64,000 nucleotides of DNA from Hyaloraphidium curvatum SAG 235-1 (GCA_025558095.1 JAIVFI010000004.1:124001-188000), one strand, 5' to 3'. Counted from the first letter of the stretch, positions 1 through 64,000 are shown. Numbers and translations are program-made. Notes: generated from the sequence alone by a model not told the origin.

Positions 1-2401
1 GCGGGCGCGCTTGCCGAGGCGCTGAAGGGTAACTCCGTGCTCGAGAAACTGGACCTGCACGGAAACTCCATCGGCGACGACTGCGCCAGCGCGCTCGCAG
101 ACCTTCTGAACCGGAACAAGGGGCCACCGAAAAGACTGCGCTCGGCCCGCCAGCAGTCCTCCGGTGGGTGGCATCCCGGATGCGTCGTGTGAGGCCATTA
201 GCGAGTGCTTGATAACCTCCGCCGCCGCAGAGGACTCGTCAGGCTCGCCCGCCTCGGGGTTCCCGCCGCCCGACGAGCCGCAGTACGCCGTCTACCTCAT
301 CTCGGCGGGCGGCCGCCCCGGCTTCGGCCGCGTGCACCGTTCGCTGCCCGCAGTCACCGCAGACACATGGCCCGCCGTGCACGCGGTGCTCGCTGCCTCG
401 CGCCAGCCGGGCTGGCCGACCGACCTCACCGCCCTCCTGGAGAAGCTGCCGTCGTGCTGCTTCTACAAGTGCGCGCCGCACGTGCTGCTCTTTGCGCCCG
501 CAGGTGGCGAGGGCCAGCTGCGCTTCGTGTCGGTCTTCTGCCACCCTGGCCTGCACGAGGGCGTGCCCGACGGCAACATGAGCAAAGGGCCCGCGGGCAA
601 TTACACCCGCCACCGTAACTGCACGCCCGACAAGTGCGCGTGGGACCGCCGCCCCAACGTACGCACCGATCCGTCCGCCGCGTCCGCGATCGCGCGCTGA
701 TGCACCATCCTTACGCAGGACCCGCAGCTGCTCAGGGTCGTGCCCCCCGCCAGGACCCGGACCAAGAACCCCTCACGCGCGCGGGACCGCCGCGCCCGCC
801 GGCGCGACGACGACGACAGCGACTACGACGGCCGCAACGGCCCGCACCTCCTCGACGTGTACGCCGCCCGCACGGGCAGCTCTTTGTTCCCCAGCCCGAC
901 CAGCCCCGCCAACCCCGTCGGGTACCACGCCTCGGGGGATCTCGCCGCCTCGCCGCACCCTTTCTCGACCTACCCCACCGCGGCACCCAGCCCCCCGAGC
1001 GCAGGCCACGGCCACTTCGGCTACGATCGCAACCTTCAGCACCCGGCCACCGCCCCGTATCCCGCGCGGGATGCCGGGCGACTGAAGAGCTCTGCCCAAG
1101 GCGATGGCGCGGCGGCAGCGGCCACCTACGAGGTCGACCCCCAGTACACCGACTCGGTCGAATCCGCCGTCGGCTCGGCCCCTGCGCCCGCGGTCCCGCC
1201 CCTGCCGCCCCCCGTGCCACCGCAATTCAACGGCTCGCGAACGTGGCGCCCCCGCGGCGAGAACGCGGGGCACGATTCCCGCGTCGACGCGGCGTTCGCG
1301 CTGGGCCCGCTGGGCCGGCCGCCGGAGGGGTGGGGCTTCGTGTACTTTGCCGAGAGGACGACAATGGTGCCGCACATCGTCAGGGAGCACGCGGGGAACG
1401 TGGATGATCCGGAGAGGGTGAGGCTGACCTGCGGGAGGTGCGGGAAGCAGTACCTAGGTGGGTGGGCCGCGGCGTCGCCTGATCCTCTGGAGATCTGACG
1501 AACTTCCTGCCCGTCATTTTCCTGGTTTGGACGTACTTTGGATGCAGGCGAGCTCAAGGGGAGCACTTTCATGAAGGACCACAGCACGCCGGGGACGTGC
1601 TTCAACATGGTCCCGCGGACGCGCAAGCGTAGGCGTCCCGCGGATCCCTCCTCTGCGTCTTTGCCCGCGCCCGGCGGACCGAGGACGCCCACACCGGAGG
1701 CCACCGAATCCCGCCGCATTCGCACCGGCTTTTCGGAGGGCTTCGGGGACGTCGGGCGCGACGCCATGGGGATGGCGAAGTCGGGGAGTGCGCGCGGCAG
1801 GGAGAAGCCCGAGTCTTTGCCCAGTTCGGATTTGGAACACCTGCTGACCCTGCCGGAGCGATCCGAGAGCCGGACGTGGCCCGCGAACCTCGCCGTCGAG
1901 CCGCTCGACCCGGCCGGAAGGGAGGGCCTGCCCGCGTTCCTGAGCCCGCCGCTTCCGCCGGACAACAACATTCACCTGCACCGCCTGCTGGAGCTCTCAC
2001 ACGGCTTCTCCCCCGACGACCGCGAGTTCTGCATGCAATTCTTGCCCAGCTTGAAGTTGATAATCCCCCGCGTCTTGACCATCCTGGGCTGCCGCATCCT
2101 TCCGGCGCCCCGCATCCGCCCGGGTACGGTTCTTCCCCCCACCGCGCTCTTCCCCGGCTTCGACGCCGGCGCCGCGTCCACCTCCAGCGGCCTCTTCGCG
2201 TGGGCACACGGCCCACTAGCCGCCGAGCAGGTCATGTGCGCGGCGGTGCTGCTTTCGGAGCAAGGCAAGGTACTCGCGCGCGGCTCGCTGATGATGGCCG
2301 GCATCGGCTCCGGACAGGGCGCCGCCTGCGCGTTCGAGGGGGAGAACTGGACCAGGGGATCCGAAGCAGCAGCGGTGGCGTTGGTGTTTTGGCGTGATTG
2401 A
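1..2401 (+). CDS. 5'-partial spliced gene: RNI-like leucine-rich repeat followed by two Cys/His motifs and low-complexity regions (exons <1-163, 231-658, 719-1457, 1548-2401)
   Basis: Frame 1 reads AGALAEALKGNSVLEKLDLHGNSIGDDCASALADLL (RNI-type LRR). Three GT-AG introns (164-230, 659-718, 1458-1547) join ORFs 164, 740 and 1538 in phase. Confidence 0.65.
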
Positions 2402-2447
2402 CGCATTCACTACAGCCCATTTCTCCTCGCACGGCCCGCACCCTGCG

Positions 2448-3920
2448 TCAGTTCCACCCGGACCCGCTCCAGTCCGACCCCGTGCTCCCCCACAGCACGG
2501 CATCCACGAGCCCCGACGGCCCCCTCGGCAGCTGCTCGCCCCATCCTTCCCCTTGCGCGATCCTCGCGCACCCGTCCTCCTCCCCCGGAACGGGCGCACC
2601 CATCACCCCTGCCTTTGCCATCTCCTCCCCGAACCTCCTCGCCGCTGCCAGCGGCGACCCCCTGTACCCCTCCCCCAACCACCCCAGCACCGCCGCCACC
2701 GTGCGCGCGGCTTCCTCCATCTCCCCGTCCCCCCCGTCCCCGCCGCGCAGGGCGGCCAGCAGCGCCGTCCCCGCACCGTACGCCGGCGCGACCAGCATCG
2801 CGGTCCCCCCCTCCAGCCGCGGGTCCTCGTGCAGGAGCGCCCTCGCGCCGCGCGCAAACAGCACCGCCTTTGCCAGCGCCGACCTGGCGTACCCCGCGAG
2901 CGCCAAAGCCTCGGCGGCGACGCCGCAGCCCAAAAGGCGGAACTGCAGCAGCGCGCAGCCGGTCTTGGGCCCGGGGTCGCGGTGCGGGTGCGGCATGCTC
3001 CCCTGCGCGAGGTCGGCGGGGTCGGCGGCGTCGAAGGGGGTCGCGGAGGCGCGGAGGGAGAGCGCGAGCAGGGCGTGGCGGGCGCCCGTGGCGGGCTCCG
3101 TGCCGGGCTGGAGGGCGTGGCGGAGGGTGATTTGGGCCAGGGCGTGGCGGAGGTGCGAGGCGTAGTGCAGGAGGCAGAGGGCGCTGCCGTTGCCGGCGGC
3201 GTGCGCGGCGAGGGATTCGGCGGCGGGGCCGATGTCGGCCGTATGCACGAGGGAGGGGAGCCCCGAGGCGTCCCAATTACGGCAGAGGGCGGAAAAGGCG
3301 GCGGCGGGCTCGGCGTCGAAGAAGCGCTCCGAGGCCGGGACGGGGAAGCCGTCCTCGCTGAAGTAGTCCACCTGCATCGCCCGGCCGCCGTCCAGCGAGA
3401 GCCCGTGGGCGCACAGCACGATGCGGAGCCTGCACACGAGCTCCATGTTGATCCACTCGGTCTGCGTGCGGGGGCGGCCCTTCGGCAGGGCGCGGTACAA
3501 CCGGTCGGCCAGCAGCGAGCCCGTGCTCACGAGCCCCGCCCGCCGCTCGGGGGCGTCGGCAGCACCGGCGGCCTCGAGGAGTACCGCGTGCACCTGCGCG
3601 GCCTCGATGTCCTCGCGGCCGTCGGCCAGCGCGGCCGCCCGCGCGGCGCACCAGGCGGCGAACCTCCCGCGCGCCGGGTCCTCCAGCCCGAGCCACCGCG
3701 CGCCGACGGCGGCCATCGCGTGCACCAGCGCCACCGGCGGCCCGGCGTACACGTCCCCCGGCAAATGCACCGCGTGCTCGAGGGAATGCCGGTGCAGCAG
3801 CGGCACGACGGGGTGCTGGAACTCCCAGTAGCGCGCCACCGCCGCCCGCAGCATTCGCGGCCGGGGGTCCGCCGGGCCCGCCGGGCGCCCCGGCGGCGCC
3901 TCGGGAGCGCCGCTTCTCAT
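2448..3920 (-). CDS. Fungal transcription factor middle-homology-region (Fungal_trans-like) protein, no Zn2Cys6 cluster seen
   Basis: 490 aa ORF with YWEFQHPVVPLLHRHSL...ALVHAMAAVGAR, typical of the start of the fungal TF MHR domain. Confidence 0.6.
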   Translation of the reverse strand: MRSGAPEAPPGRPAGPADPRPRMLRAAVARYWEFQHPVVPLLHRHSLEHAVHLPGDVYAGPPVALVHAMAAVGARWLGLEDPARGRFAAWCAARAAALADGREDIEAAQVHAVLLEAAGAADAPERRAGLVSTGSLLADRLYRALPKGRPRTQTEWINMELVCRLRIVLCAHGLSLDGGRAMQVDYFSEDGFPVPASERFFDAEPAAAFSALCRNWDASGLPSLVHTADIGPAAESLAAHAAGNGSALCLLHYASHLRHALAQITLRHALQPGTEPATGARHALLALSLRASATPFDAADPADLAQGSMPHPHRDPGPKTGCALLQFRLLGCGVAAEALALAGYARSALAKAVLFARGARALLHEDPRLEGGTAMLVAPAYGAGTALLAALRGGDGGDGEMEEAARTVAAVLGWLGEGYRGSPLAAARRFGEEMAKAGVMGAPVPGEEDGCARIAQGEGWGEQLPRGPSGLVDAVLWGSTGSDWSGSGWN

Positions 3921-4937
3921 TGTCCGGGGGGCGCGCAGGCGGCGCGGCGCATCCCAAGGCGGCGAGTGGCGGCGTCCCTAGGGCCGATCGGCGCGGCCCA
4001 GGCCTCCGGCCGCCCCGTCCCGCCCGCCCCAGGGGTCCGACCCGGGAAACCGTCTCCCACGCACCACAACGCACTGAAATGGCCTGAATTGCGGCGCGGC
4101 TGGTTTGTTGCTTGCGTCGCATCAGGGCCCCGTGCGGGGAACGCGGCCGGTGGGTCGGAAAGGTAAACAACGGGGCCGGCGTCCCAGTCAAAGGCCGAGT
4201 CGGCAACACCGAAGGAAGGTCGGCCGCACGCGGCACCCGCCACCTCCGTGCAATATCGGTGAGGGTGTTGGTCCCAATGCGAAGCAAACACGGCAGATCA
4301 CCTTTCGGGCTCTCCGCGTTGCCGTCGCTACAATCGCACAGGGTCGGCGCAAGGGAGAGAGACTCTCACAGGAGCTAGTCTGAAGATGCAATTCAATTCC
4401 AGATCAGGCCATCCACGTCGGCGAGGAAGATGACGGCGACAAGTGGCTGGCATCCCAGGCGATGCTGGTTGGACCTCCGGCCTGCACGCGGCCCAGCTGC
4501 GAACAGTCTTTCAGCTCCTGTTCCGTTTGGCTCCCTTTTCCCAGTCCGGTGCGGGATTCATCCGCGGAGGAGGCCGTACGGGGCGTGGAGGCGTGGGAAG
4601 CTGCTCTGGACCGCCGCCGCCGACAGCACCGGCAAACAACACCGGCAAGTTTCCTAGCCTGCGTCGGCGGACAAAACCGTCCGAATTACCTCCTGTGTGG
4701 AACTCTTTTTCATCCGCGATCCGGAAGGCACGACGCGAGGAAACGATCCTGATCTGCACGGCGCGGGACGGTCGGGACGGGGCAGTGGTGATGCCGTCCC
4801 AGGTTTCTTACATCGATCGCCGGCTCGATTATCGGGAAAAGGATCCGGCCGGCGCTCTCGGTTTCGGAACGTTCGAAAATTGGTTCAGACCGGGCCCTGA
4901 ACCCCACAACCACGATCCCCGACACGCGCGGTCCAAC

Positions 4938-6510
4938 ATGCTCTCCGCCGTGCTCCGCGCCGCCGCCTTCACCGCCTTTGTCCTGTGCCACGCGTCCGGC
5001 CCAGCCGCGGCCGCGATGCCGTCCCGCGCCGAGGTCGACGCGTTCGCGGCGGCGCTGTGCCCCGCCGCGGCGGTGCTCGCGCCCTGGAGCCGCTGCGGTG
5101 CGCTCGCTCAACTTCTTCGCGGCGCCGGCGCTCGTCGCGTACGCGGCCGATGCGGGCGACGTGCGGCGCGCGCGCTGCGGTTCGCGCAACCACGCGCTGC
5201 CGCTGGCCGTGCGATCGTCGGGGCACTCGTACTCGGGCGCGTCGACGAGGAAGGGCGCGCTGATCGTCGACGTGTCGCGCATCGCGCACGCCGAAGCGGC
5301 GCAAAGCGGCGGCGGGCCGGCGCTGCGATGCGGCGCGGGCGCCTCCACCGGCGCCGTGCTCGAGGCCGCCGACGCCGCGGGCCTGGTCGTTGTCGCGGGC
5401 TCCAGCCTGTCGGTCTCGATGGCCGGCTTCTCCCTCGGCGGGGGTTTCGGCATGATCAGCCGCTCGCTCGGGCTGGGGGCCGACAACGTGCTCGAGATCA
5501 CCGCCGTCCTGGCCAACGGCTCGCTCGTCGTGGCCGACAAGCATCACCACCGCCGTCTGTTTGACGTCATGCGCGCCGCCGGCGGGGGCACCTTTGCCGT
5601 CGCCGTCGAGTTTGTGATCAGGGCGCATCCGCAGCTGCCCGTTTACCGCTCCCTGCTGTACCAGCACACCCCGGACTTTGCCCCCGACTTCATGCGCGCC
5701 GTGCTGCACAACGCCTCCTTCTGGGAGCCCGCCGGGGGTGCCGGCCCCCGGCCCGCCAAGCCGGGCGCCCCGGACTGCCTCTCGTGCACGCACCTCTTCC
5801 TCGGCGGCGAGCAGCCCGGCGGCACCGGCCTCGGTCTGTACGCCGGTGCCTCGCACGCCGCCGCCGACGCCGCCCTCGCCCCGCTCCTGGCTCTCGCCGC
5901 CTCCCACCCGGACGCCTTCAGCCTCGCCGACCACGCCAACCACTCGAACTACCTCCCCTTTGCCCGGTACCTCTCCTCCCTCGACCCCAACGAGCTCCCC
6001 GCGCGCAACTTCCTCACTTCGATCGCCGTCCCCGCCGCGCACCTCGGCGCCGCCCTCACCCGCGACGCCGCGGCCGTCGTCTCCTCCCTCGCCGAATCCG
6101 CCCTCTCCGTCCGCACGCTGGGGTACGAATGCGCGCTCGGCGGCGCCGCCTCGCTTCCCCGTTCCGGCGCCGCGGTGCCCGCCGGCATCCGCGCCGCGGC
6201 GTGCCTGCTCGTCCCCCTCTCCTCGTGGGCATCCCCCGCGCTCGACGCCGCCGAGGAAGCCTGGGTCGCCGCCGCCGCCGCCGCGCTGGGGGCGCACGGC
6301 GGCGCGGCGTACGTGAACGAGTTCAGCTCCGTGGCGGCGGTCGGGGAGCACCCCCGGCGCAGGCTGTACGGGGATCGGTACGGGTAGCTCCTGGAGGTGA
6401 AGAGGGGGGTGGATCCGGATTCGGTGTTTTGGGTGCCCGGGGGGGTGGGGACGCGGTTTGGAAGGGACGGGGAGTCGGAGGCGGGGGGGGTGCGGGTGCA
6501 GGGCGCGTGA
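4938..6510 (+). pseudogene. Secreted FAD-linked oxidoreductase (berberine bridge enzyme-like), disrupted by a frameshift near 5090 and an in-frame TAG at 6385-6387
   Basis: Signal peptide MLSAVLRAAAFTAFVLC is in a different frame from RSSGHSY and GGGFGMISRSLGLGADNVLE. The BBE C-terminal motif LYGDRYG*LLEVKRGVDPDSVF continues past the TAG to TGA 6508-6510. Confidence 0.7.
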
Positions 6511-6901
6511 TGCGGGGAGGGCGGTGGCGGTACTTTTTCGGTGCGCAAAGACCTGTTTGTTGGATGTGTCGAAATGGAATCGGTAGGGCCATCGGGATGC
6601 AGAAAGCCGGCTCGGTGGCAAATAGCAAACGGCCGATCGCTGGGAACGGCACTCACTCAGGCCACTCGCGCCGCCGGTCGGACGGCGCCCTGGGCACCGC
6701 AAACTTGCATGGGCAGCGCCGAAGTGCGTCGAGGCGATCTTTGCGCCTTTCCTAGCGCCGTTGTTGCTGCGCAAAGGTGCACTGGAGTGTTCCGGGATTT
6801 AAGGAACGTTCTGGTGGCTTCAAGTCACGGGCCCAGGCAAGGGGAAGGCCCGACTCTGGTGGCGGTCCCCGTGCGGCCGCCCCCGGACTCATCCCCTTAA
6901 G

Positions 6902-8518
6902 ATGTCGTTCTCGGCGCCGTCGGTGGACGAGCCCGTCGAGATGGAGGCGGCGACGATGTCCTCGCTGGCGTGGCGCGGGGCGGCGCCGGCGAACGGCGTG
7001 GCGGCCGCCGACTTCTCGCCCGCCGAGCACCTCGCGTTGGCGCCCTTCGTCTTCCCGCCTCCCCGCCCGATCGGCCGCACGCTGCCGCGGAGCGATCCCG
7101 CCTCGGCGCTGCGCGACGCCGCGCCGCTGGGGCGCGCCACGGTGCTGCGCGAGGTCGGCCGCGCATCGCCGCTCCTCGCCGGGGTCCTCCGGTACAATTT
7201 CGCGCTGCAGCCGCTGGCCGAGCGCAACCAGGCCGCCGCAGCCGCGGTGATCCTGCCGGCCGTGGGGCTGTGGGTCGCCACGTGGCAGCTCGCGTGGCCG
7301 CAAGCCGGCACGCGCAACCTGGCCGTGGCCGTCGCCGGCTACGCCGTGCTGTGCATCGTTGGCGGCATCTCGGCGATGCTGGCCATCAACAGTTCCGCCA
7401 AGGTGGCCGCCGAGACGCCGCAGGACGGGCTCGTGAGGCACCCCGCGTCGGGCCTGGTCAGGTACCTCCAGATGGTACGCGCCGGGCCACCGGCGGGCGC
7501 GTCCGAGGAACCTGGCGGGACGCAGCGCCTCTGGCTGGCGGCCCACGACCCTGCAGACAAGCTCGCCTGTCCCTGCCCCCTGCCTGGGTGCTCCGGAGGG
7601 CTCCCTATGCGGGCGGCCTACTACCGCATCTTTGAATACTCAATCATGATCTGCTTCCTCCTCACGCAGTTCTTTTTCCAGGTGGCTATGGTCCTGGTTG
7701 GGCTCCACTCGAGGGATCTTATTAATGCTTTACTCCTCGAGCAGCAATTCACCGCGCTGGCCATCTACTCGCACGATTTCTGGCCCAACCCCTGGATGGC
7801 CGTCTGCGGCGTGCTGTACCTCCTCGCCGTCGTCCTCTTTGCCCTCGCCACCCACTCCGGCCTCACCAGCGGCAACGCTCAGACGGTCCGCCTGGACCTG
7901 CGGCTGCAGGCCCGCGCCGTGCGCATCGTCCTGCGGCAGCTCGTCTCGCGGTTCGATCCCGGCGCGCCAAAGTGCGCCGCCGACCCCGCGGACCCCGGGT
8001 TCCTCGCGGCCGTCGACGCGCTCGTGGCGCTCCGTTCGCGGCTCGCAAGCAGCTGGCAAGACAGGCTCTCCCACCTGTCTGTCGGCCGCCCGGAGCTCTT
8101 TGCCCTCTTCGCCTCGTACCTCGCCGCGTCGGTCGTGAACGCCGCCGGGGCGGGCTGCCTCCCCCTGGGCCACATCCTCGGCATGCTGCACGTGACGGTG
8201 ATCTTCGTCGCCGACCTGTTCTTCGTCGCCGCCAGCAACGCCGAGATCGCCGCGCTGTCGGCGCTGTTCCGGCAGGCCTCGATCGAGGTGCGCGAGGCCT
8301 CGTTGCGGTCGGGCGCCGGGACGGCGAGGGAGGTGGAGGGGCTGCTGCTGGCCTACGCGGACGGGAGGCAGTACCAGTCCCGCTTCGTCGGGTACGTCGT
8401 TTCGGCGGACGTGGCGCGGACCGCCGTCGTGACCTTCGTCACCGTCGCCGTGGCGGCGTACACCATACTGAGGGGGACGGGGCTGTACGTGAGCCCGGGG
8501 AACGTGTGCGGGACGTGA
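6902..8518 (+). CDS. 7-TM membrane protein, gustatory-receptor-like/7TMIC-like family, paralog A (probable in-frame intron 7682-7744)
   Basis: About seven hydrophobic segments, AHDPADKLACPCPLPGC motif, C-terminal RFVGYVVSADVARTAVVTFVTVAVAAYTILRG; aligns with paralogs at 14237 and 47710. Confidence 0.75.
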   Translation: MSFSAPSVDEPVEMEAATMSSLAWRGAAPANGVAAADFSPAEHLALAPFVFPPPRPIGRTLPRSDPASALRDAAPLGRATVLREVGRASPLLAGVLRYNFALQPLAERNQAAAAAVILPAVGLWVATWQLAWPQAGTRNLAVAVAGYAVLCIVGGISAMLAINSSAKVAAETPQDGLVRHPASGLVRYLQMVRAGPPAGASEEPGGTQRLWLAAHDPADKLACPCPLPGCSGGLPMRAAYYRIFEYSIMICFLLTQFFFQVAMVLVGLHSRDLINALLLEQQFTALAIYSHDFWPNPWMAVCGVLYLLAVVLFALATHSGLTSGNAQTVRLDLRLQARAVRIVLRQLVSRFDPGAPKCAADPADPGFLAAVDALVALRSRLASSWQDRLSHLSVGRPELFALFASYLAASVVNAAGAGCLPLGHILGMLHVTVIFVADLFFVAASNAEIAALSALFRQASIEVREASLRSGAGTAREVEGLLLAYADGRQYQSRFVGYVVSADVARTAVVTFVTVAVAAYTILRGTGLYVSPGNVCGT

Positions 8519-8843
8519 CCGCCGGCCCTGGGGGATGAGGGCGGCGATCGCAGTGCGCGGATCAGCCCGTTGGTTGCGACGGTATCGTAGCTTTTCTGTA
8601 TTGAATGCGGTTGACTGACTGATCTGGAATTGAATCTCTCTTATGCTCGGCGAATCCGTCCGAGCCTAGAGCTCAAAGAGCTCGCGACAGCTCAATCGCC
8701 TGCTATCCACGTGCCGCGGATCAGAGACTCTGTCTGTGGTGTTGCACCGAGGCCGCGTGCCGCGTGCACCAGGTGGCCGGTCTGTTCGAGGGTTCGCGAC
8801 TCACGAAGCGTGTTGTCGCCGCAGTGCAATAGATTCCAATGCA

Positions 8844-10532
8844 TCAAACGACCACAATCGCACACAATGCAATCACCGAACCCAGGGCTGCCAAAGCCCG
8901 AGGATCCGCAGCTCGTTTGGCCCCCGAGGGCGCCGACCGCGTCGTTGGGAAGGGACCCGGCGGAAGCCACGTGGATGGAGGGGGCACGAGCGAACCCGTC
9001 GGGACAACATCGGCGGTCGTCGTCGAAGGGCGGATGCCGCAGTCTGGGTCCCAGAGGCCGACACCCGCCGCTATCGCGTCGGCGGCGGTCTTGCACCAGC
9101 CGGCCGAGGTCTGGGTGCAGGTGTAGCCGCCCGTGACGACGCCATCGCCGTATTCCGGTGCCGGCTCGCCGGGGGCGAGGTCGTAGCACTCGCTTTCCAT
9201 GACTGGAGGACCACGGGTCAGCGCTGCGCAGTCCGAACGGCGGCAAAACCCACACCACGAGCAGGCGTTTCCCTGGTACGTCTTTGTCGAGGCGTTGTAG
9301 GTTCCCACGGTGCCCAGGCACATGACGTCCTTGCCGACCGACCGCACCTTGACGTAGTTGGCCTTGTCGGGACAGCTCCGCACGCAGATCCATTCCCCGA
9401 AAGCGCCCGGCGACGTGCCGTTGACGGCCGTGTTGTTGCAGGCCGGCCCTGTGAGGTTGCGGATCACCACGTCGGCCGCCGCGCCGCACCATCCCTCCGT
9501 GGTCTGCGCGCACGTGATCCCCCCCGAGTACCTGAAGCCGGGAGATTCAGGCTGCGGTTCGGGCTCGCCCGGCGCGAGCTCGGTGCAGTTGGCGTCCGAA
9601 TCTGAGCGGATCTCGTCAGCTTCCGGCTTCGCCCGAGCAGCACTGACACAATACCCACACCAGGAGCAGGCGGGACCGCCCGAAAACGGACCCATGCACG
9701 CGACCGTCGTGTGCACCCGGCGCACGCTGACGTAGTTGCCCTTGTCCGCGCAGCTCCGCACGCAGGTCCAGTTGCCGAACCACGGGGGGCCCGGGTCGAA
9801 GACGGCGTCAACGGGGGGGCATCCCGTGACTTTTCGGTCGTTCAGGTACCGGTACGCATCGAGGCACCATCCCGTCCAGTTGCCGGCGAGCCCGGTGCAA
9901 GAGACCGCGTCGCCGTCCGTGAGGAGCCCCGGAGGGTTGTTGATGGGTTCCGTGCAGAAAGGGTCGCCGTAGAGGGTGCACTCGCCCCTTCTGGGTCCCC
10001 GGCAGCCGGTGCTGTCCGATACCTCGATCCCCGGTCCCGAGGAATGGGACAGCGTGCTCACGACGAGCCACTTGCACTTTTCCGAGGGGCTCCGGATGCA
10101 GCTGTGCCCGGCGAGGCATCGGTAGCCCTCGGGAAGCTGCCGCGGGGCGAGGTGGGGAGGGTGTGTCCCGGGGTCCGACGGGCTCCGACGGCCGAGAGCT
10201 CGCCGGCCGTATCCGGTGTAGCTGCCGCCGGCGCACCTGCCGATGCACTGCGAAACGCTGCCGCCGCCGTAGTCGCTGCCTGAGAATTGGCGGCAGACGA
10301 CGAATCCGCTGTTGGGATCGACAAGTTCCGTCTGCCCGGACCACCCGTGGTGGGCGACGGTAGCGGGGATGAGGAGGGCGAAAAGAAGGGGAGGGAGGAC
10401 GGCGAGGGAGGTGGCGGGCCAAGTCCGGTGGGTCCTGGGGAGGGCGGTGCTGTCCCTGGAACTCCGTTGGCCCCGGGACGTCGCGGAGCCCTCCGGCCCC
10501 GCAGGAAGGTCGCAGGCGACACGCTGTGTCAT
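8844..10532 (-). CDS. Secreted/GPI-anchored cysteine-rich repeat protein
   Basis: Hydrophobic N-terminal segment LAVLPPLLFALLIPATVA; two close internal repeats (WxCVRSCxDKxNYVxVR...ACSWCGxC...LAPGEP...TCxQTxxGWC); Thr/Pro stalk and hydrophobic C-terminal tail. Confidence 0.7.
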   Translation of the reverse strand: MTQRVACDLPAGPEGSATSRGQRSSRDSTALPRTHRTWPATSLAVLPPLLFALLIPATVAHHGWSGQTELVDPNSGFVVCRQFSGSDYGGGSVSQCIGRCAGGSYTGYGRRALGRRSPSDPGTHPPHLAPRQLPEGYRCLAGHSCIRSPSEKCKWLVVSTLSHSSGPGIEVSDSTGCRGPRRGECTLYGDPFCTEPINNPPGLLTDGDAVSCTGLAGNWTGWCLDAYRYLNDRKVTGCPPVDAVFDPGPPWFGNWTCVRSCADKGNYVSVRRVHTTVACMGPFSGGPACSWCGYCVSAARAKPEADEIRSDSDANCTELAPGEPEPQPESPGFRYSGGITCAQTTEGWCGAAADVVIRNLTGPACNNTAVNGTSPGAFGEWICVRSCPDKANYVKVRSVGKDVMCLGTVGTYNASTKTYQGNACSWCGFCRRSDCAALTRGPPVMESECYDLAPGEPAPEYGDGVVTGGYTCTQTSAGWCKTAADAIAAGVGLWDPDCGIRPSTTTADVVPTGSLVPPPSTWLPPGPFPTTRSAPSGAKRAADPRALAALGSVIALCAIVVV

Positions 10533-11184
10533 TGAGACACGGTCGGATATTGTTCTGAACGGGTGGAAGGGGGTTTTGATCGCTGCAGTTGTCGAGTGAC
10601 TCCACGCTGCGCCACCCCGCCCGGGCCAGCCGCCAAGTTCACGAACGAACGAGAAGGTGTCCCGGATTCGGAGAAACGCGATTTCTACGCAACAGCTCAG
10701 TAAAGTTGTTCCAAGCAGACATCGCGGGATCAGCAACGCGGCTCCCAAACCGATTTCCCGTCTGCCGTCTTTCCTTCGGTCTCCGCTCGGGATGATGCGT
10801 TCTCAGGCAAGGCCTCTGTCTGCGATCGGGCGCGGCCGGTCGGCACTGCGCGGGGCGACGAGACTCCGGCAATCGGCAACATCTGACTCTCCGACTTCTA
10901 AGCGCCCTGGTTGCGCGTCACTGCACCCGCATGCAATGCGGCAAAGCAGAATGCGTGCCGACGTCCCATGCTAGTTGCAGCGTTGGCCCGTCCTCCGGTT
11001 AAAACACAAGCTCTCAATGAGCACTACTGAGTGGGATGCTTTTGTTGCTAGACGTTGAAAGTGGTGTTGTAGAAGTGGGCGGTCCGCGTGGTGGCCGTCT
11101 GTTTGGGCGCGCCCACGGCGCGACACCCGCAACCGCCGGATCGTCGCGCCGCTCCCGGGTCTCTGCCCGGCCCCCGGCAACGCC

Positions 11185-13732
11185 ATGTCGCGCAAATCGT
11201 CCTTCTCTTCCGGCGCGCCCCCCGCAGAGGGCCGCACGGCGTCGCTCATGCGCAAACTCAGCCAGTCGTTCCGCGGGCGGCCTGCGCCCGAGAGCGGCCC
11301 GCCGTCGCCGTCCCTCCGCGGGGACGCCGGTCCCGCCCCGCCGCCGCACAGGCCGCTGCTGCGGAGCGCGTCGCTGGCGGGGGGCGGGCTGCGTTCGGCC
11401 GGCGCGTCCCCGGCGGCCCCGCCGCGCCTGCCGCCGCTCCCCGAGAGCACAAACACGCGCGCCTCGCCGCAGCGGGAGAACCTGCAGCGGGACGTCTTTG
11501 CCGCGAGGCCCAGGAGCGCGGTGCCGGCTCCCGCGGCGCACGCCAGGCACTCCGTCGCGAGGGACGAGGAACCAGACGCCGCGCTGGTCAGGTCGCTCAC
11601 CGAGCTCGACCTCGACGTCGAAATCGACGCCTTTGCCGCGGCGTCCAAGCCCCCCGCACCGCGCGGCGCCACCCAGTACCGCTCCGACTCGACGCTGGCC
11701 CCCGCAGGCTCGTCGCACTCCCTGCTGCCCCCGGCCCTGTCGGCACAGTCCTCCTCGGCGTCGCTGGCGGACTGGGCCGACCCGGCGATGAAGCGCATGA
11801 GCTTCCTGGCCGAGAGCGTGCCCGGCTCGCCCAGGGTCGTGCCCCGCCCGCGGCCCCTGTCGATCGTCAGCACCGCCAGCATGCCCGTGCAGGCCGCCGC
11901 ACCTCAGCACCTGGCCCCGGCTGCCACCCCGGCCCGCCTCCGCCGCGGCTCCGCCCTAGCCTCTCCCGCCGACGCGACCCGCCCCCCGCTCCCGCACCAG
12001 GCCTCCTCCTCCCTCTCCCTGGTCCCCAGCCTCGCCGCCTCGTACGACGCCTCCCCCCGCACCTCCCCGCGCCTCCCCGCCTCCCCCTCGGGTCACTCCC
12101 TCGCCTCGATCGGCTCCCGCCCCCGCGACCGCGCGTCGGCGCTCGCGGGGATCCGCAGCCTCAAGAGGATGGAGCCACGGAGGGACTGGAAGGCCACGGC
12201 GCCCGACTACGTGAGGCAGATCATGCCGCCGGCGGAGCAGCAGAGGCAGGAGATCCTGAACGAGCTGGTCTACTCGGAGCGCAAGTACGTCCGCGACCTG
12301 GCATGCCTCTACGCGGTGAGCTTCGCCCCCCCCCCCCCCCCCGCCCCCCCAGTCTTGTAACATCCCCCCGCCTGACCTACCGCTCCCCCGGCCCCCTGTC
12401 GACGCAGTACCACATCGAGCCCCTCGCCGCGCAGGACATCCTGCCCCCAGGCTCCATCTCGGCCCTCTTCTGCCTCCCCCACCTCGACCGCATCCGCGAC
12501 ACCCACGAGCAGCTCCTCCTCGCCCTCGACGACCGCCGCCGCGAGTCCTCCGTGCGGGGCACGCAGTGGTTCCGCCTCTTCTGCGACCTCGTCGCGCGCG
12601 CGGCGGGGGCGGCGGGGAGCTACGCGTGCTACGACGCCACCCTTGAGGGCAGGATGAGGTGGTTGGAGGAGGAGAGGAAGGCGAACGGGGGTCTGGTGGT
12701 GAGGATGGCGGACATGGCGTCCAGGGTGGGGGAGGGGGAGGGGGGGATGGAGGGGCTGATGGAGGTGCCGGGGGCGAGGCTGGTGGCGTACAGGAACTTC
12801 CTGCTGGTGGGTCCCTCCGTCGTTCGGGGCACGTTCCGGCGCGGCTGACGGCGGTGCAGCGCCTCCTGCCGGTGACGCCCGAAGACCACGCCGACCGCGC
12901 CGCGGCAGTGCTCGCGCTGGAGGAGATCGAGGCCGCGCTGGCGTGGGTGGACAGGAAGGCGCGGTGGCTGCAGGCCAAGAACGCGGCGGCGGGGATGTTC
13001 GCTTCGGTGAGGGAGTGCAGGGTGCTGCCGCGGGAGTACTTTGGCTTCGCGCCCGGGACGGTGGGTCGCCCTGCCGTGCTGCGCCCCGTGGTTGGGAGCT
13101 GATTGGTTCTCGGACGGCAGGAGGTCCAGTGGGATTCCCTCGTCTCTGCGCGCCCGAACCACGGCCTGTTCCCCGACCCCTCGCAGCACGACCTCCTCTT
13201 TACGGTCGACGCCCAGCTGCTCCCCTTCTCCGACGCCCCCCGCCCCCGCGCGCGGCTGGTCCCGCAGCAGGCGAGGAAGCCGTTCCCCGCGCGGCTGGCG
13301 CTGATGACCGGCGGCGCGTTCGTCCTGCTGAGCGGCGGGGAAGGGGGATGGGACCGGATGCTGGGTGCGACGGCGACGGGGGTGGAGGATCTGGGTGAAG
13401 GGGGGATGCTGCTGCGGGCCGTCGGGGGTTGGGGGTCGGGGAAGGGGTGGCCCGGTTTCGCGCTGCGCCTGCGGCCCGCCCAGGACGGCCCGAGGGAGCG
13501 CGGCGAGCTCCTTCGCGCGCTGGCCGAGTGCGCGTCGAGCCCCGCGGACGCGGCGGTGCGGGAGAGGAGGGCGCTGGCGGAGGGGGTGCGGGAGTGGGAC
13601 GACTACGGGCTCAGCGAGGCGGGTTTCGCGGATGCGGTGCCGCATGGGTGGCCGGTTGTTTCGCCGAGGACGGGGAGGAGGGGTGGGGGGTTGAGGAGGG
13701 CGGTGAGCGGGGTGTTTGGGCTGGATGCGTAG
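11185..13732 (+). CDS. Dbl-homology (RhoGEF) domain protein with long Ser/Pro-rich N-terminus, three introns
   Basis: EQQRQEILNELVYSERKYVRDL (DH conserved region 1), later EVPGARLVAY...LL..TPEDHAD. Introns near 12316-12407, 12807-12859 and 13061-13120. Confidence 0.8.
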
Positions 13733-14236
13733 AAGGGTGGTGGATGGCAGGTCAGGGGTTGGAGATGGATGTGTTCCGGTCGGTCGTTTGGTTCCGGGCA
13801 TGATGCGCTAGCTACGTACGAATACAGCGTCGGCACGACAGCGCATCTCTTCGGCAGTTGGGCTTGCATACAGCCACATCCGGGACGGGTTTCGCATGAG
13901 CTCGCACACGAATCCAAACGAGCTCCGCCCGGAAGCAAAGACGAGACGGACAAGGAAATCAGAAATGCCTGCTTCGGGCCACATTTCCCCGGGCGCCAGC
14001 TCCACCTGGGACCCGGCATTGAGCAGGTCGCAGGGATGCGGCGGGTCCCGCACGGGTTTGCGCACGGATCCGAGCGAGGAACGGTAAGAAAGTGGGCGGG
14101 GAGTCGAGCCTGGTGTGCTACAATTGCTCTATTGGCCGATTTAAGGGCGGACGTCATCCTGATCATCAGGACGCCGCCCTGGGGGACGGTTCGACGGAAG
14201 GTTCGGAGCCACCACTTGCCACTTCCACCGCACCGC

Positions 14237-15760
14237 ATGGCACCGGAGGCCGGGAAGCAACTCTTCAGCGCGAGAGAATGGCTGGCTCTATTCCCTTACC
14301 CCGTACCGCCAGCCCCGCGGCGGTGGAAGGGCGCGCCGGCGGCCCCCGCGGACCTCCGCGAGGCCGAGCCGCTGTCGGCCCGCTCCGTGCTGGACCACCT
14401 GCGGCCAAAGGGACGCTGGCTGTATTTTGCCCTGTTCCGCTACAAGCTCGCGTACCCGGACGTGTACACTTTCTTCGTTTCGTTCTTTCCGCTCGGTGCT
14501 GGCCATCGGGTGCGTGCTCGCCATCGGTGACGGGGAATTCCCCGTACGCGCGGCCGTCATAGGCACGTTTGCCGCGTGGCTGCCGCTCCTCGTGGTCCTT
14601 GCCGTGTACTGCCAGTTCTGGTGGAAGGGGAGGCTGTTCGCCGTTCCCAAGGAGAGGCACTTCGTCGGGGGCCTTGCCGCAGTTGCCGCCACGGTCCGGT
14701 ACGACCAGCTCGTGGCCGAGGATCCCGATTCACCGCTTCTCGCCCATGATGACGCCCACGGCAAGAAAACGTGCCCGTGCCCGAGGCCGGGTTGCGCCGA
14801 GCGGCTCCTCGCCCTGGATGCGGTGATGCGGCTCGGCGACTGGGTGTTTTTTGCCGGCTCGCAGATCAGCCTGCTCGTGCTCACGTTCTGGACGCCCTTT
14901 GTGACGTACGCGGGGACCTTCTGGAGGACCCCGTACATGGCTTTTGTCGGCATTCTAGCCGGTAAGTTGCGTGTTCCCGCGATATCGCGCCTCCGCCAGG
15001 CTGATTGATTCGACTTGCTTACCCAGTTTCGCTCGAGCTCTTTGCGGACGGCCTGGTCGTTGGCTGCCTCCGTTCCACCGTCATCCCCGTCTCTGCCAGC
15101 CTCGCGCTCGAAACGGCCATGCGGGAGCGCGCCGTCGGCGCCGCCCTCTCCGATCTACTGGACCGCGTGCACTCCGAGGCGGAATCACAGGCCGATCTCG
15201 CCCCGGCCCCTCCCGCGGACCCGGATCCGTACATGCACCTCCACGGCGCCCTGGTCGCCGCATGGGGCGTGAGGTTCGGCAACCTGTACATTATCACCCG
15301 CGCCCTCTTCCTGCTCGTTGCGATAGCCCTCGTCGTGGCGTTCGTGCTCAACGCCGCGGCGGGCTCCTGCGTCGCGGCATGGCAGCTCGGCTGGCTCATC
15401 CACACGCTCTGCTTTGCGGCCGTGGAGCTCAGCATCTACGCCTCGGCCAACTCGCAAATCACGGCCGTGCTGGGGCTCTACGCCGACGCGCGCGGGGACC
15501 TGCGGGCGCTGGCGGCGCGCACGGATCCCTCCCGCACGGCGCTGCTGGCGCGGCTGTCGGCCCACGACCGCGTGCTGAAGTGGTACACGGACGAGGCAGA
15601 AGGTGCCAGGGCCAAGATGTTCGGCTTTCCGATCACCGGGGGGGTCATTCGCGCTCTGCTGGTGACGCTGTTTACCATCGGGGTCGGCCTGTGGACCGTG
15701 CTGCGTGGCAACGCCATCTTCCTGACCGTGGAAACCTTCTGTCCCGCCGTGAAGGGCTGA
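14237..15760 (+). CDS. 7-TM GR-like/7TMIC-like family, paralog B (frameshift or cryptic intron at 14496-14562; intron 14962-15026)
   Basis: LAHDDAHGKKTCPCPRPGC motif, FWRTPYMA, ASANSQI and RAKMFGFPITGGVIRALLVTLFTIGVGLWTVLRG. Confidence 0.7.
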
Positions 15761-15839
15761 GCACTTGATTGCCGCCATGTTCCTCGCTCGTAGTCCAATA
15801 CACTCAACGCATCAAATCCGCGCGGCGTCCGTTTGCTCT

Positions 15840-16884
15840 CTACCTCCTCTTGGTAGTCGTCCGCTTCCTCTTGGTCGTCGTCTTCTTCACCGTCTTCTTG
15901 GTCGTCGTCTTCCGCTTCGAGGTCGTCTTTTTGGCCGCCGCCTTCTTCGACGTGGTCTTGGCTGGCCCGTCGATCTGCCTCTGGATGAATGCCGCCGAGT
16001 ACGAAGTGCGGGCAAAGAACGAGTCGCTGGCGAAGGCGGCATCGCGCGCACAGCCCAAAACCGGGATCGCGAACAAGCCGACCACCGTGGGCGTCCCCCC
16101 GATGCTCACGACGGCCAGCGCCCCCCCATCACCGGTGCAGGCCCCGGCCCTCGCTCCCGTGACGCAGAGGCATTCCGAGACCAGGCACGCTTCCACCATG
16201 TCCCTGGGCTTGCACGTGGAGTAGACGCCGATCTTGCCGGTGTAGCGCTGCAGGTTCTGCGACAGACGGATCAGCGGCGCGGGGTCACAGCGCGCGGGAT
16301 GCCGACTCACCTGCGGCCTGACGGTGGTCGGCTCGATCTGGGTGTGCCCGAATCCCAGGACGGTCACGTCGGCGCCGGCCGCCGGCACGCCCGCGGCCCT
16401 GTTCCACGCGACGGTGACAATCGGCTTGCCGCCATCGAAGACGACGGAGCCCAGGGTGACGATGCCGAGGTGGCTGTTGGGATCGGGGTTCACCGATGCG
16501 ATGTTGAACACGGTGCCGCCCTGGGCCTGGGTGGTCGCGTTGCGCACGGCGTGGTACAGCGCCGCGCGGCCCTTGTCGAGCTGTATCGCGCACTCGAAAT
16601 CGGTGAGGACCTTGGTGGGCGCGATCAGGGCGCCTGGCGCGGGGCGACGTGAGATCCGAGGCCGCGGCCACCCGCGGGGGACGCCCACCTGTGCAGGCGA
16701 GGATCTGGCCGTCGCTTTCGCGGAAGAAGCGCACGACCCAAGGGTACGCGGACAGATCGGTCACGTTCTCCGTCGCACCGAGGAGCCGGGGGGCGAGGCT
16801 GCGCGGGGCGGCGAGCGGCGACGCGTGGCCGGGCACGGCCAGGGCTGTGGCGAGGAGGAGGGCGAACGCGGCGGCGGAGGCCAT
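15840..16884 (-). CDS. Secreted trypsin-fold (S1) protease homolog, catalytically dead, Lys/Thr-rich tail (introns 16634-16688, 16257-16310)
   Basis: Signal peptide, PRLLGA activation-like site, YPWVV, CTGALIAPTKVLTDFEC, VLGFGHT, ACTGDGGA; tail KTTSKKAAAKKTTSKRKTTTKK. Confidence 0.8.
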
Positions 16885-17456
16885 GGTGGCGGCGTGCGTG
16901 GCGGCGAAAGCGGGCTAGCCTGCGCCTTTTGGCGTCGGCGGCGTAGAAGGGCGCGGGGAAGCTTCTTTTGACGGTCGATCGGGGGGAGAAAGTTCCAGCC
17001 TTCGGGTCGATGACCATCAGCCGCCCGGCTTCGCCGCTCGGTGCTGCCGCCGCCTCTCCGACTCGCCTCGCCCACTCGAGCCGGACCCTGGAAATGGTCC
17101 AGAAGCTCCCTATAATGTGCTTCGAGCAAGGAGAGCATATTGCCGGCCAGCGCCAACCAGGAGGGAGGTAAGCGCCCGCCCCGGAAAATCGGCCCGACCG
17201 GGTTCCCGAACGTTGCCCCGAGCGTGCACAGAGCACAAAGCAGATGCAGGGCGCTGACACAGCGGCCGAAACATCGAGTGAGCCTGAGCTCCGAAGCTTG
17301 CTCTCAGCAGTCACAGGCAATGCCCTGTCCAACGAGGTTTTGGCGAGCCGCACGGGGCTAGAAACGACCATGGCTGACGGTCACTGTGGAAAATTCTCCC
17401 CGACCGCGGCCATTCCGTGTCGGCCGTCGCCGCCACCTCCACACCCCCATCGCACG

Positions 17457-18524
17457 ATGGCCCGCGCCGCGCTCCCGCTCTGCCTGGCCGCCCTCTCCGC
17501 CGCGGCCGCGCTCGCGTCCCCCGCCCCCCGCGCCCTCTCCCCCAACCTCATCGGCGCCACCGCCAACGTCACCGACCTCTCCGCGTACCCGTTCGCCGTG
17601 CGGCTCATCGGCGGAGACGGAGAGATCTCGGCCTGCACCGGTGCGCGCCCCCGCCCCGCCCGCCTGGCCCCGCTGACCCCCGACTTCCGGCCAGGCGTCC
17701 TCGTCTCCCCAAAATGGGTCCTCACATCCGGCAACTGCGCCTTCGGCATGTACCGCGGCGGCAAGCTCGCGCTGTACCACAACGTGCTCAAAGCGACGAC
17801 GCAGGCGCAGGGCGGCACGTTGTACGAGGCCGGGGCCGTCTTCATGCCGCGCGCGGGGGACATCGGCATGGTCCAGCTGGGGAGGAAGATCTTCGACGGG
17901 GGCAAGCCGCTCCTGCCCGCCGCGTGGAACAGGGATCCCGCACTGCCGGCGCCCGGGACCGACGTCCAAGTGCTGGGGTTCGGATTGACGCGGCTGGATC
18001 CGGACGTCGACCCGCAGGTACGCTCGGTGTCGCCGTCCGGCGGTGTCCGAAACCCGACGCTCCCGCACGCGCCGCAGAACCTGCAGCTCTTCCGGTCCAA
18101 GGTGGCCGCCGTGGCAAACTGCACCCAGGTCGACCCCGATCTCGGCCGGATAGACCCGGTCGCCTTCATGTGCGTCAAGGCCGCCGGCGTCGCCGCCGTC
18201 TGCGCCGGCGACCCCGGGGCCTTTGCCCTGGCCACCGTCGGCGGCAAGCCGACGGTGCTCGGGGTCACGACGTTCAGGGTTGACGGCTGCGCGACCGCCT
18301 CGGCCGACTCGTTCTTCATACGGACGTCTCTTAGGGCGGACTTCATCGAGAGCACGTTGATGGCGGTTCCGATCCAACAGACGACCAGCAAGAGGCGCAG
18401 GACGACCAGCAAGAGGAAGGCGGCGACGAGCACGAAGAAGGCGGCCGCCAAGTCGACGGCCAAGAAGAGGACGACGACCAAGAAGAAGACGACGACCAAG
18501 AGGAGGGCGACCACGAAGCGGTAG
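17457..18524 (+). CDS. Secreted trypsin-fold (S1) protease homolog, catalytically dead, Lys/Arg/Thr-rich tail (introns 17641-17694, 18018-18077)
   Basis: Signal peptide, PNLIGA, YPFAV, CTGVLVSPKWVLTSGNC, DIGMVQL, VCAGDPGA. Intron positions match the paralog on the minus strand. Confidence 0.8.
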   Translation: MARAALPLCLAALSAAAALASPAPRALSPNLIGATANVTDLSAYPFAVRLIGGDGEISACTGARPRPARLAPLTPDFRPGVLVSPKWVLTSGNCAFGMYRGGKLALYHNVLKATTQAQGGTLYEAGAVFMPRAGDIGMVQLGRKIFDGGKPLLPAAWNRDPALPAPGTDVQVLGFGLTRLDPDVDPQVRSVSPSGGVRNPTLPHAPQNLQLFRSKVAAVANCTQVDPDLGRIDPVAFMCVKAAGVAAVCAGDPGAFALATVGGKPTVLGVTTFRVDGCATASADSFFIRTSLRADFIESTLMAVPIQQTTSKRRRTTSKRKAATSTKKAAAKSTAKKRTTTKKKTTTKRRATTKR

Positions 18525-18667
18525 CTGGCGGACGATGTGCCGGTTGCAGAAGGAGTTTCGGAGCATGGATTCGGTCGAACGAACTCTATGCGGCAATGAC
18601 AACATGGGAAAGCTATTGATGATTCGATGCGCTCCCCCACTACTTTCCTCCTCCCTGCCCGCTTGCC

Positions 18668-19687
18668 TCAGTCGTACAGCCCGCTCGGCTCCGCATCGGG
18701 CACCGGCACCGGCCCCGTTGGCCCCGGCCGCACGCGGATGTACTCCTCGAGCAAGGCGTCGTCGCCTTCAGGTCCCTGAACCCAGGAAGGGCCCTCCTTC
18801 GGGGGCACCGGGAAGCGGGGGAGCGGCGCCGGCGCCGGTCCGGGGAGGCCCTTGCCCTCGAAGGGGAGGGAATGCTTCCGGAGAGAGAGGGGCTCCTCGG
18901 GGGCGGGGGAGGCATGACCGACGCCGTCGAGGTCCCATTCCGAATCCGAGTCCGACTCCGAGTCCGACTCCTCGTCGAGGCTGTACTCCTCCGGCTCGGG
19001 CAGCTCTTCCGCGGGCAGCATCCCCTCGGGCACCTGGCCGTCCCCGACCACCCTCCACCTCACCTCCTTCATCCTCGCTTTGTGCTCATCCCCCGCCGCA
19101 TGCGAGAGCAGGTTGTTCCTGGTGCTGCACATGGTCCCGCACGCGATGCACCTGTAGTGCTTGCGCCCGCAGTGCGCCTCCCCCACCAGGTGCGCGATCA
19201 CGTTGCCCGAGGTGTCGCATTCCCCCGCTTCGAGCCTGGTGCTGCCCGCCGGGGGCGCGTGGCAGGCGCGGCAGCGCAAGGGGTCCGGGGACGGCCGGGC
19301 AAAGGGGCAGAGGTACAGGCACAGGCTTGCGCCGCAGCCGGGGCAGCGCCCGCCGCGGTGCATGTCGCCCCTCCGCTGCTCGCTGCCCATGTGGCGGGAC
19401 CTGAAGTGCGATGCGAGCAGGCAGTCCTCCTTGTCGTCGGCTTCGCGGCCCAGCAGGAGGGTGCCGGCTGCGTCCCGGCCGCGCACCCCGCGCACCGCCA
19501 GCCGTCCGTCGCCGCCGGGGGCGGGCACCGCGAGCACGGGCACCGCCGGGGATCCGCGGCATTCGAAGCGGGCGAGGTCGCAGCCGCGGCACGAGTTGTG
19601 CTTGCGGCAGCCCGAGGGCGCGTTGCGGGGGCGGGCGGCGGGGGCGGGTGGGGGGCGCGGGCGGCGCTGCGTGCGGCGGGGGGCCAT
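18668..19687 (-). CDS. Cys/His-rich zinc-finger protein, paralog 1
   Basis: CRKHNSCRGC, CPGC..LCLYLCP, CRACH, HLVGEAHCGRKHYRCIACGTMCSTRNNLLSHAAGDEH (matrin/U1-like C2H2 end), acidic tail ending PDAEPSGLYD. Confidence 0.75.
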   Translation of the reverse strand: MAPRRTQRRPRPPPAPAARPRNAPSGCRKHNSCRGCDLARFECRGSPAVPVLAVPAPGGDGRLAVRGVRGRDAAGTLLLGREADDKEDCLLASHFRSRHMGSEQRRGDMHRGGRCPGCGASLCLYLCPFARPSPDPLRCRACHAPPAGSTRLEAGECDTSGNVIAHLVGEAHCGRKHYRCIACGTMCSTRNNLLSHAAGDEHKARMKEVRWRVVGDGQVPEGMLPAEELPEPEEYSLDEESDSESDSDSEWDLDGVGHASPAPEEPLSLRKHSLPFEGKGLPGPAPAPLPRFPVPPKEGPSWVQGPEGDDALLEEYIRVRPGPTGPVPVPDAEPSGLYD

Positions 19688-19833
19688 CGCGGGGATCGGG
19701 CGGTGATGGATGATGGATGGTGGCGCGGGACCGTGGTCGGGCTGGTTCTGGGAGCTCCCAGTCGCACAGCACTCGTTGAGGCTGAGTTTGATTGGACCCG
19801 CCATCCGCTTCCGCTTCCCTTCCCTTCCCTATC

Positions 19834-21636
19834 CTACACCGCGCTGGGATCGGGAAGCAGAATGCTCGCCAGCGGCGGCAGGCTCGCCTCGTTGGCCTTG
19901 GAGAGGGAGCCGATCGGCGGCCCGGCGAACGGCGGCAGCGTCGCGTCGGAGGAGGACGACGTCGAGGCCGCCGTGGGGGTCTGTTCCGGGGGATGGGGGC
20001 CGATGGGGGAAGGCAGCTCGCGCGAGTAGTCGATCAGCGAGGAGATGGATGCGCCGGTGGAGGATTGCCCGGGGGGCGGCATGAAGGCGTCGCCGCGGAG
20101 GTGGTCGGCGGGGTCGCGGGCCGGGAGGGGGAGCTCCGCGGACTCGTATTCGCGCAGCTTGGCCCGGAGCCGGTCGATCTCCTTGTCTTTGGCCCGCAGC
20201 TGCGATTCAAGCTCACGCTTGGCTTCCAGCACGCGACCGTAGTCGCCCTGCAGCGAGGCATGCGGCAAGGCCCGCGGGGAGGTGGGATCGTCGGGCTCCG
20301 CGAAGGCCGAGGGGCTGCTGCGACCCGGAACGGGGTCCGCGGCGGGCGGGCCGGAGGACGACGACGTCGCGGGGTGCCCCGCCCTCACGATCTCCTCCAA
20401 CCTCCTCCACACCTCCGCCCCGCCGTCCGCCGCCGCGGACGGCCAGCTCGCCGTCGTCCGCGGGGGCGGGCCGCGCGGGGGCCGCGAGCGCCCGCGCGAG
20501 ATGTCGGAGACGGTGGCGAGGGGGACTGGGTCGAGGAGGGGGTCGGGAGCGGGGGAGGGGGGGTGCAAAACGGCGGTGGAAACGTCGGTGGGGTTTTCCG
20601 AGGGCGGGTCCGCGAGGGTCTCCGAGTGGTGGTCCGCCGCGGTCTCTGACTGCTGGTCCTCCACCGGAATCCCCGAGTCTGGCCCCGCGGTGTGCCAGTA
20701 CAGCTCGAGCAGCACGTCCGCAAGCGTCTTGAGCTCCCAGTTCTCCTGTAGGATGCCGCGGAAAGCATGCCGCAGCTCGCCCACGGGCAGGGATTCCCAG
20801 TCTTCCCAGCCCTGCGGTGCCCATCCGTCGGAAACCCACGCCGATGGCGGGGGGATGCCGGCCTGCGCCCTCGGCTCCGCCAGCTGGGCCTCCAGATCGG
20901 CGATCCTCGCCCGCGCGGAGGCGGGGTCGGCCTGCGCGGCGGGTTCGGGCGGCGGGAGGAAGCGCGGCGCGGCGGGTGGGCGGCCGGCGTTGGCGGGCCG
21001 CGGCGCGGGGCCCGGGGCGGGGAAAGGAACGGGCACCGGGCGGCCCACAGTGAATGCGGGCCGGGGGGCGGGCGAGGGGCGCGGGCGGGCGTGTGCGGCG
21101 GGGCCAGGGGGGCGGTACAGGGAGGTTGAAGGGGGTTGGAACGGCGGGGGGCGGGGCCGGAGCGCAGGTGGGGCGGCGGGAGCGGGAGCGGCGGGCTCGG
21201 GTGCGGGCGAGGGCGACGCCGTCCGCGGCCGCTTGCGCCCAGGCGCCCTCGGCCCGTCGGCGGGGCAGACGTCCCCCTTGTGCCTCTTTGCCCAGCCAGG
21301 GTCGTTTGTCGAGACGGTGCGCTCTATGACGCAGCGGCAGCACCCCGAGAGGAAGTCCCTGTCGCCTGACGCGGGCGGGCGGCGCAGCAGGTGCGGCACG
21401 ATGTGGCGCCGGTCGGCCCTGTAGACTTCCAGACTGCCGATCGGCAGCGACCGCACTTGCGGGAGAGAGCCGACGGGCGCGCCGTCCAGCGCCGCGTCGA
21501 CGCGGCGGCGGTCCTCCGCCGCGAGCCCGCCGACGGCCGTCCAGCGCCGCCCGGATGACTTCCCCCGCGGCCGGCGCGGCTCCTCCTCCTCGCTGTCCTC
21601 CGACGACTCGGGATCCGCGGCTCCACGGGGTCCCAT
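19834..21636 (-). CDS. Uncharacterised protein with an N-terminal Cys/His domain, Pro-rich linker and coiled coils
   Basis: 600 aa ORF; the N-terminal domain is homologous to one in the gene at 1-2401; coiled coils ARIADLEAQLAE and EAKRELESQLRAKDKEIDRLRAKLREYE. Confidence 0.65.
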   Translation of the reverse strand: MGPRGAADPESSEDSEEEEPRRPRGKSSGRRWTAVGGLAAEDRRRVDAALDGAPVGSLPQVRSLPIGSLEVYRADRRHIVPHLLRRPPASGDRDFLSGCCRCVIERTVSTNDPGWAKRHKGDVCPADGPRAPGRKRPRTASPSPAPEPAAPAPAAPPALRPRPPPFQPPSTSLYRPPGPAAHARPRPSPAPRPAFTVGRPVPVPFPAPGPAPRPANAGRPPAAPRFLPPPEPAAQADPASARARIADLEAQLAEPRAQAGIPPPSAWVSDGWAPQGWEDWESLPVGELRHAFRGILQENWELKTLADVLLELYWHTAGPDSGIPVEDQQSETAADHHSETLADPPSENPTDVSTAVLHPPSPAPDPLLDPVPLATVSDISRGRSRPPRGPPPRTTASWPSAAADGGAEVWRRLEEIVRAGHPATSSSSGPPAADPVPGRSSPSAFAEPDDPTSPRALPHASLQGDYGRVLEAKRELESQLRAKDKEIDRLRAKLREYESAELPLPARDPADHLRGDAFMPPPGQSSTGASISSLIDYSRELPSPIGPHPPEQTPTAASTSSSSDATLPPFAGPPIGSLSKANEASLPPLASILLPDPSAV

Positions 21637-21882
21637 CCCGACTCCCGACAGACTCTGGCGACAAGTAGGGATTGCTCAATTGCTCGACGGCCGACTGGAC
21701 GACTCCGCGTCTTAGAGGCTTAGAGCGAGGGGAGAGGCACAGCGAACTGGGGGCACCAGCCGCCCCCGACAAAAGGACGCCGGTCCCGCGCCGTCCCGCG
21801 CCATCTCTCCCGCGCCGCCTCCGACGCCACCGCCTTCGCACTTCCTCCAATCCGATCCGCCGCCCGCGACCCGCGACCCGCG

Positions 21883-22956
21883 ATGGCGCCGCGCCGCACG
21901 CACCGCGCCCGCGCCCGCGCCGCCCCGCTCCCTGCCCCGCGCCCCCGCAACGCGCCCTCCGCCTGCCCCAAATCCAACGAATGCCACGGCTGCGACGCCG
22001 CCCTCGCCAAGTGCAGCAGTGCCCCGCCGCTGCCCGTGCTCGCGGTGCCCGCCGCCGGCAAGCCCGGCCTCGCCGTCAGGGTGGTGCTCGGCACCGGCGC
22101 CGGCGGCACCCTCCTCCTGGGCCGCGAGGCCGACGACAAGACGGACTGCCTCGTCGCCGCGCACTTCAAGGCCGGGCACATGGACCGCCTGCGGCACGAG
22201 GGCACCTGCACAAAGTGCCGCGGGCGCATGTGCCTGTACCTCTGTCCCTTTGCCGTGCCCGCAGTCAGGCCGCTGCGCTGCCGCTCCTGCCACCCCGCCG
22301 ACGGCGACTCCAGGCTCGCGAGGGGCCAGTGCGACACATCGGGCAACGCCGTCGCGCACCTGGTCGGCGAGGCGCACTGCGGGCGCAAGCACTACCGCTG
22401 CGGTGCATGCGGGTCGACGAGCACCACCAGGAACAACTTCCTCAGGCACGCCGCGGGGAGGGCGCACAGGGAGGCCATGGGGGAGGTGAGGTGGAGGGTG
22501 GTCTCCGACCGCGTGGTCCCCGCGCCCCGGGAGGAACCGGTGGAGTTCTTCGTCGACGAGTCGGACGACGCCAGCGATCCCGGGTGGCCCCTCGAGGGCG
22601 CCGGACCCACCTCGCTCGAAGCCGGCGACCACCTGCCCCCGGTCCTCCACCTCCCCTGCGACATGTCTCTCTCCCTTCCGGACGCCCCGCTCGTCCCCAC
22701 CCTCGCCAAGGACTCCGCCGACTCCCTCCCCTCCTTCATCCCTGCCGCTCTCCCCCTCCCGCTCCCCCCCCTCGTCACCGAGAACCCCACCCCCGACCTC
22801 GAGTTTCTCCGCGCCGAGCTCGGCGACGGCTGCATCCGCGCGCTGCTCGCCGCCGCCCCCGCCTGCGACGCGTTCGACGAGTTCATCCGCATGCCCGGGG
22901 GGGAGGAGGAGGAGTCGGTGCTGCCGGACGCGGAGCCGAGCGGGCTGTACGACTGA
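21883..22956 (+). CDS. Cys/His-rich zinc-finger protein, paralog 2 (inverted copy of 18668-19687)
   Basis: Same start MAPRRT, identical GTLLLGREADDK and HLVGEAHCGRKHYRC blocks, same end PDAEPSGLYD. Confidence 0.75.
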   Translation: MAPRRTHRARARAAPLPAPRPRNAPSACPKSNECHGCDAALAKCSSAPPLPVLAVPAAGKPGLAVRVVLGTGAGGTLLLGREADDKTDCLVAAHFKAGHMDRLRHEGTCTKCRGRMCLYLCPFAVPAVRPLRCRSCHPADGDSRLARGQCDTSGNAVAHLVGEAHCGRKHYRCGACGSTSTTRNNFLRHAAGRAHREAMGEVRWRVVSDRVVPAPREEPVEFFVDESDDASDPGWPLEGAGPTSLEAGDHLPPVLHLPCDMSLSLPDAPLVPTLAKDSADSLPSFIPAALPLPLPPLVTENPTPDLEFLRAELGDGCIRALLAAAPACDAFDEFIRMPGGEEEESVLPDAEPSGLYD

Positions 22957-23337
22957 ACAGGGACATGCGCTCGGCGGGAGGGACGTGGGATATACGAACG
23001 CACGCATGGAAGCAGCCGTAGCGCGTCGCATGTCGTAGTTGCATAAGCATGTACTCGCATCGTTGTTCCGAAATCAATGCTCAGAATCCGAAGCGCCGCC
23101 TCGTCCGTCCCGGTCACGATCCCTCTTCCAGAGCAGCACGCGACGACCAGCACTGCGCGGCAGCCGCGGCGGCGAACGGACAAAAGCGAACAAAGAAAGC
23201 GTGCGCGCCCGGAAACGAGACTACGGCACAGTTTAGCCAGCCAGCGTCCTTGCCGCACCGCACCCGCCCTTGTGCAGGTCTGGTCAGGTGGCGCTGCGGC
23301 AGATTATTCCACCCCTCTGCCCCCGTTCCCCTGTCCC

Positions 23338-24798
23338 ATGGCATCCCCCGATGCCGCCGCGTGTGCCGTGCCCGTCTCCACGCCGTCGCCGCCCGCCCCG
23401 CCGGCGCGGCGCCGCGAGCTCGCCACGGACCTGAGCCGCGCCTTCCTCTCGCACGGCGGCTCGCTGTTTGGCGACGCGGCGGTGTTCGTGGCGATGGCCG
23501 CGGCGCTGCGGGTGCCCGGCGAGTTTGCCTTCGCCTCGGGCGGCGTGCTGCTGGTGCGGTTCTTCAAGGTGGACGGCGACCCGGGATGGGCTCCAGCGCA
23601 GGCGGCGCCGGACAAGGACGAGGGCGGAGAGGCAGCACGCTTTGCCCGCGAGCACCTCGAAACCCGCTTCCTGGCCACCACCCGCGCATTCGACCTCCGT
23701 CGCCTGGACCGCGTCACGGTCCTCATCGACGACGTCCTCGCCGGCGCCGGCGGCCCCGCAGGCCAGCCGCCAGAGTCCGAGGCCTACATCGACGCCATCC
23801 GCACCCGCCTGGACGACATCGCTAAGCTCCCGCCGCAGGTCCCCGCGTGGGCAAAGGACTGGCTCGTCCTGCCCTTGATCAGCTGCGGCATGGCGGCCAT
23901 GTTCTACAACGGCCCCTGGATCTCGTGCGTGCTCGCCCTGCCGCTGGGCTACGTGCAGAGCATCGTGAAGCACGCCATCAACGGCGGCAACCCCGTGCTG
24001 TCGCACCTCTACGGCTTCCTCACCGCGGCCGTGGTCGGCCTCCTCTCGGGATGCATCGTGGGTTCGGGGACCTTTGCCAACCAGGGCGTATGTTTCGGCA
24101 CCATTGGCCTCGCCGGAGTCGTGTGGTGCATCCCCGGGATCCCGCTGGTGCTATCGACGATGCAGCTGGCCTCGGCCGACGTCAGCATGGGCACCTCCAA
24201 CCTCGCCTTTGCGATCCTCACGGTTTTCCTCCTGGGCTTCGGCCTCGAATTCGGCCTGGAACTCTCGCTCCTGTTCGATCTCCCCGCCAAGCCGCAGCCC
24301 AACTGCGTCCCCGCGCAGGTCAACGGCTTCTGGTTCTTCCTCCTCTTCCCCCTCATTGGCATCCTGCACTGCATGGCCCTGGAGGTTCACTGGCCGTTGG
24401 GGTACCTCGTCACCGTACCGCCCGCCGGGCTCGCGTTCGGCGCGTGGTACGCGCTCCAGCTCATCCCGAGCATCAACAACGCCGGCGTCACGGGGTTCGG
24501 CTTCGTGCTCATGGTCGCCTCGGCCGCCGCATGCCTCCCCGCCTTCATCTACGCCCGCCTCACCCGCCATTCGGCCTTTCCCATCGTCTACATGGCGTTC
24601 CAGTTCATCGTCCCCGGCGGGCTCTCGCTCAAGCAGGCCCTGTCGGACTTTGGTTCGGCGGCGGGGTTCACGGGGGGCGAGTTCGCGGCCAAGGTGCTCG
24701 CCGGGGCGCTGGGGACGACGGTGGGCGCGTTCCTCGCGCACGCGGCGGTGTGGCCGAGGGTGGGGAATGGAGGGTGGAAGCCGGAGCCGTATCGGTGA
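23338..24798 (+). CDS. Threonine/serine exporter family (ThrE / Prm10-like) membrane protein
   Basis: FDLRRLDRV, about 10 TM segments, GVVWCIPGIPLVLSTMQLAS and FIVPGGLS (the paired PG motifs of ThrE); intronless. Confidence 0.75.
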   Translation: MASPDAAACAVPVSTPSPPAPPARRRELATDLSRAFLSHGGSLFGDAAVFVAMAAALRVPGEFAFASGGVLLVRFFKVDGDPGWAPAQAAPDKDEGGEAARFAREHLETRFLATTRAFDLRRLDRVTVLIDDVLAGAGGPAGQPPESEAYIDAIRTRLDDIAKLPPQVPAWAKDWLVLPLISCGMAAMFYNGPWISCVLALPLGYVQSIVKHAINGGNPVLSHLYGFLTAAVVGLLSGCIVGSGTFANQGVCFGTIGLAGVVWCIPGIPLVLSTMQLASADVSMGTSNLAFAILTVFLLGFGLEFGLELSLLFDLPAKPQPNCVPAQVNGFWFFLLFPLIGILHCMALEVHWPLGYLVTVPPAGLAFGAWYALQLIPSINNAGVTGFGFVLMVASAAACLPAFIYARLTRHSAFPIVYMAFQFIVPGGLSLKQALSDFGSAAGFTGGEFAAKVLAGALGTTVGAFLAHAAVWPRVGNGGWKPEPYR

Positions 24799-25402
24799 TG
24801 GGTGGCGGTAGGGGGTGATCTATGTAATGGCAGTGGATACACCGGCGAACACACTTTCGTTTCCGGCTGTGGCTAGATGATCAGACGTCCGGCCGGGGAG
24901 CGGACGACGCTGAGGAGGGGGCTGTGGACTGGCCAGGGACGATCAGGCGGTTGATGACGAAGCGGACGCGGATGATATGATTGGGTTGCACCAAGACTTT
25001 GACGGAATCGCTCTGCTGACGACTCTCCGCAGGGGGTTCTTGTGCAGATACCGAATATTACTAGACGGGCACAACTTTGAGGGACCAGCGCAGGGACGGG
25101 CGAAGGGACCGCCGCAGCCTCGCTCCCCACATCGGGCAGAGACCTGTCGCTGAAGTTGTGCAGCGCCCCGCAGAATCTTCCTTTGCCGTGTTTACGAACC
25201 ATTCCAGCCGCTGTGGTTCTGCGGCACTCGTTGGGGCACTCGCGTCCCTCGCTCCCCCACGACCCCCAGGGACCGCGCTCACGCCGGGCAGCACTCGGAC
25301 TTTGACGTTACGGGTACACGGTCGTTTGCCGACTGCCCGGAGCCCCGCGACTGCCTTGGAGCCCACGCCGGGCCGGTCAAGGTCCCCCCTGACTCACGCA
25401 CC

Positions 25403-26464
25403 ATGTGCACGGGCATCCGCCTGATCGCCAGCAACGGCGACGTCGTCTATGCCAGGACTCTCGAGTTCGACACTCCGCTCCCGGCCGCTCTCAGCTACGT
25501 GCCGCGCGGGCAGTCGTTCGTGGGCGTGACTGCGTCGGGCGAGGACGGCCGCAAGTGGAAGAATGCCCACGCCTTTGGCGGTTCTGTCTTCAAGAGCGAG
25601 ATGAACGGGGTCAACATTGACGGCGGCGACGATGGCATGAACGAGCACGGACTCGTGTGCGGCATCTTCAATCTCCCGGGCTTCACCGAGTTCACGCGGG
25701 TCACTGACGCCAACCGCGACAAGTGCATCGCCATCTGGCAGGTGGTTCCGTACATTCTCGGCAACTTCAAGACGTGCGCGGAAGTTCGCAAGGCGGTTGC
25801 CGAGTCCGACTTTGTCGTGGCGGACACTCTCTTCCCGTTCCCCGGCACCCCCGCAATCCTCCCCAATCACTGCCGGGTGGGCGATGCGTCAGGTGACACC
25901 ATCGTGCTCGAGTGGCACAAGGCGGGCGAATTGCCCCAGGTGTACCACTCCGAGACGGGCGTCATCACGAATAGCCCCGATTACCAGTGGCAGGTGAACA
26001 ACTGGAACCGCTTCAAGCACCTGTCACCGTACAACCCGTCGGGCCCCATCCATCCGGGCTCGCAGGATTACAAGCTGACAATGGGCAACGGCTACGTGGG
26101 CATGCCCGGCGGCAGCAACCCGCCCGACCGCTTCGTGCGCGCGTCGCTGTACGCCCGCGACACCTACCCCGGCGAGGACGGCGAGAGCGCCGTGTGGATC
26201 GCCTGGCACGTCATGAACCTGTTTGACATCCCGCCGGGGGTCATGCGCAACATCGAGGCCGAGACCAAGACCGAGAGCACCGAGTACAATCTCTGGACCT
26301 GCATTGCGGACACCAAGAACTTTGTCTACTACTTCCGCGGCTTCTACGACAACGGCATTTTCGAAATCGACTTCAAGAAGATGGACGCAACGGGCCCGAA
26401 GCGGCTGCAGTCGATGGCCGCGGCCGGCAAGGCGAGGCGCACGATCCCGGTTTTCACAGCCTGA
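25403..26464 (+). CDS. Choloylglycine hydrolase / penicillin V acylase family Ntn-hydrolase
   Basis: N-terminal MCTG (Cys2 nucleophile), YARTLEF, DGMNEHGL, GVITNSP, GMPGGSNPPDRFVRA; intronless. Confidence 0.9.
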   Translation: MCTGIRLIASNGDVVYARTLEFDTPLPAALSYVPRGQSFVGVTASGEDGRKWKNAHAFGGSVFKSEMNGVNIDGGDDGMNEHGLVCGIFNLPGFTEFTRVTDANRDKCIAIWQVVPYILGNFKTCAEVRKAVAESDFVVADTLFPFPGTPAILPNHCRVGDASGDTIVLEWHKAGELPQVYHSETGVITNSPDYQWQVNNWNRFKHLSPYNPSGPIHPGSQDYKLTMGNGYVGMPGGSNPPDRFVRASLYARDTYPGEDGESAVWIAWHVMNLFDIPPGVMRNIEAETKTESTEYNLWTCIADTKNFVYYFRGFYDNGIFEIDFKKMDATGPKRLQSMAAAGKARRTIPVFTA

Positions 26465-26627
26465 ACCCGATGCGGCTCAATTAAGGACGGGACGCACAAC
26501 ACAGTGCTGCGTGCGAAGGTGGAGCATCCACTGTGTGGTAAATGTAACGCATTCTTGCACTAATGAAGAAATAGCACAACGACAAAGATCTGACAAAGCT
26601 CTACATTTCTTGTCCCACGCCTCCCCA

Positions 26628-29600
26628 TCACCGCACCGACATCTGCGCCGTCTGCTTCCTCGGCAGCGGCGCCTTGGCGTACTGCCCCGCCTGCTGCGTC
26701 GCTGGATACGGCTGCTGCTGCGCAGGCGGTGGATACGTCCCCTGCGCCGGCGGGGCCTGGTAGTACGCCGGTGCAGGTGCAGGCTGGTACGGCACCGCGA
26801 CCCTGGGCGCCGGCCCCGTGCGCGGGGCGGGTGCCGATCCCCCGCCGGACTTGGGAGCGGCGGGCATGCCGAGGTAGGAGGAGTACGAGGAGAGGGGCGA
26901 ATCCGGGGCGGGGGAGGTGACCCGCGCGGCGGGCGGGGAGGAGACCGGCGCGGGCTGGGGGATCTCGACGGTCGGCGCGGAAGCGGTTGGCGTCGGCAAC
27001 GTGACGGTGATGGGCTCCATGGCGGGCGCGGGGTTCGACAGCTGCTGCACCGGCATGCTCGGCGGCGCCACGTTCACCGGAGGGGGGATCGAAGCCCGCT
27101 GCGGCACCTGGACGGCCAGGTTCGGCTTGGTCGACTGTCCCAGCGGCATCGGGGGCGGCACCGACGATGCCTGGGCTGCGTCGGCCGCCGTCGTCTTGCC
27201 GACGTCCCGGGCCTGCGCCTCGTTCTCGGCGGCGAGCTGGTCCAGCACCCGGTTCAGGTTGCCCGCGCTCTCGGCCGACTGCCTCAGCTTCTCGTGCTTC
27301 TGCTGCAGCGCGCTGAGCGTCCGGGCGATCCGCGCTTCCTCCTGGTCGTCCATCTCTTCGAGCGACCGCTTGAGCCCCTCGAACTCGGCCTTCATCCGGG
27401 CCAGCAGCTGCGACTTGGCCTTGCGCCGCTGGCGCTCCCGCAGGACCTGGTCCTGGAGCTGCTGCTGCAGGAGCTGCTTGCTCTCGAGAGACTGCTGCAG
27501 CCGCACGATCTCGGCCTGCATCTGCGACGCCGCCTCGGCCGCCCGAACGCCCTCGCGCAGCTGCAGGGAAAAGGCCTCGAGCTGGGACTGGAGCTCCGCG
27601 TTCTGCCGCAGGATCGCCGCCGCCTGCTGCTCCATCGCCGATGCCTGCTGCTGCAGCGCGGCGTTCTCCTTGCGCGCGGCCTCCTTCTCCTTGTCCAGCG
27701 ACTCCAGCTGGCGGATGCCGACCTCCCGCTCCTTGAGCAAAGCATCCTTGTCCTTCAACACCGAATCCTTGTCCTTGAGCGCCGCATCCGCGGCCACGGC
27801 CGCAGCATCGCGCTCCTTGACGGCCGCGTCCTTCTCCTTGGCTATCGCCACGTTGGCGGTCCGGAGGGCCTCGATCTCCTTCTGCGCCGCGGCGTGCTGA
27901 GCCTGGAGTGCTTCCAACTGCTGACCCAGCGCCATGGCCTGCTGCTGCAACGGCCCTGCTTCGGCCACGAGCTGGTCCTGAAGCAGACCAACCTGCTTGT
28001 TCAGGTCCTCGAGCAGCATTTCGCTGAAACGCACGGCACGAATCAGCAAAATGACGTCCCACTCGTTCGCACCAGACTCACTTGGAGGCGTTGCTCTGCT
28101 GCTCCTTTGCCAGCTCCCGCTGGGCGTCCAGCAGAGCCCTTTGCGCCTCGTCCACCTTGCCCTGGAGCGCCGCCATCTGGGCCTTGAGCTTCTCCGCGTC
28201 CGCCGCGATGCCGTTCTTGGCCTGCTTGGCGGCCGCAAGCTCGTTGCCGCGCGCGTCGAACTCGTCCTTGAGCGCCGCCACGGCCGGGATGGTCAGCAAG
28301 GCCGCCCCTCCGTCCCGGAGCTCCTTAAGCTGCGCCTTGAGCGACTCCTCCGACACGCGCAGGGCCTCGCAACGCTCCTGCAGCGCGTTCAGGGCGCCCT
28401 CCAGGTCCACCACCCGCGCGATCGCCGCCTCCGCCTCGGGCCTCTTGGCTTCGATCGCCCGCAGCCGCTCCTCGACCTGCTTGGCCACCTCGAGCCGCTT
28501 GGTCAGGTCCGCAATCTTCTCCTGGTCCGACGTCCGGGCGGCCGACAGCGCAACCATTTGTGCCGACAGCTCGCGGATCCGGGTCCCGCTCTCCGACTCC
28601 AGCTTGGCCTGCTCCGACTGCAGTTCGACGATGCGGGCTTCCAGCACCTTCTTCTCGGCCTTGAGCGCCTCATTGGCCTTGATCCGGTCGTCGAGGCTCT
28701 TCTTGCTGTCCGCAGCCGTCTTGGCCAGCGCGGCCTCGCGGATCTCGGCCTCCTTGAGCGCCTTCTCCGCGGCCTTCTGCTGCTCCTGCAGGCTCTTCTG
28801 CATGGCCGCGAGCTTCTCCTCCGCGGTCGCGAGCGCCTTCTTCTGCTCCACCCGCTCCTGCTCCGACTTGGCCTGGAGCTCCGTGAGCTGCTTGGCGAGC
28901 TGATTACCCCTCGCCACAGCTGCCGCCCCGGCCTTGTCGAGCTCCACCATCTTGGCCATGACGATCTTGTCCTCGGCCTCACCGCGCGCGATCCGGGCCT
29001 GCAGCGCCGCCTTCTCCCGCTCGAGCTCCGCGATCTTGGCCTCGGTGGCCATACGCTGAGGCTCCTGGACTCCAGGTCGGGGCAGCGACAGCGACCGTGA
29101 GGCCACGCTCTGAACCGAAAGCCGAGACTGGTCCTGCGACAGGGCCTGCATCGCGTTGAGACGCGCTTGGAGCTCCGCGATCCGGCCCGAGGTCTCCCGC
29201 TCCGCTTCAAACGCCGCGCGCTCTGTCTGGGCCAGCTGGGCATTGAGCCGGGCAATCTCCGCGTCCTTGGCAGCCACGGCTTCGGCGACGGCGGCCAGGG
29301 CCGCGACCTTGGCCACGCTCGCGTCTCTCTGGTTCTGCGCCTCACCGAGCTGGTTCGTGAGGGCGGCAATTTCCTGGGCATGCTGCTGCTGCAGCTCCAA
29401 AACTTGGACGTCGAGGGTGGCGATCCTGGCCTGCGACTGCTGGAGCTCGGTTTGCAGCGAGGCCATCTGGCTCCGCAGGCTTTCCAGCTCGGCCGTCTTC
29501 TCGGCTTCCGCGCCGCCGGCGCTCTGAACCTGCCCGCGCAGCTGTTCCAGTTCGGTCTCCAACTGCACAGCCTTCGCCAGCTTCGTCTCGAGCTCCCCCA

Positions 29601-32600
29601 CCCTGGCCGTCCGAGTCTCGAGCTGGCCCTCAAGCTCGTTGATCGAGCTCTGCAGCTGCTCGTTGAGCATAGACACCTGTGCCACCTTGGCCTGCAGCTT
29701 GCCCATCTCCTCGTCTCGCTCGCGACGGCTTTCGTCGTCCTTGACCAGGTTCTCGCCGAGCCTCGACGCCTCCTGGAGCTTGGCTTCCATTTGGGCAAAC
29801 TCGTCCTCGCGCGCGCGGCGTGCTTCCTCGGCCCGTTTCAGCGCGGCGCGGGATGCGCTCAGCTCCTCGGCCGTCTTGGCGACTTCGATCCGCAGTGCCT
29901 CGAGCTCCTCCGACGCGGCCGCTGTGGCAGAGACCTCGTCCGACTCCGGCGGCACGGCTTGAGCTTCGCCCATCCGCTCCGCAAGGCGGGCAGCCGCCGC
30001 AGCAGCACGAAGCCGCTCGACTTCCGCCTCGAGTTCGGCAACACGGCTGTCGCTCGAGGGAGCTGCACCGGATTCCCCGCCCTGTGTCCCGGCCTGCAGC
30101 CTCTCCACCTCGGCGAGGAGCTGCGCGATCCGCTCGTCGGCCTCGCGCAATCTCTCCGTCTCCGCTTCGTCCAGCACCGGTGCCTCCGCCCGCTCCCTCA
30201 GGTTCGCGAGCTCGGCTTCCAGCTCCGCGATCCGTGCCTCGGCCCGCTCGGAGGCATCGGGATCCGATTGCGGAACGCGGTTCGCGGTAGCCTCCGCCCT
30301 GAGCTCTTCGACTTCGGCATGCAGCTCCGCAATGCGTTGTTCTGCCGCCCGAGCCGCCTCGCCGTCGGTCGAAATGCCGCCCTGCAAAACGCTGGCCGCG
30401 GCGGCATCCGTCCTCAGCCGCTCCACCTCCCCGAGGAGCTCTGCGATCCTCGTCTCGGCCTCGTGCAGCTTCTCCGCGTCGCCCTCGGAGCCCCTCGCGG
30501 CGGCGGCGGCGGCCCGCAAGGAAACCACCTCGTCCTGCAGCTGTGCGGCCCGCGCGTCGGCCTCGCCAAGACCCTTGAGCGCGTCGTCGAGCGCCTTCTG
30601 CAGCTGGCCCAAGCGCGCGTCCATGGCCCGAGAGGCCTCCGCCTTGACCCGTTCCAGCTCCTCCTGCAGCCTCGCCACCCGCCTGTCGTTGCCCGTGACC
30701 CCGGCCGCCGACGACTCGCTCGGGATCGGTGGAAGGGAGGGCGAAGACTGCCCCTCGGGCACGCCGGGCAGGCTCCGCGCGTTGCTGAAGGTCGACCCGA
30801 CGAGGCTGGGCGACTTGGCCAGGAACGCCATGGGCGTCGGCTCAGCATCCGGGTTTTCCATGAAGGCCTTGAGCTGCTCCCTCGCCTCGCGCATCATCGT
30901 CTCGATCTGGAGCTCCTTGGCCCGGAGCATCTTCTGCGCCTTGGCGAGCTCGGCCTCGAGCTGCGTCGGGTCCCTGCGCGGGCCGCCCTCGCCGCTGCGG
31001 ATGCTCTCCAGCTCCGCCTCGAGCTCGGCGGTCCGTGCCTTGGCGGCCTCCAGCTGCCCCTCGAGCTCCTTGCGCGCCTTTTCCTTGGCCTTGAGCTCGG
31101 ACCGCATGTTGCTCCGCTCGAGCTTGATGGCGCGGAGCTCGTCCTCCTTCTCCACAAGCTGCTTGTGCGCCAGCACCAAGTCCGACTGCACCTTGCGGAG
31201 CTCCTCGACGAAGGGCGCCAGCGATTCCTCCTTCTGCCGCTCCAGTGCCGACGAGGTCTCGCTCTCATCCTCGTCCGAGTTGTGGCCCGTGGAAAGCGCG
31301 TTGAGGTTGTTGGCGGTGAAGGTCTGGAAGCCCGCAAACTCGAGCCGTGCGGCCTCCCCGGCCTCGCCCGGCCGCCGCATCAGGGCCGCGAGGCGCTGCT
31401 TGTACGCCTCGTTCCTCGTCTTGAGGTAGGCGATCTTGCCGTTGAGCTCGTCGATCGTGTGCTCGGCGGCCTCGGTCTGCCGCTCGAGGAGCGAAAGCAC
31501 CCGGTTGAGCTGCTGGATGTTGTCGCGCTCCTGCTCCAGCTCGCCCTCGCGCTCCAGCACCCGCTTGCGCATCTCCTCGACCTCGGCGCGGCTCTTGAGG
31601 TCCTGCTCCCGGGTCACCTTGACGTTGCGCTCCAGCTCCTCAACCGTCTTGAGCAGCCCGCCCAGCTCGCCCTTCCATGTCCGGATCTGCTTGGACAGCT
31701 CGTCCCGCTCCCCGGTCCGCGTCTTGAGCGCGGCCTCCAGGCTCGACACCTTTTCCAGCGCCGTCGAGAGCTGCTGCTGCGTCTGGTTGAGCTCCGACTC
31801 GGCCTTGAGCGCCCGCGAGCGGATGGCCTCAACGCTGTAGGTCCGGCCGAGCGAGGCAAAGGGGCCGCGGCTCTTGGTGCCCTCCTCGACCCCTCCGGGC
31901 GTCATGGGCCGAACGGGATAGTCGTCTTCCGCGGTCACCGCGCGGACCATGTCGGGCGGAACGAGGCCGGTGGGGAGTGCCTTGGTGTTGTTGGGGAGGG
32001 AGGCGAACATGGCCTGCTTCATCTTGAATGGCACCAGCGAAGGGGACGGGATGGCGGCCGGCACCTCGGGCGGCTCGAGCTGGTTCGGGGTGTCGGGTCC
32101 GCGCTCGCCGGGGCCGTCGGGGCCGAGGTTCGGGAGCGGCACGACGTCGAGCCCGGCCTCCTGCAGCGTCATGGCCTGCGAGGCGATGCGGACCTCGAGT
32201 TCGGCGAGGCGGCGCGACATGTGGCGCTTCTCGGCGACCAGCGTGTCGCGCGCTTTCCTGAAAGGCGGGCGCTTGGCGGTCAGGCAACCCGACGTCGCGA
32301 TGGGCGCGGCCGCCCACTCACTTGATCTCCTCGAACTCGTAGTTGACGCCCCGCAGCTCCTCCTCCTTGTCCTCAAGCTTCTTCGCCGTCTTGGCCAGCT
32401 TCTCCTCCAGGCCCTTGACGCGGATGTTCCACTCGTGCTCGTCGCGCAGCGACTTGTCGAGCGCGGTGCGGAGCTGCTTCTTTGTGCGCTCGAGCTCCTC
32501 CTCGGTCGTCTCCAGGTTCGCCTCCAGCTCGGCGTTCTGCTTCTGCAGGTCGTCGACCCACTGCGTGAGCACACCATTCCTGTTCTCCAGCTCCGTGTAC

Positions 32601-32959
32601 TCCTTCGTCAGCAGCTCCTCGGCCTCTGTGGGCAGCGGGCCGGGCAGCACGCCCGACAGCTGGCGCGGCAGCGACGACGAGAACTGGTTGTTCGACACCA
32701 GCGACGAGATCGTGCCCGACATGCGGCGGCCCAGCGAGCCCGATCGGGTCAGCGAGTCGTGGCCGCGCGGCAGCGAGTCTGTCGTTGAGCGCGGCAGCGA
32801 GCCGTGGCCGGCCGGGAGCCCCGGCAGCGCGCGGCTGAGCGATCCCATGCCGCCCGGCACGCGCGGCAGCGACCGCTGGTAGTCGAGCGGCGTCTGCAGC
32901 GTGTGCGAGCGGCTGCGGATCGCCGCGTTGAACGACGTGACGTTCTGCGGGTCGCCCAT
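26628..32959 (-). CDS. Very large coiled-coil protein (about 2000 aa) with Pro/Gln-rich C-terminus; introns 32258-32321 and 28024-28081
   Basis: ORFs 32318-32959, 28078-32577 and 26628-28238 are joined in phase by GTGAGT..CTGA(C/T)..CAG introns; continuous heptad E/K/L/A/Q composition. Confidence 0.8.
30000..30480 (-). repeat. Five degenerate coding repeats (A[ED]xRIAEL.AEVERLR) spaced about 31-37 aa apart within the coiled-coil gene
   Basis: AETRIAELLGEVERLR, AEQRIAELHAEVEELR, AEARIAELEAELANLR, ADERIAQLLAEVERLQ, SDSRVAELEAEVERLR. Confidence 0.7.
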
Positions 32960-33186
32960 CGCCGCACTCCGCTATCGACGGCGAATCTCGCGGGGGCGAC
33001 CTAAATCGCGCCTAGGCAGCCCGTAGCGGGCATCATCGAGGGGCGCCGGGTGCTTCCGGCGCGGTTCGGGAGGGGGGGATGTCGTAGGGAAACGGCGGGC
33101 GGTGCTCAAGCAGGGACGTCCGCAGTCGATTTCCGTCATCATATGCCAACAGGCTCCGGCAAGCCGGAAACTACAAAGAAACATCA

Positions 33187-36100
33187 TTATCCCGCTCTTT
33201 CTTTCAACCATGCCTTGAAGATTGCGTCCCGGAAAGCGAGCCCGAGGCTCCGCGCCAGCGGCACAGGGACCTGTCGCGGCGGCACCGATCAGCCGGCCAT
33301 CAAACCCACAGCAGAGCCGAAACCTACAGCGTTGCCGATCTGCTTGATCATTTCGTCGATCCTGATGCGGCCCCACTGGTCCTTGCGGGCGTGGAACTGC
33401 ACCCGATCGGGGAAGCCGTGCCCCCGTGCGAGCTCGCGCACCGTGTAGGTCCGCCGCTGCGCCGGGTGCATGATGGCCCTGCAGCGACCACAAAGCATCA
33501 TCAATCGGCGTCAAACGGGATGCCAAGGCACGCCTACCCCTGCTTCTGGCCCGGGTTCAGCGTCGTCGTGGTGGTCGGAAAGCAGCCCAGCATGCCAACG
33601 CGGCCGAACATCCCCTTCCATTTCCAGGAATGGGGATGGACGATCACGCCCAATTCTCTCGGATGCACTGCGCGGCATGACGGTCGGAATCAGCTGATGG
33701 GAACCCCGAGCGGCCGCCGGACCCACTTCTCGAGCTCGCGCCGGGCATCAGCGGCACCTTGCACAGCTTCTCGACCAGCTCCGGAGACGCGAACCCCTTG
33801 GCCAGGTGGCCCTTGACGAGCTCGGGGGCCCCCTTGCGCGCCAGCCGCTGGAAGTTGGTCTTGGGCGCGCTGCGGTACGCGGCATCCTCGGAACCAGCGA
33901 AGCCGAGCTGGTCCGTCTCCTGCGTCGTGTACGCGCGGTAGAAGGGCCTGTTGGGCAAGGCATCCATGACGAGACCCGGATCCTCGTACTCGAAGCCGGG
34001 CAGGTCAGAGATGGCGGCCAGCACAGTCGTCCGCTGGTGCGGAGCGCAGCAGGACCCATCGGCCTCGGCGTTGGCCACGAATTTCATCTTGTTGTGCCCT
34101 TCGCCGATCTGCAGATCTTCGTCCCACTTCTTGGGGATGTCGAAGACGGTCGTCGGGTGCGGGAATTCGGGCATGATACCGTGCGCGCCGGGCCGCCACG
34201 CCATCACGAACAAACGATTCCGGCCCTGCGCGACATCGTAGCGGCCGGCCTGGAGCAAGCCCATCCGCACACATAAGCCGCGGTCGAGGCAGAACCTGAC
34301 GATGAACTTGAGGACCCCGCTGCGGATGCCGCCCTTCATCTTTGTGCCCGCCATGGTTCCTCCAGGAGAGAACTCCGCCAGGGCCGGCACGTTCTCCAGC
34401 AGGAAGCCCTTGAACTTGGACGAGCAGGCGTAGAGATCGACGTAGGAAAGGAACACGGCGATCATGGCACCGTTCGGGTCGTCGACCTTCTTGTTTTGGT
34501 TGAGTTTGGAGTACGGCGTGCACGGTGGCCCAGCGGCGGTGAATTCGACCTCGCCGATCCTCGGCATGTCCGACGTGACGTCGTCGTTGCCCAGCACGTC
34601 CCGGCCCCAGACCTCTTCGAGCGTCCTCCGGGCGTCCTCGTTGATCACGATGGCTTCCGGAAAGACGGACGCGAAGGTCGCCGCGGCCGACGGATTGACC
34701 TCGACCGCCCACTTGGTCGCAAAGACGCCACTCTCCTCCAACCCAAGATCCAAACCACCCGCCCCCGAGTAGGCTCCGAGCCCGGCAAGAGGCTCGTGGG
34801 CCGCGCGAAACTCCCGCTCGAGCCTTTGCTGCTCCTCGATCAACCTCATCCGCCTCCGGCTGAACGGCAGATCGGCGCGCGTAGCCCGCCTGCAGAGGTC
34901 CACGTCCAATAGCTTCTTGTCGTACCAAAAGTTGTGAACCAACTCGTCCTTGTACCTGTCCAGGTTCCTGACGTCGTCACGATGCACGACACGGCACACG
35001 CCCATAATTCGAGTGAGCGCACGAGGGAACGAGCCCCACACCCTGACCATCAGCTCCCGCTCGTCGAACGCGGCATGATCTTCCGGAACATCGTCGGGTC
35101 CCTGTTCCAGGACAAGCATCTCGTTGTGCCACGAGATCGACGGCTCGAAATCGCACGCCCGATCGAGCGATATGCCGCGCACCACGCTGCCCGGCGCCAC
35201 GGGCTCCCTGTCCACCGTCACCGGCCCCAGGTTGTCGACCGCGGCAAAGCTCTCGTCCTCAGCGCCGCCCTCCTCGAAGTTCGTGATGGCCATAATGTCG
35301 AACGGCATGTCTGGCAACTCCGGCTGCAAGTACACAGTGTCGTGGAGGTATACGTCGATCCCCCGGACCCGCACGCCCACGATCCGCTTCCTATCGTCCC
35401 GGATCCAGTAGGCCAGTCGGGAGGCGTGATGGGCCTCCTTCGCTTCGCAGCAGGAACAGGCTGCTGCTGTCGCGTTGGAAGGGTCCACGGGGGCCGGAGC
35501 GACTGTGAAGCACAGCTCCTTCTCAGAGCTCGTGTACCGGTAGAACATCGGCCCCAGGTTCGCCGGCTCGGTCGGATCGTCCTGGGGCCAGGGGTCGTCG
35601 GCCCAATCCGGCACAGAGGACTGGAGGAGGGAAGCGCGAAGCAGCGAGGAATCCGACGGATCGTCGACGGGTGCAGGAGGTGGGATGAATCGGACGTCGG
35701 CGACGCCGGAGACGGTGTCCTTTGCCATTGTTGGATCAGGAGGCTGCCCTCGGGCAACGAAATGTGACGCTTACCGCCTCGATGTCGCCGCACGACTGCT
35801 TGCTCAGTGGGTCCAGCACCACCAGCTCCCTCGGCGGCGCGAGCTCCTGTAGCGCAGTCGTCGAAGCTGGATTGAACCAACGCACGTGGAGGTACTTGCG
35901 ACCCCGTTCCTCGAACAGATACGCGACGCGGCCGATCCACGATACTCGGCTCTCGGCGGCGACGACGACATCGGTCTCGGCGCGGATCTTGACGATCTTG
36001 TCGGGCCACCCATCCGACAGGTGCAGTTCGGCGTAGTAGGTCCTGTTTTTTCCGGTCGAGAGGGGCCCACCGACCCACTTCATGTCCAGATCCAGTCCCC

Positions 36101-37551
36101 ACCCTGCGAAAGGCGGGGTTTCCGGCATGGAGTAAGGGGCACTCGCCGACGCGGAATCTCCACCGGGAAGAGACACCGTGCTGAGCAAGGTCAGCGGCAG
36201 CAAGCGCCACATGTTCATGAAGTATGAACCCACTTGGCAAACATGCCACGGTGAAGAGCCTTGACGCGAGGCGTCACCGCCGACGTCTTCCGATGGCGTT
36301 CCTTCTTGAGGTCCCTGTCGAGGCCGGATCCGGGACCCCGCGCGCGCCGAATGCCGCGCGAGACCCTCTTCCCGGCCAACCTCTCAAGGGCCACGAGCAG
36401 CGGGGGTCGCGACTTGGAGAGGTCGAGATCCGGGCATGCCCGCCCCTCGGTGATCTCCTGGACGACCTGAAACGGCCGTCAAAGTGGTTCGCAGACGACT
36501 GGCGACGTCCAACTCGAACCTCTTCGACAATCAACGCTGCATGGGCCTTCAGATCGTCAGCGTCCAGAGCAAGCGGGTAGTACCGCTCATCGTCTGTCGT
36601 GCGGTCGCCAGTCGGAAGCTCTTCGAGACCCGGGATTCGGAAAGGGTCCCCAAGGCAGTGCTGCAAGGGCATGTCAGGAAAGCAGCAGCATCGGCTAATG
36701 TTATAGTCATGCGCTGACCTCGATGAACTCGTCGAGTTCGGTATCGGGAGCAAATGTCAACACCATGAGTACTCTCCAAGTCAACCTCGCCGCCTTGGCG
36801 AGCGGCCGGTAGTAGGGTTCGTAGCGTTCGTGCGGTTTGACAAGGAGCAGCCAGGAGAACGCGGTCCTGACCCAGACTTGGGCGCCCCTGGCGCGGAAGT
36901 CCAACGAGTAGTAAAATGGCGAAGACGATTGCACGTAGATGCGCTGAGGGGGCTCCGAAGCAGACGTCGCGCTTCCGCCCGAGTCCGATTCGTCGTCCGA
37001 GTCCTCGACGGTCTCGTCCACAACATCGTCCGTCTGCCAAAGCGCGAAATTAGCAAACAGCAGAGGAGCCGCCGGCTCCGTTGACCCACTGCACCGTTCG
37101 AATTGGTCAGAAGCGGATACATCCATCCCTCCAAGACCACATTCCATGACTTATGGCTCCGCTTCGTACCCAGGTCGGCAATGCGTCTCATGAAGTTGTC
37201 GTTCGCCAGGTCGAAAAGGGCAAACTCGAAGAACCCCCTGCATGGCAGTGGTGCATCCTCTCCAGGCGGAAGAGCCTCCAGCTCCGCCGCGCGCTCCTCG
37301 AGTCCCGGTTCGCGGTCGAGCACAAGGTCCTCCGTCTCCATGACGGCGCCAAGGACCGGGCTCCAAGGTTCGTCCTCTGGAGACGCGTGAACGCGTTTCG
37401 CCGGCCGCCTTTGGCGGGTCGACGGCGGCGTCGGGGACCCGTCCCGTTTGCGCTTCTGCGATCCCCCCTGGCTCGAGCTGAGCGCGTCCGATTGGCGCCG
37501 CGCGCGGCGAAGGCGCGCTGGCCGCGCCGAATGGTCGCCATCGGAGTCCAT
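33187..37551 (-). CDS. DNMT1: DNMT1-family C5 DNA cytosine methyltransferase (RFTS-like, BAH domains, catalytic domain), multi-exon
   Basis: RFTS-like VWVRTAFSWLLLVKPHERYEPYY; BAH LHVRWF; motif I YSGAGG, IV GPPC, VI LLENV, VIII QGRNR; spliced KGMFGRV..KQGAIMHPAQRRTYTVRELARGHGFPD and QIGNA|VPVPLA ending at TAA 33187. Confidence 0.88.
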
Positions 37552-37901
37552 CGGGCGTGATGCGGCCCCGTGGGCGCGTGGGACGGCTGGCGGATTTTAG
37601 GACCTACTCCCCCCGCGTCTGTTCAGGCTCGAAGGAAGCCCCAACTGGACAGTTTCCGATCTGCTGATTACGCTTATGGGGAACTTCCACTTGCAGATGA
37701 CTTCAAAGTGGCTTGAAACTCATGGCCGAACGGTGAAAACCTTAGAAAGGAAGAAGGTAGAGCAAATCTCTTCGACCAGCATGCTAAGGCAAATTGTATC
37801 TACAACGACTGTTTCCGACGTCCATGTGACGAGATTCGTGTGACGAGTTCGCGGCCAACATTGGTCCGGTCTCCAACGGGCTGCAAGTGGGCATGCCTCC
37901 T

Positions 37902-38375
37902 TCAGAACGCAAAGTCGGCGCTGAAGCAAGCCACCCGTTTCCCAGCGGCCTCCATCCTCACGTCCGCGACGAAGCGGCCCGGAGGAATCACCGCCGGCAG
38001 GTCGATTTCCTTGACCCATTCCTTGTCGCCCGCACCGATGGGGCAGGTCTCGGAAAACTCCCCGGCAAGGTCGCAGAGTTGAAATTGCTTCTTCAGAATC
38101 GTAATGTAGCGTCCCAGCTTTACGTTCACATCCACTGTTGCACCCTGCCCGACGGGCTCGAGAACCCGGCCCTTCACCACGACCCGCAGAGGCTGGCCCT
38201 TCGCAGGCGGATCCGGTTGGAGGGTGATGGAGTCCAGCTGGAACAGGTCCGTGTCGATGCCGCACGACTGTACGGTGGTGCTGGTCGCGGGCTGCCCGAT
38301 GGGGATCTGCTCGGCGGAGACGCCGGCGAGTGCGGCCAATGCCGCGAGGCAGGCAAGCAGCAGGCGGGTGCGCAT
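37902..38375 (-). CDS. NPC2: ML-domain lipid-binding protein (NPC2 / PG-PI transfer protein-like)
   Basis: Signal peptide, SCG..DLFQLDSITLQPDPPAKGQPL, VKLG, LCD..CPI, IPPGRF, VACF. Confidence 0.88.
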   Translation of the reverse strand: MRTRLLLACLAALAALAGVSAEQIPIGQPATSTTVQSCGIDTDLFQLDSITLQPDPPAKGQPLRVVVKGRVLEPVGQGATVDVNVKLGRYITILKKQFQLCDLAGEFSETCPIGAGDKEWVKEIDLPAVIPPGRFVADVRMEAAGKRVACFSADFAF

Positions 38376-38958
38376 TGTGCGGGGGGCGGACGCGGCTCGC
38401 GGCGGCGGGCGGCGTGCAGATTTCGGTGTTTGCCGGACGTCCGCGCGGTGGGCGGCCGGGGGCGGGCCCGCGATGCGTGTGCTTTCGGACCGGGGTGTTC
38501 GGGCTGTTGGATCGGGCTTCACTGACTTGCGCGGCGCAGCACCGGAGGGAGGGCCGGACTGCACCCAGGACCGTCCCGGCGACCTTCCGAATCGCCGATC
38601 TGCTATGGGAATGAGATCTAGATGCCATCCCCCCCTGGAAAAAGCTGCTCGTGGCCACCCACCGCAGCCGATCGCGGTCACATGTTCGTACTCTGCACGC
38701 CAAGGACGAAGGACGCTCAATCCAAAGATCGGACCCTTGACACGGCTGCAGGTACTTCGTGATGTACAGCAGCATTAGTCAATATGCTATTCCCAAGCCA
38801 TCGTTGGGACTTACGCAACGATGCTTGCGAAGCGCGGAAACTTTGGCGGGATCGGGTGAACACTTCCCCCTCACCTCGTCGCGCCACAGGACATCTTCTC
38901 TCCCCGAGGACCGCCACCAGCGCACCCGCGATTGCAATTCTGAGTTGCCCGGGAGAGC

Positions 38959-41900
38959 ATGGCGTCCCCCGTGGAGCCCGGGGCGGTGGTCGACGCCGGC
39001 CCTGGTCATGAAAGCGATTCGGACGGGACCCACTCCACCGCCGGCAACGAGGCCTCCGACGCCGAAGTGCCGGCCGCCGCGAAGGCAGAGGAGGTGCCGG
39101 CTGCCGTGAAGGACGAAGTAATCCACGAGCTGGAGCAGGAGATTCCCGGGAACCCTGTGGTTCTGGCGGCGGCAGAGGCCGGGGTCAAATCGGTGGGTCA
39201 CGTTCTTCCGCCGAACCCCTGTCCGGTCTAAAGGACTTTGGGCTGACCCGGTCTGCTCGGAACTCTGCAGGAGGGTTTCTTTGCGAGGTTCCGGAGAGGG
39301 AAGGGCGGCCCGCCGAAGGAAAAGCCCGAGACCGTGTCCTTCATATCCCTATTCCGCTTCGGGACGACTTCGGACAGGATGCTGACGATTTTGGGCCTGT
39401 GCTCCGCCCTCGCGTCGGGCGCCGCCATGCCCTACATGTCTGTCATCATGGGGGACGTGACCAACGCCATCATCTCGTTCCAGTACAACCCGCCCGTGCC
39501 CATCCCCCCCGGCCGCCCGGGGTCGGCCGAGTACCTGGAATCGGAAATCGCCCGCGGCGCTATCGGATTCACCATCCTCGGTTGCGTCTCCTTCGTTACC
39601 GCGTACATCATGTACGCGTCGCTCCAGATTTCCGCCATCCGGCAGACGAAGCGGATGCGGGACGCCTATTTCTTGGCGATTTTGAGACAGGACGTGGGCT
39701 GGCATGACCAGGGGATGACCGGGGAGCTGACGGCCCGGCTGACGGCGGACGTGAACCTGGTGCAGGAGGGCATCGGGGAGAAGCTCGGCGTCATCGTGCA
39801 GAGTCTCGGCGGCTTCCTCACGGGCTTCATCAGTGCGTGAAGCGCTTCAGTCGTATTCACCTTGTGGAGCTCACCAACCGTGCCCGCAGTTGCCTTTACG
39901 CGCGGATGGCAGCTCTCTTTGATTCTCCTCTGCGTGTTCCCGCTTATTGGTGTCGCGGGCCGCCTGATGGCCGGCCAGCTCACGAAGCGCACCAAGCTCG
40001 CGCAAGACGCCTACGGCGATGCCGGCGGCGTTGCAGAGCAGGCCATTGGCTCCGTGCGGACGGTCCAGGCCTTTTCTGGCGAGCAGCGGGAGGTCGACCG
40101 CTACGAGGCGAAGATCAAGGTCGGGTTGGACCACGGGATCAAGATCGGGTTCATCACCGGAGTCGGCATCGGCAGCATTTTCGCCATCATGTTCTGCGTC
40201 TACGGGCTCGCGTTCTGGTACGGCTCCACCCTCATTCTGGCTGGGACGTACAATGGCGGGCAGGTGCTCAACGTCTTTTTCGGTGAGCCTTCTCCGATGC
40301 TAGTGTTCCATGCCCGACGTTCATCGCGCAAACTCCAGCTCTCATGATTGGTGTCTTTTCAATCCTCGGCATGGCACCGAACATCTCCGCCCTCTACACC
40401 GCCCAGGGCGCCGCGGTCAAGATCCACAAGACCGTGGACCGCAAGAGCCCCATCGATCCCCTCGATCCCTCGGGCACCAAGCCCTCGCCCATCGTCGGCA
40501 ACATCTCCTTCTCCAACGTCAACTTCCGCTACCCCAGCCGCCCCGACGTCCAGGTTCTCGAGAACTTCTCCTTGGACATCAAGGCCGGGACTAAAGTAGC
40601 CCTCGTGGGCAGTTCCGGGTCTGGCAAATCCACCATCGTGAAGCTCCTCGAGCGCTTCTACGATCCGGAGAGCGGTTCGATCACCCTAGACTCGAACGAG
40701 CTGCGCTCGATCAACGTCCGTTACTTGCGGCAGCAGTTCGGCATCGTCTCGCAGGTGAGAGAGGAATCAAAGGGCCAGCTGGACTGTCTTCTAACCCCGA
40801 CGCCGCTACGATCCCAGGAACCGACGCTGTTCGACTGTACGATCAGGGAGAACGTGCTCCTCGGCCTCCCCGACGCCTCCCTCCACTCCAAGGAGGCGCT
40901 GGACGAGCTCGTCCACCGCGCGATCAAGATCGCCAACGCCGACTTTGTGTACAAGCTGCCCGAGGGGCTCGACTCGCAGGTCGGCGAGCGCGGTATACAG
41001 GTCAGCGGAGGGCAGAAGCAGCGCATCGCCATTGCCCGCGCCATCATCAGCAACCCGCCTATACTGCTCCTCGACGAGGCGACAGCTGCCCTTGAGTACG
41101 TTCTCCGGTCTCTTTGACCATCTCCGACTTTCTGATCATCTTTTGCCACGCAGCACCGCCTCCGAACGCCTTGTTCAGCGAGCGCTTGACGAGGCCGCCA
41201 AGGGCCGCACTTCGATTGTCGTTGCGCACCGTCTTTCGACGATCCGGGACAGCAACGCCATCTATGTCATGTCGCGCGGCAAGATCGTCGAGTCGGGCAC
41301 GCACGAGGAACTGGTGGCTCGCGGTGGTGCCTATGCGGACCTGGTCAAGGCTCAGGAGATCCGCACGTCGGCGGAGGTCCACGACGAAGAGGACCCGGAG
41401 GAGGAAGAGCTGCCCCAGCAGCTCATGCCGCCCGCCAACCCCTTGCGGCGCGCGTCGACAGCTCCCATTTCGATAAAGGACCGGCGGGTCTCATCGAACG
41501 TTCTTTCGGACACCGACACCGAGACGGCGATTCCCATGGATCCTCTGACGGATGTGAACGTGGCCCCTGGTGTCACGACGGTCAAGTCGATGACCGCTTC
41601 GTCGATTGCCTCGGCCGACCCTCCACCAGCAGAGGAGAAAAAGGGCATCTTGGCGCTGGGCGACCTTTTCAAAAAGGACCCGAAGAGTGGCAACGTGTGG
41701 TTGCGGGTCGTGAAGCTCAACAAGCCCGAAACGAAGTACTTGCTCATTGGGACGGCCGGCGCCGCTGGATCCGGTGCCGTCATGCCGCTGTGGGGTCTCA
41801 TCTTTTCGAGCATGCTCACGACGTTCGGCAAGGCACGGTTCTGACTTGCTTGGAGTTCCTTTTTGTGCTAACTAGTGTTTCCAGACCGGACAAGAGCTGC

Positions 41901-43877
41901 AGGATGGAGCCCGGTTCTGGGCCCTGATGTTCCTCTGCCTCGGCATCTTCCAAGTAGGTTTGCCTGGCTGGCTTGCGAGCCTTCATTGACTGGCCCACAG
42001 TTCATCACCTTCTTCTTAAACATCTCCTTCTTCACCATGTCCGGCGAACTCCTCACCATGCGCATGAGGCTCATGTGCTACAAGTCGATCCTCCGGCAAA
42101 ACATCGGCTGGTTCGACGACGAGAAGCAGAGCACCGGCACGCTCACCGCCAAGCTCGCCGACGACGCCACCCAGGTCAAGGGGCTGTTTGGGCAGCTCCT
42201 GGGCTCGCTGGTGCAGAGCCTGGTCACGACCGCCGTCGGCATCGGGCTCGCGATGTGGTATGGTTGGAAGCTGGCCTTCATCATCCTCGCGACCATCCCC
42301 ATCGTCGCCTTTGCGGGGTACCTGCAATTCAAGACCCAGGTTGGGCTCATAATGCGTTGCGCGGCAACCATTGCTGACGCCAAATGCTTTTGTAGCACAA
42401 GTTTGGTCAGGTTTCCAAGACTTCTTACGAGGAGAGCAACACCGTTCCGACGGAAGCGATCTCGAACGTTCGCACGGTCGCGACGATCACGAAAGAAGAG
42501 GTTCGTCGGTACCACAATGCACTCGCGCAAGTGCTAAACCCTGATCCCCCTAGCACTTCTTCGAGGAATACAAGCGCGAGATGCTTCCCAGCTACGACAA
42601 GGCCATCCACGGCGTCCTTGTCTCGTCGCTTGGCCAAGGCTTCAGCAACGGCGCCCGCATGTTCGTCAACGCGTTGGCCTACTGGGTCGGCGCAAAGGTG
42701 AGCTTTCGTTTTGTCGCTCGATGTCGAAGCTGATTGCAAGCGGCGCAGTTCATGATTTCGGGAGAGTATGACGCCCAGAGCGTGCAGGGTGTCATCTTCA
42801 CCATCCTTTTCATGGTGAGTAGTCCAAAGCCCTGTGGTGCTGCTTCGAGTTCTCATGCGGTCTTTTAGGCCATGGGTCTCGCTCAGGCAACTCAAAACGC
42901 CCCGAGCATCACCAAGGCCAAGCTCGCCGCCATCTCCATTTTCCAGATCGTCGACCGCACCCCCGAGATCGACGCCACGAACCCCTCCGGCCTCTCGCCG
43001 ACCTCGGTCAAGGGCCAGGTCAACTTCGAGTCCGTGGAGTTTGCCTACCCGACCCGGCCGCTGGAGATGATCCTCAAGGGGTTGGACCTGGAGGCGAAGC
43101 CGGGACAGACGGTTGCCCTTGTGGGACCCAGGTGAGGCCGGCCGGAGCTGATGTTTCCAAATACTTGCTCACCTATTGCTGCAGTGGTTGCGGCAAATCG
43201 ACGACGGTGGGGCTCATCGAACGCTTCTACGACGTCGGCGCCGGGAGCGTGCGGGTGGAGTCGACCGACGTCCGCGAGTGGAACCTCCAAAGCCTACGGC
43301 ATTCTCTGGCCATAGTGTCTCAAGAACCTATTGTGTTCGAGGGAACAATCGCCGAAAACATCGCCTACGGCCTCCCGGAGCGTGCGGCGACCATGGACGA
43401 GATCGTTGCCGCGGCCAAGCTCGCCAACATCCACACCACCGTCGAGTCCCTGCCCAAGGGCTACGAGACGTCGGTCGGCGAGGGCGGAGCGCTCCTTAGC
43501 GGAGGCCAGAAACAGCGCGTTGCGATCGCGCGGGCTCTGGTGCGGCAGCCCAAGATCCTGTTGTTGGACGAGGCGACGGCCGCTTTGGAGTGGGTCCCCG
43601 TCGGTGCAAGCACGGTCCTTGTTTTTCTGACTTGCCTTCCCGCAGTTCGCAATCGGAAAAGGTCGTGCAGGCCGCGCTGGATGCCGCGGCGGCGGGACGG
43701 ACGACGCTCTCGATCGCCCACCGGCTATCGACGATCCAGGGGGCGGACATGATCCTCGTCTTCCAGGCCGGCAAGATCGTGGAGCGCGGCAAGCACATGG
43801 AGCTGTACAACCAGAAGGGCTTCTATTACGAGCTCGTAGTGCAGCAGCAGCTCGGCACTTCCAAGGACCCAAGGTGA
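38959..43877 (+). CDS. Full-size ABCB (MDR/P-glycoprotein-like) transporter, many introns
   Basis: Two TMD-NBD halves: [32 protein letters not shown]; then GP|[29 protein letters not shown]. Confidence 0.95.
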
Positions 43878-43998
43878 CATTTAGATTGACGATGGCAACT
43901 CTGACGCGTGTTGAGTGTATTGAATGGCGAACATCGATGATTTACTGCAACGGCGATCGACATCCATACTCACGCGAGACGCACATCGAATCCTGGAG

Positions 43999-44778
43999 TT
44001 ACACCCTCCCGAACCTCAAACCGTCTAGCTCGAGCTCGCCTCCGCGAAGCAAGAACTGTGCCCTCCTCTCACCTCCGTCCTCCGGCCGGAACTCGATCCA
44101 GCCTTCGTCCACAACCCTCCAGCTCCCACTCTCGGCTTCGCTGCGCACGCTGCTCCCGCCCAGCCCCGGGACGTTGATCGAGACGAGCGACTCGGCCCGC
44201 GACTCGTAGCTCCCATCCCCCGAGAGCATGAGCCTGGTCTCGGACGAGTATCCGCCCGAGCCGTCGTAGCCAGTGCCGCCGCGGTAGCTGTCCGAGGTCC
44301 ACCAGCGTCCGACCAGGGCGGTCGGATTGGGTGGGGGTTGGCGTGCTGAAACCACCCCGGCGCGCGCGAGGAGCGAGTTCACGTCCGCATCGGTGATGGT
44401 CACGGCCGGGCTCTTGCCCCGCTTTCGCTTCGCCGGCTTTTCCGGGGCAGGTGGTCTGTCGGGAGACGCCGACGGCCCAGACGCGTTCGAGACTCCTCGC
44501 TTCAGCACAGTGCGCCCTCCAAACAGCCCTCCATCAACCTCCAGAGCGTCCTCTCCAGCATATGCGTACTCGAACTCGTGCGCAGAGCCGTCGTCGGCCT
44601 TCAATCGGAGGATCCCCGTGCCTGGCGCCGACTCTTCCGCCGCGAACGAGCCCCGCGATTCGGACGGGTCGCGCAGCGCGTAGGTGCCCGAAAGCGCGTC
44701 GGATGCGGCCGGGACGAGCTCCAGGGTGCCGAGCTTCGGCATGCCGGGGACACGGAACGTCCAGCGGCCCGCAAGCAT
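43999..44778 (-). CDS. Uncharacterised protein with two small beta-rich (lipocalin-like, GxW-starting) domains
   Basis: 259 aa intronless ORF; LAGRWTF and LVGRWWT...LSGDGSYE...ESGSWRV; basic linker KPAKRKRGK. Confidence 0.55.
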   Translation of the reverse strand: MLAGRWTFRVPGMPKLGTLELVPAASDALSGTYALRDPSESRGSFAAEESAPGTGILRLKADDGSAHEFEYAYAGEDALEVDGGLFGGRTVLKRGVSNASGPSASPDRPPAPEKPAKRKRGKSPAVTITDADVNSLLARAGVVSARQPPPNPTALVGRWWTSDSYRGGTGYDGSGGYSSETRLMLSGDGSYESRAESLVSINVPGLGGSSVRSEAESGSWRVVDEGWIEFRPEDGGERRAQFLLRGGELELDGLRFGRV

Positions 44779-44954
44779 GTTGACAGATTGTCTCCCTCGA
44801 TCAGATCACAATCGATCACACCCGCCGCGCGTGTGTTGTGGGCGGCTCCTCACGCACCGTCACCGCTCGACCCCCGGCTCAAGCTCGAGCGAAGCAGCTG
44901 CCGAGCACCGGACTCGCTTTGGAACAGTGTGCGTTCCGCGAAAATCGGGCCGCG

Positions 44955-46559
44955 ATGGCGCAGTTTGCTCGGACCGAAGAGGAGGCCGCGGCCGCGATTC
45001 GGGCGGGACGCCGCGTGGTACGCCCGGACGCCATCATGTGCATGGAGGACTGCGAGCTGTGGATCAAGACAGCGTGTCTGGCCTGCAAGCGCGCCGACGT
45101 TCCGCTGCGCCGATGCGCCGCCTGCCAGACCGCTCCTTACTGCAGTAAGGAGTGCCAGCGGAGCCACTGGCCCTCGCACCGCGATGCTTGCGGCGTTCTC
45201 GTACACCCTTTCGACTTTGCATGGGCCGTCATCGTCGTGGGAGCCAACCTGAGCCTGGGCTTCACGCACGGAACCGCCGGACGGCCCAAGTCGCAGGCTA
45301 CGACCGTTTGCCCCGCGCTCAACGTGATCTGCGACTACGAAGGTGTCCCCGGGGTTCTGCTGGTTTCGCTCATCAACGCGGAGACGGAGCTGACGAGGCA
45401 GACGTTGGACGCTGTTTCGGGGCTCGGGCTCGAATTCATTCCAGACGCCTACAACAGCAACGCCTCTTTGATCTCGAACGAAGGTCTCACGTTGCAGCAG
45501 GTCACTCCGGGTCTCTTGCTGGACAATGCACGACGCGATCCAAAGTTTCTCACCCTGAGGGAAGCCACTTTGTCGCGGGAAGGGAAGGTCGTACTCGAGC
45601 TCGCCAAGGACCTCGGGATTCAGGCGCAAGTCGTCGTTACGCCCTGGGGTTCCAGCGGAAACGTGGCCATCCCGGCCCATCCTACGCAAGTCTCGGATTC
45701 AAAGGCCACGGCCGCGACCAAAGTCAAGCGCATCGGCGAGGGTCATGTCAAACCCAGAGACGGAGGAGACCATCTGCATCGGGACGTCCTGGCCGCGCCC
45801 GTCCTCACGCCCGAGGCATTGGATCCGCGCAACCGTGCTTCCCCCCTCTTCTTCCGCCGCCCTCTTCCGGCTCGTCCTTATGTGCCGCACTCGATCGAGG
45901 GCCGCGTCACCACCGACTCCCACCACCCCGGCCCCTTCTTTGCCCTCCCGGGCGACACCCTCACGTCCTTCATGCTCTGCACCGCCCTCCCAGCCCCTTC
46001 GCCGAAACCGCTGGGCCTCGCCCCGGGCTCCCGGGCCCAGTTCGTGGAGGTCAACGCCAAAGGGTTGGAGGTTCGGCACCCTTCCGCCTTCCAACATGCG
46101 GGGCTTTTTGAAGGCCGCGGGGCCGCGATGCAGAGATTGCACCGATTCTTTGGGGCCGGAAGGATGGAGGTGGGAGCCGGGCAGGCGGGCGATCATGGAG
46201 GAGCGGGATCGGAGGTTCGGCGTGAAGACGTGCGGGAGGAACCACGACAGCCATCTTTTCATTTCGATGTCGGCGTTCTAGCTCGGTTTCCGACTTCAGC
46301 TCCGGAGCGCCGCGGCCATAAGCGTTCGGCTCAAGAAACAGTGTGTATTCGCCTTCCGAGGAATTTGACGTTACTCCTGCACCGAGTAGTTGGTCTGCGT
46401 CGAGAGATGCCTGTGATAGAGATCTCACCAGAAGGACCGCGTCACGGCGTCGATCTCGATCGGCCGCTTGCCTCCCAACTCAGCACCGCAACCCTCTACC
46501 GCGCTCGAGTTCCCCATCTTCGGTCGCCAAAATGGCCCCGGCCGGTGCTGCACCAGTGA
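44955..46559 (+). CDS. MYND zinc-finger protein (3' end uncertain)
   Basis: CLACKRADVPLRRCAACQTAPYCSKECQRSHWPSHRDAC is a canonical MYND finger. Confidence 0.75.
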   Translation: MAQFARTEEEAAAAIRAGRRVVRPDAIMCMEDCELWIKTACLACKRADVPLRRCAACQTAPYCSKECQRSHWPSHRDACGVLVHPFDFAWAVIVVGANLSLGFTHGTAGRPKSQATTVCPALNVICDYEGVPGVLLVSLINAETELTRQTLDAVSGLGLEFIPDAYNSNASLISNEGLTLQQVTPGLLLDNARRDPKFLTLREATLSREGKVVLELAKDLGIQAQVVVTPWGSSGNVAIPAHPTQVSDSKATAATKVKRIGEGHVKPRDGGDHLHRDVLAAPVLTPEALDPRNRASPLFFRRPLPARPYVPHSIEGRVTTDSHHPGPFFALPGDTLTSFMLCTALPAPSPKPLGLAPGSRAQFVEVNAKGLEVRHPSAFQHAGLFEGRGAAMQRLHRFFGAGRMEVGAGQAGDHGGAGSEVRREDVREEPRQPSFHFDVGVLARFPTSAPERRGHKRSAQETVCIRLPRNLTLLLHRVVGLRREMPVIEISPEGPRHGVDLDRPLASQLSTATLYRARVPHLRSPKWPRPVLHQ

Positions 46560-47490
46560 AGCACAGGACGAACCTGACGCGCAAAGTGTGCCTCGTGACC
46601 GGTGCTGCGAGCGGATTGTTGGGATCCCGTCTGAGCCGCACGAGGTCCGCCTAACGCGTTCCGTTGCCAGCGGGGAGGCCGTTTCGCGACAGCTTGCTTC
46701 CAGGGTATGGTGCGGATTACGTTTGGGCCGAGGAGCTTCCTGACGCGCCACCTGCGCATCGCTTCCGCCGCAGCACCTTCACATTGTCTCCCGCGGGCGA
46801 TTCCTCGACCCAGGGTGCCATTGTCGTCCTTGCGGACCGCGATGCGGAGCGCGGAACGAAGCTTTCTGCGGAGCTGGACGAGAAGTACGCGGGCGAGCTG
46901 GACATTGGCTTCTTTCCCTTCGTTCAATGCGATTTGTCGACGCCGGCCGGCGTCAAGGCGGCGTTCGACGAGGCCATCAAGCGGTTCGGGACTCTCGACA
47001 TCCGCCGACCCTTCCCGTCTACGTTGGTTGCCCCCTGCCGCAACAGCCTTGCTGTGCTCACACGTTTTCGTTCTCTCCGGGCCGATCACCGTACACAATG
47101 TCCATTTGCTCCATTACTCGTCGCCGATTCAAGGCCGCCACCAAGGCCGCCGTCTACCACCTCGGTCGCTCCCTGGGCACCCTGTATCCCAACATCCACG
47201 TCTTCACCATCTGCCCCGGCGCCGTGCAGACCAACCTCAAGGGCGCCACCAAGGTGCCCGGCGCCGGCGAGTTCAACCAATCCAAGGCGATCCAGCGCGG
47301 CCTGGCGATCATGCAGACCGACGACGTCGCGGATGCGATGATTTACTGCGTAGACCACGCGGATGAGCTGCCGAGGGGCGCGGCGCTGACGGTGTCGCCG
47401 CCGGGGATCGCGCTGCTCGAGACCGAGACCAAGGTGGGGACCAAGATCAAGGACGTGCGGAAGCGGGAGCAGGGGAAGCAGAAGCTGTAG
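46532..47490 (+). pseudogene. Short-chain dehydrogenase/reductase with an internal deletion and frameshift
   Basis: KVCLVTGAASG(F)GEA, VVLADRD, FVQCD, FGTLDI are followed directly, out of frame, by PPTLPVY|AATKAAV (YxxxK). The NNAG and Ser-strand segment is absent. Confidence 0.65.
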
Positions 47491-47709
47491 CACTGGTCAG
47501 CGATGATGAGGCAGCCAGGTCAATCACGGCTTTAGCAACATCTACGAGCCGTTTCCGGTGGAGTAGCGCGTGTTGGGCACAGCAGCTTGGCCAATGCGGC
47601 ACGAATGGATACGGAAGGCCATCGTTTGTCCCCCCCGTGACAAGCGGCCCATCGAACCCAAAGCACCGGCGCGGCGCGCGCAAAAGCCACCGACACACAT
47701 ACCAACGCG

Positions 47710-49191
47710 TCACGCGATCGGACACGCCGACTGCACCGTCACCCACACTCCCGCCCCCCTCAGGATCCCGTACAACCCCACTCCGACCGTCAGCGCCGTG
47801 ACGAGCAAGCCCCTGAGCACGCCGTAGTCCACCGGGAACCCAAACACCCTTGCGCGCTCCGACTCCGCTGCGGCCCGGAACCCGGCCAGCACCCGTGCGT
47901 TGGCGCGCAGCCGCGCGGCCTCCGGGTGGCCCGGCACGCGGGCGAGGAGGAGGTCCAGCTCGTTGCGGGCGCGGGAGTAGAGCGCGGCGGTGCGCACCGC
48001 GCCGGCGCTGGCGGCGGCAACGCTGGCAAGGAAGCGGAGCAGGAGACCGGCGAGGATGCCGAAGGTCGAAGCGAGGAGGTAGGCGGGGATGCAGCCCGAG
48101 CCGAGCACGGTGATGGCCATGGCTAGAATGCCGAAGCTCATGAGGCTGACGATCGCGGTTACCGTGGTCGTCGTTGCACCGCTCAGCGCACGCCACGAGG
48201 GCACGAGGGCGAGGTGCACCTCGACGTACGGCTCGACTGCCGGCCAGGTGACAGGCTTGAAGGCGGATTCGGAACACCGCGAGAGGAACGCAGAGAGGGC
48301 GCGGACGGCTGCACGGCTTTCCAGCCTTGGCTGGAGCCCTTGCAAGGCGACGTCCTTTGCGACCGAATCCAGGACCATGCTGCAGGAAATGCAGGTGTTT
48401 GCTGCAAGCACGTATGCCGCAAGTGCCGCTCTCCACGGCGAAGTCCACGTCTGCTGCCCGAACGACACGACAGCCGTCCAGAACATCAGCGGCCCGTAAA
48501 CAAAGGCGTCCCCAAGAAGGTTGAGCAGCAGCACGGCCCACTGCAGCACCGCGGAGGTCCCAGCAATCGGGCCTGCGCAGGACGGCGCCGGGCAGGGACA
48601 GAGGGGATTCGATTCCTCGTGCGCGACGAGGGATCCCGCGGCGTCCCCGGACGGTTCCGGATCCGATCCGTCCGTAGCCGCCGCGGCCAGGCACAGCTGC
48701 TTCCAACGTGCAAACTGGGCGTAAGGATGCCGGTCCAGAACGGCGCGGGCAGCCTCGGCGGCTTGGGTAATTGGTGGCGTCGACACGGCGAAGCTGATTT
48801 CGGTGACGAAGAATGCGGCGGCTCCTGCCGCCAGTCCCCTAGTCGAGAACGACCCCGAGTCCGCCGCCAAAGGCCAGAAAGTGACCAGCATCAGCGCGGC
48901 CCGGGGGACGGAATAAAGCGCCGCGCGCTCCCAGAACCGGCCGTTAAGCGGCGGGTTGTGCCTGCTCAGGCGCAGCAAGGCGCGGTGCGCCAGCGATCCC
49001 GAAAACGCGCGGAAGAGATCCGTCCACGTCAACGGCGACGTCTTCCTGGCGTCCACTCCGGGGTCGTGCTCGGCCGCGCCGTCGGGCGAGTCGCGGGAGA
49101 GATTCGGGGAGGGGGACGTCGGGGCGGGGAGAAGGCAAAGCCACTCCGCGCCCGAGAGGCCGCCCGTCGCCTCTGGCGTTGAAAAATCCAC
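47710..49191 (-). CDS. 7-TM GR-like/7TMIC-like family, paralog C
   Basis: VAHEESNPLCPCPAPSC, FWTAVVSFGQQTWTSPWRA, RARVFGFPVDYGVLRGLLVTALTVGVGLYGILRG, ends SACPIA. The ORF track opens it at a non-ATG codon, so the true start is uncertain. Confidence 0.75.
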   Translation of the reverse strand: MDFSTPEATGGLSGAEWLCLLPAPTSPSPNLSRDSPDGAAEHDPGVDARKTSPLTWTDLFRAFSGSLAHRALLRLSRHNPPLNGRFWERAALYSVPRAALMLVTFWPLAADSGSFSTRGLAAGAAAFFVTEISFAVSTPPITQAAEAARAVLDRHPYAQFARWKQLCLAAAATDGSDPEPSGDAAGSLVAHEESNPLCPCPAPSCAGPIAGTSAVLQWAVLLLNLLGDAFVYGPLMFWTAVVSFGQQTWTSPWRAALAAYVLAANTCISCSMVLDSVAKDVALQGLQPRLESRAAVRALSAFLSRCSESAFKPVTWPAVEPYVEVHLALVPSWRALSGATTTTVTAIVSLMSFGILAMAITVLGSGCIPAYLLASTFGILAGLLLRFLASVAAASAGAVRTAALYSRARNELDLLLARVPGHPEAARLRANARVLAGFRAAAESERARVFGFPVDYGVLRGLLVTALTVGVGLYGILRGAGVWVTVQSACPIA

Positions 49192-49339
49192 TGCGTCTTC
49201 CGCGGTTTCATGTTTACGGGCGCGCAGCTGCTCGCGTCGTCATGCATTTCGGAACGGATCGTCGGACAAAATGCAATGATGTTCACTGAAAGGCAGGATC
49301 ATTGATCCCTGCAGCTACATCCACCCCTCCTGCGCCCCT

Positions 49340-50296
49340 TCACAGGTTTGCCCTCGACGCCTGCCCGTCGTCGACGCGGATCGTCGCCCCCGTGACAAAC
49401 TCGGAGCTCGGCGAGACCAGGTACAGCAGCGTGCTGTCGAGCTGCGCCGGGTCGCCCATCCGCTTGCGAGGGAAGGCCTGGGTGATGTCGCCCACGCGGG
49501 AGAGCATGCCGTCCATCATCTCCGAGGCGAACCTGGCGAACAGGGTGAGATGGGAACAGGTTGGGAGGGCGAGAAACCCACGCGCCGGGCGCGATGCAAT
49601 TAACATTAATCCCGAAGTGCGCCCAGTCCATGGCAAGCGCCTCGGTCATCCTCGCGATCGCGGTCTTGGTCACGGCGTACAGCGCCGCCCCGGTCCCGTT
49701 GTAGCTAAAGTGCGCGGTCGACGAGATGTTGACGATCCGGCCGGGCAGCTTGGCGGCGATCAACCGGCGTGCGACCTCGCACGCGAGGATCCACGGACCG
49801 CGCAAGTTAACACCAAGAACCTTGTCCACGAACTCGACCGACATCTTGTGGGCGCGCTGCGCGTCGGGGCTGCCGGCAACGAGCAATCAGACCACTTCCA
49901 ACCCTCGTTCGGGCGCCATTCCCACATTCCGGCGTTGTTGACCAAAATCTGCACGGGCTGGCCGAAGTGCTCCTGGGCCTTGGCGACCCCGGCGATGATC
50001 TGCTGGGCATCCACGACGTCCATGGCGATCGGCAGGGCCACCCCTCCCTCGGCCTCGATCTCCTTGGCCAGCGCCTGCAGGTTCTGTTTGCCAGAACGCG
50101 GGAATCAGCGTCTCCCGCCATTGAACGCCGCGAGAAGGGGCCCGACCTCGATCCGCCGCGCGCAGATGGCGACCTTAGCGCCGCACTTGGCAAGCACCTT
50201 GGCGAAGCGCACGCCCAGGCCTGCCGAGGCGCCCGTGACGAGGGCAACCTGGCCCTTCAGATCCGTCGAGAAGTTGGGGTTGGGGAAGGCGGGCAT
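49340..50296 (-). CDS. Classical SDR oxidoreductase (FabG-like), three introns
   Basis: TGASAGLG, LVNNAG, IVNISS, YAVTK, NCIAPG, VTGATIRVDDG. Confidence 0.9.
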
Positions 50297-50636
50297 CGCG
50301 GTTCCGGTCGCGTGGGGGAAGTAGGAGGAAGGATGGGGGCGAGTGGGGGTTTTGAGGGTTTGGAACGGTTCCGGTCGCGGGGGAGAGGTTCCGAGGAAGG
50401 ATGAGGATGGGGTTTCGGCGACCGTGGAACGAGATTGCGGCGGGAAACGAGCGGGGGACGTGGAGCGGGCCGGGATGTTTGTCCGGCCCGGACGGCGCGC
50501 CGAAGCCGCCCACGTTCACGCACCGTCAGAATGTGAAGCCAGAGCAACAAACGGATTTTTGGGCTGACTATACAGGAAACTTGAATGTGCACGTTTTCCG
50601 GCCTATGTATGGCACCCTTTTGCCCCCACAGCCGCC

Positions 50637-51942
50637 TCAAAGCTTGGCGCCGACGATCGTGGCCTTGGGCACCTCCTGGAGCACCTTGATCGCCCCGGCG
50701 ACCATCTCGTCGACGATTTGCTTCGCGGGGAGCACGTCGCCAATCGCACCGGCGACCTGTCATCGGGGAATCGGCGGTCAGAAGGACGACCAAACACCAG
50801 CGGAGACACGGAACCCACGCTGCCCATCAGCAGGCTGCGGCTGTTGATCATGACGTCCGCGGGGATCTCGCCCTGCTCCTTCTCGATCTTCTCGAGGTCG
50901 TGGCTCACGGGGAGGATTCCCTTGGAGGTGAGCTGCACAAAGGGCCGGTCGTCAGTCGCGAGGCGCGACGAGAGCCCGGGGAAAACGCACGTCCTTGATC
51001 TCGTCCCGCCTATTCTCCTCCCAGTTCATCACGTACGGGTTTTTGAGCACCCTCAGCGGCCTGCCCGAGAAGATGATGGTCCTGATGGTGCTGTCGTAGT
51101 CCGCCTTGACGATGGCGTCCTTGTGCCTCTGTGGGGCGCCGGCCTCGAGCGACGCCACGAAGCGCGTGCCGACCCAGACCGCCTGCGCGCCGAAGCACAG
51201 CGCCATGGCGAGCGAGCGGCCGTCGAAGATGCCGCCGGCGGCGATCACGGGGACCTGCTCGCCCGTGAGGGGGGACTTGTGCCCGCGGACCATGTCGACG
51301 GCCTTGGGGATCAGCACCGAAGTGGGAACGTCGCCCGTGTGCCCGCCGCCCTCGCCGCCCTGAGCGCAGATGATGTCGACGCCCACCGCGAGCGCCTTCG
51401 GGATGTGCTTGGGAGCGCCGACCATGTTCATCACCGCGATGCCGTTCTTGTGGAGCTTGTCCACGGCCCACTGCGGCGGCACGCCGACGGCGCAGACGAA
51501 CAGCTTGGCGCCGCCCTCGATGATGACGTCGATGAGCTCGGGGAGCTTGCCGCCCGTGTAGTCCTTGTTGGTCTTGCGCGCGTTGCCGCCGACCTGGGGC
51601 AGCAGCAGGTCCACGCCGAAGGGAGCGGATTTGTCGGTCATGTAGGACTTGATCTCCTCGATCTGCACGCGGAGCATCTCGGGGGTGTAGCCGAGGCCGC
51701 CGATCACGCCCATGCCGCCGGCGTTGGTGACCGCGGCAGCGAGCTCGGGGCCGGCGGCGACGTTCATCCCGGCCTGTGTGTACCGCGGTCAGTCCGAGAT
51801 CGCCGCTGCCCGGGGATACGACCCACCAGGAGGATCGGGTGCTTGATGCCGAACATCTGCGCGGGCGGGGTCGGTCAGTGGGAGACGGCATGGGGGACGC
51901 CCGCGGGGCCACCTTGGTGATCTGCGTCTGGAGGGCGGCCAT
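50637..51942 (-). CDS. Nitronate monooxygenase / 2-nitropropane dioxygenase family flavoprotein, multi-exon
   Basis: HPILL|AGMNVAAGPELAAAVTNAGG, QGGEGGGHTG, IAAGGIFDGR, VWVGTRF. Confidence 0.92.
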
Positions 51943-52383
51943 CGCGGCAACAGTTGCGGAGGGGAGAAGGGCGGGAAGAGCGGAAAGGCGGGCCGGGAAA
52001 GGAGAGTGAGTCGGGCGGAAGGCGGGACGGCGGAAAGTCGATCGCGCCGCGCTGCATGGGCGACAACACGGAGTCAGCCCCAATCCCTCGCCAGCGATTG
52101 TGCAACAATCTGCATGATGCGGCCTGGGATTAGATAGACTGGATATCCATCCGTGCGGGTGGGCGGCAGGGATCGATGGTTCGGCGGGGACCGATGATAT
52201 GTGACTGAGCGTATGGACGAAGCAGTCAAAAGACGGCTGATCAAGTGCCAGAATGCGATGCGATGCACCTGTATCTTCAGCTCGCGAGGAGCCGTGGCCA
52301 AGGTGCTGGCTGTTGAACGATGTGCTGCACGGGTTTTCACGTGAAGGTGATGGTTCAGGCTGTCCCCCACGAAACCGTCATAC

Positions 52384-53505
52384 ATGTCCGAGCCCGCGGC
52401 GCCCTCGCTGCTGTCGGTCCCGCCGGAGCTGCACCTGCGCATCGCGTGGCATCTGCGCGGCGATGCGGCGGCGCTGCGGCGGCTGGCGGGGGCGTGCCGC
52501 GCGCTGCGGGATGCCGCGGACGACAACGCGGCCTGGCGCAGCGCCTATGCCGCGCTGCTCGCGCCGAAGCAGCGCGCGACGATGCCCAAGCCTTGCGATT
52601 ACCATTTCCTGATCGACTTTGGCGGCCAGCCGGACGTCCTCTCCTCCGCGCCGCCCGGCCCGCTCGCCGGCGCGCTGCGGGAGCGCCGCAGGCGCGGCCT
52701 CGTGCCCGCCGCGCTGGCCCGCGAGGTCGATTCCCTGCTCGCCGATCTCGACTCCCTCGCACCCGCGGACGCCGTGGAGGCCCGCGCCGACCTGTCGCGG
52801 CTGCTGCTCGCCACCTTCCCCGCCTTCCTCGCGCCCGCCCCCTCCCCACCGCCCTTCTCCTCCCCGTGGAAGCTCTCCTTCCACGTCCTCCTCCGGGACC
52901 TCCGCCGCACCTTCGTCACGCCCTCCGAGCTCGCCGCCTGCGACTTCGACGTGCGCTTCCGCGGCGCCGGCTGGCTGGGCTGGCCCGATGGCGGCGGCGG
53001 CCCTTCCCCGCGGCGCTTCTCCGCGCGGCACTCGCCCGACGGCACCGTTCTCTTCGACGGGCACAGGATGGCGTGGCGGTTCGTCGGGGACGTGGACGCC
53101 GGCGGGTCCCGCGGCTGGTTCGGCGCCGCGAGGCCGGGGGGCGCGCACCATTCCCGCTGCGTGAGGATGGTGCAGACCGAGATGTACCCGCCCAAGAGCG
53201 TCGCGAGGGCGTCGGACGGGGGGTGGGTGCTGTTCAACGCGCAGGTGGTCTACATAAGCGTGGACGCCGGGCCGGAGGAGGCCGCCGAGGGGGAGGGTGA
53301 AGGGCAGGAGACGGATGGGGGGGATGCGGTGCCGGTGCAGCAGGCGCTGCTGCACCACGGCAACCCCGCGCTGGGCGCGGGGCTGGGGTACAACGGCCCG
53401 CACGGCGGGCCGGGGATCGCGTTCGCGAAGGAAGTGGTCAAGGTGCTGGCTTTCCACGCGGCCGTGGTGTTCGGATTCGGGCTGTTTGTCGCTTGGATGA
53501 TGTAA
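52384..53505 (+). CDS. F-box protein with a C-terminal hydrophobic segment
   Basis: LLSVPPELHLRIAWHL...LRRLAGACRALRDAADDNAAW (F-box-like); ends VLAFHAAVVFGFGLFVAWMM. Confidence 0.65.
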   Translation: MSEPAAPSLLSVPPELHLRIAWHLRGDAAALRRLAGACRALRDAADDNAAWRSAYAALLAPKQRATMPKPCDYHFLIDFGGQPDVLSSAPPGPLAGALRERRRRGLVPAALAREVDSLLADLDSLAPADAVEARADLSRLLLATFPAFLAPAPSPPPFSSPWKLSFHVLLRDLRRTFVTPSELAACDFDVRFRGAGWLGWPDGGGGPSPRRFSARHSPDGTVLFDGHRMAWRFVGDVDAGGSRGWFGAARPGGAHHSRCVRMVQTEMYPPKSVARASDGGWVLFNAQVVYISVDAGPEEAAEGEGEGQETDGGDAVPVQQALLHHGNPALGAGLGYNGPHGGPGIAFAKEVVKVLAFHAAVVFGFGLFVAWMM

Positions 53506-53784
53506 TTCTCGCAATGCGAGGCGGATTTGGCGTGCCGGATGAGCAGCCGCGCGGTGGCTCGGGACGAGGCTAGAGGTCGGGGCGTCACGCCGAGCCCCGC
53601 GGGGCGATCGATGCCACCGAGCCATCGCTTCAGCTCCATCCATCCTCCTCCGTCGTTCTCTGCATTTTCCAAATCGAGCATCCGACGACCCCGGAGCTCC
53701 CTCCACTAGCGCGGCCCGCGACCTCGGTCCCTCCTCACCCACCGATCACCGCCCTCTTCCCCTCCGCCGTACGCGACGAATCCC

Positions 53785-55221
53785 ATGCCTCCTCCCCGCA
53801 AAAAACGGCGCATCGAGCGTCCCGAGCCCGTCGACGGGTCTGCATCCCCCTGCGCCGCGGCGGAGCCGTCCCCCGACGCGCCCCGCGCCTTCCCCGTCGA
53901 GCTCTTCAAGGCCATTTCCGAGCACCTGCACCCGACGAGCAGGACGCTGCTCCGCCTCGCGCTCGCGTCCAAGGCGATCTACGTGCTGCTGCTCCCCCGC
54001 CGCATGTCGGTGGTGCGGCTGTGCCGCATCGTGCAGCGCGTCGACAGGCCGCCGCTGCCGCGGACGGCCATCATGCGGCGGCTGGAGGGGTTCCTCGGCG
54101 ACGCTTTGGGGGCGGACAAGTTCGCGCACGCAAAGAGGTTGGAGCTCGGGCGGTTTTTGGGCGACAGGGAGTTCGATTCGGAGGGGTACAGGGCGGCCGT
54201 CGGGAGGCTGCTTTCGCTGTGCAGGAACGCGTCGAGCGTGAGCGTGGACGGGCTGCCCGGGTACGCGGTGCCGTTGCTCGCCGGGATGCCGCGCCTCGAG
54301 GTGCTCGAGGTGGCCAACGAGCTCCGCGACGTGGAGGAGGTCGCCCGCCATACGTGGCGGCTCGAGCGGCTGGCGGTCAGGGACGAAAAGGCCGCCGAGG
54401 CGTTCGGTACCGGCCCCCGCGCGATCGAGGTGCGGCGGGCAAAGGGCGCGCGGTCGTTTGCGGTGCCGGGGCTCGTGTCGCTGCAGTTTTCGAACCACGC
54501 GGGGGTCGGGATGCCCGCGGGGGAGATGCCCCGGCTGAGGGAGGTGGATCTGACGGGGATCAGCGGGGTCGATGCGGGGACGGTGAACAGGATCGCGGAG
54601 CTCGCTCCGCGGCTGGAGAGGATGCGGGTGCGGTTCACCCTGCGCGACGCCAGGGCCACCGCGGCGCTGACGGACGAGGCGGTGGCGCTGATCGACCATT
54701 TCGAGGACGAGCACGTGCTGGTGCATCTGGAAGCCATGCTGGCGCGGCCGGCGTTCAACCCGCGCTCGGTGCTGGACTACCAGTACTCGTCGACCACGGA
54801 CGGGGCCACGGAGGAGAAGCGGCAGCTCGTGGCGGACATGCTGAGGCGGTCGGCGCGCATCTGGCCGCTGCTGTGCGCGAGGACGAACCTGAAGGAGGTG
54901 ACCTGTTGGTACCTGCCGACCGTACTGCTCGCGGGGGCGGTCCCGCCGGCGCTGGAGAAGCTCACGGCGGTGGTGGCGTGGCCGTGCCTCGGCGCGGGGG
55001 AACTGCACGTCGCGGCGTACAACCTGCGCAGGGCGGGTGTGAGGCCCGTGTTCAGGGGGTTCAGGGTGGGCGAGGCGCTGCCGGCGGACGTGGCCCCGCC
55101 CGTGGGGGAGGCGGCGGTGCGGGACGAGATCACCCATTGGAGGAGGGGGACGCCCAATGCGGGCAATCCGGACTACAGCCAGGGGGAACGGCACGCGCCG
55201 CCGCCGCCGCAGGACGACTGA
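53785..55221 (+). CDS. F-box-like protein with degenerate LRRs and an N-terminal NLS-like motif
   Basis: MPPPRKKRR, FPVELFKAISEHL..TLLRLALASK, repeated MPRLEVLEV / MPRLREVDL / APRLERMRV. Confidence 0.6.
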   Translation: MPPPRKKRRIERPEPVDGSASPCAAAEPSPDAPRAFPVELFKAISEHLHPTSRTLLRLALASKAIYVLLLPRRMSVVRLCRIVQRVDRPPLPRTAIMRRLEGFLGDALGADKFAHAKRLELGRFLGDREFDSEGYRAAVGRLLSLCRNASSVSVDGLPGYAVPLLAGMPRLEVLEVANELRDVEEVARHTWRLERLAVRDEKAAEAFGTGPRAIEVRRAKGARSFAVPGLVSLQFSNHAGVGMPAGEMPRLREVDLTGISGVDAGTVNRIAELAPRLERMRVRFTLRDARATAALTDEAVALIDHFEDEHVLVHLEAMLARPAFNPRSVLDYQYSSTTDGATEEKRQLVADMLRRSARIWPLLCARTNLKEVTCWYLPTVLLAGAVPPALEKLTAVVAWPCLGAGELHVAAYNLRRAGVRPVFRGFRVGEALPADVAPPVGEAAVRDEITHWRRGTPNAGNPDYSQGERHAPPPPQDD

Positions 55222-55479
55222 ATGGGGAGGGAGGTTGTATTTGCGATCGGCGAGATGGGGCGGGGCGGACGTGCCCGGGATGGGGCCGGAGTGTAAACTA
55301 TGGAGAGCCTACGTGTAATTTAGTGCCCGGCGAGTCGCGCCGATCGGGATCGAGCGGGACCGGGGCAGATCGCCACCGGCACGTGTGCGTTCGCGTCAGT
55401 CGCCGCGGCTGCGGACACGCACCACCACTTTTTCGGGACTTTCGGGCGATCCCAGCCCACCGCTACATGGCCGGCTAGA

Positions 55480-58400
55480 ATGTTCCGCGGACTGTTCGGC
55501 GGCCGCGGCGCGGTGCCGCCGGCGGAGGCCGATCCGGGAGCCGCGTCTGTGGAGGGCCGCGAGGACGAGGTGGAGGGCCGGGGCGGGGACGCCGAGGCCC
55601 CGCCCGCCGGGCCCTCCGAGGCGGCAAGCGACGCGCCCAACGACGCGGCGGAAGGGAATGCCGGCGAGGGCGACGGCGGCGCGGAGGGCGGCGGGCGCGC
55701 GGCGGGCACCCCGGCCGCAGACCCCGTCGCGGGCGCGGACGCCGACCGCCGCTCGACGTCGTCGGGCCCGTCGCGCGCGTCCGAGTCGTCGCGCGCCCCG
55801 TCCGCGGCGCCGTCGCAGCCGCCGTCGGTCGCGCCGTCGTCGCGCGCCTCGGCGACCTTCCGCGCGTCGGCGTCGCTGCCGCGCCCGTCGGGCTCGGCCG
55901 TGCCGCTGTCGGCGCTGGCGCCCGGCGACCTGTTCATCCGTCTGGCCGCGGAGCGCATAGCCGGCATGCGCGAGGCACGGAAGGTGCCCGCGCTGCTGGA
56001 CGACTGCAGGAGGGCCCTCGCCGTCCTCGACTCCCCGCCGTCGCACGGCCACCGCCGCGTGCCCTCGACCTCGTCGCTGTCGTCGCACCAGGGCCCCGTC
56101 TCGGGCTCGGGCCGCACCCCCGACGAGCTGGCCGCGCTGTACGCGCCCCTGGCCGCCGCCTGCGGCTCGCGCAACACCGCCCTGGCCTCGGTCGCCGTCG
56201 ACTGCTTCGGCAAGCTGTTCGCCTACGACTACTGGGGCCGCGGCGCCGCCGACGGGGGCGACCCCGGCCGCGCGTCCATCGACGATCTGGACGACGCCGC
56301 GCCCCCGGTCCCCGACGCCCCTTCGGGCCCGTCCCAGCGCTCGGCAAACTACCCGGACATGGTCGTCGACGCCGTCTCGGCGTGCTTCACCACCCCGCTG
56401 CCGCCGCCGGCGATGCAGCTCCAGATCGTCAAGGCGCTCTCGGCCGCCGTCTCCTCCCCCGGCGGCGTGCACGGCTCGACCCTGCTCAAGTGCATCCGCA
56501 CGCTGTACAACGTCTTCCTGCTGAGCGCCGAGGCCGAGGTGCAGGTCGTCGCGCAGGGCGGCCTCTCGCAGTGCGTCGCCATCGTCGTCGGCCGCGTGCC
56601 CAAGGAAGGCTTCGACTTTGGCGACTACGAGCCCCCGCTGGAGCCCGCGCCGGCCACCGACGCGCCCGACGGCGCCTCCTCCCCTCCGCGCTCCCCGCAC
56701 GCGGAGCACCCGCAGCACGCCCCGCGGGAACCCCTCGCCGTGACCCACCTCAAGGACACCTTCCTCCTCCTCCGCGCGCTGCTCAAGCTCGCCATGAAAC
56801 CCCTGCCCCCCGGCGACCCGGACCTGCGCTCGCACCCCATGCGCTCCAAGCTGCTCTCCCTGTCCCTGGTCCAGTCGGTCCTGCAGGCCTCGCCGCACGT
56901 GCTGGCGACGGACGCGTGGCCGCTGTTTGCGAGGGGGGGCGGGGAGGACAGGACCATGGTACAGGCGGTGAAGCAGTACCTGTGCGTGGGGCTGGCGAGG
57001 AACCTGGCTTCGGCGGTGCCGCAGGTGTACGACGCGAGCCTGGACATTTTCGTGCGCGTGGCGGCGAGTTCCGTGAGGGGGTCGCTGAAGGTGGGGCTTC
57101 CGGTGCGGCTGCGGACCGGCATTGTGCTGATCCGTTTTCCTTCCTTTCGCGCCCACAGAAGGAGCTCTCGGTCCTCTTCACCGAGCTCCTCCTCCCCATC
57201 CTCGAATCCAAGCCCCCCACCTCGGTCACCTACCACCAGCGCCTCTCCCTCCTCCGCCACCTGGGCCGGCTGCTCTCCTCCCCCGAGGGCCCGCGGCTGC
57301 TCGTCGAGATCTACCTCAACTACGACTGCGACCCCGAAGCCTCGGGCCGGGAGAACGTATGGGAGCGGATGGTCTCTGCGCTCGCGCGGGTGGTCAACCG
57401 CACCGAATCCGGCGCCGCGGGCACGCCCACCTCGTCGACGCCCACGGACAAGCGGCCCCCCGGGTCGGGCGAGCAGGCCTTCATCTCGACGCAGCACCTC
57501 GCGCAGCTCAGCAAGACCGAGGTGTCGCAGCTCTACTCGTCCAAGGGCGACGCGGCGGAGCTGCGGAGGAGGGCGCTCGAGGTGCTCGTCACGGGCGTCT
57601 TGGGAGGTTTGGCGGAGTGGGTCCGCAGCCGGCGCGCGGAGGAGGATGCCCGCGAGGCCGAGTCCGGGGGCCCGGGGACCCCCCGCGCCGGAGCGGAGGA
57701 CGACGAGGAGCCGGCGGCGGGGCAGCCCCCCGCGGCGGACGTGCCGAGCGTGTTCGAGCAGAGCATGCGGCGCAAGATGCTCGCGCAGGAGGGGGTCAGG
57801 AGGTTCAACTGGAAGCCCAAGAAGGGGGTGGGGATGCTTCTGGAGACGGGGATGGTGCCGTCTTCGGACCCGAAGGAGATCGCGAGGTTCCTGCTGCGCG
57901 CCGAGGGGGTGGATAAGCGCGTGCTCGGGGAGTACTTGGGGGAGGGCGACGAGGAGCACATTGCCATCATGCACGCGTTCGTGGACGGGATGGAGTTTGC
58001 GGGGATGCGGTTCGTGGACGCGCTGCGGGAGTTCCTGCAGAGCTTCAGGCTGCCGGGCGAGGCGCAGAAGATCGACAGGTTCATGCTCAAGTTCGCGGAG
58101 AGGTACCTGGCCAACAACCCGGGCAAGTTCGGGAGCGCAGGTCGGTATCCGGCAGCGCGCGCCACATTGGCTTCGAGCTTACCGCGTCCCGCGGCTTCCA
58201 GACACGGCCTACGTGCTCGCCTACTCGGTCGTCATGCTCAACACGGACCTGCACAACCCGCAGATCAAGAAGCACATGACCAAGCAGGAGTTCATCCGCA
58301 ACAACCGCGGCATCGACGAGGGCAAGGACCTCGACCAGGATTTCCTCGAGACCATATACGACGAGATCGCGTCCAACGAGATCCGTATGAAGGAGGAGCA

Positions 58401-61400
58401 CGAGAACAAGCCCGCGGCGCCGGAACCCCCCGCGCTCGGGCTCGACCTGCTCAGCCTGGTCCCCGTGGCGCGCAAGCGCGCGCCGGCGCCGAGCCTGGCC
58501 AGCGAGCAGATGGCGCAAAAGACCGAGGGCGTGCTGTTCAAGCTCCTGCGCGGGCGCAAGAAGAAGGCCGCGGCGGTGCTGGCCGAGTCGGCCTCGCGCA
58601 ACTCGATCGAGGCCGTCGGCGACCGCGCGGGGGTGAGCAACGTGTGGTTCCGGGCCAGCCACCACGAGCACGTCAGGGGCATGTTCGAGGTGGTGTGGAT
58701 GCCGGTGCTCACGGCCGTCAGCGGGCCGCTGCAGGAGACCGAGGACCCGGACCAGCTGCAGCTGTGCCTCGAGGGGCTCAGGCTGAGCATCAGGCTGTCG
58801 TGCGAGTTCCCCGAAATGGAGCTCGAGCGGCGCGCCTTCGTGTCGACGCTGTCCCGGTTCACGCAGCTGGCCAACCTGGGCGAGATCAGACCCAAGAACA
58901 TCGAGGCCATCAAGCTGCTGCTGGAGATCGCCCTGGCCGAGGGCAACTTCCTCGGCGAGAGCTGGAGGGACGTCGCGGCGTGCATCAGCCAGCTGGACCG
59001 GCTCGCGCTGCTGGGCGGCGGTGGCGCCGGGGACGAGGGGATCAAGCGGATCATGTCCCGGAGCAGCATCTCGGCCGGCTCGGGCGACGCCAAGGCCGGC
59101 AAGGCCGTGCTGGAAAAGGCCGCGCTCGAGACGGCGACGCCGGACATGACCGTGGCCATCGACCGCATCTTCTCGGGGAGCGTGCAGCTCTCGGGGTCGG
59201 CCATCAACGACTTCTACCGCGCCCTGTGCGCCGTCTCGTGGGACGAGATCCAGTCATCGTCTTCGTGGGAGCACCCGCGGATGTACTCGCTCCAGCGGCT
59301 CGTGGAGATGAGCTACTACAACATGAACCGCATCAGGATGGAGTGGACCAACCTCTGGGCCATCCTCGGGGACCACCTCAACCAGGTCGGGTGCCACCCG
59401 AACCCCAACGTGGGCTTCTTCGCCATCGACAAGCTGCACCAGCTGGCCATGAAGTTCATGGACCTGGACGAGCTGCCGTACTTCAAGTTCCAGAAGGACT
59501 TTCTGCGGCCGTACGATTACATCCTGGGCAACAACCCGGACCAGGGCATCAAGGACATGGTGCTGCGCTGCATCCACCAGCTCATCCAGTCCAAGTCGCG
59601 CAACATGAAGTCGGGCTGGCGCACCGTCTTTTCGGCCCTCTCGCGCGCGGGGCGGGACAAGTCCGAGAGCGTCGTCAACTACTCGTTCGAGATCGTGCGC
59701 GCGCTGCACACCTCCTTCTTCGACACCGTCGTCGCCAACCAGGCCGCGCCGGAGCTCATCAACTCGCTCGTCGAGTTCTGCAAGAACCCGCGGTACGAGA
59801 AGATCAGCCTCCAGGCGACCGAGATCCTCAAGGCGACCGTGCCGCGGATCGCCGATATCGCCGTGGCCGAGAGCGCGCGCGTGCGCAGGATCTGGGAGGA
59901 GGAGCAGGCCGCGGGCGGCGAGGCCGAGACGGCGACCGCGACCAAGCAGCGCAAGGAGGATCCGATGCTCAAGTATTGGTTCCCGATCCTGTTCGGGCTG
60001 TACGAGATCGTCATGACCTGCGAGCTCGAGGTGCGGACGAGGTGGGTGTCGGACGGGTTGGCGGCTTGGGATCGGGCTCACGGACTTTCAGGGCCTTGAA
60101 CTACCTGTTCGAGACGCTGCGCGAGTACGGCGGAACCTTCCAGCAGGACTTTTGGGAGGTCGTGTGCCGCGGCGTCCTCTTCCCCATCTTCGACGACCTG
60201 CGCATGTCGAAGTCGGAGACGACCAAGTTCGGCAACCGCGAAGACATGAGCATATGGCTGTCCACCACGCTCATCAAGGCCCTGCACGAGTTCGTCGCGC
60301 TGTTCGACGTCTTCTACGAGCCGTTGAGCTTCATGATGGACGGGTTGCTGGACCTCCTCGCCCTCTGCGTCACGCAGGGTTGGTCCGCTGGGATGAGCTC
60401 CTGGATGCGTTGCGCTGACTGTTGCGGTTCCCCGATCAGAGAACGAAGCCTTGGCCAGGATCGGCGCCGGCTGCATACAGCAGTTCGTGGAAACGAACGC
60501 CGCCAAGTTCGACGCCGAAGCCTGGGACAAGGTCTGCGGGGCGTTTGGTAGGCTGTTCCAGGCGACGACACCCGCTGGACTTTTCCAACTTCGCGAGCAG
60601 GCGATGACGTTCGCACCTGGGCTTCCGCTGGATCGCAACATCCGGGAGGAGGAGGGCTCGAAGGGCCTGGAGCAGCAAAGTTTGAAGCCGGGCCAGAGCA
60701 CTTCCGAGCAGCAGCAGCCCGACACACCGCCCGAGAGTCCGGAGGACTTGCCGGTCGGGGGCACCGGACCAGCCTCGACGCAGGAGCGCCCGCCGATTAG
60801 CAAGAAGGAGTTCCAGCAGACCATCAGCAAATGCGTCATCCAGCTGCTGCTCATCCAGACCCTGCACGAGACGCTCACGCGCAACCCGGTCGTGTACGGC
60901 AACATCCCGACGGCCTCGTACCTCGCGCTCCTGGACTGCTTCGAGAGGAGCTTCCAGTTTGCGAAGCGGTTTAACAACGACCTGGAGCTCCGGCTGGCGC
61001 TGTACCGGGCCGGGTACATGCAGCAGCTCCCGAATCTGCTCAAGCAGGAGACCACCGCCGCGTCCTGCTACGCGGCGGGCCTGCTCAAGATCTTCGTTGA
61101 CTCGGGGAGGGGCGCCGCGATGCAGGCCATGGTGGAGCAGCGCGTGGCACCGTGAGTGTTTGGCGAGGCTTAGTTTGCCGAGTCTCTGCTGATGCCTTCC
61201 CTCGTCAGGCTCGCGAGCGACATCTTCGAGCAGTTCAACGGTTTCGACCCGGAGACGAAGAAGCGGAACATTGCGGCATGGAAACCGGTTATTGTTATGT
61301 TCCTCAACTCTATCGCGCTTTTCGACGACGAGCAGGTTGGTTTGCGGATTGTGCGGCGGCGGCGATGCCGAGTTGCTCACTACAGCTGCACGTCAGTTTG

Positions 61401-61528
61401 CGCGGCACATACCCGTCTTCTATACCCTCTTCGTGAATACCCTACTGCGGGACATCACGCCCGATATCCGCCAAGCGCTGCACGCGGTGCTGCTGCGCGT
61501 GGGTGACTACATCTTCGGCAAGGAATAG
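55480..61528 (+). CDS. SEC7: Sec7/BIG-family ARF guanine nucleotide exchange factor, multi-exon
   Basis: DCB and HUS (YLNYDCD) regions, Sec7 motif FRLPGEAQKIDRFM, AYSVVMLNTDLHN, HDS regions YYNMNRIR, FQKDFLRP, LLKQE. Confidence 0.95.
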
Positions 61529-61859
61529 ATAACTAACTGCAATCTCCGGCACTGATCGTTGATGCTTGTCCTCATCCAAGAGTCCGAAGGCGCACTGCAG
61601 ATCCGTCAAGAACTAACAGGTTAACTCCCACATGTCCGGTGCGCCGGATGCAAAGTACTGGCATCAACGTGCTCAACCAATCAATCAGCTTGCCTGATCA
61701 CGATTCTAACCGCGACTGATGCTCCACCCCGTGGACACGGCATTGGCGAAGATTGGCGATCTCTGCTTCGACTGGCCGGCCCTTGCCACAATCGCAACTG
61801 TCTTCCCTTGTTGAAACAACGCGCTTCAGAGCACCGCGAACGATCTCTCCTCCCTCATC

Positions 61860-63664
61860 ATGCCATCTGAGTCCTGGGAATCCGTCCGCGATGCCAAGCT
61901 CGCGGCCAAGAAGGCGGCCTACGCGCGCTTCGGCGTCGAGATCTCCGTCCCCGAATCTCGCAAGAACGTGATGGACGTTCCCAGAGAGTGCGGCAAACTT
62001 ACGGCCGAGGAGCTGGAGATCACCGAGACACCCGCCTCGAAGCTGCTGGAGAAAATGGCATCAGGATCGCTGTCCGCCGTGGACGTGGTTACCGCATTCG
62101 GCAAGCGGGCTCTTATCGCCGACCAGGTCCGTTGGCGACGCGCCGATCCCGCTATGAGGATGCTCATTTCCGTGCTCATTTCCGAAAGGTGGTCAACTGC
62201 CTCACCGAGGTGTTCATCGACATGGGAATTGAGCAGGCGAAGGAGCTCGACGCGCACCTCAAGGCGACCGGAAAGCCAAAGGGTCCCCTGCACGGCCTGC
62301 CCATCAGCCTGAAGGACCAGTTCTCCGTCAAGGGCATCGAAACCACCATGGGCTACTCCGCCTGGGCCGGCAAGCCCGCAGAGGAAGACTGCGACCTTGT
62401 CGTCGCCCTGCGAAAGGCGGGGGCGGTGTTCCACGTCCGCACGAACGTCCCGCAATCGCTCATGGTCGGCGAGACGATGAATCCGATATTTGGTCTGACG
62501 ACGAACCCGCGGAACCGGACGCTCACATGCGGCGGGTCGAGTGGCGGGGAAGGGGCGCTGATCGCGATGAAGGGAAGCCCGCTGGGCGTCGGGACGGACA
62601 TGTCGGTACAAGTGTGGCCCTCGATCGTCGCAACGACTAATCGTGTGCATCGCCATGCGTCGGACAGCGGCGGATCGATCAGAATTCCCTCAGCGTTCAA
62701 CTCACTCTACGGCCTCAAGCCCTCGTACAACCGACTGCCCTACGGCCTCGCCGCCAATTCCCTCCTCGGGCAGGAGAGCATCGTCTCTGCCCTCGGCCCG
62801 ATATCGGAGGACCTCGCCGCATGCGAAATCTTTGTCCGCGCGGTGCTGGGGCAGGAGCCGTGGCAGCACGACCCGAGCTGCCTCCGAATCCCGTGGAACG
62901 AAGCTGCGGCGGGGTCGCTGGAGGGGAGAAAGCCCGTGTTCGGGTACCTGGTCGGTGATGGGAATCTCGACCGGGTGACGCCCCCCGTGGAACGCGCGGT
63001 GACGGACACCGTGGCCAAGCTCAAGGCCGCCGGGTACGAGGTGAAGCCGTTCGAGATGGTGGGGAGGAACGAAGGTGCGCTGCTCGTCCTGAGGATCTGG
63101 GCGGCCGACGGGGGCAAGGACATCACGAGGGACGTGGACGCGGGCGGCGAGCCGTACGTCCCGGCACTCGCTTGGGTCCTCGCTGCGCGTGGCAAGGGCA
63201 TCGACGCTTACGATTTCTGGCAGGTGGGATAGCCAGTACGGCGGATCGAACCCGCTGCTCACAATTCCGCCGATCGCCAGCTCAACAGGCAGAAGGACGT
63301 GATCCGCCGGCGCTGGCTGGAAGCCTGGAACGCCAGCGGCATCGACGCCCTCATCCTCCCCCCTGCGCCGTGGCCCGCGCCCCCACACAACAAAATGACG
63401 TACTATTCCTACACCGGGCACTTCAACCTGCTGGACGCTACCGCGGGCATCGTGCCGCACTCGTTCGTGCAGGCCACGGACGCATACCCGGAGGGATACG
63501 AGCCGAAGAACGCGGACGAACAGATGGTCGCCGAGACGTGGGGTTCCGCCGAGGTGTTCGAGGGCGCCCCGGTCTGCGTGCAGGTGGTGTGCAGGAGGCT
63601 CGAGGAGGAAAAGTGTCTTGCTGCCATGCGGATCGTCGACGGCGTGATCCGGGGCGGCAAGTGA
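61860..63664 (+). CDS. Amidase-signature family enzyme (acetamidase/FAAH-like), three introns
   Basis: GPLHGLPISLKD, RTNVPQ, GGSSGGEG, GTD(I)|GGSIRIP. Confidence 0.92.
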
Positions 63665-63771
63665 GTGCTGGGAAGGTGGAATCACGATCGTTGCACAAGT
63701 TTGGATCTAGCGATGGTGTTGCTCTTCTTTGGCTTTCGATTCAAGTTCTTCCATTAGCCTAAAATCCAACC

Positions 63772-63987
63772 TCACCGGTTGAAGATCACAAACACCACCT
63801 GGTACACCGCGAACCCCAGCGTCCCGACCGCGGCCGCCGCTGCCGTCCCCAACCCGTGCGCCGCCCCCGCGGCCTTGGCAAACAGCTCGAGGAACCAGAC
63901 CAGGTACACGGTCATGAGCACGCGGAGCAGGTAGCCGGGCGCGGTCGACGAGCTGAGGGCGTCCTCGTATTCCCGCTGGTTGAGAAA
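63772..63987 (-). CDS. 3' exon of an unidentified membrane protein (gene continues beyond the window)
   Basis: After a CAG acceptor at 63988-63990: FLNQREYEDALSSSTAPGYLLRVLMTVYLVWFLELF...VGTLGFAVYQVVFVIFNR*, two hydrophobic segments. Confidence 0.5.
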   Translation of the reverse strand, partial: FLNQREYEDALSSSTAPGYLLRVLMTVYLVWFLELFAKAAGAAHGLGTAAAAAVGTLGFAVYQVVFVIFNR

Positions 63988-64000
63988 CTGTCGACGTGTG

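Follow-up and report, generated by a model that had tools for sequence, protein, structure and literature searches.

Three dispersed members of a large gustatory-receptor-like gene family with a predicted 7TMIC fold in the unicellular fungus Hyaloraphidium curvatum

The 7TMIC superfamily comprises the insect odorant and gustatory receptors (ORs and GRs), the animal and protist GRLs, and the plant DUF3537 proteins. Its features are seven transmembrane (TM) segments, an N-in/C-out topology, short outer loops, an anchor and a split TM7, together with a TM0 re-entrant loop and conservation of the anchor and TM7b (10.1101/2023.08.30.555482). The TM7 motif of GRs is diagnostic but not definitive (PMC7746228). 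Before the structural screen of 2023, fewer than 50 7TMIC proteins were known outside animals and plants, and no unicellular species was known to have more than six (PMC7746228; 10.1101/2023.08.30.555482). The fungal 7TMICs described so far are single-copy chytrid GRLs only, and the only reports of large repertoires that we found concern animals. Hyaloraphidium curvatum is a non-flagellated fungus (PMC8371127).

In this paper we describe three genes in a window of 64,000 nt from H. curvatum SAG 235-1 (GCA_025558095.1 JAIVFI010000004.1:124001-188000, contig C4), where "the window" means that whole stretch of DNA. A sequence-only reading had placed three divergent paralogs at 6902-8518 (+), 14237-15760 (+) and 47710-49191 (-), and BLASTP confirms that they are related. 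Scanned with the family HMM in all six frames, the entire window yields exactly these three members and no other copy or fragment. We put at roughly 0.8 the probability that the window genes are part of an H. curvatum family, about 400 strong, that has the 7TMIC fold and that we propose to consist of ligand-gated receptor channels.

Copies 1 and 3 match over their full length (BLASTP E 1e-19, 25% identity), and the last exon of copy 2 matches copy 3 with E 2e-24 and 33% identity. Patristic distances among the three are 3.1-3.3 and the closest kin of each lie elsewhere in the family; the copies, not being mutual closest kin, therefore do not form a tandem cluster. Across the genome the family averages about 0.8 copies per 64 kb, so that the three found here are only a mild excess. 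Copy 1 (6902..8518, +; ORF; HMM E 6e-118) is an intact single-exon gene with an ATG start that encodes 538 aa. Its public annotation consists of the last 111 aa only (P0134, residues 428-538), an example of the mis-annotation of this family.

Copy 2 was searched as separate pieces, never as a joined or mended model. An N-terminal coding piece in frame 2 (14237..14467, +; ATG at 14237) corresponds to family profile positions 8-85 and a middle piece in frame 0 (14487..14961, +) to positions 97-259, both by HMM. Between them, inside TM1, the ends of the two HMM matches and the sequence bracket the change from frame 2 to frame 0 within 19 nt (14468..14486, +). An intron was rejected as the cause of this first frame change because family homology extends in each frame up to points no more than 19 nt apart; the bracket is below intron size, and the change is therefore a frameshift. 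Downstream lies an intron of 65 nt (14962..15026, +; GT..AG, phase 1), evident from the sequence and from the splice joint 14960->15026 in RNA contig X1, and then the last exon (15027..15760, +; profile positions 272-498, TM7b at about 15638-15709), identified by BLASTP, HMM and RNA contigs. RNA contigs cover this exon at 15179-15470 and 15520-15761, and the RNA contig over copy 2 matches the genome exactly from 14471 onward, its end lying 3 nt inside the bracket. Copy 2 is transcribed, spliced and frameshifted, and it is probably a pseudogene.

Copy 3 (47710..49191, -; ORF; HMM E 3e-141) is an uninterrupted frame of 493 codons, open stop-to-stop to 49239. There is no in-frame ATG before its TM1 at the family's start position; the ORF-called start is a GTG, and the closest ATG (49211-49209) falls in a different frame. 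RNA run X1 contains 0.89 (89%) of the sampled words from the copy 3 region, and on this basis copy 3 is likely transcribed. When metagenome runs X3 and X4 were compared with the region the genes were not found, and the only common fragments were GC-rich stretches of 19-33 nt. The earlier remark that one copy was possibly disrupted holds for the frameshifted copy 2 and was an understatement, as copy 3 also lacks an in-frame ATG. Defects in copies 2 and 3 (a frameshift and the want of a canonical start) beside an intact copy 1 fit birth-and-death turnover.

A large family had been predicted, and its size was estimated from a motif count and a representative library. CPCPxxxC sites number 203 in the genome vs 50 in the control, and the exact motif occurs in 41.5% of aligned members, which gives about 370 copies. 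The family profile matches 397 clusters at 50% identity (E<=1e-3) in the representative library, and 27 of 29 sampled clusters are from H. curvatum. The estimate for the species is thus approximately 370-430 members, about 400, with a median identity of 27%. All 82 scored candidates from its own genome, drawn from 776 first-look candidates, match the family. The genes are mostly intronless, and most of the scored loci are unbroken frames of about 500 codons in a genome of 32 Mb and 68% GC.

Two metagenome contigs (L031 and L032; 54% GC), which have no DNA match to the H. curvatum genome, encode proteins whose identity to particular H. curvatum paralogs is 50-57%, vs 41-46% for the next best. 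Judged by these protein sequences, at least one further organism, which is uncultured, has members of the family. The environmental members came from cluster look-ups; degenerate-pattern scans of the metagenome contigs found no relatives. Word-indexed homolog searches gave two paralogs only, their candidates being swamped by Ala/Leu-rich words, and are for that reason uninformative on taxonomic range.

The seven TM segments claimed from the sequence are borne out by the family hydropathy profile and by the secondary structure of AF2 models, which also confirm the long loops after TM2 and TM4 and add a third after TM6. Inner loops average 61-80 aa, and the outer loops and tail 8-18 aa. Across 106 members, K+R amounts to 31.7 in the N-terminus and the loops after TM2, TM4 and TM6 vs 1.9 in the other loops and the C-terminus, which by the positive-inside rule agrees with the cytoplasmic N-terminus that had been expected. 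In the AF2 model of copy 3 (pLDDT 94.2, pTM 0.91), DSSP assigns TM4 to residues 252-275, extended by a helix at 286-308, and gives TM5 45 residues (321-365) and TM6 49 (370-418); the copy 1 model (pLDDT 84.9, pTM 0.86) has corresponding long helices at 365-417 and 422-470. In both models a non-helical hinge splits TM7. DSSP places TM7a of copy 3 at residues 425-444, the hinge, with a near-invariant G451, at 445-455, and TM7b at 456-479 (47755..47919, -); in copy 1 TM7a (473-486) and TM7b (502-525) lie on either side of the hinge (8318..8476, +). A short conserved hydrophobic helix at residues 14-20 (EWLxLxP) is confidently modelled in copy 3. TM7b is the best-conserved helix of the family (0.62), followed by the hinge (0.54) and cytoplasmic TM6 (0.45), with the membrane parts of TM1-6 at 0.26-0.34.

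Each of the two models was compared exhaustively with 48,161 PDB chains, a library holding eight OR/GR representatives. For copy 3 the top 8 matches are all insect ORs or GRs, from Z 14.0 (AaegOR10, 347 residues) to Z 10.3 (BmGr9), and for copy 1 the top 7 are all ORs or GRs (Z 12.2-10.3, 298-357 residues), with Gr64a in tenth place; helical bundles may score about Z 13 from arrangement alone, as the search tool cautions. Residues 53-478 of copy 3 align to whole OR/GR chains; the next match is partial, at Z 8.2, and unrelated matches cover at most half. The top 7 Foldseek matches are likewise all ORs or GRs, led by BmGr9, AgamOR28, AaegOR10 and Gr64a (probability 0.87-0.99). The match to the OR/GR fold that had been anticipated is therefore found with two independently built models, and the models, together with the charge distribution, support a fold, an N-in/C-out topology and a split TM7 as in the 7TMIC superfamily.

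To this core the family adds features of its own. Six Cys/His positions are invariant. Intracellular loop 1 carries an invariant H-x(6-8)-C-x-C-x4-C motif in the family alignments, found in copy 1 as H215-x7-C223-P-C225-P-x3-C230 (7544..7591, +; columns invariant in alignment A3; pattern match C4:131568), in copy 2 as an H/CPCPxxxC motif (14745-14795, +; C4:138772) and in copy 3 as H191-x6-C198-P-C200-P-x3-C205 (48577..48621, -; columns invariant in alignment A2; C4:172577); we read it as a putative cytosolic zinc knuckle. An invariant Cys pair, C367 in outer loop 3 (TM5-TM6) and C490 in the C-terminus, is predicted to form an extracellular disulfide that would tie the C-terminus to the TM5-TM6 loop. 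A further conserved stretch, about 85 aa long, lies at the N-terminus. The C-terminal signature quoted earlier ([RK]x[FV]G[FY]x[VI]...) can be seen when the C-termini are aligned, and the TM7b consensus is R-x4-T-x2-T-V-G-V-G-L-[FWY]-x-[IL]-L-R-G. A near-invariant Arg stands at both ends of TM7b, and the one at the outer end, R478, is unlike the pores of ORs and GRs.

If the proteins work as the solved OR/GR channels do, subunits would form tetramers via the cytoplasmic anchor of TM4-6 and TM7a, TM7b would line the central pore, and the variable outer halves of TM1-6 would form a ligand pocket that differs between paralogs. In a two-copy complex prediction, run without the family alignment, the fold itself was uncertain. 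Given paralog-specific pockets, the family would provide a non-motile planktonic cell with a set of ligand-gated channels by which it senses dissolved chemicals. It is on this analogy that we infer channel and chemosensory function. A fuller account would be that a non-flagellated unicellular fungus independently built some 400 insect-type 7TM receptor channels, which have a disulfide clamp on the outside and a new cytosolic His-Cys3 module for binding metal, and that the family is older than the split from the uncultured relative; this combination is tentative, and we would give it slightly less than even odds.

The proteins may instead be true 7TMIC homologs that are not chemoreceptors and that act in self/non-self or cell-surface recognition, in light or temperature sensing, which certain animal GRs perform, or in a non-channel role like that of the little-understood PHTF and DUF3537 branches, a reading that we think unlikely though deserving of serious weight. 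The functions of plant DUF3537 proteins and protist GRLs are unknown (PMC7746228), and H. curvatum is non-motile (PMC8371127); in a non-flagellated organism classical chemotaxis is no obvious use for the family. The cytosolic His-Cys3 module and the conserved N-terminal region, moreover, hint at intracellular partners. What speaks for chemoreceptors is the pattern of variation, as a variable TM1-6 with a conserved TM7b and anchor, repeated over hundreds of diverged paralogs, is characteristic of ligand-diversified repertoires such as the insect ORs (10.1101/2023.08.30.555482).

Convergence, in which an unrelated seven-helix bundle merely resembles the OR/GR fold, is improbable in our estimation. 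The window proteins, and 72 family members at E<=10, have no Pfam match, whether to 7tm_7, 7tm_6, Trehalose_recp, DUF3537 or any other family, and the family profile found no OR or GR among PDB sequences. A PF08395 scan of the genome returned nothing, as did its controls, and is uninformative. Aligned C-termini show no recognisable GR TM7 motif, (T/S)Yhhhhh(Q/K/E)(F/L/M), of which the family has at most the aromatic position. TM-scores to solved OR/GR structures are 0.34-0.42 with an rmsd of 5-6 A, and the search tool urges caution below about Z 13 for helical proteins. Against convergence, ORs and GRs fill the first places, 8 of 8 for copy 3 and 7 of 8 for copy 1, with full-length collinear coverage, and the N-in topology, long TM5 and TM6 and split TM7 are unusual hallmarks common to both. 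Language-model features, which use sequence only, independently retrieve DUF3537 (0.94) and ten 7tm_7 clusters (0.91). The structural neighbours in the ESM Atlas (TM 0.58/0.67 and 0.59/0.71) are unnamed echinoderm and cnidarian clusters. Since none of 7tm_7, 7tm_6, Trehalose_recp and DUF3537 could be linked to the family at the HMM level, homology to 7TMICs, as first proposed, is supported through fold and language-model features. A family that Pfam does not see and that is partly mis-annotated is one that structure-blind surveys overlook.

It is very improbable that the family no longer works and consists of relics in decay or of a gene carried by a repeat. Two of the three window copies have defects, and among roughly 78 scored loci some 12 are split or contain a stop, yet the remaining loci keep their frames unbroken despite the low median identity and the Cys/His positions are invariant, from which we conclude that purifying selection has been long. 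Copy 2 is moreover transcribed (RNA contigs), as copy 3 likely is (its region in run X1), and counterparts of particular paralogs have been kept in another organism. The idea that these are GPCR-type receptors or transporters, which has only the seven predicted helices in its favour, can be set aside as the least probable of all, since the distribution of charge points to an N-in topology, no GPCR or transporter among the 48,161 PDB chains exceeds Z 8 with full coverage for copy 1 or copy 3, and transporters in the Foldseek list have a probability of at most 0.16 and TM of at most 0.14, so that neither class ranks near the ORs and GRs.

As a family of receptor-like proteins with the 7TMIC fold, the H. 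curvatum set is the largest repertoire of this fold that we found reported outside animals. A single-celled fungus that can be cultured and has about 400 genes with this fold in a 32-Mb genome changes the picture of small non-animal repertoires, and large expansions of the fold would not require nervous systems. Should the paralogs prove to be ligand-gated channels with different tuning, large combinatorial chemoreceptor arrays of this fold would have evolved without neurons or motility, and the conserved Arg ring at the pore mouth might confer a different ion selectivity. The compact, mostly intronless gene set is suited to tests of what non-animal 7TMICs sense and conduct.

Among known systems, the solved insect receptors, which are Class-A 7TMICs (BmGr9, 8vc1/8vc2; AaegOR10, 8v02; MhOR5, 7lic; Gr43a, 8jm9; Gr64a, 8jme) share with the family the order and packing of helices over about 300-350 residues (Z 10-14, to be read with the caution given above), the N-in/C-out topology with short outer loops, the long cytoplasmic TM5 and TM6, and the split TM7. 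In both groups the C-terminal helix is best conserved, and the repertoires are large, diverge strongly and include pseudogenes. The H. curvatum family differs in that it has no detectable sequence similarity to insect receptors and no TY...QF motif in TM7, and it carries the His-Cys3 motif in an intracellular loop 1 of about 60 aa, the Cys pair, the N-terminal region of about 85 aa and the Arg at the ends of TM7b; its genes are mostly intronless, and its host, a unicellular fungus, has no neurons. The chytrid GRLs (SpunGRL1 and SpalGRL1; Benton et al. 2020, PMC7746228) are also fungal, were proposed to be GR-like by topology and predicted structure, and are weak in or devoid of the TM7 motif, but they are single-copy and were found via GRL sequence similarity, whereas the H. 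curvatum proteins number about 400 and lie out of reach of GR, GRL or DUF3537 profiles. Plant DUF3537 (PF12056), the best named language-model neighbour, resembles the family in its 7TMIC topology, in having intracellular loops longer than those of insect receptors and in the absence of the TM7 motif; plants have 4-12 copies (PMC7746228) vs hundreds here, and PF12056 matches none of the 72 members. The PHTF-like Class-B 7TMICs (Himmel et al. 2023 preprint) likewise have the 7TMIC core, in which intracellular loop 1 is enlarged; in H. curvatum, by contrast, this loop is only about 60 aa long and bears the Cys/His motif.

The three stretches of the window that a sequence-only reading had taken for dispersed paralogs are truly paralogous. 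The window is C4:124001-188000 of a 31.9-Mb, 55-contig genome assigned to Hyaloraphidium curvatum, since loci in it encode proteins identical to three NCBI entries under that name (P0002, P0003 and P0010); within the window copy 1 (6902-8518, + strand) aligns end to end with copy 3 (47710-49191, - strand) at 25% identity (E 1e-19), the last exon of copy 2 (14237-15760, + strand) aligns with copy 3 at 33% identity (E 2e-24), and a family HMM searched against six frames of the whole window matched these copies and nothing else. Copy 1 runs for 538 codons without interruption from an ATG start. Its public annotation is a fragment, P0134, that begins at an internal Met and comprises only the last 111 residues, and the full 538-aa protein was not found in a collection of 15 billion proteins. 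Short entries are frequent among the listed family representatives too (341 aa at the 5th percentile), suggesting that truncated gene models are widespread for the family. ORF listings show a long Cys-rich ORF (8844-10748, -) beside copy 1 and, beside copy 2, one (15840-16688, -) that is trypsin-like and has a tail rich in Lys and Thr; neither has an evident link to the family.

The suspicion that one copy is disrupted held for copy 2, which is frameshifted, and has to be extended to copy 3, which has no in-frame ATG. Copy 2 was searched as separate pieces, with no joined model built, and its three frame pieces match profile positions 8-85, 97-259 and 272-498 of the family HMM. An intron of 65 nt with GT..AG ends (14962-15026, +) accounts for the second junction, and the public RNA run X1 contains exactly the spliced joint. 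At the first junction, a 19-nt bracket inside TM1 (14468-14486, +), an intron is ruled out since family-homologous sequence runs on at both sides, and the junction, judged from this homology, is a frameshift. Just one RNA contig extends into the 5' half of copy 2. It is the same as the genome from 14471 onward and terminates at that position, short of the three initial nucleotides of the bracket, and the RNA contigs have no depth over 13911-14351. The contig may stop there because coverage is low, because a transcript starts internally or because an allelic indel broke the contig, and since the stop falls 3 nt inside the bracket the frame change may be an allelic difference. Copy 2 is transcribed, at a contig depth of 5.6 versus 51 for the neighbouring gene, and is probably dead. 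That neighbour (12000-13341, +) is well expressed; three short introns (12315-12406, 12806-12858 and 13060-13119, the last two GT..AG) are absent from its contig, so X1 is indeed RNA.

Copy 3 is an open 493-codon frame whose 'start', as called by the ORF tool, is a GTG. No in-frame ATG lies upstream of TM1, and the nearest ATG (49211-49209) is in another frame, immediately upstream of a T5 run. Copy 3 stays homologous to the paralog P0001, in frame, as far as the P0001 start codon, where it has a non-ATG codon; the missing ATG (49192-49239) could mean that the start was lost, that an indel intervened or that the assembly is wrong here. Copy 3 is probably transcribed, since 89% of sampled words from its region are present in X1.

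The claim that these copies belong to a large fungal family was borne out. Our search of the H. curvatum genome gave 776 first-look candidates, and all 82 that were scored are members, distributed over most contigs and mostly as uninterrupted frames of ~500 codons. An exhaustive search of 1.84 billion representatives returned 397 clusters at E<=1e-3 (327 at E<=1e-10); 27 of 29 looked up are from H. curvatum, 26 of them named 'hypothetical protein' and one being the unnamed P0134, and two are environmental. The genome holds 203 sites of the CPCPxxxC DNA pattern, versus 50 for a reversed control, and since the motif is present in 44/106 aligned members and in 35% of 150 listed representatives, the family numbers about 370 copies by the former rate or about 430 by the latter. 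Median pairwise identity is 27%, and the window copies are as distant from one another as random pairs, the nearest relative of each being on another contig. These results together indicate that the family is old, dispersed and under selection, and neither a recent burst nor a repeat. Close pairs or small groups of members do occur at C39:391484-395120, C7:67466-74719, C26:548283-561784 and C27:100877-134184, in contrast to the three unrelated copies of the window.

Hydropathy of the family and AF2 secondary structure concur on seven membrane helices, as had been proposed, which in copy 3 numbering (used throughout) are TM1 86-112, TM2 117-150, TM3 209-236 and TM4 252-275 and, for the membrane parts, TM5 ~345-365, TM6 370-392 and TM7b 456-479. 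In a set of 106 members, the N-terminus and the loops that follow TM2, TM4 and TM6 are 61-88 aa long with a Lys+Arg total of 31.7, versus 8-18 aa and 1.9 for the three remaining loops plus the C-terminal tail; the long loops noted earlier after TM2 and TM4 thus have a third counterpart, and the expected inside N-terminus is predicted from loop length and charge, with the C-terminus outside. TM5 (45 residues) and TM6 (49 residues) extend deep into the cytosol in the copy 3 model, and TM7 is split into two helices, 425-444 and 456-479, with a hinge between them (R-x-F-G-F-P) that is not helical and contains a near-invariant G451.

The proposed homology to the seven-transmembrane ion channel (7TMIC) superfamily is supported by structure. 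The copy 3 AF2 model, built on 106 sequences, is very confident (pLDDT 94.2, pTM 0.91). Foldseek against the PDB placed BmGr9, AgamOR28, AaegOR10 and Gr64a in positions 1-7 with probability 0.87-0.99, at E of only 0.05-0.2 and TM 0.26-0.42. When VIA-align was run exhaustively against 48,161 representative chains, insect OR/GR structures filled the first eight ranks (Z 14.0-10.3, 307-347 residues, rmsd 5.5-6.0, residues 53-478 against whole chains), on a scale where, the tool cautions, helical proteins may reach Z ~13 through arrangement alone; the first other match is partial (110 residues, Z 8.2). A separate model of copy 1, the most divergent window copy (pLDDT 84.9), also had OR/GR structures at all of its first seven ranks (Z 12.2-10.3, 298-357 residues), and no GPCR or transporter came near the OR/GR ranks in the fold comparisons. 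ESM Atlas neighbours above TM 0.5 were only unnamed echinoderm and cnidarian clusters (0.58/0.67, 0.59/0.71), and the named neighbours by language-model features were DUF3537 (0.94) and ten 7tm_7 clusters (0.91). No HMM-level link to named 7TMIC families was found: Pfam gave no match on 72 members even at E<=10, the family profile found no OR/GR among PDB sequences, and the GR TM7 motif is absent. We read the modelled match as real because all solved 7TMIC representatives come first with collinear full-length coverage, because the hallmarks listed by Himmel et al. (N-in, short outer loops, long TM4-6, split TM7; 10.1101/2023.08.30.555482) are all present, and because conservation (TM7b 0.62, hinge 0.54, cytoplasmic part of TM6 0.45, membrane parts of TM1-6 0.26-0.34) follows the pattern these authors describe for 7TMICs.

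Six residues, H191, C198, C200, C205, C367 and C490, vary little or not at all among 106 sequences. H191, C198, C200 and C205 make up an H-x(6-8)-C-P-C-P-x3-C motif within intracellular loop 1, a loop that is confident in the model and has no regular secondary structure; for a His-Cys3 group on the predicted cytosolic side, a zinc site is the simplest reading. C367 lies in the four-residue TM5-TM6 turn and C490 in the short tail on the outer side, and in the model turn and tail pair through strands 367-369 and 483-485 of a small sheet; with both predicted outside, a C367-C490 disulfide is likely. The first 85 residues are likewise conserved (EWLxLxP, DP..R...PLT), and a short hydrophobic helix at 14-20 may be the counterpart of the OR re-entrant TM0.

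Two representative clusters are metagenomic (JGI 3300043314 and 3300050339, ENA ERZ28593542 and a Logan assembly). GC on the contigs concerned is 54-55%, versus 67.6% in the window, and at the DNA level they match the H. curvatum genome over no more than 147 nt at 71% identity. The encoded proteins carry all family motifs and share 50-57% identity with particular H. curvatum paralogs (L024/P0016; L007/L005/L001), so the family is present in at least one further organism. The P0140/P0152 cluster is set off by a clear gap (best paralog 50-54%, next best 41-46%), which suggests that this subfamily, at least, is older than the split of the two organisms. The member on metagenome contig L031 (129-1205) neighbours an SNF2-like gene; that on L032 (1810-2340) has two more small called genes upstream, which may be exons of the same gene.

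Fold, topology, conservation gradient and expression come from the present analysis; oligomeric state, conductance and ligands we infer from solved ORs and GRs. On that analogy, tetramers would assemble through a cytoplasmic anchor, with the pore lined by TM7b and ligands bound by the variable outer halves of TM1-6, and the family would amount to a set of ligand-gated channels with different tuning. Because Hyaloraphidium curvatum is a non-flagellated member of Monoblepharidomycota (PMC8371127), we speculate that the output more likely regulates uptake, growth or development than swimming direction.

We found no literature connecting Hyaloraphidium with 7TMICs, and a 2023 screen, whose 'Fungi' are only Chytridiomycota and Blastocladiomycota, leaves it unmentioned (10.1101/2023.08.30.555482). 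The superfamily itself was already known; the sequence family and its added modules are new, and the fold is unchanged. Among fungi, the 7TMICs that we found in the literature are GRLs present as single copies in two species of Spizellomyces (PMC7746228), in contrast to the ~370-430 copies in H. curvatum, and repertoires of this size were found reported for animals only. The predicted topology is opposite to that of GPCRs, and, unlike OR/GR pores, TM7b of this family is flanked by near-invariant R460 and R478, with T465 and T468 inside.
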